Assembly (NCBI GenBank): GCA_976551045.1
Contig: CDPCPM010000259.1
Coordinates: 4,712,001-4,776,000 of the forward strand
Origin: Glaucostegus cemiculus
Taxonomy: Eukaryota
DNA length: 64,000 nucleotides
Direction of reading: 5' to 3'
Part shown: positions 1 to 64,000 of the stretch, one piece after another
How the letters are laid out: every line of letters begins with the position of its first letter
Position numbering within the stretch: position 1 is the first letter of the stretch
The notes under the pieces: model-generated
What the model saw: only the letters and a program-made list of their open reading frames with translations
Told to the model about the DNA's origin: nothing
Databases searched by the model: none
Translations under genes and position numbers: made by a program

Positions 1-919
1 TCTAATATGCATTGGTGATTCAGGTGCTTGTCTAGATACTACTATAATGTTGTGACAGGTTTTATGTAGCATTTGGCCATCTGCATTATATCTCCTTCTG
101 TGGTTTGGCATGAACTTGTATTTGATAATGTTCCTCTAAAATGGCTTGGAACCTATTTTCCATGTTAAAGGTACGACATAAACGGATCTTGCTCTTGTTT
201 TTGGCCAGCTGGCTATTTACCCTCCTCCCCAGTCCAGACTTGTTGAAGCCAATTTTAATCATATCACCTTGTCAAGATTAGCTTACTAAGCACAAACCTC
301 AACGAGAGTAATGCTTTAGATAAAAATTATGGCAGGTATGATGCATTAGCCACAAGTTTGATGACACTAAATTGGATGCTCAGTAAGGTCTGTACATTGG
401 TAGGAATTTATGCTTTGCAGGGCAAAATTTCCTGTTTGTAAAATTCCCATAAATCATGCATTTCTCAGTTCCCACTTTCACCCCTATGAAATCTCCTGGG
501 CCATGTATCCTGGATTGCTGCTGAGAGAAAAGGCAGGTATCCATGGATACCTTCACATTCACCGCCAATGTCACTGTCTGTGTCGAGCCAGCAAAGGCTG
601 CTCAAGTATGACCCAAGGTAGAACGTGTGCCAAAACCTCTTTTCCTTTTCAGGGAGGCGTACACGCTGTTTCATGCCTACTGATCCTGCCAAGGTTGATG
701 ATCACCATCTGGACAAAGGCTGTGATAAGTCACAGCTGGCAGTGATTTCAGTGCCCTGGGTCTATGGTGTATTGCATCATTGGTTTGCCTTTCTGGGATC
801 TGTTGAGAGAAGGATAAAATATTTTGTTTTGATTCCTTATTGTTCTTACAAGGACTCCACTGTTTTGTACAACAGCAACAAGAATATTCATCAAGAGACT
901 AATGATGAGATAATATCCT

Positions 920-1412
920 CAGGGATATTACAATGGTGCAATGAAAAGAACTACTTAATTACCGCTCCAGGTCGGATCCTGATCTCTGCTGCTGTCTGTG
1001 TGGAGTTTACACATCCTCCCTGTTACCGCATGGGATTCCCCCTGAGTGCTCCAGTTTCCTCCCACATCTCAAACACGTACTGGTTGGTAGATTAATTAGC
1101 CACTGTAAATTGCCCCTGCTGTCTAGGTGCGTGGTAGAATCTATGGGGTAGTTGATGGGAATGTGGGGAGAATAAAATAAGTTATGTGGAGACACAAGAG
1201 ACTGCGGATGCTGGAATCTGGAGCAACACACAAGCTGCTGGAGGAACTCAGTGGGTCGAGCAGCATCTGTGGGGGGGGGGAGGAAGGAATTGCTGATGTT
1301 TAGGGTCGAAATCCTGCATCAGGACAAATGGGTTACAGTTGGATTGGTGCTTAATGGTTAGTGTGAACTTTGTAGGCCAAAGGGAATGTTTCTGTGCTGT
1401 ATCCATTTATAA
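920..1412 (+). mobile_element. tRNA-derived V-SINE (HE1-like), interrupted by a Penelope-derived terminus at ~1188-1325
   Basis: Core ctgtctgtgtggagttt...ctccagtttcctcccaca...taaattgcccc, with a CR1-type tail (ggccaaaagggaatgtttctgtgctgta) resuming after 1325. Confidence 0.7.
1188..1325 (-). mobile_element. Penelope-like element terminal repeat fragment with a degenerate hammerhead
   Basis: gagacacaagagactgcggatgctggaatctggagc...ctggaggaactcag...cctgcatcaggac; same family as the 23102, 30053, 54150 and 56604 copies. Confidence 0.7.
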
Positions 1413-1527
1413 CTTTAATACTTTCCTCTTTTTCTAGTCATATAGTGGATTTGAAACTCACTCATACGATTTGAGGATGTGAGGTGTATGTTTACACTCA
1501 ACTAGTGTAAGGATGTCTTTAGTGTAC

Positions 1528-3837
1528 CATAGAACCTTACAGAACAAAACAGGCCCTTCGGCCCACCAAGTTGTGCCATCCTTCAAACATCTCACAATCT
1601 AACTCTTTCCTCCCACATATCCTACTATTCCACATTCTTCCATGTGCCTATCTAACAATCTCTTGAACCTGTCCATCGTATCTGCCTCTACTACCACCCC
1701 AGGCAGTGCATTCCATGCGCCAACCACTCTCTGGGTGAAAAACTTCCCTCTGACATCTCCCCTAAACTTTCCACCCAACATCTTATAGCCATGCCCTCGC
1801 GTCTTGTGCATCTGCACTCTGGGAAAGAGGCGCTGGCTATCAACTCTATCTATTTCTCTCAATATCTTATACACCTCTATCAAGTCCCCTCTCATCCTCC
1901 TCCTCTCCAATGAGTAGAGCCCTAGCACCTTAAGTCTCTCCTCATATTCCATACCCTCTAATCCAGGCATCATCCTGGTAAATCGCCTCTGTACCCTCTC
2001 CAACGCCTCCACATCCTTCCTATAATGCGGCGAGCGGAACTGAACACAATATTCCAAGTGCGGCCTAACTAGAGTTTTATAAAGCAGCATCATCACCTCT
2101 CTGCTCTTGAACTCAATCCCACGATTTATAAAAGCTAACATCCCATAAGCCTTCTTAACTGCCCTATCCACCTGCGAGGCAACTTTGAGTGAACTGTGGA
2201 TATGAACCCCCAGATCCCTCTGCTCCTCTACACTGCCAAGTACCTTGCCATTTACCTCATACTCTGCCCTGGAGTTTGTCCTACCAAAGTGCACCACCTC
2301 ACACTTCTCCGGATTAAACTCCATCTGCCACCTGTCTGCCCAGCTCTGCATCCTATCAATATCCCTCTGTAAGCTCCTACAGTCCTCCACACTATCTACC
2401 ACACCACCAATCTTGGTGTCATCTGCAAACTTACCAACCCATCCTTCCATTCTTTCATCTAAGTCATCTATAAATATAACAAAGAGTAGAGGTCCCAGAA
2501 CCGATCCCTGCGGGACACCACTAGTCACAGCCCTCCAATCCGAGGGCACTCCCTCCACCACAACCCTCTGTTTTCTACAGGAAAGCCAATTCCTGATCCA
2601 CACAGCCAACCTCCCCTGGATGCCCCGACCTCTGACCTTCTGAAGAAGCCTGCCATGAGGAACCTTATCGAACGCCTTACTAAAATCCATATAGACTACA
2701 TCCACGGCACTGCCCTCATCAAGCTTCCTCGTCACCTCCTCAAAGAATTCTATCAGGCTCGTGAGGCAAGATCTTCCCTTCACAAAGCCATGCTGACTGT
2801 CCCTAATCAGTCCGTGACTCTCCAGGTGCTCATAGATCCCATCCCTCAGAATCCTTTCTAACAGCTTACCCACCACAGACGTGAGACTCACCGGTCTGTA
2901 ATTTCCCAGACTATCCCTACTACCTTTCTTAAACAAGGGAACGACATCCGCTACCTGCCAATCCTCCGGCACCATCCCCGTGGACAACGAGGACTCAAAG
3001 ATCCTCACCAGCGGATCAACAATCTCCTCCCTCGCCTCTCGAAGCAGCCTGGGGAATATTCCGTCAGGCCCCGGAGACTTATCCGTCTTGATATTACTTA
3101 ACAATTTCAACACCTCCTCCCTCTCGATAGCTACATACTCAAGAACTACCCTTACCAGCACTCTCTGTCTCGTCATCCAGACCCCTCTCCTTGGTGAATA
3201 CAGAAGAGAAGTATTCATTCAGTACCCCCCCCCCTATTTCTGCCGCCTCCAGGCACATCCTCCCACCCTTATCCTTAGTCGGACCTACCTCACCCTAGCC
3301 ATCTTTCTGCCCTTCACATATGAGAAAAAAGACTTGGGATTTTCCTTAACCCTACGAGCCAACATCATTTCATGTCCCCTTCTAGCTCTCCTCAGCTCTT
3401 TCTTAAGTTCCTTCCTCACTATACTATATTCCTCACGGGCCACGTCCGAGCCTTGCCGCTTACTCCTTACATAAGCCACCTTCTTCCTCCTAACCAGTTG
3501 TTCCACCTCTCTCGTCACCCACGGTTCCTTCACCCTGCCATTCCTCCTCCTCCTCGCCGGGACATATTTATCCCTAACATCCTGTAAAACATCCCTGAAC
3601 AACGTCCACATCTCCACAGTACACTTCCCCTCAAAAAGGACTTCCTAATTTATACTCCCAAGTTCTTTCCTTATAGCCTTATAGTCCACCCTTCCCGAAT
3701 TAAATATCTTCCTGTCCTGTCTGCACCTATCTCTGTCCATGACAATTCTAAAGCTTATCGAGCAATGATCACTGTCCCCCAAATGCTCACCCACCAGCAG
3801 ATCCCTCACCTGTCCCGGTTCATTTCCTAAAACCAGA
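1528..3837 (-). mobile_element. Young 5'-truncated CR1 LINE (ORF2 from the end of the endonuclease through RT to the 3' tail)
   Basis: ORF 1599..3218 has KSPGPDG, NYRPVSLTS, QHGF, DFSKAFD, GVPQGSVLGP, FADD and a CR1 C-terminus; upstream ORFs give GDSDH (APE end); ttctatgg-type tail at ~1528. Confidence 0.95.
1599..3837 (-). pseudogene. CR1 ORF2 (partial EN, RT) broken by two 1-nt frameshifts (~3290, ~3150) and one TAG (~3645)
   Basis: ORFs 3645-3854, 3285-3617 and 1599-3218 join into one CR1 ORF2-like protein. Confidence 0.85.
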
Positions 3838-4459
3838 GAGCAGACTGGCCTCAAATCTGCTCTGACATTCAGCTAAGTCATGGGTGGTCTGGTTTTGGTC
3901 TCAGCTCCATTTTTTCTCCCAATAATCCTGTACTCCCTAACAGACTAAAAATCTGTCTGTCTCAGCCTTGAACATATTCAATGATTGAGCCTTCACAGAT
4001 GTAAAGGGTAGAGAATCCCCAGGATTTATAACCCTCCAAGAGAAGTTCCTCCTCATTCCCATTTTAACCTTTATTCTGCAACTATGTATGAAGAATCTAC
4101 TCTTAAAGATCAGCAGGATTCCTGGTTGTTCTATCCCAGTAGTGCCCACAACTGAATGTGCCAAGACAAAGAAGGGAGAATCACCTGCAATCTACCGCTG
4201 AGTATTACCATAAGATTCAGTGTATAATTCACACCTGTATATAATTTACACTCCCCTTTTGAACCCTCCAGACAGAACCTAACGCCCTGGCTGTATCCAA
4301 ATGGGCACTTGTTGTTGACAGATTGGGCTGGTCTGGGGAGGAACTGCTGGTGGATGTTCAGAAACAATCCCTGTCTTTTCCCAGTTCTAAGGAAAATTAA
4401 AGCACTATTGGTAACTTCGGTGAGGTCATCAGTCCTGCTGTAGACCAGAACCGTAACCT

Positions 4460-5110
4460 AGAGACACAAGAGACTGCAGATGCTGGAGCACACAAAAAGC
4501 TGGAGGCTTTTAAGAGTCAACCTCACTGGTGGAACGAACAAGATGCTGGAGGAACTCAATGGATCAGGAGGCATCTGTGGAGGGAATTGGACAGTCAATG
4601 TCTTGGATTGAGAGCCTTCATCTGGATTGAAAGAGGGGAGGTAGGCAGCATATAAAGGGGTGGAGGGAAGGAATGGAGCAAGAGCTGGCAGGTGATAGGT
4701 GGATCCGGGTGAGGAGGGGTGATAGGCAGATGGGGGAGGGGAGAGTGGGAATCACACCAGAAGCTGGGAAGTGATAGGTGGAAGTGACAAAGGGCTGAAG
4801 ATGAGGGAACCTGATAGAAGAGGAAGGTGGAGCATGGAATCAAGGGAGGGAGGTGGGGAGGGCAGAGGGGAGTAGTGGGGGAGGGGAACCAATAGGAGGA
4901 GTGTGTAGGTGTTGGGCAGATGGAGAAGGGGAAAGAACCAAGATGATGGGGAGCTGGGGTGAGTGTAGGAAGAACGGGGTAGATGAGGAGGAGGGGGACA
5001 GAGGGGGAGCAGTTTACCTGAAATTGGAGAATTCAATGCTTATGCTGTCGGATTGTAGACTATCAAAGCTGTTGCTTCACATTCCAGCATCTGCAGTCTC
5101 TTGTGTCTCC
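4460..5110 (-). mobile_element. Penelope-like 3' fragment: ORF end, pyrimidine-rich UTR, hammerhead-bearing terminus, inverted terminal copy
   Basis: Minus strand ~5065-5013 reads SLQSDSISIEFSNFR*, matching the GIY-YIG ORF end at 30458; terminal motif at 4460 and inverted at ~5070-5110. Confidence 0.75.
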
Positions 5111-5384
5111 ATTTTGAACCTCACTGAAGTCACAAAAAGACCAGACTGGGTAAGGGCGGCAGATTTTCTTCTTTGAGGGAAATATGTAAATCATATACTT
5201 TTTCATTACAATCCAGTAGTTCCATGGTTTCATTACAAAGACATTTTTTAAATGTTCCAGATTTTACTTGATTACTTGGATTTAAATTCTCCTTGGCTGC
5301 CCCGGTGGGATTCAAATATGTGTGGATCAATGGTCTAGAATTCTGGCAGCAAGCTGCCATTAACAGCCACTTGATAATAACAAG

Positions 5385-5640
5385 GTGATGCGCTTTAGTG
5401 ATGTTGACTGAGGGATAAATATTGGGCCAGGGCACCAGGGAGAAGTCTCAGTCTCTTCTTTGAAGTAGCAGCATGGAATCTTGTACATTCACCTGAGAGA
5501 GCAGACAGAGCTTCGTCTTGAAGCCAACGCCTTTATTAGCAATGCACTCTGTCAGCACTGCACTGGAGTGTCAGCTTAGATCTTTCACACTCTGGTCTCC
5601 TGAATCTGACTCGAGTGCAGTGGGTAAACACTTGGTTTGC
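5385..5640 (-). mobile_element. Deu-domain SINE (SacSINE1/AmnSINE-like) fragment
   Basis: gttgactgagggataaatattgggccagggcaccagggag...cacctgagagagcagac...cagcactgcactggagtgtcagc. Confidence 0.6.
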
Positions 5641-6540
5641 TCATTTTAATCTGTGAAATAATCAAATGCTCAGTACAAGAAGGGGTTGAATGGAGAAATT
5701 AGTTTTTTAACAAAGTTAATGTAATTTTTTTGTACATACTTCTGCTCCCTTATCTTGTGATCTTGTGACTTGTGATATTTGCTGGACATAATTTCTTACC
5801 ATGTTTATTGTCCAAACCTCCTTCCTTTGGGAAATAGACGCTGCACTTCTCTCTTGAACCATTACAGTCCTGGTGTTGATGTTCCCGTGATGTGTGATAC
5901 AATGTATGTGTCATCTATCTGTGGTTAATTGGGCAGCACCCTGTGTTCTGCCTCAGGTGGTCTGAGTTTGAGTCTTACCAGAGATTTGACTGTAAAGCTC
6001 TCAGCTGATATTCCAGTACAGTACTGTGATGACTTTCAGATGAGATGGTAAATCTATTTACTCTGAGCAGTGCTGATGGTAACATTTCTATGCATTCAAG
6101 TCAAGCTGGTATGTGCCACAAAGGCATGGTAATGATGTTACCATGACTTTGCTGTTCCTGTGTTTTCTAGAGGTAGGTGTTAAGGTAATGAAGTACACAC
6201 ACCTGACAGTATTCAACTCTTGGTATTGCATTGAATGACAGCAGGAATCAAGCATGATACCAAAAGCTTTCTTATCATGGATGTTGGATGTGAAGCTTAT
6301 CATAGCATTATCTGGATGTTTATGTAAGTGAACTATTGAATAACGAAGGGGTGATTACCAGTTTAGTGTAAAGATCTTTAGAAGAAAAATTGTCTTTACC
6401 TTGAATGGTAAATCTACATCCATTTCTGTTCATTTACTGCTGTGCATTGAAGGTAAATCTAGGGGCATCAAGAAATAAAATTTACTTTTCAGATGTGCAT
6501 GACCCCATTTTTGGTCCTGAAGACCATTTTCTGGCCCCAA

Positions 6541-7465
6541 CAGTCCAGATGAAGGGTCTCAACCTGAAATGTTGACTGTCCATTTCCCTCCACAGATGCT
6601 GCCTGACCCGCTGAGGTCCCACAGCTGATTGTTGCTCCAGATTCCAGCATCTGGATAAGTGTGAAGTGGTTCATTTTGGTAGGTCAAATATGTTGGCGGA
6701 ATATAGTATTAATGGTAGGACTCTTGGCAGTGTGGCAGATCAGAGGGATCTTGGGGTCAGAGTCGATAGGACGCTCAAGGCGGCTGCGCAGGTTGACTCT
6801 GTGGTTAAGAAGGCGTATGGTGTATTGTCCTTCATCAGTCGCGGGATTGAATTTAGGAGCCGAGAGGTATTGCTTCAGTTGTATAGGTCCCTGGTCAGAC
6901 CCCACTTGAAGTATTGTGCTCAGTTCTGGTCGCTTCACTACAGGAAAGATGTGGAGGCCTTAGAGAGGGTGCAGAGGAGGTTTACGAGGATGCTGCCTGG
7001 AATGCGGAGCATGCCTTATGAGAGCAGGTTGCGGGAACTCAGCCTTTTCTCCCTGGAGAGGAGGAAGATGAGGGGGGGCCTGATAGAGGTATATAAGATG
7101 TTGAGAGGTATTGATCGGGTACATAGGCAGAGGCTTTTCCCCAGAGCTAAAATGGTGGCCACAAGAGGACATAGGTTTAAGGTGCTGGGGAGTAGATATA
7201 GAGGAGATGTCAGGGGTAAGTTTTTTACTCAGAGACTGGTGAGTGCGTGGAATGGGCTGCCGGAAAGGGTTGTGGAGGCGGATACGATAGGGTCTTTCAA
7301 GAGACTGTTGGATAGGTACATGGAGCAAAATAAGATAGAGGGCTATGGGTAAGCCTAGTAGTTTCTAGTGTAGGGACATATTTGGCACAGCTTTGTGGGC
7401 CGAAGGGCCTGAATTGTGTTGTATGTTGTATGTTCTATGTTCTGTCTGCAGTCCCTTGCATCTCT
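6541..7465 (+). mobile_element. Penelope-derived terminus (6541-6653 plus 7445-7465) split by a CR1 insertion
   Basis: ...ccagattccagcatctg | CR1 | tctgcagtcccttgcatctc restores the family terminal motif. Confidence 0.7.
6654..7444 (+). mobile_element. CR1 LINE 3' fragment with an open ORF2 C-terminus
   Basis: ORF 6666..7352 (HFGRSN...DLGV...LYRSLVRPHL..CAQFWS...LERVQRRFTRM...FFTQR..WN.LP); tail tgttctatgttct; 4-bp TSD tctg. Confidence 0.93.
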
Positions 7466-10400
7466 GTCAGCCTTTACCTCAAGTCACATAACTGCTCATA
7501 ACCCTCACCAGGTTTTGCATCATGATAAAGTGTGTAATTAGCAACTGGAAAGACTTTAGGAAATAAATGGCAGCATCTGCCTGTCTGTTTACATCTTCCT
7601 GCCACACAAAACCTCTGTATTTGTAAGATTTCATTCTGGTTTTGGGCTGGTAAATTTTGCATTTCAGGGCATCCTCTCCTCTTCACTTTCATTAGTTGTG
7701 TAAATGCAGCTCCCACAGGGAGAGTCCCTGCTATCAGCTCACTTGGTCTTCAAGACTTCCAGTTTCTCACTGAGTATAGTTTCCATAAAATTTGCTCAGT
7801 GCAATAAAATCAAAACTGATATTCTATTATGGATGAAAGTGAAAAACCTTTGGAATTTCTCATCAACTGACCAATGTCTAAAGCAAGAGAGATTAGTTTT
7901 GTTTCCATGGTAATATTTTCTCCAGAACTTTGAATTTATTAACTTTTTTCTAAAACAATAGCCAATATGTACAAGCACCGATGGGCAATTCCTGGACTTT
8001 ACAGCATCAATTAATCTCTCCTAGGCCAGTACTATTGTTGCTGATCTAAATGAATGGCAGTGCAGGCTTGTGGGGATGTGGGCCCTCCTCCAGCTTCCAT
8101 AGAAAGGATGGAGCTCGGAGAAAGTAATTCAAGGAAAAGAGCTACTCAAGGAGCCTTTCAACACACAATGCCTAGTCCCACACATGAGAAAGACTGAAGT
8201 GCTCAAGTAATGCTTTCTTATAGATTTACCTGAAGGGAAGGGGAAACCTTTGATCAGAGATATTGTTTCTAAATTGGATAACCCACTGGAAATCCACAGG
8301 CTGGATGCAAATCAACCTTCGAAACTGTAATCCATTTTTGGATAACTGGAAGTAAAAGATACAGTCCAATTAATGAGACCAGTGACCAAATCCAACCTGC
8401 AATAAATGGAATGAATAATCATCATGCCACTGGCTATACGTTTTGTTGCTAAGCAACCTAGGTGTGTTATCTCAGCAGTTGAACACCATCAGCTTTTTGA
8501 TGGAGGTTTGTGATTACATTAAGAACAGGTTATTTTTCTCTATTTCCCATTTGGTGATGAGTCACAAAGAGTCAGTTACGAAGACCACGATGAATAGCTG
8601 GCTGAAGAAGATATGAAATGGCTACCCAACCGCCAACCTCCATTGTCCCAACAGTTACCCCACCTCTCCTGACACTACACCCCCACATCAATCCAAACAC
8701 CAGAGAATAACAGAATCGCTTCTCATCAAAAGCTGTGCAACATTGCCTCAACTTCACAACTGGAAGTTTACGCAAACCTACTGCTTTGTCAAACATTTTG
8801 GTTATCTATCGCATTACGTCCCCCTCTGCTTGGTGTTCATATTCAACTTAACAAATTAAACAGCATAAAAAGCCGCCATTCAACCCATCCTGCCTGCACT
8901 TTGAGAGAGCTGTCTGAGTAACCCTGCTTCCCTCGTTCATTCCCTGGTTCACTTTGTTTGTCCTCCAGACCACAGCAACTCATTGTGTGCGGGGGGGGGG
9001 GGGAAGAAACCTCGTCATCTCTCCCTTGCTTCCTTTCTGCTATCTTACATCTGCGTCCTTTTTTGTAAACTCCCTGCCGCCTTATCTGCCCTCACGAAAA
9101 CAGTTTGTTGGGGCGGTTTGATGCTTGAGGTATTGCACAGGCCCTCTATCTAACTGGACCCTGAACACATCCAGCGATAAGTTAGAAGGTTGACCATTCT
9201 GTTATTTTGCAAGACTTTACCATGGGAATGGTTGTTTTTGTGTTGTCATACAGCTGCACGCCATCAAAATTTAGATAAGAAGACGCTGACTATCTCTGAG
9301 GTAATCTCACAAACACATCCCGTTAAACTTAAGATTTCCAAAGTGACGGTGATAATGAGATTGGTGAGGGAGTGATACAGGAGAATGGATGGGTATTCTG
9401 TTTACATGACTCCAAGTTCTATCGTTCCTTCTGTATGCCTCTTCCTCTCAAGCTCTCTTCCCTCAAGAGGGCTCTCAAAACCATCAATGAGGGTCAGAAG
9501 TTGGCATCATCTGTGTCAATACCGCATGATATGGTTCAATGCTCATATACATCAACATTCACTTGTATAGCACCCATAATGTAGTAAGTTATTCCAAGCC
9601 ACTTGTGGGAGAACATCACAATACAAATCTGGCTCCAGACTGTATATGCAGATATTAGTTTGGTGATTAAAAGCTAAGGAGCATCTTAACTTACTTAGAG
9701 ATAAAACAGTTGAAGGAGGAAATTCCTGAGTCTGGTGACCAGATAGTTTGAGGTCGGTATAGTTGAACAATGTGCAAGCTCCAGTTTTACTAAATAATAT
9801 CAGAATTTTGGGAATGTTATCATCATTTAATTTTACTTCCTGTCACCTTTGATTTGGTCAAGTATGCTATACATAACCTATTGTAAACAAAGATTTTCAT
9901 ATGTGAGTGGTTGATATGAAACTTAAGTGAATGGTATTTAATAGCATTGTCTGGTAAAATAAAGAGGAAGCTAAATCAAGGTTTTGCCCTGACAGTAACA
10001 ACTGCTATCATTCATATTGTGTTTCTAATGTAAAATGTTCCAAAATGTTTATCAATCATTTGGTATCTAGCCACAAAAAGAGTTATTAATGGAGGTGATC
10101 ACAACTTTAGTCAAAGAGGTACCATTACGGAGGGAAGAGACGTAATGAGGTGAAGAGGTGTTGGGAGGGAATTACCATTCTAGGGCCTTAGGAACTGAAA
10201 GTTTGATCGCTAGAGGATTATATTTGGGGTGGCAAGAGACTAGAACTGGAGGAGTGAAGACAGCGGGTTATAGAGGGCTACAGAAGATGGCAGAGATAAG
10301 GAGGGATGAGACAATAAGAACTTTAAGAACTAAATATGTGAAACTATGTCTTTGAATATGCGATGAGTGATAGAACTTTTCAATAATGCCATGGTTCATT

Positions 10401-10884
10401 TTCTACCACAGCACCACAAATCCCATTTCCCTCTTCCTTGCTGAGGAGAGAATACCTCAGTAAGGAAAGAAGGATCAAAAACTGGGATTTTTCAGGAAAG
10501 CAGTTGTTGTGACAGTTTTGGGGATGCTAAATTCAAGTAATTAACTAAATCTGGAATGTGAAAAGAAAGGCTGGTCTCAGAAACAGTAACCATGAAGCCT
10601 TTGGATTCTTGTAAAAACCCTTAGGGAAGGAAAAGCCTTCAATCCTTATCCACTCTGACCAATATGTGACTCTGGATCAACCAATGTGGCTGATTCTTAA
10701 CCATTGGAAGTAGGCCATTCAGTCCTGTGTACCTGCTCAATAAGGCCATGACTCAAAGTTTACCTCGGCACCACTTTTCTGCACTTACCCCATTTGCCGT
10801 GATTCCCTCAACATCCATCTCCTCAGTTTAAGGACACTAAGGGATGGACAATACGTGCCTGCATTTCCAATGACACCCACATTC

Positions 10885-11030
10885 ATAGAGACATAGGGCA
10901 CAGAAACAGGCCCTTCAGCAAGTTGTCCGCACCAACCAAGATGTCCATCTAAGCTAGTCCCATTTACCCGCGTTTGATGCATATTCTTTTAAACCTTTCC
11001 TATCCATGTACCTGTCTAAGTATCTTTTAA
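10885..11030 (-). mobile_element. CR1/SINE 3' tail fragment
   Basis: cacagaaacaggcccttcag...aagctagtcccattt...cctatccatgtacctgtctaa. Confidence 0.65.
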
Positions 11031-11849
11031 ATTCCTGAATGAATAAAGTGTAAACATTAGATTTATTGGTGACTATCTTATGCTGATGGACTCTAGTTTT
11101 GGAATGCCACATCTGCCCAGTCCAACCCCTTCACAACTTAAAGAAAGCCTCAATCAAGTCACCACTCAGTTTCCTCTTATCTGGAAAGACGGGCCCGAGC
11201 CCCAAAGTGTCCCAACAGTTGTATCCTCTAGATTCTGGCATTACCTTAATAAATCCATTCTACGTTTTCTCCTGAATCCTGCTTTGTAACACGAAGACCA
11301 GAATAGTGCCCAGTTAACCATGGTAAGTCCCAGTGCAGTAGGGACTGAAGTTGTCATATGGGGAACTCACCGACTCGGGATTCATACCCTTGATTTCTTT
11401 CAACTCAAAGGTTTCTTGATTACATAATTTATTTTCTTGTGAGGCAGAGGGCTGCCTTCTTAAAATGTCTGGAGATCTTTCATTCAAAAAGCCTGTGATT
11501 GTATTATACTAATTTTGACAGATGCTTAAAAATGTTTCATTATACTTTGCAAATATCTCAAAAGTATAAATGATTATTGATAATAATAGGCACATTTAGT
11601 TTGCTTTGCTTTCAGATATATTTATGTGAATTAGAAGCAGGAGGAGACATTTGACCCTGCTCTACCTGAGAAAGGGTGGAGATAAGTAATACCTGCTTAA
11701 GGGTTAGGTTAAATGGAAAGGCTATTTACACAGAAAGTCGTGGTAGCTCTGTACAGATTCCAGGTGGTGGTATCACTCATAGGCGCAGCGTTACTGAGAA
11801 CATTCAGTCTGACATGTTTTTCCATCCCAGGCTCCATCCCTAGGATGGA

Positions 11850-11975
11850 AACAGCACTGTGGTGTGCCCACACCTCGAGGAAGAAGGCAGCTCACCACCA
11901 CCTACTCAAGGGGCAACTAGCGATGGGCAACTAAATGCTATCTCAGCCTGCAAAGCCCACATCCTTTGAATGAAT
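11850..11975 (+). mobile_element. 3' end of an older LINE family (also ~14330-14430 and ~62940-63080)
   Basis: Recurrent motif aagaaggcagctcaccaccacct.ctcaagggcaactag.gatgggcaa.taaatgct. Confidence 0.55.
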
Positions 11976-12034
11976 ATACAGTATAACAAAAGCCACAAGT
12001 ACAGTGCAGAGCACAAGCCATTAGTGCGCATGGC

Positions 12035-12915
12035 ACAAAAACTGGTGAGGCTGTGGATAGTGAAGAGGATAATCTTAAGGTACAGAAGAACATTGATAGC
12101 TAGTAAATTTGCCCAACCAATGACAGAAGGAAGTTAATCCTGATAAGTACAAAGTGAGGATAATTTAATTCTGATAAGTGCATTTTGGGAGGTCAAATGA
12201 GGGTAGAACTGAAACAATTAATGCTAAGGCCCAAAGAGTACTGAAGAACAGAGGGATCTAGATGCAGAGATCCAACAATTCTTGAAGGTGCCCGCACAGG
12301 TAGATAGGGTGGTAAAGAAGGTGCATGGGATGCCAGCCTTGATTAACTGGGGCATAGAAAATAAGAGCAGGGAAGTTATGGTACAGCTTCGAATATTATG
12401 TGGAGTTTTGCTTACCACAGAAAGGGCATGATTGTCCTGGGGAGGGTGCAGAGGAGGTTCACAAGATGTTGCCTGGGATGAAGTATTGAGTATTTCTGTT
12501 GTGAGGTGAGATTGGATAGGCTGGGGTTGTTTCCTTTGAGTGGGGAAGGCTGAGGGGGGATGTGGTGGAGCTATAAAAAAATTATGAGGGGCGTATATAA
12601 GGTAGTCATTTTTTGCGCTATAGCAGAGGTGTCTATAACCAAAGGCAGGGGTTTAAGGTAAGGAGTAAGAGATTTAGAGGAGGAGAAGGAGGATTTTTTT
12701 TCATTCAGAGTATGGTTGGAGTTTGGAACACACTGCCTGAGAGGGTGGAAGAGGCAGAGACTCTCACAGCACTTATGAAGTATCTAGATGAGCACTTGAA
12801 TTGTCAAGGCGTAGAAGACCACAAACCAGGTGTTGGCAAATGGGATTACTGTAGATGGGTACTTGATTGTCAGCATGACAGGATGGGCCAAAGGGCCTCT
12901 TTCTGTGCTGTATAG
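12035..12915 (+). mobile_element. Degenerate CR1 3' fragment
   Basis: Remnants of TKLV..VDSEED, ERVQRRFTRMLPG and FF.QS.VGVWNTLPE, plus a CR1 tail. Confidence 0.85.
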
Positions 12916-15539
12916 CTCTAATTGTACTGCTCTAATTGCCAACTCAGCTGAGGCCAGCTGCGGATTTTTCTGTATGAGCACTACCCCAGACAGGTCCCTT
13001 TGCTTACCAATTCAGTGGGAAAAGAAGCACTGTGACATCTCGACTGAAATGACATTTCAGCCTGAAAATCACTCCTGTAAATCCATTCCTAAATAACATA
13101 TCTCGCAGAATTGGCAGAGGAAGTTCCATTTTGGTTTTAATCGCTTCTTTGCCTTCTCTTGTGCACCTCGTGCACTTCATGACCCTCCTCCTGAAAGAGA
13201 CATGATGTCTACAAATTAATTAAGTGGAAATGGCAGACAGTAAAAAAAATGATTTGCAGGATAATACCAAGGTCACAATATTCCTGGACATAAGAGTAGA
13301 ATGGGAACATTTACCTTAACACAAAAAATAGCAATTTGTACTTAAACTGCACCTTTCTGTGTAGCGTAACATCCCAAACGTATGTGACTGGAGTGTCATC
13401 AAACTTAACATGACATTGATCTACATAAGGAGCAGATGACCATAAGCTTGCTCACGGAGATAGGTTTTAAATGCCTTGCACCCTCTGTGATGTGTACAGG
13501 TAATATTTGCGGTAGGTTTGCTTCATTAAAGTTGTGGCAAGATTTTTTTCTGTGCAGAATATAGCCGGGCAGGAATGAATTACACATCTCCACCATCAAA
13601 CAGTGTGATCAGCACTGGAGTAACTGCGCGTTGTGTGACTTAAACAGGGAGTGCTGGATTTTACTTCAAACATGTTGCAAAGGAACAACGTATCCGGTGC
13701 TTATTATATATACACAATATATATCTTTTATTTCACATTTTAGGAAAGGTTCCTTCTCACAGCCATTTCTGGTTATTTCTCCCTTGGTATAGGTCTCACA
13801 TTCCCCAATTAAGAGGCCAGGCCAGCAGCATAATTCCCAGGACTCTAGTGCTGTTCTCAGTAACAGGCTGCTTTGAAGCATGAGAGAGAATTCTGGCTTG
13901 ATTTGCCCTCTGCTTTTTCCCCCCAGCTTCCCTGCGGAGAAATCTCAAACTCCATTTATAAATATTTAAAATATTTGTGGTGCCAATGAGGACACAGAGC
14001 TCAGAATTTAAACCAGTCCTGTCACAAATTGTTAAAATGTCTTATTTTTGGGACCTTTATCTCCATCCGATTCCTAGTTATATTCCTGCCAAGGAAATTT
14101 GCAAAACAGTGGTTAGCTGCCAGGGGAGAAGGGTGAACGCCAGCTTACATAAATTGTCTCCTATTATTTGTTGCGTCATTTGCTTTGACTTGGAATTAAA
14201 AACTACAGGAAATTCCCTGATGGGTCAGTGAGTAAATGCATCACTTGGCCTGATAATTGGACATACATGATGGTACTTTCATTGTCCCTACATTATAATT
14301 CTGGAGCTCCTCATTTAGTAACATAGTAGGATCACCTTCACCACGTAGACTGCCACGGTTCGGGAAGAAGCCATCAACCTCTCAAGGACAATGAGGGATA
14401 AATGCCAGCCTTACCGGCTATTCCATAATCCAACAATACATAAAATTATCATTGTGCTGGGTCAGTTAAATCAGGATCATCTAATCCCTGATCTGTATTG
14501 AATTGCCTGATCTCACATGGGGTGCTGCAGTTGGTCTCAATGACCTTCCATCCACAATGGGAAGGGAAAAGGACAGTGGGAAGTTTCGTTCTGTGAGATC
14601 ACCTTGTGATCTGCACAGGAGGGTTTTCCTGCAAAAATGTCAAATGATAACAGAAGCATTTTGATTGTGATGCTCCCGTGGTCAGAAAGTTGCCACATCA
14701 CAATACAGAGCTCACCCACGTGAAAAGTGTCCACTCAGGTAGGTACAACTGAAAACATCGCTCCAGGAGTATATTCCTGAATGGTATACTGATGCAAGGG
14801 AAGGGAGGAAATTAGAAGAAAATAGAATAGGTAGAATACTATAAGTGGAGTACTGAATTATCACACTGTCCTGAGTTTCATCTCCTGATGTTGGATGTTG
14901 GATGTTGGATTGAACCCAATCCACACTGATCAGATGACAGTGTTGGCTTTCAGCTTCCTATGTGAAATAAGTTTGCGATGTCCCAATCCATTTCCTAATG
15001 GCCGCAAATCCACCTCGCAGAACTTGAGATAACTGCAGTAATTTGCGCTAAAGGGCTTTGGAGACAGCAGTTGGGGAGAAAAGGATTTTCAAAGTCTGTG
15101 TCACAAAAAGGGCTTTACTCCTGATTTTGGAGGGTTCAGTGTTGATGTTGGCTGCCAAAACTGGAAATCTCTTCCTTTCTTTAAAACATGATGAAAGCAA
15201 AGTATTCACCAGGATATATTAATTCCAATCATAGATTTTATTTCATGCTTGTGAATCATTTCCAAACCAATGGAGTGCTGGTATTTCATCAGGAATAGTG
15301 GAGGATAAAACTGGAAGTGAAAGAGTTGAAAAAGAAATTAGAGAGCCGTCCATTTTTGACGTAAACTAAAAATCTAAAAGTATAACAATTAATGCAGAGT
15401 GGATGTCACATCTGAGGGAAAACAAAGGAACCCAAGAGGTACATGATGTTCTTCAGTATGTAACAAATTCTATATTCAATAGCCTGTTGCTGAATATTCT
15501 GAGGTTTTTTTAATGCTGATTTACCTATTATTTTTTTCT

Positions 15540-16080
15540 TGCATTACTGCTTCCATGGGTACACGGCAGCTGCTCTGCCTGGAACTGCAAGAAACTGCAG
15601 AGTTGTGGACACAGCCCAGCACGTCATCGAAACCAGCTTCCCCTGCTTGGACTCTATCTTTACCTCTCGCCGTCTTAGTGAAGCAGCCAGCATAATCAAA
15701 GACTCCACCCACCCAGGTCATTCTCTCTTCTCTCCCATCAGGCAGAAGATACAGGAGCCTGAGGGTACGTACCACCAGGCTCAAGGACAGCTTCTATCCC
15801 ACTGTGATAAGACTATTGAACTGTTCCCTTATACGATGAGATGGACTCTGATCTCACAATCTACCTTGTTGTGACCTTGCACCTTATTGCACTGCACTTC
15901 CCTGTAGCTGTGACACTTTGTACTGTTATTGTTTTTATCTGTACTACATCAATGCACTCTGTACTAACCCAATGTAACTGCACTGTGTAATGAATTAACC
16001 TGTACGATTGGTATGTAAGATAAGTTTTTCACTGTACCTCAGTACAAGTGACAATAATAAACCAATACCAATACCAATAC
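15540..16080 (+). mobile_element. Rex1/Babar-like LINE 3' fragment
   Basis: AASIIKDSTHPGHSLF...SGRRYRSL..RTTRLKDSFYP, ending aataataaaccaataccaataccaatac. Confidence 0.8.
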
Positions 16081-16185
16081 ATAGATCCCTCGATAACTTC
16101 CTTAACTGGTGTTACTCAAGTGCCCAGACTTGGAATAGCAGCAGGCTATTGAACTGCAGGACGCATTGTAGCTCTCCTTCCAAAC

Positions 16186-16558
16186 TGGTATTGGTACCGT
16201 ATGGTTTACTATTGTTACGTGTGCCAAGATACATTGAAAACCTTTTGTCTGTGTGACATCCAGACTGATTTTAATTGAGGTAATAAAAACAAACAATGCA
16301 GAATATAATGTAGCAGAGAACATGCAATGCAGGTAGACAAATAAAGTGCAAGGGCCACGACGAGGTAGATTGGAAGACAGAGAGTTCAGCTTTAAGCATG
16401 TGAGAGGTCCATTCAAGAGTCTGCTAACAGTGGGGTAGAAGCTGTCGTTGAGCCTGGTGGGACGTGCCCTCAGGCTTTTGTATCTTCTGCCTGATGGGAG
16501 GAGGGAGAAGGGAGAATGACCAGGGTGGGAGGGCTCCTTGATTAAGTTGGCTGCTTAC
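16186..16558 (-). mobile_element. Rex1/Babar-like LINE 3' fragment, tail-to-tail with the previous copy
   Basis: Reverse complement of the same 3' end (tggtattggt...gtatcttctgcctgatgggaggagggagaagggagaatgaccagggtggg). Confidence 0.75.
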
Positions 16559-16784
16559 TGAATTTGTGCGAGTTCAGTGGAAGGCAAGAGGAATGGGAAG
16601 CTTGGTTAACCTCTCCCTAAACTAGGCTCAGCTGACATTAGAAGGTTTTGAAGTTGAACCCAAAACTTCTCTTGTCTCTGTGCCCAAGTATTCAGGGAAT
16701 AAACTGGCCGATCTGTAGTGTTGGATGGAATGATGAGGAGAACCTTATTGTATTCACTCAACAAATGTGATCCCATGTATGAAC

Positions 16785-17272
16785 ATATAAATTAGGAGCA
16801 AAATTAGGCCACTCAGCCCATCAAGCCTGTTCTACTAGCTAATAAGATCTTGGCCGATCTGATTGAAACCTCAACTCCTTAGTACACCCACCCCCATAAA
16901 CTTTCACCTTCTTGTTTCTGAAAATTCTATCTACCCCTGCCTTACAGATAATCAATCCATCACACTTTGTGAGATCCCAAGATTTGTTGACTTTCTGAGA
17001 GAGACAAAGTTCCCTCATCCCCACATTCAGTTGGTTTTCCCTTATTTTTAAGCAGTGACCCCTGGTTCTCAATCCCCCACGTCCTTCCCACCCCCATTCC
17101 TGTCCACAGCCCCCCGGATCATGTACGTTTCAATGAAGTCATGGTTCACTCTTCTGAACTCCAGCGGATACAAGTGTCAGAACACGCCCATTCCAAGAAT
17201 CAGTTCAGTAAACCTTCACTAAATTGCCTCTAATACTGTAACATCCTTCCTTAAATAAGGAAACCAATACTG
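16785..17272 (-). mobile_element. Degenerate CR1 3' fragment
   Basis: ORF 16839..17072 MRTRGHCLKIR...; ttaggagcaaaattaggccactcagccc tail. Confidence 0.7.
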
Positions 17273-17607
17273 TATGGTTTTGACCTGCGCCAAAATTGGT
17301 TTGGAAACTGAAACAGAACGAACTCATAGCAAAAGCAACCTAGGTTCCCACTAGTATCAGAATGGGTTGGTATGAACTCAGAAGAGAAGCTGAACGTTTG
17401 TCAACCTGCCTGAGGTTGACTGAATCCTGGAGAGCCTGTGACCTGACAACAATCCATTGAGGGGGAAGGCAAACAAACTGTCACACCGTTATTCCTTTCT
17501 GAGGATGGTGAAGCAGACTGAGGTACAGTACCCTGAACTCAACTGGAGGTGACCTGAGGTTTCCTTTTTCCGGTTGCACAGCCAGTGGGGTTTTCACTGT
17601 CCAAAGG

Positions 17608-17875
17608 TGAATGGGTGGAATTCATTGCCACGGACGGCTGTGGAGGCCAAGCCATTGAGTGTATTTAAAGTGGAGGTTGACAGGTTCTTGATTTGTAAGG
17701 GCGTCAAAGATTTCAGGGAGAAGGCAGGAGAATGGGGTCGAGAGGGGAAAAATAAATCAGCCATGATTTATTTTCATATTATATATTATTATCAATATAT
17801 TATATATTATCAATGGTGGAGCAGACTCGTTGGGCCAAATGGCCTAATTCTGCTCCTGTGGCTTATGGTTTTATG
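17608..17875 (+). mobile_element. CR1 3' end
   Basis: WNSLPRTAVEAKPLSVFKVEVDRFL; tail gggccaaatggcctaattctgctcctgtggcttatggttttatgg. Confidence 0.8.
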
Positions 17876-17879
17876 GACA

Positions 17880-18806
17880 GTGGCGGCAGATTTTAGTGCT
17901 CGGTTTCGGAGTGGATGATCCCGTCCTAAGCGGGGTGGGGCGTGCACTCAATGAGCAGGATCCCTCTGTCCTGTGTGTTGATTCAGTCCTCCGTTGTTGC
18001 CTCGGGTATGGGATCCGCACCCCGCTCCCGTGCAGATGCCCTGTACTGAATTCACAGGTGAAAGGGGGAACTGTTTGTAAACATTCACTGCCTTGGAGAT
18101 AAGGGCAGCTCCAAACGAGGAGAAAAGGCTTCGGGAAATAATCAGTTCATTGGGATTGAAAATGTCCAGAAGTCGCTGCTCACGCAGCGTGTGCAGCGAC
18201 GGAGGAAATATTCCTTAATTAATTGGACAGAATATGTCATTGGGTCGTCCGTATCGCACCCCCCTTTCCTTGCGCTGACAGCCTGTGATGTTTAAATGGG
18301 CCAACTTAGCAGCGGCGGAGAGGGCAAATCATGTTTCGTCTCTGAACTAAAGCGTGACTTCAGAAACAAAAATGTAGGTTTAAAATAAAATGTATGAAGC
18401 TATTCAGTAGTAATAACTTCCTTTTTTTAAAAAATAGAAATTCTGGTCTTTTTAGACATCTAAAGAGGGGAGATTTTTTTTAAAAAGAGAGAAACTAACA
18501 TTTTATGGAGATTATACAACTTTTAGGAAGTGTGCTAAATCAGACTGGACAGCCGAGCGGTGTGACTGTACACACGGTTGATCCGCTTAAGGTTTATTGA
18601 TGCAAAGTGTTTGGGAAGGGGGGAAATAACTTTATCTCGAATTGTGAGGTTAAAATCGAATTTAAAAACGCTGCTAGTTTCGTCCTCGCCCGGAAATAAG
18701 AGAAAGGTAATCAGTTAGAGAAACGCTTCAGCGAGAAGCTGGGTCGATAGCGGATCAATAAGCATTTCGCCAAGATAATGTACACGGCGGCGAGTACCTT
18801 CCCGAG
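17880..18806 (+). promoter_or_regulatory. Probable samd11 promoter/5'UTR region, CpG-enriched and repeat-free
   Basis: CpG density rises relative to the flanks just upstream of the first coding exon; TSS cannot be placed. Confidence 0.5.
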
Positions 18807-19407
18807 ATGTCAGGTATAGGGAGACAGATGAGAACGGCGGCAGAGGTCGAAGTGTTAGATCTAAGTAAAACGGACAAGGGCTGGGGATATCACAGGTCGA
18901 AGCCGTTCCCGCATTTTAACGGCTTCGCTCGGAAGGAGAAACTACGGACAGAGGAACTTATTGCAAGCGTGTACATGAGAATGCCTGCCATCAAGAAGGA
19001 GAGAGCCGATGGGGAGATGGTCACTCGGGGGCTGCTGGACAGTCTCCCCGAATATTTGGCCCCTCTGTCCATCCCAATGATGACCCCGCACCCTACGCCT
19101 TACGAGCACATCTTCACCCGGCGCCAGCGTGCCTTCCTGGGTCTCCCCGAGGCTACCCACCCAGGCGACCTAATGCTAGAACGCTTCCATGCCATCCCTG
19201 ATTTCCAGCCCATCTTTGACAACGGGGAGCCCTGCATCGAAGTGGAGTGCGGCGAAAACAAAGCCCTCCTCTACATTCACAAACTGTGCCAAGGTAGCAA
19301 GGGACCCTCCATCCGCTACAGGGGCGAGTGGCTGACCCCCAACGAATTCCAGTTCGTCAGCGGCAGAGAGACAGCCAAGGACTGGAAGCGGAGCATAAGG
19401 CATAAAG
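18807..19407 (+). CDS. samd11: SAMD11 coding exon 1, including most of the SAND domain (conserved start MPAIKKE at 18981; first in-frame ATG at 18807)
   Basis: MPAIKKE...PDFQPIFDNGEPCIEVECGENKALLYIHKLCQGSKGPSIRYRGEWLTPNEFQFVSGRETAKDWKRSIRHK matches the long vertebrate SAMD11 isoform as I recall it; KDWK SAND motif; donor AAG|gtgggt at 19408, phase 1. Confidence 0.93.
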
Positions 19408-19439
19408 GTGGGTGCATGCGAAGGTGAAGCTGAGGGAGG

Positions 19440-19442
<3 letters not shown>

Positions 19443-19474
<32 letters not shown>
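19443..19474. repeat. (GA)n microsatellite; a second at ~19806-19834
   Basis: Directly visible. Confidence 0.95.
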
Positions 19475-19477
<3 letters not shown>

Positions 19478-19803
19478 ATTGCATTTATCAGTGGAGGGGA
19501 GGGAGAGGTTGAGATGTGATTAATGCACACTTGGGGACAGTTCGCGTCTTGAGGAAGTTAACGTGCGTAAAAGTTGGATCAACTGCACCCGGTGGAGGTA
19601 AACTGGGCCAATAGATTATTTGTTCAACCGATAATTAACTAATGCAAACCCAACAGATGATCAGAAGGGGGGTAATGATTACCTACACTTGACCTCCTCC
19701 CCCCACCCCTCAGGGAATCTTGCTGCAGTGATATTTTGTTTGGGGGGGTGGGGTGGTGTGTGGAGGGATGTGCTTGTTTGCCGCTGGCCTGTGAAGTTTG
19801 GGA

Positions 19804-19839
<36 letters not shown>

Positions 19840-20496
19840 AGCAAAAAGTGAGACAGCTATTGTACCTTTGGCCGGGAGTATCTGTATCCCAGACACAACC
19901 GACTGGATGTCCCTGGCTCAGCGGAGAGATGATAAATAACAACTCTTTTTTGGGGGGGTGGTGGTGGATTTAGTGAGGGGAGCAGTATATTGTGTTATTT
20001 GATGCTTTAGCTACTGAATGGTTTGAAAGTTTAAGCTGAATCAGGAAGTAAACGAGTCCAGCGGTGAGGTGGTGAGTTAAATCGCTAGCTGTATCGATTC
20101 ACACGAGGTGGGACGGGCGGGGGTGTGGAGGGGGAGCCGGGGAGGGACAGGTTGTGGCAGAGCGCCCTGCTGCCGAGAAATGACTTCAGGGGCTGGGTGA
20201 GCCGGGGAAGTGGTGTGCAGGGAGGATGGAATGTCGCTCCCTGGGATTCTGTCAGTCGCAGGACTGGTAACCGGGGTGGGCTCGGCGTCTGTGGTGCGGG
20301 TGGCTGGCGCTGAGGGCGAGAGCAGCGAGGCGCGGGTGGGACGCGACGCCCGCCCGCAGTGTGTGACCGCGGCGTTGCTGGCGCCGCTGGTTTAACTCTT
20401 GCGGGGAGGCGGCGGGTGCTGCCCCGGGACTGACCCGGGCCGAGGGAGCTGTCGCCTGCCGCTGAGTGAGATCACTGTCTGGCTCTGGTGTATTGT

Positions 20497-21090
20497 TCCC
20501 TCTGGCATCCAGTGATTCCCTGACAGTGCCGGAGCAGAGACACTGGTCCCCCCGGTATCCAGTGACACCCCCCCCGACAGTGTGCGGGCACACTGGTCCC
20601 CCTGGTATCCAGTGACACCCCCCCCCGACAGTGTGCGGGGACACTGGTCCCCCTGGTGTCCAGTGACCCCCTTACAGTGTCTGTGCAGACACCGGTCCCC
20701 CCGGTATCCAGTGACCCCCCTGACTCTGTGCGGGGACACTGGCCCCTCTGGCATCCAGTGACCCCCTGACAGTGTCTGGCGCAAACTCTGGTCTCTCTGG
20801 TATCCAGTGACCCCCCCCCCCCGACAGTGTTTATGCGGGGACACTGGTCCTTCTGGTATCAAGTGACCCCCTTAGAGTGCCTTAGCAGAGACACAGGACC
20901 CTCTGGTATCCAGTGACTCCCTGACAACTGTCTGTGCGGGGACACTGGCCCCACTGGTATCCAGTGACCCCCCCCCCCTTACGGTATCTGGGCGCAAACA
21001 CTAGTCCCTCTGGTATGCAGTGGCTTCCTGACAGTGTCCGGACTGGGGACACCGGTCCCTCTGGCAGGCAGTGACTCTCTGACACCGTCT
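20497..21090. repeat. Minisatellite, ~12 copies of a ~51-bp GC-rich unit in samd11 intron 1
   Basis: Unit ctggtatccagtgac(c)n(t)gacagtgt..gcggggacactggtccc; anchors near 20509, 20559, 20609, 20660, 20708, 20755, 20804, 20860, 20910, 20961, 21018, 21069. Confidence 0.92.
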
Positions 21091-21162
21091 TGAGTGAGCC
21101 GGTCTCTCCAGCAGCCCGTGGCTCCTGGCTCCGACAGTGTGAGCCTCTCTCTCGCACTGTTG

Positions 21163-21328
21163 CTCTGAGACTGTCTGCTTCTGGCAGTGCGAAGTGTCTG
21201 GCTATACTGTCTGGCTCCGCTGCGCCACTCTCTCTCTCTCTCTCTCTCTATAGCAGTCTGTGATCCTGCAAGTGTTAGTCTCTCTGGCTCTGAGACTGTC
21301 TGCTTCTGGCAGTGCGAAGTGTCTGGCT
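21163..21328. repeat. 41-bp direct duplication flanking a (CT)n tract
   Basis: ctctgagactgtctgcttctggcagtgcgaagtgtctggct at ~21163 and ~21288. Confidence 0.85.
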
Positions 21329-21741
21329 CCGGGCTGTTTTTCTCCCCCCTCTCTGGTGGGCTCTTTACCAGCGTGTGCCGCGGGCTCTCTACAAACAACA
21401 TTCGCCATTGTTGCAAATAAGCAAACTGCCGGACTTCCTCAGACTTGCGCCGCTTTAATGTAAACCAACAATTTTCTGCTGGTGTGACAAGAGCAGAGAT
21501 GAAAGAGGCGGAAGGGAAATGCACTTCCCGGTATTTTTAAGGTCGTGTCGCTGCAGCTTCAGGGATCGCTGGTAACCAGTTCAGCGTGTGTTTAAGGAGG
21601 ACCGTGTACATTCGCGAGGTGATTTGATCAGATTGTCCTCCTCCCCCCTCCCACCACTGGAACTGCACCGGATCCCAGAGCGAATTATTTCTCTTAAAGT
21701 AATTCGTTTATTTATTTATTTTTTATTCCTCTCCAATGCAG

Positions 21742-21833
21742 GGAAAAGTTTGAAGACACTTATGTCAAAAGGCGTCTTACAGGTACACCCTCCAATCTGT
21801 GACTGCCCCGGCTGCAGAATATCGTCTCCGGTG
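21742..21833 (+). CDS. samd11: SAMD11 coding exon 2 (92 bp)
   Basis: Pyrimidine tract and cag acceptor at 21739-21741; (G)KSLKTLMSKGVLQVHPPICDCPGCRISSPV; donor gtaaga at 21834; phase fits exon 1; MSKG.LQVHPPICDCPGCRISSPV is the N-terminus of the classical human SAMD11 protein. Confidence 0.96.
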
Positions 21834-22579
21834 GTAAGACCTGCTAAATGTTATTTATTTTAAACAATCCAGAATTTAATGTCTCTTTCCGTCTTTATTG
21901 CGGATGCAGAGGTATTTTTTAAGTATGCTTGGAATATTCAAAAATGTTTTGCATGTTTAAGCAATTAAAACTCTGTTTACAACCGCGCTGGTGCGATACC
22001 ATCGACTTCTGATTAGATAATGGGGATGTGCTTATTTGAAAGGCTCTAGTTTCTGTGGTAGAGGGTCAGTGCGAGCTCTACAAATAAAAATAGCCGCGAC
22101 TTTAAACTCACACACTGGAGTCCTTCGGTGAAACTCTGAACAACTAATCCTCCTTTCCTGACTTGACCCACCTCCTCCGCCCCCCCCCCCTTGTGAATGA
22201 CAAACATATCTGAGCCGCCTCTCTCCTCTTCTATCAATCACCAGAGTCCAGTCTCGATCTCTTCGAGGGGCGGAGGGTGGGAAGGATCAAGGTCATTAAT
22301 CAATTTGTTGGCCTGTGTCAACGCCAGCCCTGTGGGCCTTTTTAAAGGAAAGTTTGGCAAATTCACTTTAAGACGCGTTTTCTCTCTCTCTCTCTCTCTC
22401 TTCCTGTTGAAGTTTAGATTGAATTGCTTGCATAGGTTTAAACTGATTAAATTAACACGACCGACTTTTTTTTGAAATGGACTGCTACAGGAAAGCGGTG
22501 GTTTTGTAGCGTATTTTGGTTTTTCTTAAAAAAAAAGACACAGAACAAGTAGTTGCGTTGGTGTCAGCTCAATGCAATG

Positions 22580-22900
22580 GGGGAAATAGGAGCAGGAGTC
22601 TGTCAACTCGGGCCCTCGGGACTGTTCCGCCAGTCAATTGCTAATCTAATCTTGGCCCTAGCTCCTCGATCCTGTCTGTTCCCCATAACCCTTGACTTCC
22701 CCATTGGCCAAAGATCTATCTCGGCCCTGCTTATATTCAATGACTCAGTCTCCACAACTGTCTAGGAGAGAGAATTCCAAAGGTACAGTGCTCTGAGAGC
22801 AGAAATTCCCTCAAGATGGGAAACATCCACTCAACATTTAACTTGTTAAGGTCACTTGGAAATTTTGACGTTTTAATAAAATCACCTCATTTTTCTAGAG
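22580..22900 (-). mobile_element. Degenerate CR1 3' end
   Basis: ataggagcaggagtc...tatattcaatgactcagtctccacaactgtctaggagagagaattccaaag. Confidence 0.6.
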
Positions 22901-23101
22901 TTTAATTAATTTCAGATTAATTACTCCCAGCTTCATTTCTACATGTATCGCCACATAGCATAAGTGGAAAATATAAGTCAATGCATTTTTCTCATTCGAT
23001 GACTTACCTATTTCTGAATGTCTGGTCTGATAAAATGACACAATAATAATTGCAGTGATGATTCCCTCCTCTGAGTTTAACACTGCTGGATATTGATTTG
23101 T

Positions 23102-23297
23102 AGCATCACACAAGATGCTGGAGGAACTCAGCGGGTCAGGCAGCATCCATGGAGGGAAATGGACAGTCGAGGTTTCAGGTCGAGACCCTTCATCAGGACT
23201 GCTAGATGCAAGACTGATAGATGCCGCCTGACCCGCTGAGTTCCTCCAGCATTTTGTGTGTTGCTCCAGATTCCAGCATCTGCAGTCTCTCTTGTGT
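23102..23297. mobile_element. Fold-back Penelope-derived mini-element with a 16-bp TSD
   Basis: TSD ctggatattgatttgt at 23086-23101 and 23298-23313; 41-bp inverted arms at 23107-23147 and 23220-23260. Confidence 0.85.
23164..23201 (-). ncRNA. Minimal type I hammerhead ribozyme motif (near-consensus)
   Basis: Minus strand cagtc-CTGATGA-a-gggtctcgacct-GAAA-cctc-gactg: stem I cagtc/gactg, core CUGAUGA and GAAA, stem II; stem III has CCTC where the 56806 copy has CGTC. Confidence 0.7.
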
Positions 23298-26200
23298 CTG
23301 GATATTGATTTGTGATCTATTTGCTGTTTAACAGGGACTGGGGTATCTTAAATGGATTCTGTCCAGTTTAGACTATTATTTGAGAAATAAGAATTCTACT
23401 GAGGGGGTAGGTCCAGCCCAGAGCTTAGTTGATGAGCAGATGCTGAGTTTTAGAGGCCAATGTAAGTGGTTGGAACATTCTACATTTTTAAACAAAGTAA
23501 TTCCAGTGGAGTTTAGGGAGACAGTTTCCCAATTTCAAGTCTGGAAAACCTGGAAACACCTGCCCAAATTAAATGTAGCCACAGACCACTCATCCCAATG
23601 TTTTTCTCCAAATGTAAATGACATTGAAAGTTTTTTTTTCCATTCTGTAAACTGGAGAAATGTATTGCCAAGGGTCTGAGTTTTCCTGAAGTTGTTGAAT
23701 AGCGTGCAACTAATATCTGTCAGTGTGTGTAACCAGGTGGTATTAGACAAACTTGGTGGAAAGAAGGAGGTCTTTTTACTGTCAGGAAGTAAAAAGCAAA
23801 TGATTGAAACAATACCTTTGCAGGGTAATTAAAGATCTCTCCTGACGATCTGTAGAACACTCGACTGTGCAGTCTTGATTATGATACTGATAATGAGGTG
23901 GTGAGGTGTTGGAGGTTGATAGAGTGGAAAGGGATGTGTGGTTCAAATCTCCTCACTTTTTGTTCACCTCGGCATTTCTTTTGATTCTGCCATCAACTGT
24001 CATGTTCAAAATGCACGCAAAGCTGTTCAGCACCAACATGAAGGTCCCTGTTTTGGGCCGTCACCGGACTTTTATTGATAGCAGAGTAAACAGTGCGAGA
24101 AAGTCATGGCATTGAGCTCCCTGTCTTTCATTGTTTTTTGAAAAGTCTCCTTTAATTTGTTTCGTGTTGCTCCAAGAATGACTCATAATTAAAAGTGGAT
24201 GAGTTTAAAAAATGTAAGTTGCCATTTCTAGAAGTTGATGGGAATGGTGTGAAGACGTTTACTTTTGGTGGGATCTTAGCCCATAGGCTAATTGGGATTA
24301 TCATTGCCAAACCTTTTACCCTTGCATTATCAGCTAATATAATTATATTGCAATTGATTTCTATTTCTTACAATGTAGCATAATTTGGGATGGTCATGTT
24401 TTACATTACAGGAGTAATGTGTGTACATGCCGTGACCATATCTAATTGAAAAAGAACGTTTACTTCAGGCAGTCTGTAAGGCCACTGAACTGTGCTTTGT
24501 AATTTGGAGTAGGTTGTACCAGACTCATAATTGTATAAATTATTACAGCTTTAGTGTCAGGGGTTTATCCTTTCTTTGTCTGTGTTCTTTTTGTTTCAGA
24601 TAGTTAATGTCCAACTCCTTTCTTCTCTGTCAGTGCAGCACAATGTGATGGGGATGGGATTAGGTGGGAGGCAGTAGCGGTTGGAGAACCTGGTGCCAAC
24701 TGGTCTGACTGCAACTACAGATGAAAGACTTGTGCATCAATGTGACCACACAGAGTGGCAGGCAAGCTCTGTTGGTGTGGTCGAACACTTCTTTTTTCGG
24801 TCAGTATCTGCAGTCAACATTCATGCACAAAGCAAACATTGTGAATTGCAATCCCTGGGGTGGTGATTCCAATAAAAATATCTTTGAGGCATGGTTAAGA
24901 CCAGGAGCAAGCCGTTCAGCCCTTTAAACTCACTGCCACATTCAATTAAGACATGTTTGATGTGTGCCTCAACTCAATTTCATCTTCTTAATGCAAAGAT
25001 ATCCTTATTGTTGTAATCAACAATATTGAACATGGAAAGGTGGGATGGAAAGTGGTCAGATTTGTTTTGTGACCCAGACACTATTCAGAAGTCAACCTGA
25101 TTATAATATTCTGAATCCTAGTTGGAACACCTCAACTATTGATGCAGGCGGAGATAACATTTTGCTATGTTATTTATCATTGGACTAACCAGCAGACCAT
25201 CAGTTTTCCATTCAGATCTTTCCTGTGGCATAAAACCATCCAAAGCAGATTGGACTGAGTTGTTGAGAAGAAACTTTGCTCTGTTACATTGACAGTCCTT
25301 TAGCATAATTGGCTGCAGGTATCATACTTGTTATAATATTCGTGAGGTCTTTTCTCTGCAACTATTTTAAAAAGGTCCATGTACCAGGTTTAGAAGCATC
25401 ATGATGCTGTATTTCAACTTCTGGGGAACCAATCACGGTCAAAGTTTGCAAATTAATAGAAGATCTATAACTAAATGTGGGAGGTAGGGAAACGGAAAAA
25501 GTAATTGTATCCAAAGGCATTTTATTTCACTATAACAGAAGGTATGCATTTTCAAAACCTGTTTCATATTGTTAATAATGGGAGGTTATTCAGATATGTT
25601 TTGTGGCAACTTCAATGCTACTTCTTTTAATGAACTTTCAAAATGATCACTTTGTTTTCCAAATTCCATTAAAAGGTGAAGGCCATTGAAATCCACTTGC
25701 TTGAACTTAATGAATAACTACATCTTATAGAAGAGCATGTACACCATTTGTCAAGGGTTTTGAGCTGGCAGGAGATTTTAACTTTTGCCTCAGTCAGTAA
25801 CTCAGCACTACTTTGGTTTGCAATAGTTGTTTAGCTAACTACTAGTATTTTTCCAAATACATTTGACAAAAATGCACTGGCCAAAATATTGCACTGTTGC
25901 TGGTCAACTTTTTTTTTCATATCAGACTTGACAGAGTATCCAAAAGTTCCCAGCTAGCCAGGATAAAACATTACCAGGAAACTGTCAAGTTACCAGCAAT
26001 GTAGTGTCTGGAAATGAGTAATCAATTAAATAAAAACAGTTTTTTTTCTCTTTCCCATCACTGAGTTGTTGCATTCTTGATCCCGAAATCCTTAAAAGTG
26101 TTGATGACTGTAATTCAATAACATTACAGTTTTAAAACATACAGTGCAAAATCTAAAGTGTGGTTTTGAAAAGAAGGCAGAATGGAGCTGAGAGTATATT

Positions 26201-26811
26201 ACATTTTTTAAGTCACATTTTGTGAGCAAGTGAAAGGTGTCACATTAATGTATAAACCAGTGTGCAACAGTATTCATGGCTATTGGTGGGCCTTGCGAGA
26301 CAGCCCAGTGAGTTTTTCAAACAAAGTTCACAATAAAACAAAATGTGCTGCATGGACATGAACAATACGTCCATGTTGTCTATGGACATAGTGTGCCATG
26401 TAAAAAACACAGATCAAATTGCCATTCTGTCTATGGTGGGCCCCAGTCTAGTTTACAACAGCAATAAACAAAGCTAATGAGAATATAGTGTTACCTTAGA
26501 GTAAGACCAAAATAAAAAAAAATCCCTAATAACTAGCTGGTGATGTCAGATGCCCTAATTAAGGTACAGTGGCCGGTTATGTAGACTTTGTAAAGTTGAA
26601 TGGACTTGATGAACTTTTTTCAAATATTGTTAAGAACTTGATTACCTTTGTAACATCTTTGGATTCTTTCTGCATGTTTGCATCTTTGAGTTACACACAA
26701 AAAAAAATTGGTATTAGAAATAAAGGCTTGGATTCCTACTATTTTAGTTGCACTTGTTGACCATACTTCTGTATATAGACATGCACACACGCACACAGAC
26801 ACAGACACCCA

Positions 26812-26990
26812 NNNNNNNNNNNNNNNNNNNNNNNNNNNNNNNNNNNNNNNNNNNNNNNNNNNNNNNNNNNNNNNNNNNNNNNNNNNNNNNNNNNNNNNNN
26901 NNNNNNNNNNNNNNNNNNNNNNNNNNNNNNNNNNNNNNNNNNNNNNNNNNNNNNNNNNNNNNNNNNNNNNNNNNNNNNNNNNNNNNNNNN
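26812..26990. other. Assembly gap (179 N)
   Basis: Run of N preceded by a (CA)-rich tract. Confidence 1.
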
Positions 26991-27949
26991 AAGCTGCTGA
27001 ATGGAATTCACAGAACCATAAGTTGCAGGCTATTCAACCCAGTGTGTCCACCATGACCCACAATTGGACCTTAGCTTAACCCCACTTCCCAGCTCTTGGT
27101 CTGTAATCCTGCAGGTTACAGCTCTCGAAGCCACTTCCAGGTACTTTTGAAATGTGGCGAGGTGGTGAGGTGGTGAGGCCTCTGCAGATGTCACGCCACA
27201 CCCTTCTGCAACTTCTAATGACTCCTTTGGTGAGTTTTTTTTCTAACTCCGCTCTGACTACAGTCTAATTGGATGCCAACGCTTCAACCAGATGTATGAA
27301 GATTTTCTTTTCACTTAATATTTGTATGTTCAGTCAATTCTGACCAAATGCTGTGTTAAATTTAAACCCACACTGCACATGCCTGCTGCAATGGGACAGA
27401 GATGCTGGTGCAGGCCAGAAAAATCCTTCTGCATTTGTTAATGCTGTGATCCTGATCCCAGCCCCAAAGGACAGCCTTAGACAGACTGCTGACATGTTTC
27501 GGGTTTATTTCCAACACTTCAGAGCTGGGTCAACAGCTGGATTTTCTGGAAATAAAAATCTGGAATTTTCAACCCCACTTTATGCTGGAGGAACCGGATG
27601 ACTTAACAGCAACGGGCAAAGACGTCCAGAAACATGAAACATGAAACTAAGTTGAATAAGTGGAACTAAAATCAGTGGTGATCTAATTAAGTAGTGCAGC
27701 AGTCTCGACGGGCCGAACAACCTTCTCCTTTCCGCTGATGTGCTGGCTTTTACCCATTCTTTCCACTTGTAATCTTAGTTAATAACTGCCTGTCAATCTT
27801 GACAAGTTCTGAAGACCGTCTTTGACAGCTTCAAGTCATGGGTTTTTTTTTGGGGGGGGTGCGCTGGGGTTAAGTTTTAAATCCAAATGCGGCTGGACTA
27901 TTTTAAACTGAGCATTAACAATGTTCCCTATTTAGCACAAGGTGGAAAT

Positions 27950-28440
27950 TCTGCTTCAGTCACGCTCGCTGGGTCTGGTTGGCAGTTGTGGTTGGCAGTG
28001 TAGCACGGGGTTGGGAGGTGAAGTGGGGAGAACAGCTACCTCGCCAAATGTTGGCCAGAAGTGGGCCCCACCACGGGCGATAATTACAGTTTAACCCGCG
28101 TGGAGACGCCGTTTGAGGGTGCACACGGCTTGAGGTGCCGTTGCAAATGAGGACTCTGTGTCTAAGTGCAAGCGTTGATCGAAAGAAATAAAAAGGCCAC
28201 GTCGGTTGACGAATTGCCCTTTTAAGTCTTCTTGGTGGCTGCGGGTTGCTGGTACCTGCAGGGAGACGAGAGGCGAGACGTTCTTTGCAGCTGTGAGCTG
28301 TAGCTCCCCCGCACAGGAAACCAGTGGTCACTGCTTTCCAATGCGCCGCCGTCTGCTTTGGAACGGCCGGTCAAGTGTGTGCCGCATTCCTTATCGCTCC
28401 ATCGCCAGCAAACCTCTCCCCCCTCTCAAGCTCCCTCCCG

Positions 28441-28481
<41 letters not shown>

Positions 28482-29260
28482 TAAGTCAGAGCAGACTTGC
28501 AGTCCGCAGAAAAAGACCTTTTTGTTTGTTAAGAGACTTGGCAATGTGTGTTGCCTCTCTCTCCCCCTCTATAATTCTATCCACGCTATAATCCGAGGAA
28601 CCTGCTTTACATTATCCTGGGCTGTGCGCCGGGCTCGCTGACTAACTGTGCCTGGGCGGACTCGTTAAGGAAATAGAAATCAATGAATTAATGAACAAGG
28701 TGGGCAACTCGCTCTAAACAATGTTAAATAACACGACAGTCTCCTCTTAATTCTGACCGCGCTGAAAGGCAGCCCTCTCCCTCAAGTTTAATTAAAGCGC
28801 ACTGTTGGTAACCAAACCCCCCCTCCCCACCCCAGTCACAGCCCAGAAGGAGAATACTGCTGTTTTGCTTTGACCATCTGCACTCGGGAAATAAGACGTT
28901 TCAGACTCGAATCTAATGACCAATCTTATGGGAAGTTGTGGAAAGCACGCGTCGTTGTGCTGTGGGCTGTGATATTGGCACCTCCGCGGCCACTTTCCGC
29001 AGAGAGACGCGTTTCCTCTTCGCTGGACCGTGTGTTGTTTTTTTTTCACTCTCTCCGGACTCTGGAGGTTGGCGGAAATTACCCGTCGTTTCGAGTTATA
29101 AATAAATGGTCTCTGTGAATTCCAGCTGTCAGACTTTACTTAAGACGTTTCTATATTCGTGATAGGGAAAGGAGAAAGAAAGGTGGGGCGGTGAGAGGGG
29201 GAAACACCCTCCGGAACATCATAAATAGAATTAACGTGTTAATCACAAAAAAAGGTAATT
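27950..29260. promoter_or_regulatory. Intronic CpG-rich, transposon-free island with a (CT)n(CA)n tract
   Basis: Many CpGs compared with the depleted flanks; no recognisable repeat or exon. Confidence 0.4.
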
Positions 29261-30052
29261 TGCCCAAATCAGCCTTCTAAAACCATGTTAAGTCAGCGGT
29301 CTAACCAGCCTCTAACAGCACCAAGCAAGAGAAGGTTGGAAGTATTCAGAAGGACAGGCAGCATCTTTGGAGAGAGAAGCTTTAGACAGTTAACATTTCA
29401 TTATCATTTACCTTTAATTAAAGCTCTGGGGGAAAAAGCAGACATTAAACAAGTTTTAATTTCCACAGAAAATTGTTTCATTTCTCACTTTACAATGATT
29501 CAAAGATCATTGAATTGAAAGATTCTTTCTCCACAGATGCTGCCTGACCTGCTGAGTGTTTCCAGCATTTTCTGTTTTCGTTTCAGATTTCTGGCATCTG
29601 CAGTGGTTTGCTTTTGGACTGACAGGAGCACCTATCACAAAGCTAATGGGAACATTTGGGGGTCTTGTGTAAGAATGTGTGAACCCCATGTGACCATCTG
29701 TAATAAGATTTATTCCTTCAATCCTGCAATTTCTGTGGACATGTCTCATGAATCTGATTTTTTTTCCTGGAGGTAACAAGGAGATTGATGAAGGTAGGGC
29801 AGTAGTTGTTGTATATATGGACCTTAGAAAGGCTTTTGATGCAGTCCCGTTAGGTAGGTTGATCCCAAGGGATCTGAGGTGTATTGGTGAACTGGATCCA
29901 AAATAGGCTTTGTGATAGGAAGCAGCGGGTAGCAGTGGATGAACATGTCTCTGGCTGTAACAAGTGGTGTATCACAGGGATCAGTGCTGTTTGTAACATA
30001 TATAAATTAATTGGATGAGGATCTAGTGGATATGAAGTCTGGATAATGAAAA

Positions 30053-30912
30053 GAAACAAAGGACTGCAGATGCTGGAATCTAGATGAGAAACACAATGGT
30101 GCTGGAGGAACTCAGCAGGCCAGGCAGCATCCATGGAGAAAAGCAGGCGGTCAATGTTTCGGGTCAGGACCCTTCTTCAGGACTGAAGATAGGAAAAGGG
30201 GAAGCCCGATATATAGGAGGGAAAAGCAGAGCAGTGATAGATGGACAAAAGAGGGGAGGCGGGGTGGACACAAGGTGGTGATGGGTTAGATGCAGGTAAG
30301 AGATAGTGATGGGCAGGTGCGGGGGAGGAGGGGAGAGCAGATCCACCGGGGGATGGGTCAAAGGTAAGGAGAGAGAGGTAAAAACAGGTAGGAAAAAAGA
30401 GGCTAGGGAAGGGAAGAAGCACGGTAGGGGGGAGGTTGTGGGGAAGTAATGTGGAGATTACTTAAAGTGGGAGAATTCAATGTTCATGCCGTTAGGCTGC
30501 AAGGTTCCAAGATGGAAAATGAGGTGCTATTCCTCCAATTTGTGTTTGGAATTCTCCTGGCAGTGGAGGAGGCTGAGGACTGACATATGAGTGATGGGGG
30601 GAGTTGAAGTGACTTGCGCTGGGGAGATGCAGATCACGATTATGGACTGTGGAACAAGATGGCAGCATAGACACAGAGCAAGGAAGGTCACATGGCTATG
30701 GAACCGAGTCTGAGTGAGCGCATGGTTGAGGAGCGGGAGAGCAGAGAAGATCACAGAGTGGGGGGGGGGAATTGAGGGAGGGACTCACGAAACTCCCATG
30801 GAAGAGAGGAAGAAAACTTCTTCAAAGTGGGCATCCTTGAAGAGACTTTGCAGTGGAACAGTAATACTGGAGAAACAAAGGACTGCGGATGCTGGAATCT
30901 GGATGAAAAACA
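30053..30912 (-). mobile_element. Internally deleted Penelope-like element with direct terminal repeats
   Basis: gaaacaaaggactgc.gatgctggaatct.gatga.aaaca at 30053 and 30872; minus strand NHALTQTRFHSHVTFL..CL joined to HFNS...MSVLSLLHCQ...KLEE*HLIFHLGTLQPNGMNIEFSHFK* (GIY-YIG end). Confidence 0.8.
30148..30185 (-). ncRNA. Minimal hammerhead ribozyme motif in a Penelope terminus
   Basis: cagtc-CTGAAGA-a-gggtcctgaccc-GAAA-catt-gaccg. Confidence 0.65.
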
Positions 30913-33449
30913 AAGAAGAATGTTTAAAAATACAGTGGGACATAGATCAGCTGGAAAGTTGGGCGGAGGGGTGGCAGATGGAACTTAAACAGACAAGTGT
31001 GAGATAATACACTTTGGGAAATCAAATCCTGGAAGGAAATATAGAGTATATAGCAGGAACCTTAGGAGTGCAGATGTACAAAGAGACCTTGGGATACAAG
31101 TCAATAGCTTCCTGAAACTGGTGATGGACGTGGATAGGATAATGCAAAAAGGCATTTGGATGCTTGCCTTCGTAGGCTGCAGCATTGAGTATAAGATTTG
31201 GGACACCATGTTGCAGTCATACAAAAGATTGGTTAGACTGCACTCTACAGTTAGACTGTACAGTTCTGGTCACCGCACTACAGAAAGGATGTGGTAGCAA
31301 TAGAGAGAGTACAGAAGAGATTCACTAGGATGTTGCCTGGAATGGTGACCTGTAGATACAAGGAGAGGTTGCATGGGCTGGGTTTAATCTCATTGGAATG
31401 TAAGAGGCTGAGAAATGATGTTATAGGTGTTTACAAAATTATGGGGGGCATAGGTAGGATGGACCATCAGAATCTTTTTCCTGGGGCAGGGGTGTCTAGA
31501 TGTAAGGTGAGGGGGAGAAATTTAAGGGAGATCTGAGAGGTAAGTTTTTCACAAAGAGGGTGGTGAATATTTGGAACAAGCTATCAGAAGAGGTAGTGGA
31601 GGCAGATACTATCACAATACTTAAAAGGCATTTGAACAGATACTTGGATAGGAATGGCACAGAGGGATATAGGCCTAACATGGGCAAATGGAATTAGTGC
31701 AGATATACATCATGTTGGTACGGGCAAAATAGGCTGTAAGGGGCCATTTCTGTGCTGTATGTTTCTATGATTATATGCACTGTGGAAGGGTTTGACTCCA
31801 TTATTGTCTAAACAAAAATCTGCCACATATTACCACTGCTCTTCTGAAATTACTTCGCCTTGAATTTTATTCATTTGTGATGTTAGTGTCCCTAGAGTGA
31901 TCCAATTTAAAAATGTGAGCACTTTTTCATGGTTAGTTACACCAGTTTTTAGCCCAAGTTAGCGTCAACTATTTCCATAATTTACTATTGCATGGATTTT
32001 CCTGCAGTATTGCCCGAGAGGAGCTGTTGGAGAAACTTCTTTTCAGAAGGAAAGTCTTCACTAAAAATGTAACGTTCCTCTTTAAGTCAGATTTCAAGCT
32101 TTCTCCCTTTGTGATTTATAGAAATCAACCTGGATGTGCAGTAATCACAAAAGGATGCTGTGATAAAGTGGTACTCTGGTCACCAGGAGTCTCTGTTGCT
32201 TAGTAACCTGGAGACAGAGCTTGGGAGCTGGGAAAAGCTGTCAATCCTCACTCCAGCATGGTTCAGAACTAATGAGCTTCTTAAGAATTAGTTGATCTTG
32301 AAATGATTGGAAAACTGAACTGGATAATTTGGTGCAGGGTGAGTAGGTTTGGGGAGGTGGGGCAGAGAGAGGAGGAGGAGGAGGAGGAGGGGTAAAATCT
32401 TGCAAATGCAGGGACTCTTAATGTCCATGGAGAATTAATGAAACCTTGTGATGTGTTCAGCAGTTGTCAATGTTTAAACCCTAGGATAAGATGCAGAAAG
32501 TGTCCTGTGGCAACATGATAGACTGGCACTTCTGCCAGGTAATTTGAAGGTGTGAGGCTGCAAACTGAGCTGTATGATCTCAATTTCCCTCGACGTGGGG
32601 GGAAGGGAAACTTAATAAATTAAAGCAGTTAAACTATGACAGATAGATTTCCCCTCCTGATCCAGGACAACCATGGGTTACACATCAGCTCACTGGGAGG
32701 GAGGTTATTTTAAATAGACTTCAAAGAGTTGTTACTTTATTTTGCAAAGTCCAATTCTAAAATTGGCAAAAATGGTAAAGGAAGGATACAATAGCCTCTT
32801 TGTTGGATGGTCGTAGTCTCATAACAAGGATCAAATATCAGTCCTGCCCTGCACGATGTGTATTAATCTCAATGCTCCAAACACTGGAGACATTTTGAAT
32901 CAAAGCAGATATTTTTTCTCTGTATTTTGCAAGGATAATGCCACAAGCAGTTCGAAACCTGAAGATTTTCCCCAAACTTTCTACAAACTGTGTCAGTTAC
33001 AGGGGTGAAAGTGTTCTGCAGTCTCTGACAGAGAGACGAGCCAGGTTTTCAGTAGTTTTGGGAAAGTTACAAAATTCAGACGGATTCTTAAAGTGGCAAA
33101 TGGTGCTGGTTAAGTTATGCTGGTTACCAAACTGAAAATTAAAATAAACGTTCAAAAAGGAAACATTCTCATGGCAAGGGGTTGGAGTTCCAGAAGAGAC
33201 CATGTGAGCAATTCTGGCCTGGTGTTTGAACCTTCAACCTTCAAAGCTGAGAGTGTAATTAGCTGAGCTGAATTGACATTTAAAATAGTGACAATGTATT
33301 ACATCAAATGTTTGCACTCCAGAATGGAATGGATTTATGGTGGTCCAGAATGAAAATGGTGTTGGTCCCACTAACACTTACTTTGGACAAAAAGCCCCTG
33401 TAAAATACTGTGGTTTCAGAAGAAAGGAAGTTTGTTAAGGGGGCATTGG

Positions 33450-33566
33450 ATACACAAGAAACTGCAGTTGCTGGAATCTGGAGCAACAAGCAATCTGCTG
33501 GAGGAACTCAGCAGGTTGAGCAGCATCTGCTCGACCTGCTGAGTTCCTCCAGCAGATTGCTTGTTG
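33450..33566. repeat. Penelope-terminus-derived near-perfect palindrome (40-bp arms, 3-nt loop)
   Basis: 33484-33523 versus 33527-33566; a single U-G wobble on the + transcript. Confidence 0.9.
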
Positions 33567-33949
33567 ATAAGGACACATTACTTCTTCTGTTCCTTATAAA
33601 AGCCTCAAGCTATTAAAAATGAACTCAGCAATCTTAACAAGCAGTCACTGATATTTAATGAAGAATAAGTTGCAAAACTGTAGGGATATAAGAAGGGGGC
33701 GGGGGAAAATGGGAATGATGGGATTAGTATGCTGGCAGTCAGCGTGGACCTGATGGGGTGAATGCCCCTCCCAGTGGTATAGGATGCAAGATGCCTATAT
33801 TTTCCCTTATAGTTGAAAGCTAAGAAAATGTAGATGCTGGAAATCTGAAATAAAAACAGAAAATGCTGGAAACACTCAGCAGGTCAGGCAGCATCTGCAG
33901 AAAGGGAAGCAGAGTTAAAATTAGGGTCATTTTTAAAATATCTTCTCTA

Positions 33950-35060
33950 ACGATGGGGACTTCAGGGTCACTAGCCACAATTTCTAAACTGGCAGATGAC
34001 ATAAAACTAGGCAGCAAAAAACAAACTGCTGGAGGAACTCAGCGGGTCAGGCAGCATCTGTGGAGGGAAATGGGTGGTTGACATCTTGGGATGAGACCCT
34101 TCACCTGGATGTGATTTTTTGCTGCAGATTCCAGTGTCTGCAATCTCTGTGTCTCCATTAAAGTGAAGCAGCGTTGCGAACTGTGTAGTGGGATATAATT
34201 GGGCTGGTGGAGCAGACAGATTGAGTTTAATGCAGGGAAATCATTTTGGTTGGAAGGATGGGGAGAGGCAATACAGAATAAATGGTTCTAAAAAGGGTGC
34301 AGGAGCTGAGGGGGCAAATGGGACTAGCTTCAATGGGCATCTTGGCCAGAATGGATGATTTGGGCTGAAGGGCCTGTTTCCGTGGTGTATGACTCTATGA
34401 CCTGTAGGTCTGGGTGCACAAATCATTGGAGGTGACAGAGTAGGTTCAGAACATGGTTAATTGGGTGCATGCAGTTGTGAGCTTCATCAAGAGAGGCATA
34501 GAATATAAAAGCAGAGGCATTATTGTTGAACCTGTATAAAAAAGTGGTGCAATCTCAGCAGGTATATTGTGTTCAGTTCTGGTTGCTACGTAATAAGTAG
34601 AATGTGAAGGCTTTAAGAGAGTTCAGAAAAGATTGAGGACTAAGTTCACAAGGCTAGATTGGAAAGGGTGGATTCCTTGGAGAAGAGAAAGCTGAGGAGA
34701 GATTTGGTAGAAGTATATAAAATAATGAGGGATCTGGGCGGAGTGGAGAATGAGAGGCTGTGCCCTTTGGTAGAGGGGTCAATGATTGAAGACTAGAGGT
34801 GTAAACTAAAGGCGGAGACAATTAAGGGAGACCTGAGAAAAACTTTTATGCACTGTGTGTTTGGAATCTAGAATGCACTTCCCGCAGATTTGGCAGAGGC
34901 AGGTTCCATTGTGGCCTTCAGGAAGGTATCAGACAGATATACAGCGGAGAAAAATTTGAAAGGCTTCAGAATATGGGCCACGAGTTGGAACTGGAGAGTT
35001 GACATGGTTGACAAGTGTGGATATAATGGGCCAAATCACCTTCTCCAGTGTTGTAATCAT
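33950..35060 (+). mobile_element. Old CR1 fragment with nested Penelope terminus (~34015-34157) and SINE/CR1 tail (~34305-34400)
   Basis: ISKLADDIKLG, later LYKKVV.S....CVQFW, and a CR1 tail. Confidence 0.7.
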
Positions 35061-35642
35061 TCTGTGGTTATTGAGGCCATTAATGACAGGGGATACATGC
35101 ACTGATGGCAATTGCAGTCAATGAAGAGAAAAGTTTTACTGTACATGTGGAAACACTGTGATTAGACTGAGAATGCAAGGATTGGAATTGAAGGAAAGAC
35201 TTGCTTTCTGATAAACCCTTTCATATCCTTTTGTTGTGCCAAAGCACTTCATAGAAAATGAGGCACATTTGAAATGTCCCTCATTTGCACAGTCACATTT
35301 GCAAGGAATGGCAGAAGAGTTTTAGTTTAATTTGGCATTGTGTTTAGCACAGGTATCGTGGGCCGAAGGGCCTATTCCTGTGCTGTACTGGTCAACGTTC
35401 TATGTTGTCCCTTTTAAGATGGGAAACCTGCCAGTATTTGTGCACAGCAAGCTCCCACAAACAGCAGTGTGATGATGACTAAATAAGCTGTGTTTAATGA
35501 TGTTAATTACTGGACGGGACACTGGGGAGAAGCCCCTGCTCTGGGTTTGATTCAGTGTCTCATCTATAGCTGTTCCTTCAATGGGGTTGCTTTCCCCTTG
35601 AGAAAAGGCTGAATGGGTGTCTCAGTAAAACTCTTTATATAA

Positions 35643-36180
35643 AGAGTCACACAGCATGGAAACAGGCCCTTCGGCCCAACTGGTCCATTCTGACCTAAAT
35701 ACCTATCCAAGCTAGTCCAATTTGCCTGTGTTTGGCCCATATCCCTAAATCTTTCCTATCCACGTATCTGTAACTGGGTTTTAAATGTACCTGCCTCAAC
35801 TACTTCCTCTAGCAGTTCATTCCATATAAAGACCTCCCTCTGGGTGAAAAAAATTGCCCCTCAGGTTCCTATTAAATCTCTGCCCTCTCACCTTAAACCT
35901 TCATCCTTTAGTTATTGATCCCCCCAACCCTGGGGAAAAGACTGAGTGCATTCACCCTATCCCTGCCCCTCATGATTTTATACAAATAAGATCACCTCTC
36001 AGTCTCCTGTGCTCCAAGGTAAAAAGTCCTAGCCTGTCCAACTTCTCCTTGTAAGTCCTGGCAATATCCTTGTAAGTCTTTTCTGTACTCTTTACAGTTT
36101 TATAACATATTTCCCACAGCACGGTGACCAAAACTGAACACAATACTCCAAGTGTGGTCCCACCAGCATCCTGTACAACT
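35643..36180 (-). mobile_element. CR1 3' fragment
   Basis: YKEKLDRLGLFTLEHRRLRGDL; tail acacagcatggaaacaggcccttcggccc. Confidence 0.85.
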
Positions 36181-36427
36181 GCAATGAAAATGGACTGGAC
36201 AGAGTGCAGAGGAGATGTACAAGGATGATATTGGAAATGGGGGGCTGTGCAAAGGAGGAACAGACTGTGTCCCTTTACTCTTGGGAAAGAGTGTCGCAGG
36301 AGTGACCCATTTGAGGCTAGGGAGATTTTTAGACTTTCTACTTTTGGGAAGAGCACAACCAGAGGATAGATAGGGAGGGAATTCGGGAGAGCTGCTTTTC
36401 CAAAGAGCAGTGAGAATGTGGAATCCA

Positions 36428-36742
36428 CCACTGAGGACATCTTCAAGAGGCAGTGCCTGAAGGAGGCAGCATCCATCACTAAGGACCCCCACCACCCGGG
36501 ACATGCCCTCTTCTCGTTACTACCATCGGGGAGGAGGTACAGGAGCCTGAAGACCCACACTCAATGATTCAGGAACAGCTTCTTCCCCTCTGCCATCAGA
36601 TTTCTGAACGGTCCATGAACCCATGAACACTACCTCATTTTTTTGCACTATTTATTTTGTAATTTATAGTAATTTTATGTCCTAGGCACAAAACAACAAA
36701 TTTCATGTCTTCTGTGATAATAAACCTGATTCTGATTCTGAC
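36428..36742 (+). mobile_element. Rex1/Babar-like 3' fragment
   Basis: AASITKDPHHPGHALFSLLPSGRRYRSLKTHTQ.FRNSFFP; tail aataaacctgattctgattctga. Confidence 0.85.
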
Positions 36743-37298
36743 TGAGGCAAAGACTACAGACACATTGAAGAGGAGGTTGGACAAGGGAATGTGAGGCGCA
36801 CAGACCTTCAGATGAGAGATGGATAGAGGCATAAGTGTCGGCATTGAGCGGTCGGGCCGAACGGCCGGCTGTGTGCCGTGCATCCCGCGCACTGCCTCTG
36901 AGGGTGCCAGTTTAAATTTCCAGACCTCTGGAGTGGAACTTGAACGCAGCTCCCTCTGCATTGGGGGCGGGAGCTGAAAGGTGCTCGGGACCCAACGGGA
37001 ATCAATAACGCTGTCCTTGGATTAACCCCTGCCCCCGCCAGGGTTAACCGAGGCCTCGGGGCAGGGGCACTGTTTATACTGCGTGGGCTCAGCTAATGAA
37101 TAGCGGCTCTAGGTGTCAGGTAGCACTGCGGCTTTCCTCTGCTCAGAGAAAGGTTGAACTATCCCCCATCTCCACACTGGATTGTCATTTTTTTTGTCAA
37201 CAGGACCCGGTGTAAATGGGACTGCTCTCAATTTACCTTTCATCTGTCCGACTGCTAAAGCTATGCAGTCTCTTCCGCTTCAGTGACTGGCTGTTTCT

Positions 37299-37303
<5 letters not shown>

Positions 37304-37340
<37 letters not shown>
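37304..37340. repeat. (GT)n microsatellite
   Basis: Directly visible. Confidence 0.95.
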
Positions 37341-37342
<2 letters not shown>

Positions 37343-38354
37343 CTCAAGGTTGTACTTTTTAAACAAATAAATTCAGTCTCCCCACGCCGTTTGCTGCCAC
37401 GATCGAGGAGAAGGGTCAATACCAGATAACGATTAAAGCTATGCTTAATGTGCCTTGCAAGTCGATGATTTAACCCTTTCCTAATCGCCTGCTTCCAAGT
37501 CCCAGCCTCTCAGAAGCCCTGGGTGACTAGCATTTGGGAAAGATAAACGGAGATACATTTATAATCTGGCATTGCAGTCAATATTACTTTTATGAGCTTG
37601 AATGTTTTAAACTGCATTATCCTTTTGACGCTCGCCAGCGATTTTCTGTCAATAGTCGCGTTAAAGCAAAGAACAAGCAGAGACTGATCTTTGGTTGGCT
37701 GAGATTTAAATTGTAAAATTGACAAGGATGAGAAATTTGATACTCCATCTTTAACCCACAGTCTGCTAGACGTGTGGCTTCTAATTAAAATGTGTCTCCC
37801 TGTTGAATAATGTGTTTATTTCCCATTGATTACAGCCACGCGTGGGTGCAGTGAGAAGCTCGTCCGCCGTTCCTCCTTTCCCCTTCTCCACCGCCGAAGC
37901 AGCGCAGTTAATCGTTGGTCCCTGGGACTGTGTGTGCAAAGTCGATGAGTTCATGCACCTTTTGACCCGGTCCATTTTAAGCCCCACATTAATAGTCAGG
38001 CGGCGGCCAACCCATTAACAACGAATAGTTTTGTTTTGGAAAGATGCCAAAATTCGTTAGCTGAACAAATAAAACTCCAGAAATTATTGCTGCCTTACGG
38101 GGAGGGATTGAAATCTACCTCATCAAGCCTAGACTAGATCTTTTATAAGTATGGAACTCAAGTATTCCTCTGGACCAGTACAGAGTTATATCAATCTTCC
38201 CCAGATCATTAAACTAGATGATTAAATCGCAAACTGCTGTTTGTGGGAGCTTGCTGTGCACCAAATGACTAACATTCCTCCTACTACAACCTCCCAAATA
38301 TTCAGTTGGGTGTAAAGGCCTCTGGAACACACTGAGCTTGTGAAAACTTCGCAT

Positions 38355-38748
38355 TGACTCACACAGCACAGAAACAGGCCCTTTGGCCCAATTCATCCAT
38401 GCTGACTGTGTTGCCCAGTGAGCCACTCCCATTTGCCCACGTTTGGCCCATAGCCCTCTAAACCTCTCCTATCTATGGACTTATCTAGGTGGCCTTTAAA
38501 CATTGCCAATGTGCGCGTCTCAACCGCTGTTTCTGGCAGCTCATTCCAAACACGCACCACCCTTTGTGTGAAGAAGCTGCCCCTGATGTCTCTTTTAAAT
38601 ATCTCGCCTCTGATCTTAAGCCTATACTCTCTTTGTTTTTAGCTCCCCCTCCCTGGGAAAAAGACTGTGTGCTTTCACCCTGTCTGTGCCCCTCATGATC
38701 TTGTATACTTCTATCAGGTCACCCCTCCATCTCCTCTGTTCCAGGGAA
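38355..38748 (-). mobile_element. CR1 3' fragment
   Basis: Tail acacagcacagaaacaggccc; ORF2 C-terminal remnant. Confidence 0.8.
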
Positions 38749-39011
38749 TTTGTCTATAAAAATAAGTTAGTTCTCATTTATTTAATTTTCAACACACATG
38801 AGATAAGACTGACATGATGGATGAATGCAGTATAACTGGAATCCCATAATGGAGGTGTCCAGTTGTAAAAGTAGAATGTCAAACCTTATACTAGATCAGA
38901 GAGGTGAACCTATGTCACTTGAATAAGCATTGACAAACATTGAATGGAATTCCCTCCCTGAACCCTACCTCATCACCACCTTTCTTCATTTGAAGATACA
39001 TTTTCTTTAGT

Positions 39012-39510
39012 CAGAGTTATACAGCACAGAAACAGGCCCTTTGGCCCAACCGGTCCATGCCGGTCCATGCCGACCAAGATTCCCATCCAAGCATTTGCCC
39101 ACATTTGGCCCTAATCCCTCTAAATCTTTCCTATCATTGAACCTGTTGTTAATGTACCTGCCTCAACCACTTCCTCTGGCAGCTCATTCCATATACTGGT
39201 GTAAAAGTTGCCCCTCAGGTTCCAATTAAATCTCTCCCCTCTCACCTTAAACCTATGACCTCTAATTCTTGATTCCCCAGTCCTGGGAAAAAGACTGTGT
39301 GCATTCACCCTGTCTCTGCCCCTCATGGTTTCATCCACCTCTACAAGATCACCCCTCATTCTCCCACGCTCCAATGAAGAAAGTTCCAACCTGTTCAACC
39401 TCTCTCCGTAGCTCAGTCCCTCAAGTCCCGGCAACATCCTCGTAAATCTCCCCTGCGTTCTTTCCAGTTTAATGGCATCTTTTCTATAGCAGGGTGACCA
39501 AAACAGAACA
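39012..39510 (-). mobile_element. CR1 3' fragment
   Basis: ORF 39120..39437 MLPGLEGLSYGERLNRL...RGHRFKVRGERF. Confidence 0.85.
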
Positions 39511-39609
39511 ATGGGACCTTAATGGGATTAAGCAAAACACCCTTCAAGACAATTTATAAAAACTTTTTTTCTTTCTTTACCCAGCTTTTGACCACCTTGA
39601 CTATTTCTT

Positions 39610-40619
39610 TCTTTCTTTTTCAATCTTTTTATTGATAACAAATCATTACAGGTTAAGATATATAACAACAATGTTTACACATGTATTATAAAAATATCAA
39701 GTAAATCGTAGGTCATCATAAAAAAAGCAATAAAGTATGATGTATATAAAAGAAATAGTTCCAACAATATCTAGGTTCATAAGTGTAATATAAAAGATAA
39801 AAAAGAAAAAGATTTGTTATATAATTAGAAGAAAAAAAAAACCCAAATCAATTTTTAAATTTTTTTTAAAAATCATAATAATATAGAGTAAATTAAACCG
39901 AAAATGAATTTTTAAAAAAGGGGAAAAAAAACCAAAACAAGAGGGAAAAAAACTGGGCTAAAATTCAATAGAAATAGAACAATATAATGTTGTCAGCTCC
40001 GTTTCTCTAAATTTAAAAAAAAGTTATAGAAGGGGAAACTACATTGTATGAAAGTATTGAATAAATGGACTCCAAATATCTTCAAATTTAAGCGAAGAAT
40101 CAACAGTACCACTCCTAATTTTTTCCAAATTAAGACATGATATAGTTTGAGAGAACCATTGAAAAGTGGTAGGGGGTATTGGATCCTTCCATTTGAGCAG
40201 GATGGCTCGTTTGGCCATCAATGTAACAAAAGCAATCATACGATTAGCAGAAGCAGGTAAATGGCCAGACTTTATCCATGGTAATCCAAAAATTGCAGTA
40301 ATAGGGTGAGGTTGTAAATCGATCTTCAATACATCTGAAATAATATTAAAAATGTCTTTCCAATATTTTTCCAAATTAGGACAAGACCAGAACATATGTG
40401 ACAAAGAAGCCACGTTTGATTTACATCTGTCACATATAGGGTTTATACGATCATAAGAACGAGCTAGCTTATCTTTGGACATATAGGCCCTGTGCACAAC
40501 TTTAAACTGTATCAATGAATGTCTGGCACACATTGAGGATGTATTAACTAAATGAAGAATTTTCTTCCAAGTCTCTATAGATATAGAAATCTGGAGTTCA
40601 ATTTCCCAATCATTTTTAA
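39610..40619 (-). mobile_element. 5'-truncated L1 LINE with a perfect 13-bp TSD
   Basis: ORF 40039..40533 with the L1 CCHC knuckle (CDRC...SLSHMFWSC); AATAAA plus A/GAAA tail; TSD ttgactatttctt at 39597-39609 and 40620-40632; TCTT/AA endonuclease-type site. Confidence 0.93.
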
Positions 40620-42368
40620 TTGACTATTTCTTAATGTGGCTCATTGTCATACTGAATAGTATTTGTATAAATCAAGTTGGGATGTTTGTTTTGCACTCTT
40701 GCACTGTACTGCTGCCACAGAACAACAAATATCATGACATATGTCAGTGATAATAGACCCAGTTCTGATTTACTATGTTAAAGATGCTATATAAATGTAA
40801 GTTCTAATTAGAACAGTGGCTCCAAGGATTTGAGCTCAGCATGAAGCTGTGAGAAGGGATTCATTAACCTCAGGGAAGCATATAAATACATGGCATATGA
40901 AATTAAAACAAAGCCCAGTGTATTGTGGCTGAGTGCTGCTAAGAACAAAAAATATTGGCTGGTACTGGTTTGTCAGTTTGGACCTTACTGCTCCATGGGT
41001 TTGGCCAAGTCTTTCCCAATTCATATTGATCTTTGGATAAAAGTGATTTAACCTTTGTTTCAGCAGATGCAGTGGCCAGGGTAGTTGTACTGGTGTTGAG
41101 TTGTAGTGGGAGAATCTTGGGGAAACTGATGGGAATGCGGAGAGAATAAAATGGGGTTGGTTTGTGATTAGTGTAAATGGGTGCTTGCTGCTCATAGAGT
41201 CATACAGCACGGAAACAGGCCCTTCGGCCCGATTCGTCCATCGCAACCAGGATTCCCATTTGTCTGTGTTTGGCCCATGTCCCTCTAAATCTTTCCTATC
41301 CATGTACCATCAGTGCTGACTCACTGAGCCAAAGGTCCCGTTACTGTGCTGTGTGGTTCTGACTCCTAAGTAATCATCTGATCTTGAAAAGTTGAAAGGA
41401 TTTCTGTCCCTTCACTCGTTCTTATACTGTGCTCAATACTATATCGTTTCATATTGCTTTTTGAAATAGCAAAACAATGTGAAATTCTTGTGCTGATTTT
41501 CAGTTTGGAGACTGCCTAATTATGATCTGAGTTGGAACTTGGTGCATTCTCAAATCTGAAAGCTAAAGCTTGGCTTCAGCATATTATTAGATGCAGGATG
41601 GCTGTTCCTGTTGGTTGACAACTTGTCAGAAATAATGCTTCCAATGTCCTTCAACTGATTTCTAAATCAAGTGGGATGTTTTTCCAAGACTGTTAAAGGC
41701 TACCAATGTAGATCAGTTTTAAAGAAGGGAAGACTTCCTTTTGGCTTGTAGTCATTTCCCCAGTACTTAATTTGATAGGGTGGGTTTGGACTCAATGCAT
41801 TTGGAGTGCACCTGGAGAATATTACATTATCCATCAAGGGTTCATCGTTATTAAGATTTCAGCTACAAAGTTAAACTGGAGAAGCTGGGGTTGTTGGAGC
41901 GGAGAGAACTGAGATGAGATGAGACTGAGTAGGTGGATCTGAGTCCATGCCATGACCTTATTGAATGGCGGAGCAGGCTCGACAGGCCAGATGGCCTCCT
42001 GCTGCTCCTGTTTCTTATGTTCTTATGAGATTTGAGAGAGGTGCACAAGATTATGGGGAGTTGGGTAAGAGGGGGAAGATGGTTTGAGGACCAGGAGAAA
42101 TGGATTCAAAGTGAAGGCCAAGAAGACAGGAGGGAATGTGAGGATTTTTTTTTACCTCAGGGCTGGCAATGATCTGCTGTGTTGAAGGTTAATAGAAACA
42201 GAGTCAGGACTTTCGAAAAGAATTGGAGCACCTGAATTCGTGGTAACTGCATTCAGAGAGCATTACCTCAATTTTTGCAATCTGCTGTGTGTTGCTAAAT
42301 AAACTTCCGACATCTAGTAAATCCTGAACTAATAGCTTTTGTAAGTAAACCAATTTTCTTAACATATA

Positions 42369-43242
42369 CAGTGGTATGCAGAAGCTTGGGCAACCCTGGT
42401 CAAAATTTCTGTTACTGTGAATAACTAAGAGAGTAAAATATGTCCTGATTTCCAAAAGGCATAAAGTTAAAGATGACACATTAATATTTTAAGCCAGATT
42501 ACTTTTTTATTTCCATTTTTTACAGTTTCAAAATAACAAAAATGGAAATGGGCCCGAAGCAAAAGTTTGGGCACCCTGCATGGTCAGTACTTAGTAACAC
42601 CCCCTTTTGGCAAGTATCACAGCTTGTAAATGCTTTCTGTAGCCAGCTAAGAGTCCTTCAATTCTTGTTTGGGGGATTTTCGCCCATTCTTCCTTGCAAA
42701 AGGCTTCTAGTTCTGTGAGACTCTTGAGCTGGCTTGCATGCACTGCTCTTTTGATGTCTATCCACTGATTTTCAATGATGTTTAGGTTAGGGGACTGTGA
42801 GGGCCATGGCAAAACTGTCAGCTTGTGCCTCTTGAGGTAGTCCATTGTGGAGTTTGAGGTGTGTTTAGCATTGTTATCTTGTTGTAGAAACCATCCTCCT
42901 TTCATCTTCAGCTTTCTTACAGACAGTGTGATGTTTGCTTCCAGAATTTGCTGGTATTTGAATTCATTCTTCCCTCTACCAGTGAAATGTTCCCCATGCC
43001 ACTGGCTGCAACACAAGCCCAAAGCATGATCGATCCGTCCCTGTGCTTATCAGTTGGAGAGGTGTTCTTCTTATGAAATTCTGCACCCTTTTTTCTCCAA
43101 ACTTTCCTGCGTCCTCACCACAAAATTCAGTTTCAGAAGTTTGCAAAGGAACACCTGAACAAGGCTGATGCATTTTGGAAACAAGTCCTGTGGAATGATG
43201 AAATTAAAATAGAACCTTTTGGCCACAATGAGCAAAGGTATG
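42369..43242 (-). mobile_element. Tc1 (DD34E) DNA transposon remnant with a single TIR
   Basis: TA-cagtggtatgc end; inner and outer repeats ca.aag.ttgggca(a)ccc at ~42379 and ~42560; QDN...WPSQSPNLNIIE with 34 residues between D and E. Confidence 0.92.
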
Positions 43243-43614
43243 AGCTTCAATGAGGTGAGGTTTAGGTTCAGCAATAATTTTCCCCTCTCCTTTCTCAAGC
43301 AATCCACTGAAAACCTTGCTATATTTTTTCTCACATAAAGAATAGCAGAGGGTTGCAGTCCACTCCCTTGGTATGGTATGTCAGGGAATAGAGAGATATA
43401 GACCACATGCAGTTTAAATGGCATCATGGTCAGCACAGATATTGTGGGCTGAAAGGCCTGATGTACTGTTCTATGTTTCCAGGAGAGAAGGAGGAGGAGA
43501 GTTAATTAGGGAAATTCAGCCATGCAGAATTATCTTGCATTTTCCCCACAAGCATTTAATAACAACATTCGTAACACTGAAACATTAAACGCAAATAAAA
43601 CTCAAAGGGAGGAA

Positions 43615-43935
43615 CCGGCATTACACAGTGGCTTGGCGAATGGAACCGCTGCCTCACGGCTCCAGAGACCCAGGTTCAAATCTGACCTCTGGCGCTGTCT
43701 GTGTGGAGTTTGCAAGTTTTTCTCTATGATCATGCGGGTTTCCTCTGGGTGCTCTGGTTTCATACCAAAAACTGTGGCTAGGCAGGTTAATTGGCCACTG
43801 TAAATTGCCCCTTGTGTATAGGTGAGTGGTGGAATCTGGGGTGAGGGTAGGATCAGTGTAAAAATGGATGCTTGATGACAGCATGGACTCGCTGGGCTGA
43901 AGGGCCTGTTTCTGTGCTGTATCTTGTGATTCCAT
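43615..43935 (+). mobile_element. V-SINE (HE1-like), near full length
   Basis: A-box-like cagtggcttggcgaatgg, B-box ggttcaaatc, V-core and CR1-type tail. Confidence 0.85.
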
Positions 43936-44069
43936 GAGCATAATAAACCAATGGTCTCATAGATAAAAGGAGGACAATGTCAGCGTGAGGGCCTGTTAAC
44001 TTTCTTTCCATGTTACTCCTCGCTGTTGAAGTTTCTCATCCTCTTCTCTCCAATGTATGGAACCTGGAA

Positions 44070-44352
44070 CAGGTAGGGGGTGCTAAAAACAAGAGGGCAT
44101 AGGTTTAAGATCAGAGGCGAGAGATTTAAAAGGGACATCAGGGGCAGCTTCTTCACACAGAGGGTGGTGCGTACTTGGAATGAGCTGCCAGAAATAGTGG
44201 TTGAGGTGGGCACATTTAAAAGCTATCTAGATAAATCCATGGATAGGAGAGGTTTAGAGGGCTATGGGCCAAATGTGGGCAGATGGGACTAACTCACTGA
44301 TCAACACAGTCGGCATGGATGAGTTGGGCCGAAGGTGCTGTATGACTCTATG
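44070..44352 (+). mobile_element. CR1 3' end
   Basis: KTRGHRFKIRGERFKRDIRGSFFTQRVVRTWNELP. Confidence 0.88.
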
Positions 44353-45299
44353 ATATATTGATGCTCCACAATGGAACTGGGTACAGTTTTTTCCCTCTCT
44401 TTTGGAGGAGATACTAAACTGAACCCCCTCTGCTCTCCCAGATGAACATAGAAGATTTGATGGCACTGCCTTAAAAAGTTAACCCAATGAACTGGCATAT
44501 GGTTAACCATCAGTCAACACTAGTGAAAGAAATGATGTTGTCTTAGTAATCTCTTTGTTGTTGGGAGCTTGTTGTGTGCAAATTGGCAGTCCTGTTTTCT
44601 ACTTTAGAACTGGGGCTTCGTTTCAAAAGTACTTCATCGGCTGCAGAATATTTTGGGATCTATTGAAGTAATGAAGTGAAACACTTAATTATTCTCTTCC
44701 TTGTAACTCAGCCAAAAATCTTCCATTAATTCTTTGAGCCCTCCTAGGGAATCAACGTCAAGATTATTTACCAGGCAACTCACACATTCCAGAGGTTTTA
44801 CAGTGTATGCAATATTTTATATCATGTCTACGTGAGATGATATTGTCTGTTTGGGAGTGCTGTGCTTTCAAACACATATCAAAAATATCATTCAGATTTT
44901 ATCACTGAACAAATATTCTAGTTCATTTTGATGGGTATGAGTTGCTGGATGTTTTCCTGGTCCGCATTGTTTATTGTTTTCTTAAATCCATGATGGCATT
45001 ATTACTTTGCCTCTATTTTGTATTCTGGCCCTATTATTTGGAAGGCATTCTGATACTATCAGCTGAGGTGTGTAGGGATGGCAGGATAAAGCTTGCTGCA
45101 AATTCGTAGTTTGTTGCTGTACTTAAAAACAATTTTAAAAACACCTCTTTGGTGTAATGCTACTTATTACTAATAGGGTGTCATGCAGTGAATGTCTCTC
45201 ACAGCAAGCAGGGCTACTGTACAGTAAACAAAGTTGATTTACTCAGTCTCGTTAAAGAAGGGAGGAAAGAAACAATAGCAGCTTCTCCCAATAAAAGCA

Positions 45300-45600
45300 G
45301 GGTAATTTGTCAAGAGAAATGGAGGGTGGTTGCACATAGATGATGTGCATAAGATATTTGTGGTGTATTGGCCACATTCCGTGGCTGGATGATGGCCCTT
45401 CCCCAAGGACGTCCTGGATGGTGAACTGCCTACTGGAGGCCATGATCTGTGGACATCCAGACCTCTGCTGTAGTGACGACTGTAAGCAACATACAGAGAC
45501 GATGAGAGTTGACATGGACAATTTGCTAAGATATCTGGAGGTTGATTGTCCAGCAGGCACAGGAAGAGACAAGGAGAAACAAAAGTTTTAACTGGATGAG
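45300..45600 (+). mobile_element. RTE-clade LINE 3' remnant
   Basis: LWCIGHIPWLDDG, then PKDVLDGELPTG..GHP.LC in shifted frames, resembling the RTE GH..RM.DGR.PK..LYGEL motif. Confidence 0.6.
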
Positions 45601-45639
45601 AGGAAGGCACAAAGGAAGTGTGGTAATTAGTAATAGTTT

Positions 45640-45852
45640 TTTTTTTATGTCACATGTACCTACTACAGTGAAAAGCTTTGTTTGCATGCCATCTAGACGG
45701 ATCATTCCATACTTAAGTAGATCAAGGTAGTACAAAAGGAAGAACAATAACAGAATGTAGAATATGGTGTAACAGCTACGGAGAAAGTGCAGAGCAGGTA
45801 GACAATAAGGTGCAAGGGCCCCGATGAGGTTGATTGAGAGATTAAGAGTTCA
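45640..45852 (-). mobile_element. Rex1/Babar-like 3' UTR fragment
   Basis: Similar to 16186-16400. Confidence 0.65.
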
Positions 45853-46311
45853 TCTTGCCCCTTCCCAGTCCCTGAGCAGGCAGTGGTTGGCAACCACAGG
45901 CCCTGAACCATATCAGGCAATGATTAGCCTTGGGGGTGACCATCACAGTGTAAGCTGTTGTCCAAGGAACTGAAGTCTGCCAAAAACATGTGCGTACACC
46001 AGTCTGAATCACTTGCAGCAATGCAGTCACCAAGGTTGAATGACAGGAATATTGATTGTCACTGGCAGCATGAAGCAAAAATGTTACGGGGATACATTTA
46101 TGGAAGAGCTGGAAATTTAGGCTGAAAGGTGGAACTCAGTGTAGAGTGGAGAAGGTTCATGGATTGGGTGTATAAATACTGACATGGTCTAATTGGTCTG
46201 AATGGCTATATGTTCCATGAAATTCTCATTCTATTAAACATTCTTTCAAAGGTTAATTAAAGTCTTTGTATATTAAATAAATCAGGTGTATTGAAAAGTT
46301 TATTGAAAAGC

Positions 46312-46640
46312 TACAGGAGCCTGAAGTCCCACAACACCAGGATCAAGAACAGTTACCTCCCTTCAACCATTCAGTTCTTGAACCAACCAGCACAACCCTA
46401 ATCAATACAGTTTGGTAACACTATGACCACTTTGCACTAAAATGGACTTTGTTTTTTTTTCTAAGTGTGTTCTTTCTTGTAAAAATTGTGTGTATTTTCT
46501 GTTTAATTAATGCTTTTCTTGTGAATGCTGCTTATGTGGTGCTAAGTGCCTGTGATGCTGCTGCAAGCAAGTTTTTTATTGCACCTGTGCACACATGCAC
46601 TTGTGCAGATGACAGTAAGTTAGAATGTGACTTTGACTTT
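46312..46640 (+). mobile_element. Rex1/Babar-like 3' fragment
   Basis: YRSLKSHNTRIKNSY.P; tail gactttgacttt. Confidence 0.7.
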
Positions 46641-47219
46641 TATTTTCTTACGGCAATGATCAGGATATACAAACTGATGCGCAGGTCTATGACCCATTGT
46701 ACCAGTAGCCACCAGGATTGGAAAGGGTTAAAGAGATGTAGTAATTCAGGAGGCAGTGAATGGATGATGACAGTTCTTGGTTTTAAAAGTCTGAATTTTA
46801 TTAGGAGGAAGGAAAGGCTGAGGAGAGTAACGAGCTCCAGAGTTTTGAGGTTCCAGAGGCAAATCCAAAAAATATTGATTTCAAAGCAGTAAAGATGTAT
46901 GCAGAAAGAATTTTGGATTTTTAAAATTCATTTACAAGATGTTGCAGGTAAGGCCACAATTAATTGCCTTTTCATAATTGCCCTTGAACTGAGTGGATTA
47001 CTGGATAATTTCAGAGGGCAGTTAAAAGCCAACCACATCGTTATGGGTCTGGAGTCACATATAGGCCAGACCGAGTGTGTTAGGACTCGGGCATTGATGA
47101 ACTAGATGGGCTTTACAATGATCGGTGAGTTTCATGGTCATTATTTCCAACCTTTTTCAGGTTTCAGATTTATTTAACTGAGTTTAAAATGCTTTGGTGG
47201 GAGTTGATCTTCTGTCTCT

Positions 47220-47550
47220 AGAGTGGACAGTCAGAGACTTTTTCCCAGGGTGACAGTGGCTAACATGAGGGGGAATAATTTTAAGGTGATTGGAGGAAGG
47301 CATAAGGGGGATGTTGGAGGTAAGTTTTTTACACAGAGAGTGGTGGGTGCAGGGAACGCACTGCCGGCAGAAATTGTGGGGGCAGATACAGTAGGGACAT
47401 TTAAGAGACTCTTAGATAGATACATGAATGATAGAGAAATGGAGGGCTATGTGGGAGGGAAGGGTTAGATAGATCTTAGAACAGGATAAAATGTCAGCAC
47501 AACATTGTGGGCCAAAGGGCCTGTACTGTGCTGTAATGTTCTATGTTCTA
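47220..47550 (+). mobile_element. CR1 3' end
   Basis: ORF 47223..47468; tail atgttctatgttct. Confidence 0.9.
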
Positions 47551-47773
47551 GAACATAGACCAGCAGAGCATAGGAACAGGCCCTTCTGCCCATCTAACTC
47601 ATCCTGTCAGCTTGCACAAGGTCTCTATCCCTCCAGTCCCTGCCTGTTCATGTGCCTGTCTAAATGCCTCTTAAATGTTACTATCATATCTGCTTCCATC
47701 ATCTCCACTTGCAGTGCATTCCAGGCACCTACCACTCTCTGTGTAAAAAAAAAAATTGCCTTGTAAATCTCCT

Positions 47774-47999
47774 GGGCGGCACGATAACATAGTAGTTAGC
47801 GCAACGCTGTTGGGGTTCGATTCCCGTCACTGACTGTAAGGAGTTTATACATTCTCCCGTGTCTGCATGGGTTTCCTCCAGGTGCTCTGGTTTCCTCCCA
47901 CATTCTGAAAGACGTACGGGTAGGTTAATGCGGGGGTTTAAAATGGGCGGCACAGACTCGTTGGGCCGAAAGGGCCTGTTACCACGCTGTAAAAAAAAA
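47774..47999 (+). mobile_element. tRNA-derived V-SINE
   Basis: gggcggcacg...B-box ggttcgattccc, V-core, A tail. Confidence 0.85.
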
Positions 48000-48200
48000 T
48001 TAATCCTCTCCACCTCACCTTAAAGCTGTGCCCTCCAGTATTTGACATTTCCAACCTGGGAAAACGACTATCTACCTGATCTCTGTCTGTCGTCATTTTA
48101 TCAGCCTCTATCAGGTCTCCCCTCAGCCTCCGACACTCCAGAGAAAACAGTCCAAGTTTGTCCAACCTCTCCTTGCAACTCACGCTCTCTAATCCAGGTA

Positions 48201-48752
48201 ACATAGAACAGTACAGCACAGAACAGGCCCTTCAGCCCACAATGTTGTGCTGACAATGCTAATCCCTCCTACCTACAGAATGCCCATATCCCTCCATTTT
48301 CCTCTCATTCATGTGCCCATCCAAGCCCCTCTTAAAAGCCCCCAATGAATTTGCCTCCACCACCCTATCAGGCAACGCATTCCAGGCACCCACCGCTCTC
48401 TCAGTAAAAAATGTACCCCTCACTTCTCTTCTGAACCTGCCCCCTCTCACCTTAATTGCATGCCCTCTGGTATTGGATCACTCAATGATGGGGAAAAGAT
48501 ATTGCTTGTCCACCCTATCGATGCCCCTCGCAATTTTATACACTTCCAACAGGTCACCCCTCAGCCTCCGCCGCTCCAGAGAAAAGAGCCCAAGTTTGTC
48601 CAGCCTCTCCTGATAGTGCATGCCCTCTAATCCAGGCAGCATCCTGGTAAACCTCCTCTGCACCCTCTCTAAAGCCTTGACGTCCTTCCTATAGTGAGGT
48701 GACCAGAATTGCGTGCAATACACTAAATGCGCCCTAACCAGAGTTCTGTAGA
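48201..48752 (-). mobile_element. Younger CR1 3' fragment nested in the host CR1
   Basis: ORFs 48478..48723 and 48259..48450; own tail atagaacagtacagcacag. Confidence 0.9.
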
Positions 48753-50387
48753 GATCCTGGTAAACTTCTTCTGTACCTTTTCCAAAGCCTCAACATCCTT
48801 CCCGTAATGTGGCGACCAGAATTGCACCCGTTTCTCCAAATGTTCACTGGTCTCTGGATTACCAATAACACAACCATTATTTCACCATTCCCCTAGGAGG
48901 AGCAAGAGAGGAGGATTCAGCATGATGACAACCATAGCTGTGTTGATTCACATGAAAAGTGAAGAAGGTTTATTAGTCAAGAAACGTTTGTATTATGGCA
49001 GGCCAGAGATACATTAATAAAATTATAATTTTTACCTTGATGAGGCATACCAGTAAAATACTTTTAATAAGTAAATTAATCCTCACATTTATAATAAATG
49101 TCTCTGATTCATCATCTAAAAGCCTAACAAAGAAGAATAATGGATGTATATCCAGCTGCAAGATTTATATTTCACTGTAGTTTCTTGTCACATCTGGAAA
49201 GTTAAACTGGATTGGCCGTCCATAAAGTATTTATTATACATTTTTTTCTATATTTTGTAATGCTGGGGCATTGTTGAGTTTGGTGGGTTGGTGTCAGGAA
49301 AGAGAGCAGGCCACTGAGGAAGATGAAAAATCTCCTGTTATTCTGCCCCAACAATTTTTTTGAGACATTCACCTCAAGACTAATAAGTTTGGCATGATAT
49401 TGAACATTTTTATTTCCCATTGTACACGATTCCCAAATTGGTCCTTATTTAAGTTGAACTGTGGTTGACTTCTGTGCTGTATGCAGAGGAGAGAAATGTA
49501 GAGATTGTATTGGAAGGGATTTTTCTTCTCATTTGTTTTTGATTGGATTTAAACCTGGAATCCAGAGGTAAAAGGACAGTGTGTTCATCCACAAAATACT
49601 GGCATCCTTACAACATTTGGTTTGAGAAAACAGAAGAGGAGTCATTTCCAACTTTCTTGAAACAAGTGGGCTGATAATTGCAATCTTATCACTAACATGT
49701 TACAACATGACTGTTTCCCATCAGCTTAGGCGTAAAACATTTAATAAATTTGTTACCTTGCTATGCACACACTGGAAGGCATTAGGGCAGAAACAAACAT
49801 TTATTTTATGGCCCTGATTTTACAAGGAATGAAATGGGAATTGGCTCCAGTTTTAGTGGCAAGTGAAGTGCTCGTTCCTAACAATAGTCAGAATCAGAAT
49901 CAGAATCAGTTTTATTGTCACAACCATATACATACATAGTATGCATAGGAGCGAGATACCGTCCTCCTCAGGTGCTCATCCCAACAGATACACACAGACA
50001 CACTTAACAGAATAAACATTAAAAAACATTAAACATTAAAAACTACGGAAGTTAAAATTAAATTAATACGCAGATTAAGTTAAAAATGGCCGGTAAATAA
50101 ATAAATAGTTATTAAAGTGAACGGGCTGGTGGCGGGCATTTAAAATGCTGGTGCATTTCTGTGCACCTAGCATCTCTTAGTGCCATCTGAATAATATTTT
50201 GGATATGGTTTGAACTGGTATGGAGATCAAATGATTGAAAATAATTCTTAATTGGTACAATATATTTTTTGTCTTCAACTTGGGCTCAACGTTTCGATTG
50301 GTAACAATTATAAATAGAATCAGAAGGGGAGCCTGAGTCTGCTGCACCATTCAATAAGACCATGGTTAAAGCTCACATCCCCTTCTC

Positions 50388-51018
50388 GGGGACTCTCTTG
50401 GTGGCACCAGATGGAGTAGGTCGTATCTTGGCACTGCTCCACTCACCTTTTAATTTCTTGTGCACCACCCTTTAATAACTTTTATAAGACTTTTATAAGA
50501 CTGATTTGGATTTTTAATTGCCGGAAATGAACACCAGAGCTAAAGCTGCAGCTGATAGCAAGGGGAATGGAGACCCTAAACTTACTTTGGAAGCTATTTC
50601 TAAACTAGATAAAAAGCTTGACCAGAGATTTTCCACTTTGGAAACATTGTTAAAGGAGATTGAAGACAGACAAACAACACTCATACAGGAGAATGCTCAA
50701 CAACAGCAATTAATTGCTGAACTGGATGAAGCTGGCAAAGAGAGAGATCGTAGGTAGACTGAGTTTACTGGAAAAAGATTTAACTGCGACCATCCAGAGA
50801 CTGGAACAGCAAAGACAGAGGATTATTGATTTAGAAAGCCACAGTCGGAGAAACAATCTGAGGATTATTGACTTTCCTGAAAACGCTGAAGCTGGTATTC
50901 CTGTTGAATTCTTTCCTAAACTTCTGTTGGGTGTGTTTGGCTCTGAAGTTTTTCTGAACGTACTATACTTGATTGTGCTCATCGAGCGTTAAGACCAAAA
51001 CCCCTGGCAGAGCAAAAA
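50388..51018 (+). mobile_element. L1 5' fragment (5'UTR plus ORF1 N-terminal half) with a 15-bp TSD
   Basis: Coiled coil, then DLESHSRRNNLRII..PE...FF..LL and AHRALRPKP (L1 ORF1p RRM); starts GGGG; TSD tcacat(c/t)cccttctc at 50373-50387 and 51019-51033. Confidence 0.85.
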
Positions 51019-52004
51019 TCACATTCCCTTCTCCATCCCATTTCCCAATATCATCTGTTTCCCTTAATGTCCAAATATCTATTGATATTAGACTTGAATA
51101 CACTCAATGACCGAGCATCCATTGGTGTATGCGGAAGAGAATTCCAAAGATTTACAATCCTAAAATAATTTCTACTGATCTTGGTCCTAATTGCTCATTC
51201 TGAGGCCATCTTCTCTCAATTCTCGACTCTCCAACCCGAGGAAGCAGAGTTCCCTTTGCAAGACAATTACTTCAGAGTACCCAGCAACAAGTTATGTGGG
51301 TGCATCTTTGCAATGTTAATCACTAGCTCAAAGAAAGTGTCCATTTCCTCCCTTCAGTTTGCAGTGGAAACCAATTAAATGATTGGAATTGAGTCACTTT
51401 AGCTGGTGTCCATTATCCACCACAAGTGAGGCCGGACCTATTGAGATTGGAAGGCTGGGTGGAGGAATTTGCCTGACTTGCCGATTGTCATCCTTTGGAA
51501 GACTCCAGGTCTTTCTGTGCACTTGGCAGTCACTGGGTCATTAGTTCTTGTGACCCCATGACCTTGGCAACTATCTGACTCACATTCTGTGCTCCTTTAA
51601 CCATGGAATGGAAATAACGCTCCCTCAATAGGTGAATAAAAAGTTGGAACATCCCGAATGTCTGACACTGTGGAGTCTTTCTTCGGAAGATCCCAGAGAC
51701 CTGGTGAAGAGAGGAAGTAAACAACTTTCACAAACGGTGATGATTTTCCTTCTCTCATTCTCTTGCAGTGTACAAGCGATTAGCTGTGACTGCTGAGAAA
51801 GTTCTTTTCCACAAATGGGAAGTCTATCTTCTTCTTTCAGGTTGCTCTGCATCCCAGAAAGTTCAAGGAGTTGGACACAAGGTGGTGTGATTTTGGGGGA
51901 CAGCAGCATTGCTGGAGGTGCCATCCTGCAAATGAGACACAGGGGAGTGGCCAATGTCGTCCTTTTTTTGAGCTAATCTGTGGAACTGCAAGCCAATTAG
52001 CTTA

Positions 52005-52243
52005 AAAAGAACTTAGCTGGTCAAGCAGCATCTGTGGAGGCAAAACAGATGCGTTGACGTTTCAGGTCGAGGTTGAGAAAGACTTAGTTTCCCCTTCCCC
52101 TCCTCTCACCCTATTCCTGATGCAGGGTCTCAACCTAAAATACTGAATATCCCTTTACCTCCACAGACACTGCCTGACCAGCTCAGCTCCTCCAGTAGTC
52201 TAATGTTTGGTCCAGATTCCAGCACCTGCGGTCTCTTGTGTCC
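52005..52243. mobile_element. Fold-back Penelope-derived element with a degenerate hammerhead (+, 52112-52149)
   Basis: Inverted agctggtca.gcagcatctgtggagg / cctccacagacactgcctgaccagct; tattc-CTGATGC-agggtctcaacct-aaaa-tact-gaata. Confidence 0.7.
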
Positions 52244-52599
52244 CTTCCTTAACATCTATTGTAAGGAAACGATTAAAGTCTTTTAATGTCACATAGCTGA
52301 TAAAAAAAAGCCAGGACTTCCTTCTGGATGTTCCTGTGGAAACTTGCTTCCAACGCTGGCATCAACTGGAGTTGGTGCCAGCATCTTCCAATCCAACCCC
52401 TGTGGCTGTCCCTGTGCTCACTGGACACCAACCGGGCGGTGGGCTTTTCCACTGTCTTCCCAGTTCTTTGATCTGGTTCTCCACTGCAAATGCAATGTAA
52501 AATGATTTGGTTGGAGGCTGGGGGTGGGGGAGGGGGGAATGGTACCTAATAGATGAGAACAAAGTAACAGTAAAATTAATTTATCAAAATATAAGTGGA

Positions 52600-53105
52600 A
52601 TTTGTGAAGAACAATTGATGTTGGGGAACAGGCTGCAGAGGGGCAAATGGAACTTAATGTCGGTCTATTGCGAGGTGATACATTTGTTTAAGAAGGGTGT
52701 AATTATGTTCTGAATGTGGATGTGGAGAGATGGTGTTGGAGCGAGTTGTGAGTTCAGGTTTACAGGACATTAAAGGCAGCACCTCTGGTTGATAAAGTTG
52801 TCAAGAGGCTAATGTAAATCCTAGGTTTTGACATAAGAAGCACAGAATATAAAAACCTGCGGTAAATTATGAGCCTGTATAAAACTGTAATAAGATCTTT
52901 TGGAGTACCGTATGCACCATATTATAGGAATGTTATTTAGGCTTTAGGGAGGGTATCTCATCGATTCACTGCAAAATAGTTTGGAAGGAGGAAATAGAGA
53001 TGCAATTGAAGGTATGAAATATTGGATATTTTTCATTAAAGCAACAGATTAAGGGCAGAATGATGGAAGAGTCTAAAATAATGTGATAGGACAGGGTAGA
53101 TAAGA
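52600..53105 (+). mobile_element. Highly degenerate CR1 fragment
   Basis: QMELNVGLLRGDTF / CEVIHL, LYKTV, HYRNVI remnants. Confidence 0.55.
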
Positions 53106-54149
53106 GTGGAGTTTCAGTCACATCTTTACAAAGCAATTTTTAAAATCTTTATCACAGTATATAAAATGAATGATGTAGAGCCTTTCACATCCAAAATACT
53201 TTACAGCCAGTGAATAGTTTCTGAGGTATTCTTTGTAGGAAACACGGCAGCCTCATTGAGCGCAGCAAGCTCCCACAAACAACAGCAAGATGAATGACCA
53301 CCTAATTGCGTCATAAATTTCAGTGAATCACTGAGTGTTGTTTTGGTTGAGGAATAGGCATTGCCTAGGACAGTGGTTAAAAATCCCCCACCCTTCTTCA
53401 AATGGTTCCATGGGACCACCATAAACACTAGAACAAGAGGACAGTTTCCTTGGTTGCTGTTATCTCATCTGGGATTTGTTGAAGGACTTCTGATGCATTT
53501 AAGATATCTTCTTCAATACACATACTGTCTTATGACACCGGATTTTCATTCATCTGCTGTAAAAGAATGTGGTTTAATTGTAAGCCTGCAGGTTTGTAGA
53601 TATCAGTCAAATCCTTTTAGCTATGCTACCACAACATATGCTTATAATTAGAAATGTTCTTCATTTGCACCAAAATAGTTTGTACAATAATTAGCATTTA
53701 AAATGGAATCTATGTGATTTTAATGTCCATTTATTTATTCTCTGTTACAATGTGGTAGAAGACTGTCTTTGTTATGGATTATTACGGGTAACATGTGTGG
53801 TTTGGTAATTACAGAAGTAAGTGGTTGCATTTCCTAGCCTGTTGTACTATTTCTACAGCACCTGAAGTTGTGCAGACAAGAACAACTAACTTAAGGAACT
53901 CTGTCAAATGTTTATGATTTCCCCACCTGAAGATCATGCTTGCTGCTAAATTGCACAATCCAAATATATGTCCAATTTGCTTCATTTTCCATTTGCCAGG
54001 CTTTTTAACTTCACTGCTGAGTCCCCTCTTGTTCTCAGTCAAAATCTACATGCTCCCAGGAAGAACTACTGGATAAGGATAAAGGGGAAAGACCTTTGTC
54101 TCCTCACATCCTGAGCAGAAAGTAATCAAATCTGGCACCTTCTGGTCAG

Positions 54150-54640
54150 GAGGCACAAGAGACTGCAGATGCTGGATTCTGGAGCAACAAACAATCTGCT
54201 GGAGGAACTCAGCGGGTCAGGCAACATCTGTGCAGGGAAATGGGCAGTTGACATTTCGGGTCAAGACCCTTCATATGGACTGAAAGAGTAGAGGGGAGTA
54301 GCCGGTATAAAGAGATGAGGGGAAGGGGTGAACAAGAGCTGGCAGGTGATAGGTGGATCCAGGTGAGGAGGGAAGAGTGACAGAGGCTGGAAGGTGATAG
54401 GTGGAGGCAACAAAGAGCTGCAGATGATGGAATCTGATTGGAGAGGAAAGTGGAACATGGAACTGAGGGAGGGAGGTGGGGAGGGCAGATGGGAACAGTA
54501 GGGGGATGGGACCTAGTGGGAGAGCTTGTGGGTGATGGGCAGATGGAGTGGGTGGAGGAGGGGAAAGAAACAAAGTGACGAGGGGCTGGGGTGTGTGTAG
54601 GAAGAACTGGGTAGATCAGGTGGAAAGGGAAAAGGGACAC
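54150..54640 (-). mobile_element. Penelope-like 3' UTR and terminus
   Basis: Collinear with 4460-5010; hammerhead relic at 54245-54282. Confidence 0.8.
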
Positions 54641-55169
54641 TTGGCACATTAGGCAGTATGATCGTGACACATGCAAATGTTTTACTTCAGCAGTTTAGAA
54701 GAATGGATGTGCTGCATGGGTCACGGAGTGGCAACACTAACTTCGTTCTTGTCCAGTGGTGACGTGGATAGTGCATTCCAAATCTGTGCCTTGAATCACA
54801 ATGTTCTACACTGGATAATGGCAAAGAACATGGCTACAGGTGTCTGTGTCCATGTATTGGGTGAGGACAGAGTAACTCTGAGTGAGTTGTGAGGGTGGGT
54901 CGCTTGGGAAGAGCTTTCAGTTCCATGTTTCTCACTCCTCATCACCATCCAAGGACTCCTGAAATGGTGTTGTGGTCGGACCCAAATCTCGAAGGGTCTC
55001 CCAACTCTCCTGCCTTGTGTTATCTAGCGCAGCTTTCAAATGCCTCACATCTTTGACTGTACATCTGGGCAGGTCCCCTAACTTGCCTTTCGTTCCTCTT
55101 TCATGGTGTTCTTCAACTGTGAAGCACTTCGACATGTGTCACATTGAATGTGCCATGTAAATGCAAGGT

Positions 55170-55525
55170 TAGAGTCATACAGCAAGGAGACTGGCCCTTC
55201 AGCCCACCAAGATCACACCAACTCCTTAGCATCCACTTATGCTAATTCTGCACTAGTCCAGTGTATTCTCCCTACATTCCCCTCAACTTTATCCCAAATT
55301 GTACCACTCATTTACACACTAGGAGCAATCTACAATGGTCAGTTAATCTACCAACCTGCATATCTTAGGGATTCTAGAAGGAAACTGGAGTCCCTGGGAA
55401 AACCCAAACAGTCACAGAGAGAATGTGCAAACTCCACACTGACAGCACCTAAGGTTAAGATCCAACCACAGTCAATGGAACTGTGGGGCAGCAGCACTAC
55501 CTACTGGGCTACAGTGCTGCCCCCA
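55170..55525 (-). mobile_element. V-SINE (HE1-like)
   Basis: gagaatgtgcaaactccacactgacagc core, reverse of the 43615 copy. Confidence 0.75.
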
Positions 55526-56603
55526 CTGTGCCACCCTAATATTTGCCACATTAGTTGAGTGTCTTACTAGTATTCCCCGGAAAGGCTTACAACATTATAA
55601 CTACTTGGAACGGAGCAGAGACATAACATGAGGGAGATATTGTTATTTCTATAGAGGTACAATGACCTGTGAGTAATAATGGATGCAATCCTTTATAGTA
55701 AGTCTTGTTCCATTAAACAACGGACAATGTGGTCTTCCTTGTGGAATGGAATTTGGTTCTAATGGAAGAGGTAGCAGACAGGCTCAGCAGTTTAGAACTC
55801 TAATGTTAGTTAGCGGCAGGGTGTCTGCCCTCCACTACCTGAGGAAGTGTCGCTTTCACATGCATATTTGTGGCGAGCTTTAAGTGGAGAACAAGCCTTC
55901 CCCATGGAGACGGAAGAATCAAAGAACCAGTCACTCACCCTGATTGGTAACTCAGTTGTGTTGTGTGTGTGAGCCCATTGGACAGCCAACTGCTTGGAAA
56001 TAATGGGAAGGAAAAATAAATTCCATGTGTTCCCACTAATAATCTCTTGTGTTTCTATCGAAAAGGGAAGACTTGCTTCTGTATTTGCCTTTCATTTTCT
56101 CATAGGTCATCCCAAAATGATTTCAAGTATTATAATGTTGCAAATTCTTGCACATGTGATGGTTTAATGACCAGATAATTTGAGGAATGCATTTGGCCAG
56201 AATCCCGGGAGACCTCCCCCACAAACTTTCACATCCATTTGAGAGCAGACTGGGTCTTGGTTTAATGTCTCATCCGGTAGCCAGCACCTCCAACAGTGCA
56301 GAGCTCCCGCGACCTGGATTCTGCCAATTCCTTGGACTTAAACCAACAAAAACCTTCTGTCCTGCTGACTCACAGCTAACAATCCTCCATTATTTCCCGG
56401 GCACACCTCCTAATGGTGAATGCAGAAGCAGCAACTGACTGCAAGCTTTTTCTTTTTTTGGGCGTCAACTGCCCTGATAGTAGCACCCTCAGGAGACTCT
56501 GGACCTACTCCAGAGATTTGGGCATAAAATCTAGACTGCCACTGCAGTATTGAGAGAGTGCTGCACCGTTGAAGATGCCATCTTTCAGATTAGATGTTTA
56601 ACT

Positions 56604-56942
56604 CCCTTTGCCTCTCCCCTCTTTTCTCCTTGTCCACCTCCATCTATCACCCACCTGCCGCGGTCTTCCCACCCCAAACCCCCTCCCCTCCCTGGCACCA
56701 CCTACCTGTTATGTCACACCTCTCCTCAGTCTGCCAATCACCTCAGACTCCTGTCGCACCACTCCCCCTCTCCTCTTCCTACCGGCCACCTCCCCTCTCC
56801 ACTCTCAGTCCTGATGCAGGGTTTCCACCTGAAACGTCGACAATTCCCTCTCCCACCCCCACAGACGCTGCTCGACCCGCTGAGTCCCTCCAGCAGATTG
56901 TTTGTTGCTCCGGATTCCAGCATCTGCAGTCTCTTGACCTTC
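56604..56942 (+). mobile_element. Penelope-like 3' UTR and terminus with a 13-bp TSD
   Basis: TSD tagatgtt(t/a)aact at 56591-56603 and 56943-56955. Confidence 0.82.
56806..56841 (+). ncRNA. Hammerhead-like motif (CUGAUGC variant), sense to the samd11 pre-mRNA
   Basis: cagtc-CTGATGC-a-gggtttccacct-GAAACGTC-gac; palindromic ACGT stem III and GUC site intact. Confidence 0.6.
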
Positions 56943-57249
56943 TAGATGTTAAACTTGGTGCCTCACTTTCTCGGTCAGGTAGACCTAAAAGATCCCATGG
57001 TGACTTTCCGAAAATTTGTGAGCCAGTATTTTGATCCCTCAGCCAACATTACAAGCACATTATCTAGTGGTTATCACTGGCAGTTTGTACACATACTCTC
57101 TATATGGGAGGCTGGTGATAACACTGAGAAAGGGGTTCATTGCCTGTGAAGGGTTATGGGATACCCAGAGGTTGGGAAGGGCGCTACAGAAATGCAATAC
57201 TTCCTATCCTGCCTCTGTTGAGCCTTGAGTGGGAGGGGGGGGAGGGGAA

Positions 57250-59410
57250 ACCAACCGCTAGTAATGGCTGAAGGGGAAATCGGCAACACTCAGGGGCGGG
57301 GAATTGAAGCTGTGGACCAGCACAATGAGGAACGGAGTGTCCATCAAATCTTCCCTTCCAACGCTCGGAGAAATGTCCCTTTAAATTAGGACAGCCTCGC
57401 CGCGGGTTAACCGTGAACTGGCAGCGCTGCAACTTGATCAGTAAAGCAAGTAAAAGAAGTTATCAAGGGGAGGGGGAAGAAGTGAGACTACACAAGCATC
57501 TCCAGCTATGGTAAGTGAATATACTGTGTACAACAGTGCTGACGTGTCCTCTCCATGCGTTCAACCCTCAACTGGTCACATGATTTAGTTTTTTTTTGGG
57601 GAGGGGGGTGTCAAAAATAATGCAAATAAAAAGTATGGTGCAATTTACAATGTAGTTTTTGGCAGCTTTCACGGCCCGTGGGCGTACGGGGGCAGAAAGT
57701 TTCCATTATTTAGATCAAAGAAAGAGAAGTTGCATTCTGGAAGTGGAAATAAGTTTGAGCGGCGGCATCGACCCAGGATGTTGCAGACCCCGGAGGAGGG
57801 TTTTGCTGCTTAATTAATTAATAACATTTGTCCTGGTGCAACCGTGCTCGGAAGGTTCGCCAATGTAGCTCCAGAGCCAAAGTGAGGAATGCAATATTTT
57901 TTCCTCAAAAATAAACTTTATTCATAATATATACAAAAGAATAAACGCGGCGCAAATATCTTTTACATTCTTGGTGTCATTTGGTTAATGCATTTAGTAT
58001 TGGCTCATCTTTTGTTTTACATAGCACCATGGTCACTCGTAAATTAGATTAAAAAATAAACGTTATTCGTAATAAAAATATATAAAGGAATAAACACGGT
58101 GCAAAGGTCTTTACATCCTCTGCGTCATTTGGTCAGTACATTTAGTGTTAGCACATGCTTTCTGCATAGTACCATTGCCTCTTCTGTAAAGACCCATTCT
58201 GTAAGCTGCATCCGATTTTAAAAGTAGTGCGCGGGACTGTAAGAATGCGGTAACAGAAAAGGCATCAGAAGCGAGTTGGTAATGTGTGTTGAATGACTGC
58301 CCTGACACCGAGGGCGACCGGTCTCCCCTCCTTGACCAACCTGTTCTGACCTCCGTCCTTGTCTCGCACTGAGAACTCGCTCTACATTCCTCTCCTGACT
58401 CCTTTGGCCTCTTTTATTCTTTCCCCTCCTCCTTTGTTTTGAATCCACAAACTCGGAGCGAAGCTGCCGCTGTTCCCCCCGCCCTCCCACTCGCTCTGTC
58501 TTCGCCTGGGTCCCACCTGTCTGGCACCGCGCCGCCACCCACTCCCTGTGCTCGCTCCCCGGACTGACTCATCCGGCCCCAGTATCAGTCTCTCTGTCTC
58601 TCTCTCCCTCCCTCCCGGGGAAACACGTTCAGCTCATTTCTCTTTCTCACGGAAACCACTTTCTAGACGATAGAGGCAAGAAACCAGTGTCCCTCCTCCC
58701 CCCAAAAACAAACACAGCTCTTTGATGTTTAAATTTTGATTTAAAATTTGTATTGGGCACTTTTATACAATATTTACATCTGAAAAAGACATGCTTCCAC
58801 ATACCGTTAGTATACCTCGAAGCCAACAGAGAACGTTTTAAAATTCGCTGGGGAAAGAGTTTATGCTACTTAATATTGCATATAAATTAAAAATCGAATT
58901 GAAACCGGACTTTCCCTCTGTAAAGAATTACCCCGTTATAATTTAGGGAGAAAACTGCCAGTGAGTTTAATCTGTGCTCCCTAGGGTAGAACTGGAAAGA
59001 CTATAAACAAATCTCAAGATCTGTCCCCGCATGACAAGCAAAACTGAATAGGTTTCAAAAGGGAAATTCTGTGTCTGGTGTTAGTTACATTTCTCCTTCG
59101 TGTGTGTGTAGATATATAGATATTAAAAAAAACAGTTCTCGTTTTTAGATTTCTAATTGCGAGGTGGTAATTTTTTCCCTGCGTGGGGTTTCGTGTGGCG
59201 AAGTGTTGCCGGAAACAGGGTCCACCCTCGCCCGGCACGGTGTGCGTCATTCGGTGTAAGGGGGCGGACAGTAGCCTGGGACCCGCAGTCCTTTGGAAAT
59301 GACTTAAGTCTCTTCCATCGCCCCCTCTTCTGCCTTGCGTTTGCTTACCACAATAAGAGCACCCCACAACCAACGCAGAGTCGATTTTGTTGTAATTTCA
59401 AACGTTGATG
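57250..59410. promoter_or_regulatory. Intronic CpG-rich region, candidate internal promoter
   Basis: GC box ggggcgggg ~57292, tttaaat ~57380, ATG|gtaagt at 57508-57516, CpG enrichment. Confidence 0.45.
57907..58180. repeat. Diverged tandem duplication, ~145-bp period
   Basis: aaaaataaac.ttattc.taa...gaataaac.cgg.gcaaa...gtcatttggt...catttagt...catag.accat occurs twice. Confidence 0.8.
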
Positions 59411-60294
59411 GAACATTTATTTCAACACCCTGAACTTTAGATCAACAGACTTGTGTCTTGTGGTGTTAATGGTTGCAAAAGCTTTATGCCTTCCCCTGAA
59501 GGCACTGACTGCAAATGAGATTATGGCCCCTGAGGATTCCAGTAGCCTTATTCTCCCAACCTGAGCCAAACCTGTTTGTTGACATTACAGCCCCTGCTTT
59601 GACTTGACGTTCATTTTCCAGAGGGGATCATTGGATAGCCCTCAGGGATAGGAGCCACACCTGGCTCCCCCCTCCCCCTCACCCACTGCTGCCAGTGCCA
59701 GTTGTAGCTCTTCCCTCCCTGGTTTAGAGCAACAAAGTTGGCAGAGCACAGGATTTGGCACTGAGTATTTCCAGTTCTTCCTGGACTGCACAAATGGGGA
59801 GTTTATTTTTCCTTAGAGGCATTAGACACAAGAGATTCTGCAGATGCTGGAATCACCAGCCTGAAGGATTTTGCTTTAAAGTTTATACTTGGCGGGGGGG
59901 GGGGAATGGTCTTGTTGCATGTGGCACAATTAATTTTTCCAGTGACTGTACTACAAAAGAACCTCTGGCTTTAACGCATGTGGGACATGGAGAAAGATGC
60001 AGAGTTAATTCAAATTCTTTCTTCCTTGCATAGTTCCCCTCTAAACAAGACAGGCTGTCTGTGCAGAAAACAAAAATTGATTTATAGCACAGAGATTATT
60101 TCATTTCTGCCACTGTAGATACAGCTACACCACCCTATTGCTGCAGGGAGACTGGTATTTAGGTAGCACCAGCCCTGACAGGATGGCCCAGGGCATTTTA
60201 GTCATTGATGTTCTTTTGGAGTGTGGCCATTGTTGTAGTGTTGGAATGCATCAGTCAATTTGTGCACAGCAAGTTCCCATTGAAACTAATAGAG

Positions 60295-60708
60295 TAATTA
60301 GCTATAAGAAGAGGTTGCACAGACTTGGATTGTGTTCTTTGGAGCGTCGAAGGCTGATGAGCAACTTGATAGAAGTTTATAAAATCATGAGAGGTGCAGA
60401 TAGTGTTTCTTTCCCCCCCCCCCCCCCTCAGGGTAGGGATGTCATAGCTTTAAGGTGAGAGGGAGGGGAAAGTTTAAAGGAGATTTGCAAAGTAAGTTTT
60501 TACACAGAGATTGTAGGTGCCTGGAACTGACTGCCAGGGTGGTGCTGGAATCAAATCAGATACAATAGCAAAGTTAAAGAGGCACTTAGTGGGACAGGGA
60601 ATGGAGGGATAGAAACCTTGTGCAGGATGATGGCATTAGTTTGGCTTGGCATCATGGTTGGCACAGACATCGTGGGCCTGTTCCTGTGCTGTACTGTTCT
60701 ATGTTCTA
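60295..60708 (+). mobile_element. CR1 3' fragment
   Basis: SYKKRLHRLGLCSLERRRLMSNLIEVYKIMRG; tail ctgttctatgttcta. Confidence 0.85.
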
Positions 60709-60759
60709 ATAACCAGAACATACTTGTAGTAAGGCAGCTTCATGAATAATAGTCACTCA

Positions 60760-61070
60760 GCAAGACAACAGGCTCTTCAGCCCACTGAGTCCACCCTGAC
60801 TGTTAAACATTTGTCTCAACAAATCTAGCACTAACCCCGCTTCATTTGCCCCACATTCCCATCAGCTCTCCCTCAATTCTACCACTCGTCTGCACATTGG
60901 GGGCGATTTGCAATGTATGATTGTTCTACCAACCTGCACATCTTTGGGATGTGGGAGGAAACAAGAGGGTATCCTTGTGGTCATGGAGAATGTGCAAACT
61001 CCACATAGACAGCACCAGAGACCAGGATTGTATCTGGATTGTTGGAGCAGTCCACCAGCTGTGCCACTAT
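60760..61070 (-). mobile_element. V-SINE (HE1-like)
   Basis: tctttgggatgtgggagga...gagaatgtgcaaactccacatagacagc. Confidence 0.75.
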
Positions 61071-61333
61071 TGCATTGCAGATCTTAGCAGTACTGTGTAT
61101 TAAGTAGTTGCTAGAACACTGAGAATAACTGACCTTCTGTTCCAAACAATGCCATGTTTATTATTATCATTACATATATTACTATTTTATTATTATTAAT
61201 ATTACATCCTACCAAGAGAGCAAATGGGGCCTTGGTTGAACATCTCATCTGTAAACTGGCATCTCTGAGAGTGCAGCACCCCTCAGTGCTGCATAGATCG
61301 CCACCCTAGTTGTTGTGGTTATGTCACTGGAGT

Positions 61334-61864
61334 AGAACGTAGAACATAGTCCAAGTTTGTCCAACCTCTCTTTGCAGCTCACGCTTCCTAATCCAGGTAA
61401 CGTAGAACAGCATAGAACAGGCCCTTTAGCCCACAATGTTGTGCCGACAAAGCTTACCCCTCCTGCCTACAAAATGCCCATATCCTTCCATTTTCCTCTC
61501 ATTCATGTGCCCATCCAAGCCCCTTTTAAAAGCCCCAATGAATTTGCCTCCACCACCCTATCAGGCAACGCATTCCAGGCATCCACCACTCTCTCACTAA
61601 AAACCGTACCCCTCACGAGTGTTCTGAACCAACTCCCTCTCACCTTAATTGCATGCCCCCTGTATTGGATCACTCAATAATGGGAAAAAGATATTGCTTG
61701 TCCACTCTATCTATGCCCCTCATAATTTTATACACTTCCAACAGTCTCTGCTGCTCCAGAGATAAGAGCCCAAGTTTGTCCAGCCTCTCCTGATAGCACA
61801 TGCCCTCTAATCCAGGCAGCATCCCAGTGACCCTCCTCTGCACCCTCTCTAAAGCCTCGACTTC
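61334..61864 (-). mobile_element. Composite CR1 copy (nested-CR1 junction plus new tail) with a 7-bp TSD, inserted in a Deu-domain SINE
   Basis: Collinear with ~48149-48685; TSD ctggagt at 61327-61333 and 61865-61871. Confidence 0.88.
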
Positions 61865-63777
61865 CTGGAGTTTGATCCAACAAAGTTTTGACATGAGGTG
61901 AGAGAGCTACCAATGAAGCCGCAATTGACAGCAATTGTTCAACCCCATAGTTCCAACAGCACTGTAACGTCAATGGAAAACATTGAGGACACTCAGCAAA
62001 TCAGCCAGTATTCAGGGAGAGAGAAACACATTAACATTTCATCCTGGTGACTTTTAATTTCAGACTGTTTGCACTTTGTGGAATTTACTTATTTCTAAAC
62101 TCTGAAGTGAAGTCCTGATGTCCATCTGCAAAGAAAGGAGAGAAAGTGCTCTCAGGGCGGTAATCCCACAGTGGTCAGGATTAGTGCTGTAGAGTAGTCT
62201 TTGCGTGGTGTCAAGGCAAATTTCCATTTGGTTCTTATGGTGTGTTCAGAGCTATTTGCATCTTCCTGAGACTTCTGAAATGTAACCAGAGTTTATTTAT
62301 TAAAAAAAAAGAGCATATTTTGAGAAAACCTGGTGACTCCCACCTGGATGGTTCAAAGGCTGAGTCATTGCTGGCCAGGAGTGGTTGAGAAAGTGATCAT
62401 AAGTTACACCCTGTACTGGATGGTGCGAATATCTATGCATACGTGGATAGGAAAGGATATAGGCCAAACATAGAGAAAGGCACTAGTTCAAATAGACCAT
62501 TGGTCAGCAATAAATGAGTTGGGCTGAAGGGCCTGTTTCTCTGCTGTATTACTCGATGACTGATTGTAGTTTGCCCAATATAAGATGTTCCCCCAAAATA
62601 GTTTCTGAAAGAGAGACTCGCATATTATATAAAAGCAACATCACATCCAAAAGCAAGTTACAGCTATTGAAGTACTAGTGAAGTGTGGTCACTGTTTTAA
62701 AGTAGGAAATGCAAGAGACACCACATGCACAGCAAGCTCCCACAGCCAGCATTGTGATATTTGGCAATGGTTGTGTTTGCTCCTTCTCGTAGCTCCTGTG
62801 CAATCATGCTGTAGGCTATCGTCAGTGTAACACCAGCACTGATATTTCTCTCCCGCTGTCTGTCCTCTTTAACCCACAGTGTAAAGTATTTCCAAAAATA
62901 TTCCCACTCCAAGTAAGAGGCTAGCCTGACCAGAAAGTGTCTTCTGTTATGGCTACAGAACCAACAACTTCCCCAATAGCACCTGCATCAGGACTGCAGA
63001 GATTCACCACCATCTTCTCGAGGGCAATTGGGGGTGGAAAAGTTGCTGCTCTGTTTGCCATGTCCTGAACCACGAAATTTGATGAATTTAAAATAATTTT
63101 TTAAAATATAGTAAAACTGATTTTGAAACTTCCCAGTGTGACAATGGAACGAAGTATACCTGGGGTGAATTTGGTGCCAATCAGATTCCAATGCATTTTT
63201 GTTTTGAAGAAAAGGAACCCAAAGCTTTTTTTCAACATTTGCAGAATTTTCTCCTCAATATACCCTATGTTCCTTGAATGGAACATCTGGCAAGCATGCA
63301 GTCTTTTATCTTTTGAAGTATTTTTTCCAAATTCTGAGGAAGTGGGTGTGGGCTGGACACGTTCGAAGTGGCTGCACAGGTTTTCCCTGAGACTTTTATT
63401 CTGCCAAGTTCTGGAGCTCTGCTCTCTGGGAGCTGTGCGCTGCGTTTTGACTGAGGTGCCAGGTTCAGCTTGAAGACTGATCCGTGACTTGAGACGTGCT
63501 TTGCAACCTTCAGCAGCTGGTCATTCGCACCACCAGTGACCCACTTTACCCTTGTTCATGGACCACTGCCTGCTCACATAGCAAGGAAAGAACTCGCCCA
63601 CTGCAGAAGGCTGATGTTTCATACCTTACCCAGTATGTTAAAGGGTATATATTACAGACACTTGTATCAGGTTGCTGGTATCCTTAACATTGCATTCTTC
63701 CTTCTAAATAAAAAAAGATTTTAACCTGGATTTAGTTTTGATCAATTTAAGTTGTGATCTCCCCAATTTAAGATTTC

Positions 63778-63972
63778 AAGTCATAGCACAGAATGAGGCC
63801 ACTCAGCCCATCATGCCTGTGCCAGCTCTTTGAGGGAGATTTTACCTCCCCCTCATGCCCTCCCACCCAGCTCTCTTTTTCTCCCCCATGCCCCGTGAAT
63901 GTTAACTTAACAATATTGATCTAATTCCCTTTGGAACATTATCACTGACTCTGCTTTCACCAGCCTTTCAGC
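63778..63972 (-). mobile_element. CR1 3' tail remnant
   Basis: catagcacagaatgaggccactcagcccatc...actgactctgctttcaccagcctttcag. Confidence 0.6.
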
Positions 63973-64000
63973 CTGTCATAACAGCTGTCTGTGTGTCTCC

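Follow-up and report, generated by a model that had tools for sequence, protein, structure and literature searches.

Repeats with a degenerate minimal hammerhead motif in Glaucostegus cemiculus as probable end-pieces of Penelope-like retroelements

Hammerhead motifs and insertion units in the window

The window analysed here is a 64 000-nt stretch of Glaucostegus cemiculus DNA (assembly GCA_976551045.1, contig CDPCPM010000259.1, positions 4,712,001 to 4,776,000 of the forward strand). It carries nine copies of a minimal hammerhead motif within short, truncated or head-to-head insertion units, together with isolated tail fragments (Table 1). An ungapped scan of the window recovered the motif at all nine sites, and on the strands, named in the original prediction; three spans were refined, to 1290-1327, 34075-34112 and 56806-56843. 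The motifs are thus real, but the consensus claimed for them fits only in part, as none of the nine combines an intact core with the ACGU palindrome. The canonical core (CUGANGA, GAAA, NUH) is kept in two copies and ACGT in one, that at 56806, which has the core change A9C, so that the hammerhead is broken in every one of the nine. The pattern CTGATGA-N(8-20)-GAAACG has no match in the window, and a hammerhead model search with Rfam, a check proposed with the prediction, returned no hammerhead family in the window at E values up to 1. The covariation read in stem I of the copy at 52112 stands in that all five pairs form, a single pair being doubly changed relative to its own subfamily, but this copy is dead. 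Core and tail have decayed at similar rates (8.7% versus 9.4%, p 0.66), a comparison that reveals no selection on inserted copies.

Table 1. Repeat units and associated features in the window
Feature	Position	Strand	Remarks
Short copy, subfamily C (core CUGAUGC, A9C)	1187-1327	-	Hammerhead 1327-1290 (2 core mismatches) and tail; starts at about +3
Separate tail fragment	4461-4500	-	Directly past the 10-nt duplication
Target-site duplication, 10 nt, left copy	4519-4528	+	Right copy 5117-5126; weak by length
Insertion unit, subfamily B (U4A)	4529-5116	-	Inverted tail arm (~5070-5116), last ORF codons, pyrimidine-rich spacer, hammerhead 4629-4592 (3 core mismatches), tail
Short copy, subfamily B (U4A)	6541-6659	+	Hammerhead 6541-6578 (1 core mismatch) and tail; starts at +1
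Target-site duplication, perfect 16 nt, left copy	23086-23101	+	Right copy 23298-23313
Head-to-head unit	23102-23297	.	Minus arm from +1, truncated plus-strand tail arm from 23217; hammerhead 23201-23164 (-), core intact (0 mismatches), palindrome broken to ACCU
Two old, degenerate tail arms, head-to-head	29331-29604	.	
Internally deleted copy, subfamily D	30052-30915	-	Tail and ORF N-terminus (30915-30650) fused to GIY-YIG end, spacer, hammerhead 30185-30148 (core intact, 0 mismatches; palindrome broken to ACAU), tail
TATATAT box, predicted pLTR core promoter element	30209-30215	-	Begins 30 nt upstream of hammerhead +1
Penelope ORF C-terminal end (GIY-YIG region)	30458-30647	-	One internal stop; terminal TAA 30460-30458
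Palindrome of two tail arms	33447-33567	.	Without hammerhead between
Old tail fragment	33822-33908	-	
Short copy, subfamily B	34010-34157	-	Hammerhead 34112-34075 (4 core mismatches); inverted tail arm 34119-34157
Head-to-head unit	52007-52243	.	Minus arm 52071-52007; subfamily C copy on the plus strand, its hammerhead 52112-52149 (+) with 3 core mismatches and stem I TATTC/GAATA
5'-truncated copy, subfamily B	54149-54630	-	Spacer, hammerhead 54282-54245 (2 core mismatches), full tail
5'-truncated copy, subfamily C	56670-56940	+	Spacer, hammerhead 56806-56843 (A9C, 1 core mismatch; ACGU intact), full tail
Isolated tail-end fragment	59824-59854	.	

Two of these copies adjoin the end of a GIY-YIG ORF, as had been noticed: the segment before the subfamily D hammerhead aligns with the terminal part of a full-length homolog (tblastn E 0.001), and about 15 ORF codons ending at a TAA (5014-5016) precede the copy at 4592. 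Candidate target-site duplications comprise one perfect 16-nt and one 10-nt repeat in 12 units tried; among random control pairs, 2/60 scored above 16 and 5/60 at least 10.

The parent element and its hammerhead

The assignment to Penelope termini is borne out by a reverse transcriptase (RT) and GIY-YIG frame upstream of the motif, and the repeats are, judged by their sequence, the ends (pLTR plus tail) of endonuclease-positive (EN+) Penelope-like retroelements (PLEs). The element consists of an ORF (RT, zinc-finger linker and GIY-YIG), a stop, a pyrimidine-rich spacer, the minimal hammerhead and a tail that is the 5' end of the element's own ORF. When 20 loci were chosen by a GIY-YIG fragment, 16 had the motif downstream of the match to the ORF; RT motifs and a YIGET region occur in one frameshifted reading in loci L048, L097 and L098, and a C-x4-C-x2-C linker is present in translations of L048, L050 and L098. 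The parent clade is likely to be Neptune, as suggested by this CX2-5CxxC linker, which Nematis also has. The RT fragment has 33 homologs, the best from rays and a shark, which carry RT (PF00078) and PF26215 and in some cases PF01541. Searches with the decayed fragments themselves gave only RVT_1 in Pfam (E 0.021), with no match for the endonuclease fragment, and left three fragments without a match in NCBIfam. In L163, a full-length copy of 3.5 kb, the pLTR is directly repeated and the tail, present at either end, runs into the ORF; the tail likewise continues into the ORF in L097.

The motif is far more abundant than expected by chance. The genome holds 187 exact matches to an intact form of 31 nt (0 in the reversed control), a profile search yields 166 matches in 1 Mb of random stretches (0 in reversed sequence), and 202 matches were counted in 1,390 kb (~145 per Mb). 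At the family level the canonical core is present in subfamilies A, D and E (8,593 matches versus 0 in the control) and in 81/100 among the matches listed (hand count); subfamilies B and C lack it through U4A and A9C, respectively. The palindromic ACGU is present in the majority sequences of subfamilies A-D. The predicted anatomy of a minimal type I hammerhead, with a stem III formed only by a dimer, is supported. None of 111 random copies is intact.

Compensatory change in the stems is found across the family, as predicted, and 74.7% of stem cells are paired, versus 71.9 ± 0.6% in shuffled and 14-39% in slid alignments (3/111 motif matches had been removed beforehand as another repeat). Pair 5-36 is CG in 43 copies and UA in 26, and one C-G to U-A change sets subfamilies apart. 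Nine pairs with a double change compare with 7.4 in shuffles (58/500 shuffles), which implies few independent compensatory events. Another Penelope family, family F, has different, fully paired stems (TTCCC/GGGAA and GCTC/GAGC); this unrelated family forms tandem arrays. Folding of the monomer is no more stable than that of shuffled sequences (z from -1.6 to +0.9), and the predicted minimum of the dimer is a rod rather than the active form. In source elements the hammerhead would probably have been a dimer-dependent, weak or protein-assisted cutter.

Copy ends and the origin of the short copies

The 5' ends of the copies avoid the ribozyme cut site, which lies after +33. In two random samples pooled, 38/86 ends map to the beginning of stem I and 4/86 to the cut site. 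The first sample (186 matches assessed, 99 passing the score and 3'-end filter, 86 of them random-sample matches and 85 after removal of a duplicate) has 26/60 ends in -3..+6 and 1/60 in +29..+38 (p 2e-12); the replicate, with 33/71 matches kept, has 12/26 and 3/26 (p 8e-7). Simulated uniform truncation places 28/384 ends in the -3..+6 bin. Old subfamily E was without a usable upstream reference in this analysis. The same boundary recurs elsewhere: two purines directly before stem I have 2,215 genome matches versus 36 in the control, in 21/26 head-to-head pairs one of the arms begins within -3..+6 (by hand count, with one arm counted twice), and of the 11 strand-switch joints listed for public reads 7 are at +1..+8. 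Among copies that run into the ORF and were picked with a query beginning at +93, only 2/13 start at -2..+5, which counts against the reading preferred below; the figure covers these 13 copies, a larger set of such copies having 40 genome matches. The 3' ends, required by the filter to lie beyond +70, cluster near +100 and about +130-137, that is, ~70 or 100 nt beyond the point of cleavage.

Our preferred reading, to which we assign a probability of about 0.7, is that the repeats are decayed end-pieces of several EN+ Penelope subfamilies, the short copies being likely by-products of the element's enzyme copying uncut RNA to its start and not a separate SINE. Transcription would start at the 5' strand of stem I, as suggested by a TATA-like box and an initiator-like YCAGTC. 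The TATA-like motif stands at -30 in subfamilies B, C and D and at -28 in A, with one further occurrence in 4 × 150 nt. Reverse transcription would begin at either end of the tail, as it does in vitro for the anole element. A start on the 3' pLTR would yield ordinary 5'-truncated copies, a start on the 5' pLTR would run off the RNA start after ~100-135 nt to leave stubs of fixed size, and priming from both nicked strands would produce head-to-head units; cleavage probably did not define the copied template. We give even odds to the more specific proposal that transcription begins on the 5' strand of the hammerhead itself, in which case stubs numbering on the order of a hundred thousand in the genome would each be a full run-off product covering the first 100-135 nt of RNA that had not been cut. 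Of 100 boundary copies, 54 have C at +1, more than expected for a start at A alone, which counts against this start site. A cap-like excess of G at +1 is weak (21/46 non-C copies versus 31%, p 0.027) and is not relied on. Further points against it are that the motif of subfamily A, TTATT, is a poor TATA match, that family F has no box at -30 and that the Penelope promoter of Drosophila virilis lacks a TATA box and starts upstream of its hammerhead (PMC2377424). Three raw RNA runs, the organism of which is perhaps another species, contain the repeat in both orientations with no start or end peaks, so that the RNA ends anticipated in the original prediction did not appear in these runs.

Position +1 also forms the base of a hairpin of 38 nt (-12.7 kcal/mol) that might act as a structural stop: the same Penelope stubs would owe their sharp 5' end to stopping of RT or second-strand joining at the hairpin base, with no promoter. 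We consider this improbable. Position +1 is indeed the outer pair of both stem I and the monomer hairpin, and the retention of C there in the 54 copies would fit, but the pile-up is equally strong in subfamily C, where stem I has only three pairs (13/28 ends in the bin), and the fixed AT-rich box at -28 to -30 is left unexplained. Inverted arms do not begin from +39 as a fold-back at stem I needs; partner arms begin at scattered positions, and fold-back was rejected.

The original prediction described a SINE-like, ribozyme-terminated, non-autonomous family mobilized in trans by Penelope. Such a self-propagating family ended by ribozyme cleavage now appears very unlikely, and on end positions it is largely refuted: 5' ends lie near +1 and 3' ends near +100/+135, so that the cut site is at neither end. 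In its favour are the great abundance of the repeat, a size class fixed at +1 to +135, candidate target-site duplications around some units, transcription in public runs and the existence of non-autonomous PLE derivatives (excerpts of PMC8557442 and bioRxiv 2026.07.22.740005). Short and ORF-linked copies are, however, alike in sequence and age: within subfamilies A-D no diagnostic column is significant after correction and divergence is equal, in a test of modest power (11-74 copies per group, old subfamily E left out). Flanks 5' of short copies appear mutually unrelated, and internal deletion junctions vary from copy to copy among 15 loci. A fixed deletion family for the 30052-30915 unit was considered and rejected, as among 14 other loci only the junction of L178 lies nearby and is not identical. 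The absence of intact motifs among the random copies also stands against such a family, as does that of tandem arrays in the sampled stretches: copies are dispersed monomers and inverted pairs rather than retrozyme-type tandem units, with 11 same-strand pairs within 600 nt among the 202 matches, and in the same set 26 pairs of arms are head-to-head versus 2 tail-to-tail.

Least credible is a spliceosomal intron in the spacer, with its donor in the stop codon of the ORF, a CAG acceptor within stem I and short copies made from spliced RNA. In its favour, most long copies of subfamilies A-D have GTAA where the ORF stops, a pyrimidine tract and CAG precede the core, and the Drosophila virilis intron ends at helix I (PMC4209133, in extract). 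These points are outweighed by a predicted spliced junction with one genome match, itself mismatched, by the lack of such a joint among the 15 joints listed for either read set (85 and 67 more lie beyond the listing) and by short copies without a common upstream exon. The intron was rejected as the source of short copies, although rare spliced transcripts may exist; in-frame read-through across tandem units after splicing is blocked by a stop in subfamily D.

Relation to known Penelope-like elements

The following comparisons draw on extracts of the sources cited. Minimal type I hammerheads are found in pLTRs of metazoan PLEs, including fish Xena, Poseidon and Neptune (PMC4209133). The present motif shares with these a short stem I, an extra base between 9 and 10.1, G10.1-C11.1, a palindromic 15.2-16.2 and no loop III, as well as the prevalence of solo copies from truncated elements and opposite-strand pairs; two abundant subfamilies here differ in carrying the core changes U4A and A9C. 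The copy load is also higher (~145 per Mb versus 4,000 motifs in coelacanth and 9,000 in Xenopus, obtained by another counting method), and one supplement file of that paper holds no shark entry. In its single ORF, DKG motif, RT, CX2-5CxxC linker and C-terminal GIY-YIG the element resembles Neptune-clade EN+ PLEs (bioRxiv 2021.04.23.441226; PMC8557442), as it does in heavy 5' truncation, an inverted truncated copy at the 5' end, an optional 30-40-nt tail and a hammerhead near the 3' end; the fixed 5' end at stem I has no counterpart in these extracts.

For the Poseidon element PAc of Anolis carolinensis, reverse transcription initiates internally on the RNA, at the ends of the tail, with extension of both strands; insertion is normal with ribozyme mutants, and no reads start at the cut site (PMC11167929). 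Shared with PAc are a hammerhead at the pLTR-ORF junction, a tail formed by the beginning of the ORF, a pair of RT start sites at the ends of that tail, extension of both strands and cleavage dispensable for insertion, the last three suggested here by genomic copy ends and in PAc by biochemistry. PAc belongs to another clade, without the linker, and its ORF begins at stem II (PMC11167929), whereas the ORF here appears to begin after the cut site. Non-LTR retrozymes are likewise PLE-derived, non-coding and equipped with a type I hammerhead, but they are tandem repeats with a hammerhead per unit, unlike the dispersed monomers or head-to-head pairs seen here (PMC7229834; bioRxiv 2026.07.22.740005). 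A promoter inside the pLTR, as predicted here, has parallels in the Adineta vaga Penelope, with a putative TATA and initiator (PMC3846280), and in that of D. virilis, which has a TATA-less promoter and a start upstream of the intron preceding the hammerhead (PMC2377424); the predicted start here is, unlike that of the fly, stem I itself.

The kind of repeat is thus already known, as Penelope-like ends with a minimal hammerhead; on the family and its 5'-end pile-up we found no paper in the literature outside subscription papers, Repbase and Dfam. Published work describes what the hammerhead does for Penelope elements as unclear, and a very large family offers a genomic read-out of it. Copy ends away from the cut site agree with one in vitro study (PMC11167929, in extract). 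If the run-off reading is true, the genome preserves a record of where transcription and, at two sites, reverse transcription began in vivo, and the template for transposition had escaped cutting by the ribozyme; wide amplification of the U4A and A9C subfamilies would fit a ribozyme dispensable for insertion. The family supplies natural variants of the hammerhead core and predicts an exact start site and TATA box, and a dense SINE-like repeat in cartilaginous fish genomes would be better annotated as Penelope end-pieces.

State of the hammerhead motif

All nine minimal type I hammerhead motifs of the original prediction are present in the window on the strands assigned to them, but their fit to the consensus was overstated: none of the nine matches the full core-plus-GAAACG pattern, and the core mismatches per copy are, in order, 2, 3, 1, 0, 0, 4, 3, 2 and 1. 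The ACGT palindrome is retained in one of the nine and never together with an intact core, since the two copies with intact cores, at 23164 and 30148, carry ACCU and ACAU, respectively, neither of which can self-pair. The window's motif was not detected in an Rfam scan. Across the genome, the intact 31-mer has 187 exact matches (none for the reversed control), a looser family pattern has 8,593 (control 0) and a general hammerhead core pattern has 20,752 (control 1,022); given this excess over the controls, the motif family is not a product of chance. Random genome stretches gave 166 motif hits per 1 Mb sampled, compared with none in reversed sequence, and 202 hits of at least 25 bits in 1,390 kb sampled. 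If this sampling is representative, the genome would hold a few hundred thousand copies.

The window's Penelope family comprises subfamilies A–E, in which core type goes with flanking sequence type, and ORF-linked copies exist in both B and C. In 112 aligned motifs, 74.7% of stem cells are paired, compared with 71.9 ± 0.6% after shuffling and 14–39% when the alignment is slid. At the inner pair of stem I, 43 rows have C–G and 26 have U–A, a change that is a single event inherited by E, and the number of doubly changed pairs in this alignment is not above that of shuffles (58/500 shuffles). A different Penelope family of the same genome, F, combines the same core with other stems (TTCCC/GGGAA and GCTC/GAGC) and has its own RT frame. 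Together, the stem pairing and family F make the hammerhead reading sound at the family level, and the motif matches the min-HHR of PMC4209133. The stem I covariation proposed for the copy at 52112 is weak: just one pair is doubly changed relative to subfamily C, and the copy is dead.

Inserted copies decay neutrally: changes since insertion affect 40 of 462 core positions and 197 of 2,092 tail positions (p 0.66), and the motif is intact in 0 of 111 random genomic copies. Core changes usually reduce hammerhead activity, while some natural variants retain some (PMC3088659, section 8); the text examined does not name U4A or A9C.

Subfamilies of the window's Penelope family, with divergence of short and long copies
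Subfamily	Core or other character	Short	Long
A	CUGAUGA	0.10	0.09
B	CAGAUGA (U4A)	0.13	0.14
C	CUGAUGC (A9C)	0.15	0.14
D	CUGAAGA	0.09	0.06
E	older, 3-nt loop		

Family F, judged from its sequence, is a better active-ribozyme candidate than the family found in the window. At a contig end (loci L222, L223 and L231; G000:C4:1-25000), perfect, unchanged minimal hammerheads lie in tandem units of ∼1.18–1.35 kb interleaved with telomeric (CCCTAA)n tracts, an arrangement that suggests telomere-associated insertion, and these hammerheads could form dimers. The units fall within the tandem-hammerhead definition of retrozymes. A copy related to family F (L224:3450-3490) lies in a locus with a 274-aa open RT frame. 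At G000:C1:9.83-10.48 Mb, about nine family F motifs lie on one strand at spacings of 56–145 kb, which points to a gene cluster or an extensive segmental repeat. Four other loci (L225, L226, L227 and L230) carry the general core with other middles, some recurring, and stems that look weak; tblastn found no Penelope ORF near them.

The host element and its surroundings

When a GIY-YIG fragment lying upstream of an intact copy was searched against the 2.85-Gb genome, 32,379 first-look candidates came up, and the motif lies downstream on the same strand in 16 of the top 20 loci. Longer copies contain DKG, the RT motifs, a C-x4-C-x2-C linker and a YIGET region within one decayed frame. An RT fragment gave 13,605 genome candidates and matched 33 homologs in the database, of which the best belong to rays and a shark, making a cartilaginous fish the likely host. 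The homologs carry RT and PF26215, with GIY-YIG domains in some. The full-length copy L163 (3.5 kb) has a tail at each end, the 5′ tail continuing into the ORF. This layout matches that of endonuclease-positive Penelope-like elements (PLEs) in passages of the preprint of Craig et al. (bioRxiv 2021.04.23.441226), and the linker sequence points to the Neptune clade. Two copies had been placed next to an ORF end, and 30458–30647 and the ∼15 codons before 5014 are indeed ORF ends.

The window unit 30052–30915 is an ORF start fused to an ORF end, with junctions that vary among 14 similar loci. Many subfamily D copies (L178–L191 and this unit) join the ORF start directly to the 3′ piece at a junction individual to each, in L182 exactly at stem I; template jumping is perhaps the source. 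Two ray proteins with host-gene names (P0024 and P0032) contain pieces of this ORF, probably through annotation read-through or exonisation. Elsewhere in the window, the SAND frame is likely to be a host gene exon, and the LINE-type reverse transcriptase, which we take to be CR1-like, belongs to a repeat with many shorter fragments in the rest of the window.

Other coding features of the window
Feature	Position	Strand	Support
LINE-type reverse transcriptase, 539-aa open frame	1599–3218	−	PF00078, E 5e-33
SAND domain open frame	18762–19427	+	PF01342, E 4e-23
zf-RVT fragment	40039–40623	−	E 3e-5
DDE_3 transposase fragment	42591–43046	−	E 1.5e-9

Copy ends and the origin of short copies

Numbering starts at the first base of stem I (+1), so that cleavage would fall after +33. 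Among 60 copies with 5′ ends between −60 and +50, 26 begin in −3..+6 and one in +29..+38; a second sample (n = 26) gave 12 and three. Simulated uniform truncation placed 28 of 384 ends in the −3..+6 bin, with <1% of true upstream ends misassigned there. The 3′ ends concentrate near +100 and +130–137, at tail ends corresponding to the two sites at which reverse transcription of an anole element starts in vitro (PMC11167929). Neither copy end coincides with the cut site, which does not support the description of the repeat as ribozyme-terminated. Two purines at positions where long (ORF-linked) copies carry pyrimidines occur in 2,215 copies (control 36), and 30 fetched loci of this pattern are without the upstream tract (pyrimidine share 0.23–0.70). 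Head-to-head pairs number 26 and tail-to-tail pairs two; by hand count, one arm begins in −3..+6 in 21 of the 26. Of the strand-switch joints listed from public RNA reads, not necessarily of this species, 7/11 lie at +1..+8. Earlier publications already describe minimal hammerheads at the termini of fish PLEs, as well as 5′ truncation, inverted arms and tails; a literature search largely outside subscription journals found no paper on the window's family or the 5′-end pile-up.

Short copies (hammerhead plus tail) had been regarded as a separate SINE-like family, but in A, B, C and D they differ from long copies at no column after correction and show similar divergence. With 11–74 copies per group, the comparison favours their repeated production from full elements and leaves room for small independent lineages. 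Candidate target-site duplications of 16 and 10 nt flank two window units.

We put at about even odds, from sequence, that a promoter at stem I together with run-off copying explains the short copies. In the majority sequences of B, C and D, TTTATA or TATATAT begins 30 nt upstream of +1, and that of A has TTATT at 28 nt; these TATA-like boxes sit inside an otherwise pyrimidine-rich tract. Stem I starts with YCAGTC, which we take to resemble a Pol II initiator. A TATA box plus initiator has been proposed for a rotifer pLTR (PMC3846280) and a promoter lies within the pLTR of fly Penelope (PMC2377424). Several observations count against an RNA start at stem I: 54 of 100 boundary copies (those beginning at the stem I start) retain C at +1, the G excess there is weak (p 0.027) and the −30 box is poor in A and absent from F; public RNA reads, not necessarily of this species, gave no peak of read starts. 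The main rival is that a structural stop at the base of the hammerhead hairpin would set the sharp 5′ end. The sequence would also fit an intron that begins at the ORF stop and ends at stem I, with a GTAA donor-like motif overlapping the stop codon in most long A–D copies and stem I beginning in a pyrimidine tract plus CAG in the subfamily majority sequences, but no support for splicing came from a genome junction search or from the joints listed from public RNA reads.

Under run-off copying, the RNA would start at stem I, the element's protein would prime at the tail, 100–135 nt downstream, and copying would continue to the 5′ end of the RNA and run off it. Such copying requires an uncut template, which would agree with the normal insertion of ribozyme mutants of the anole element (PMC11167929).
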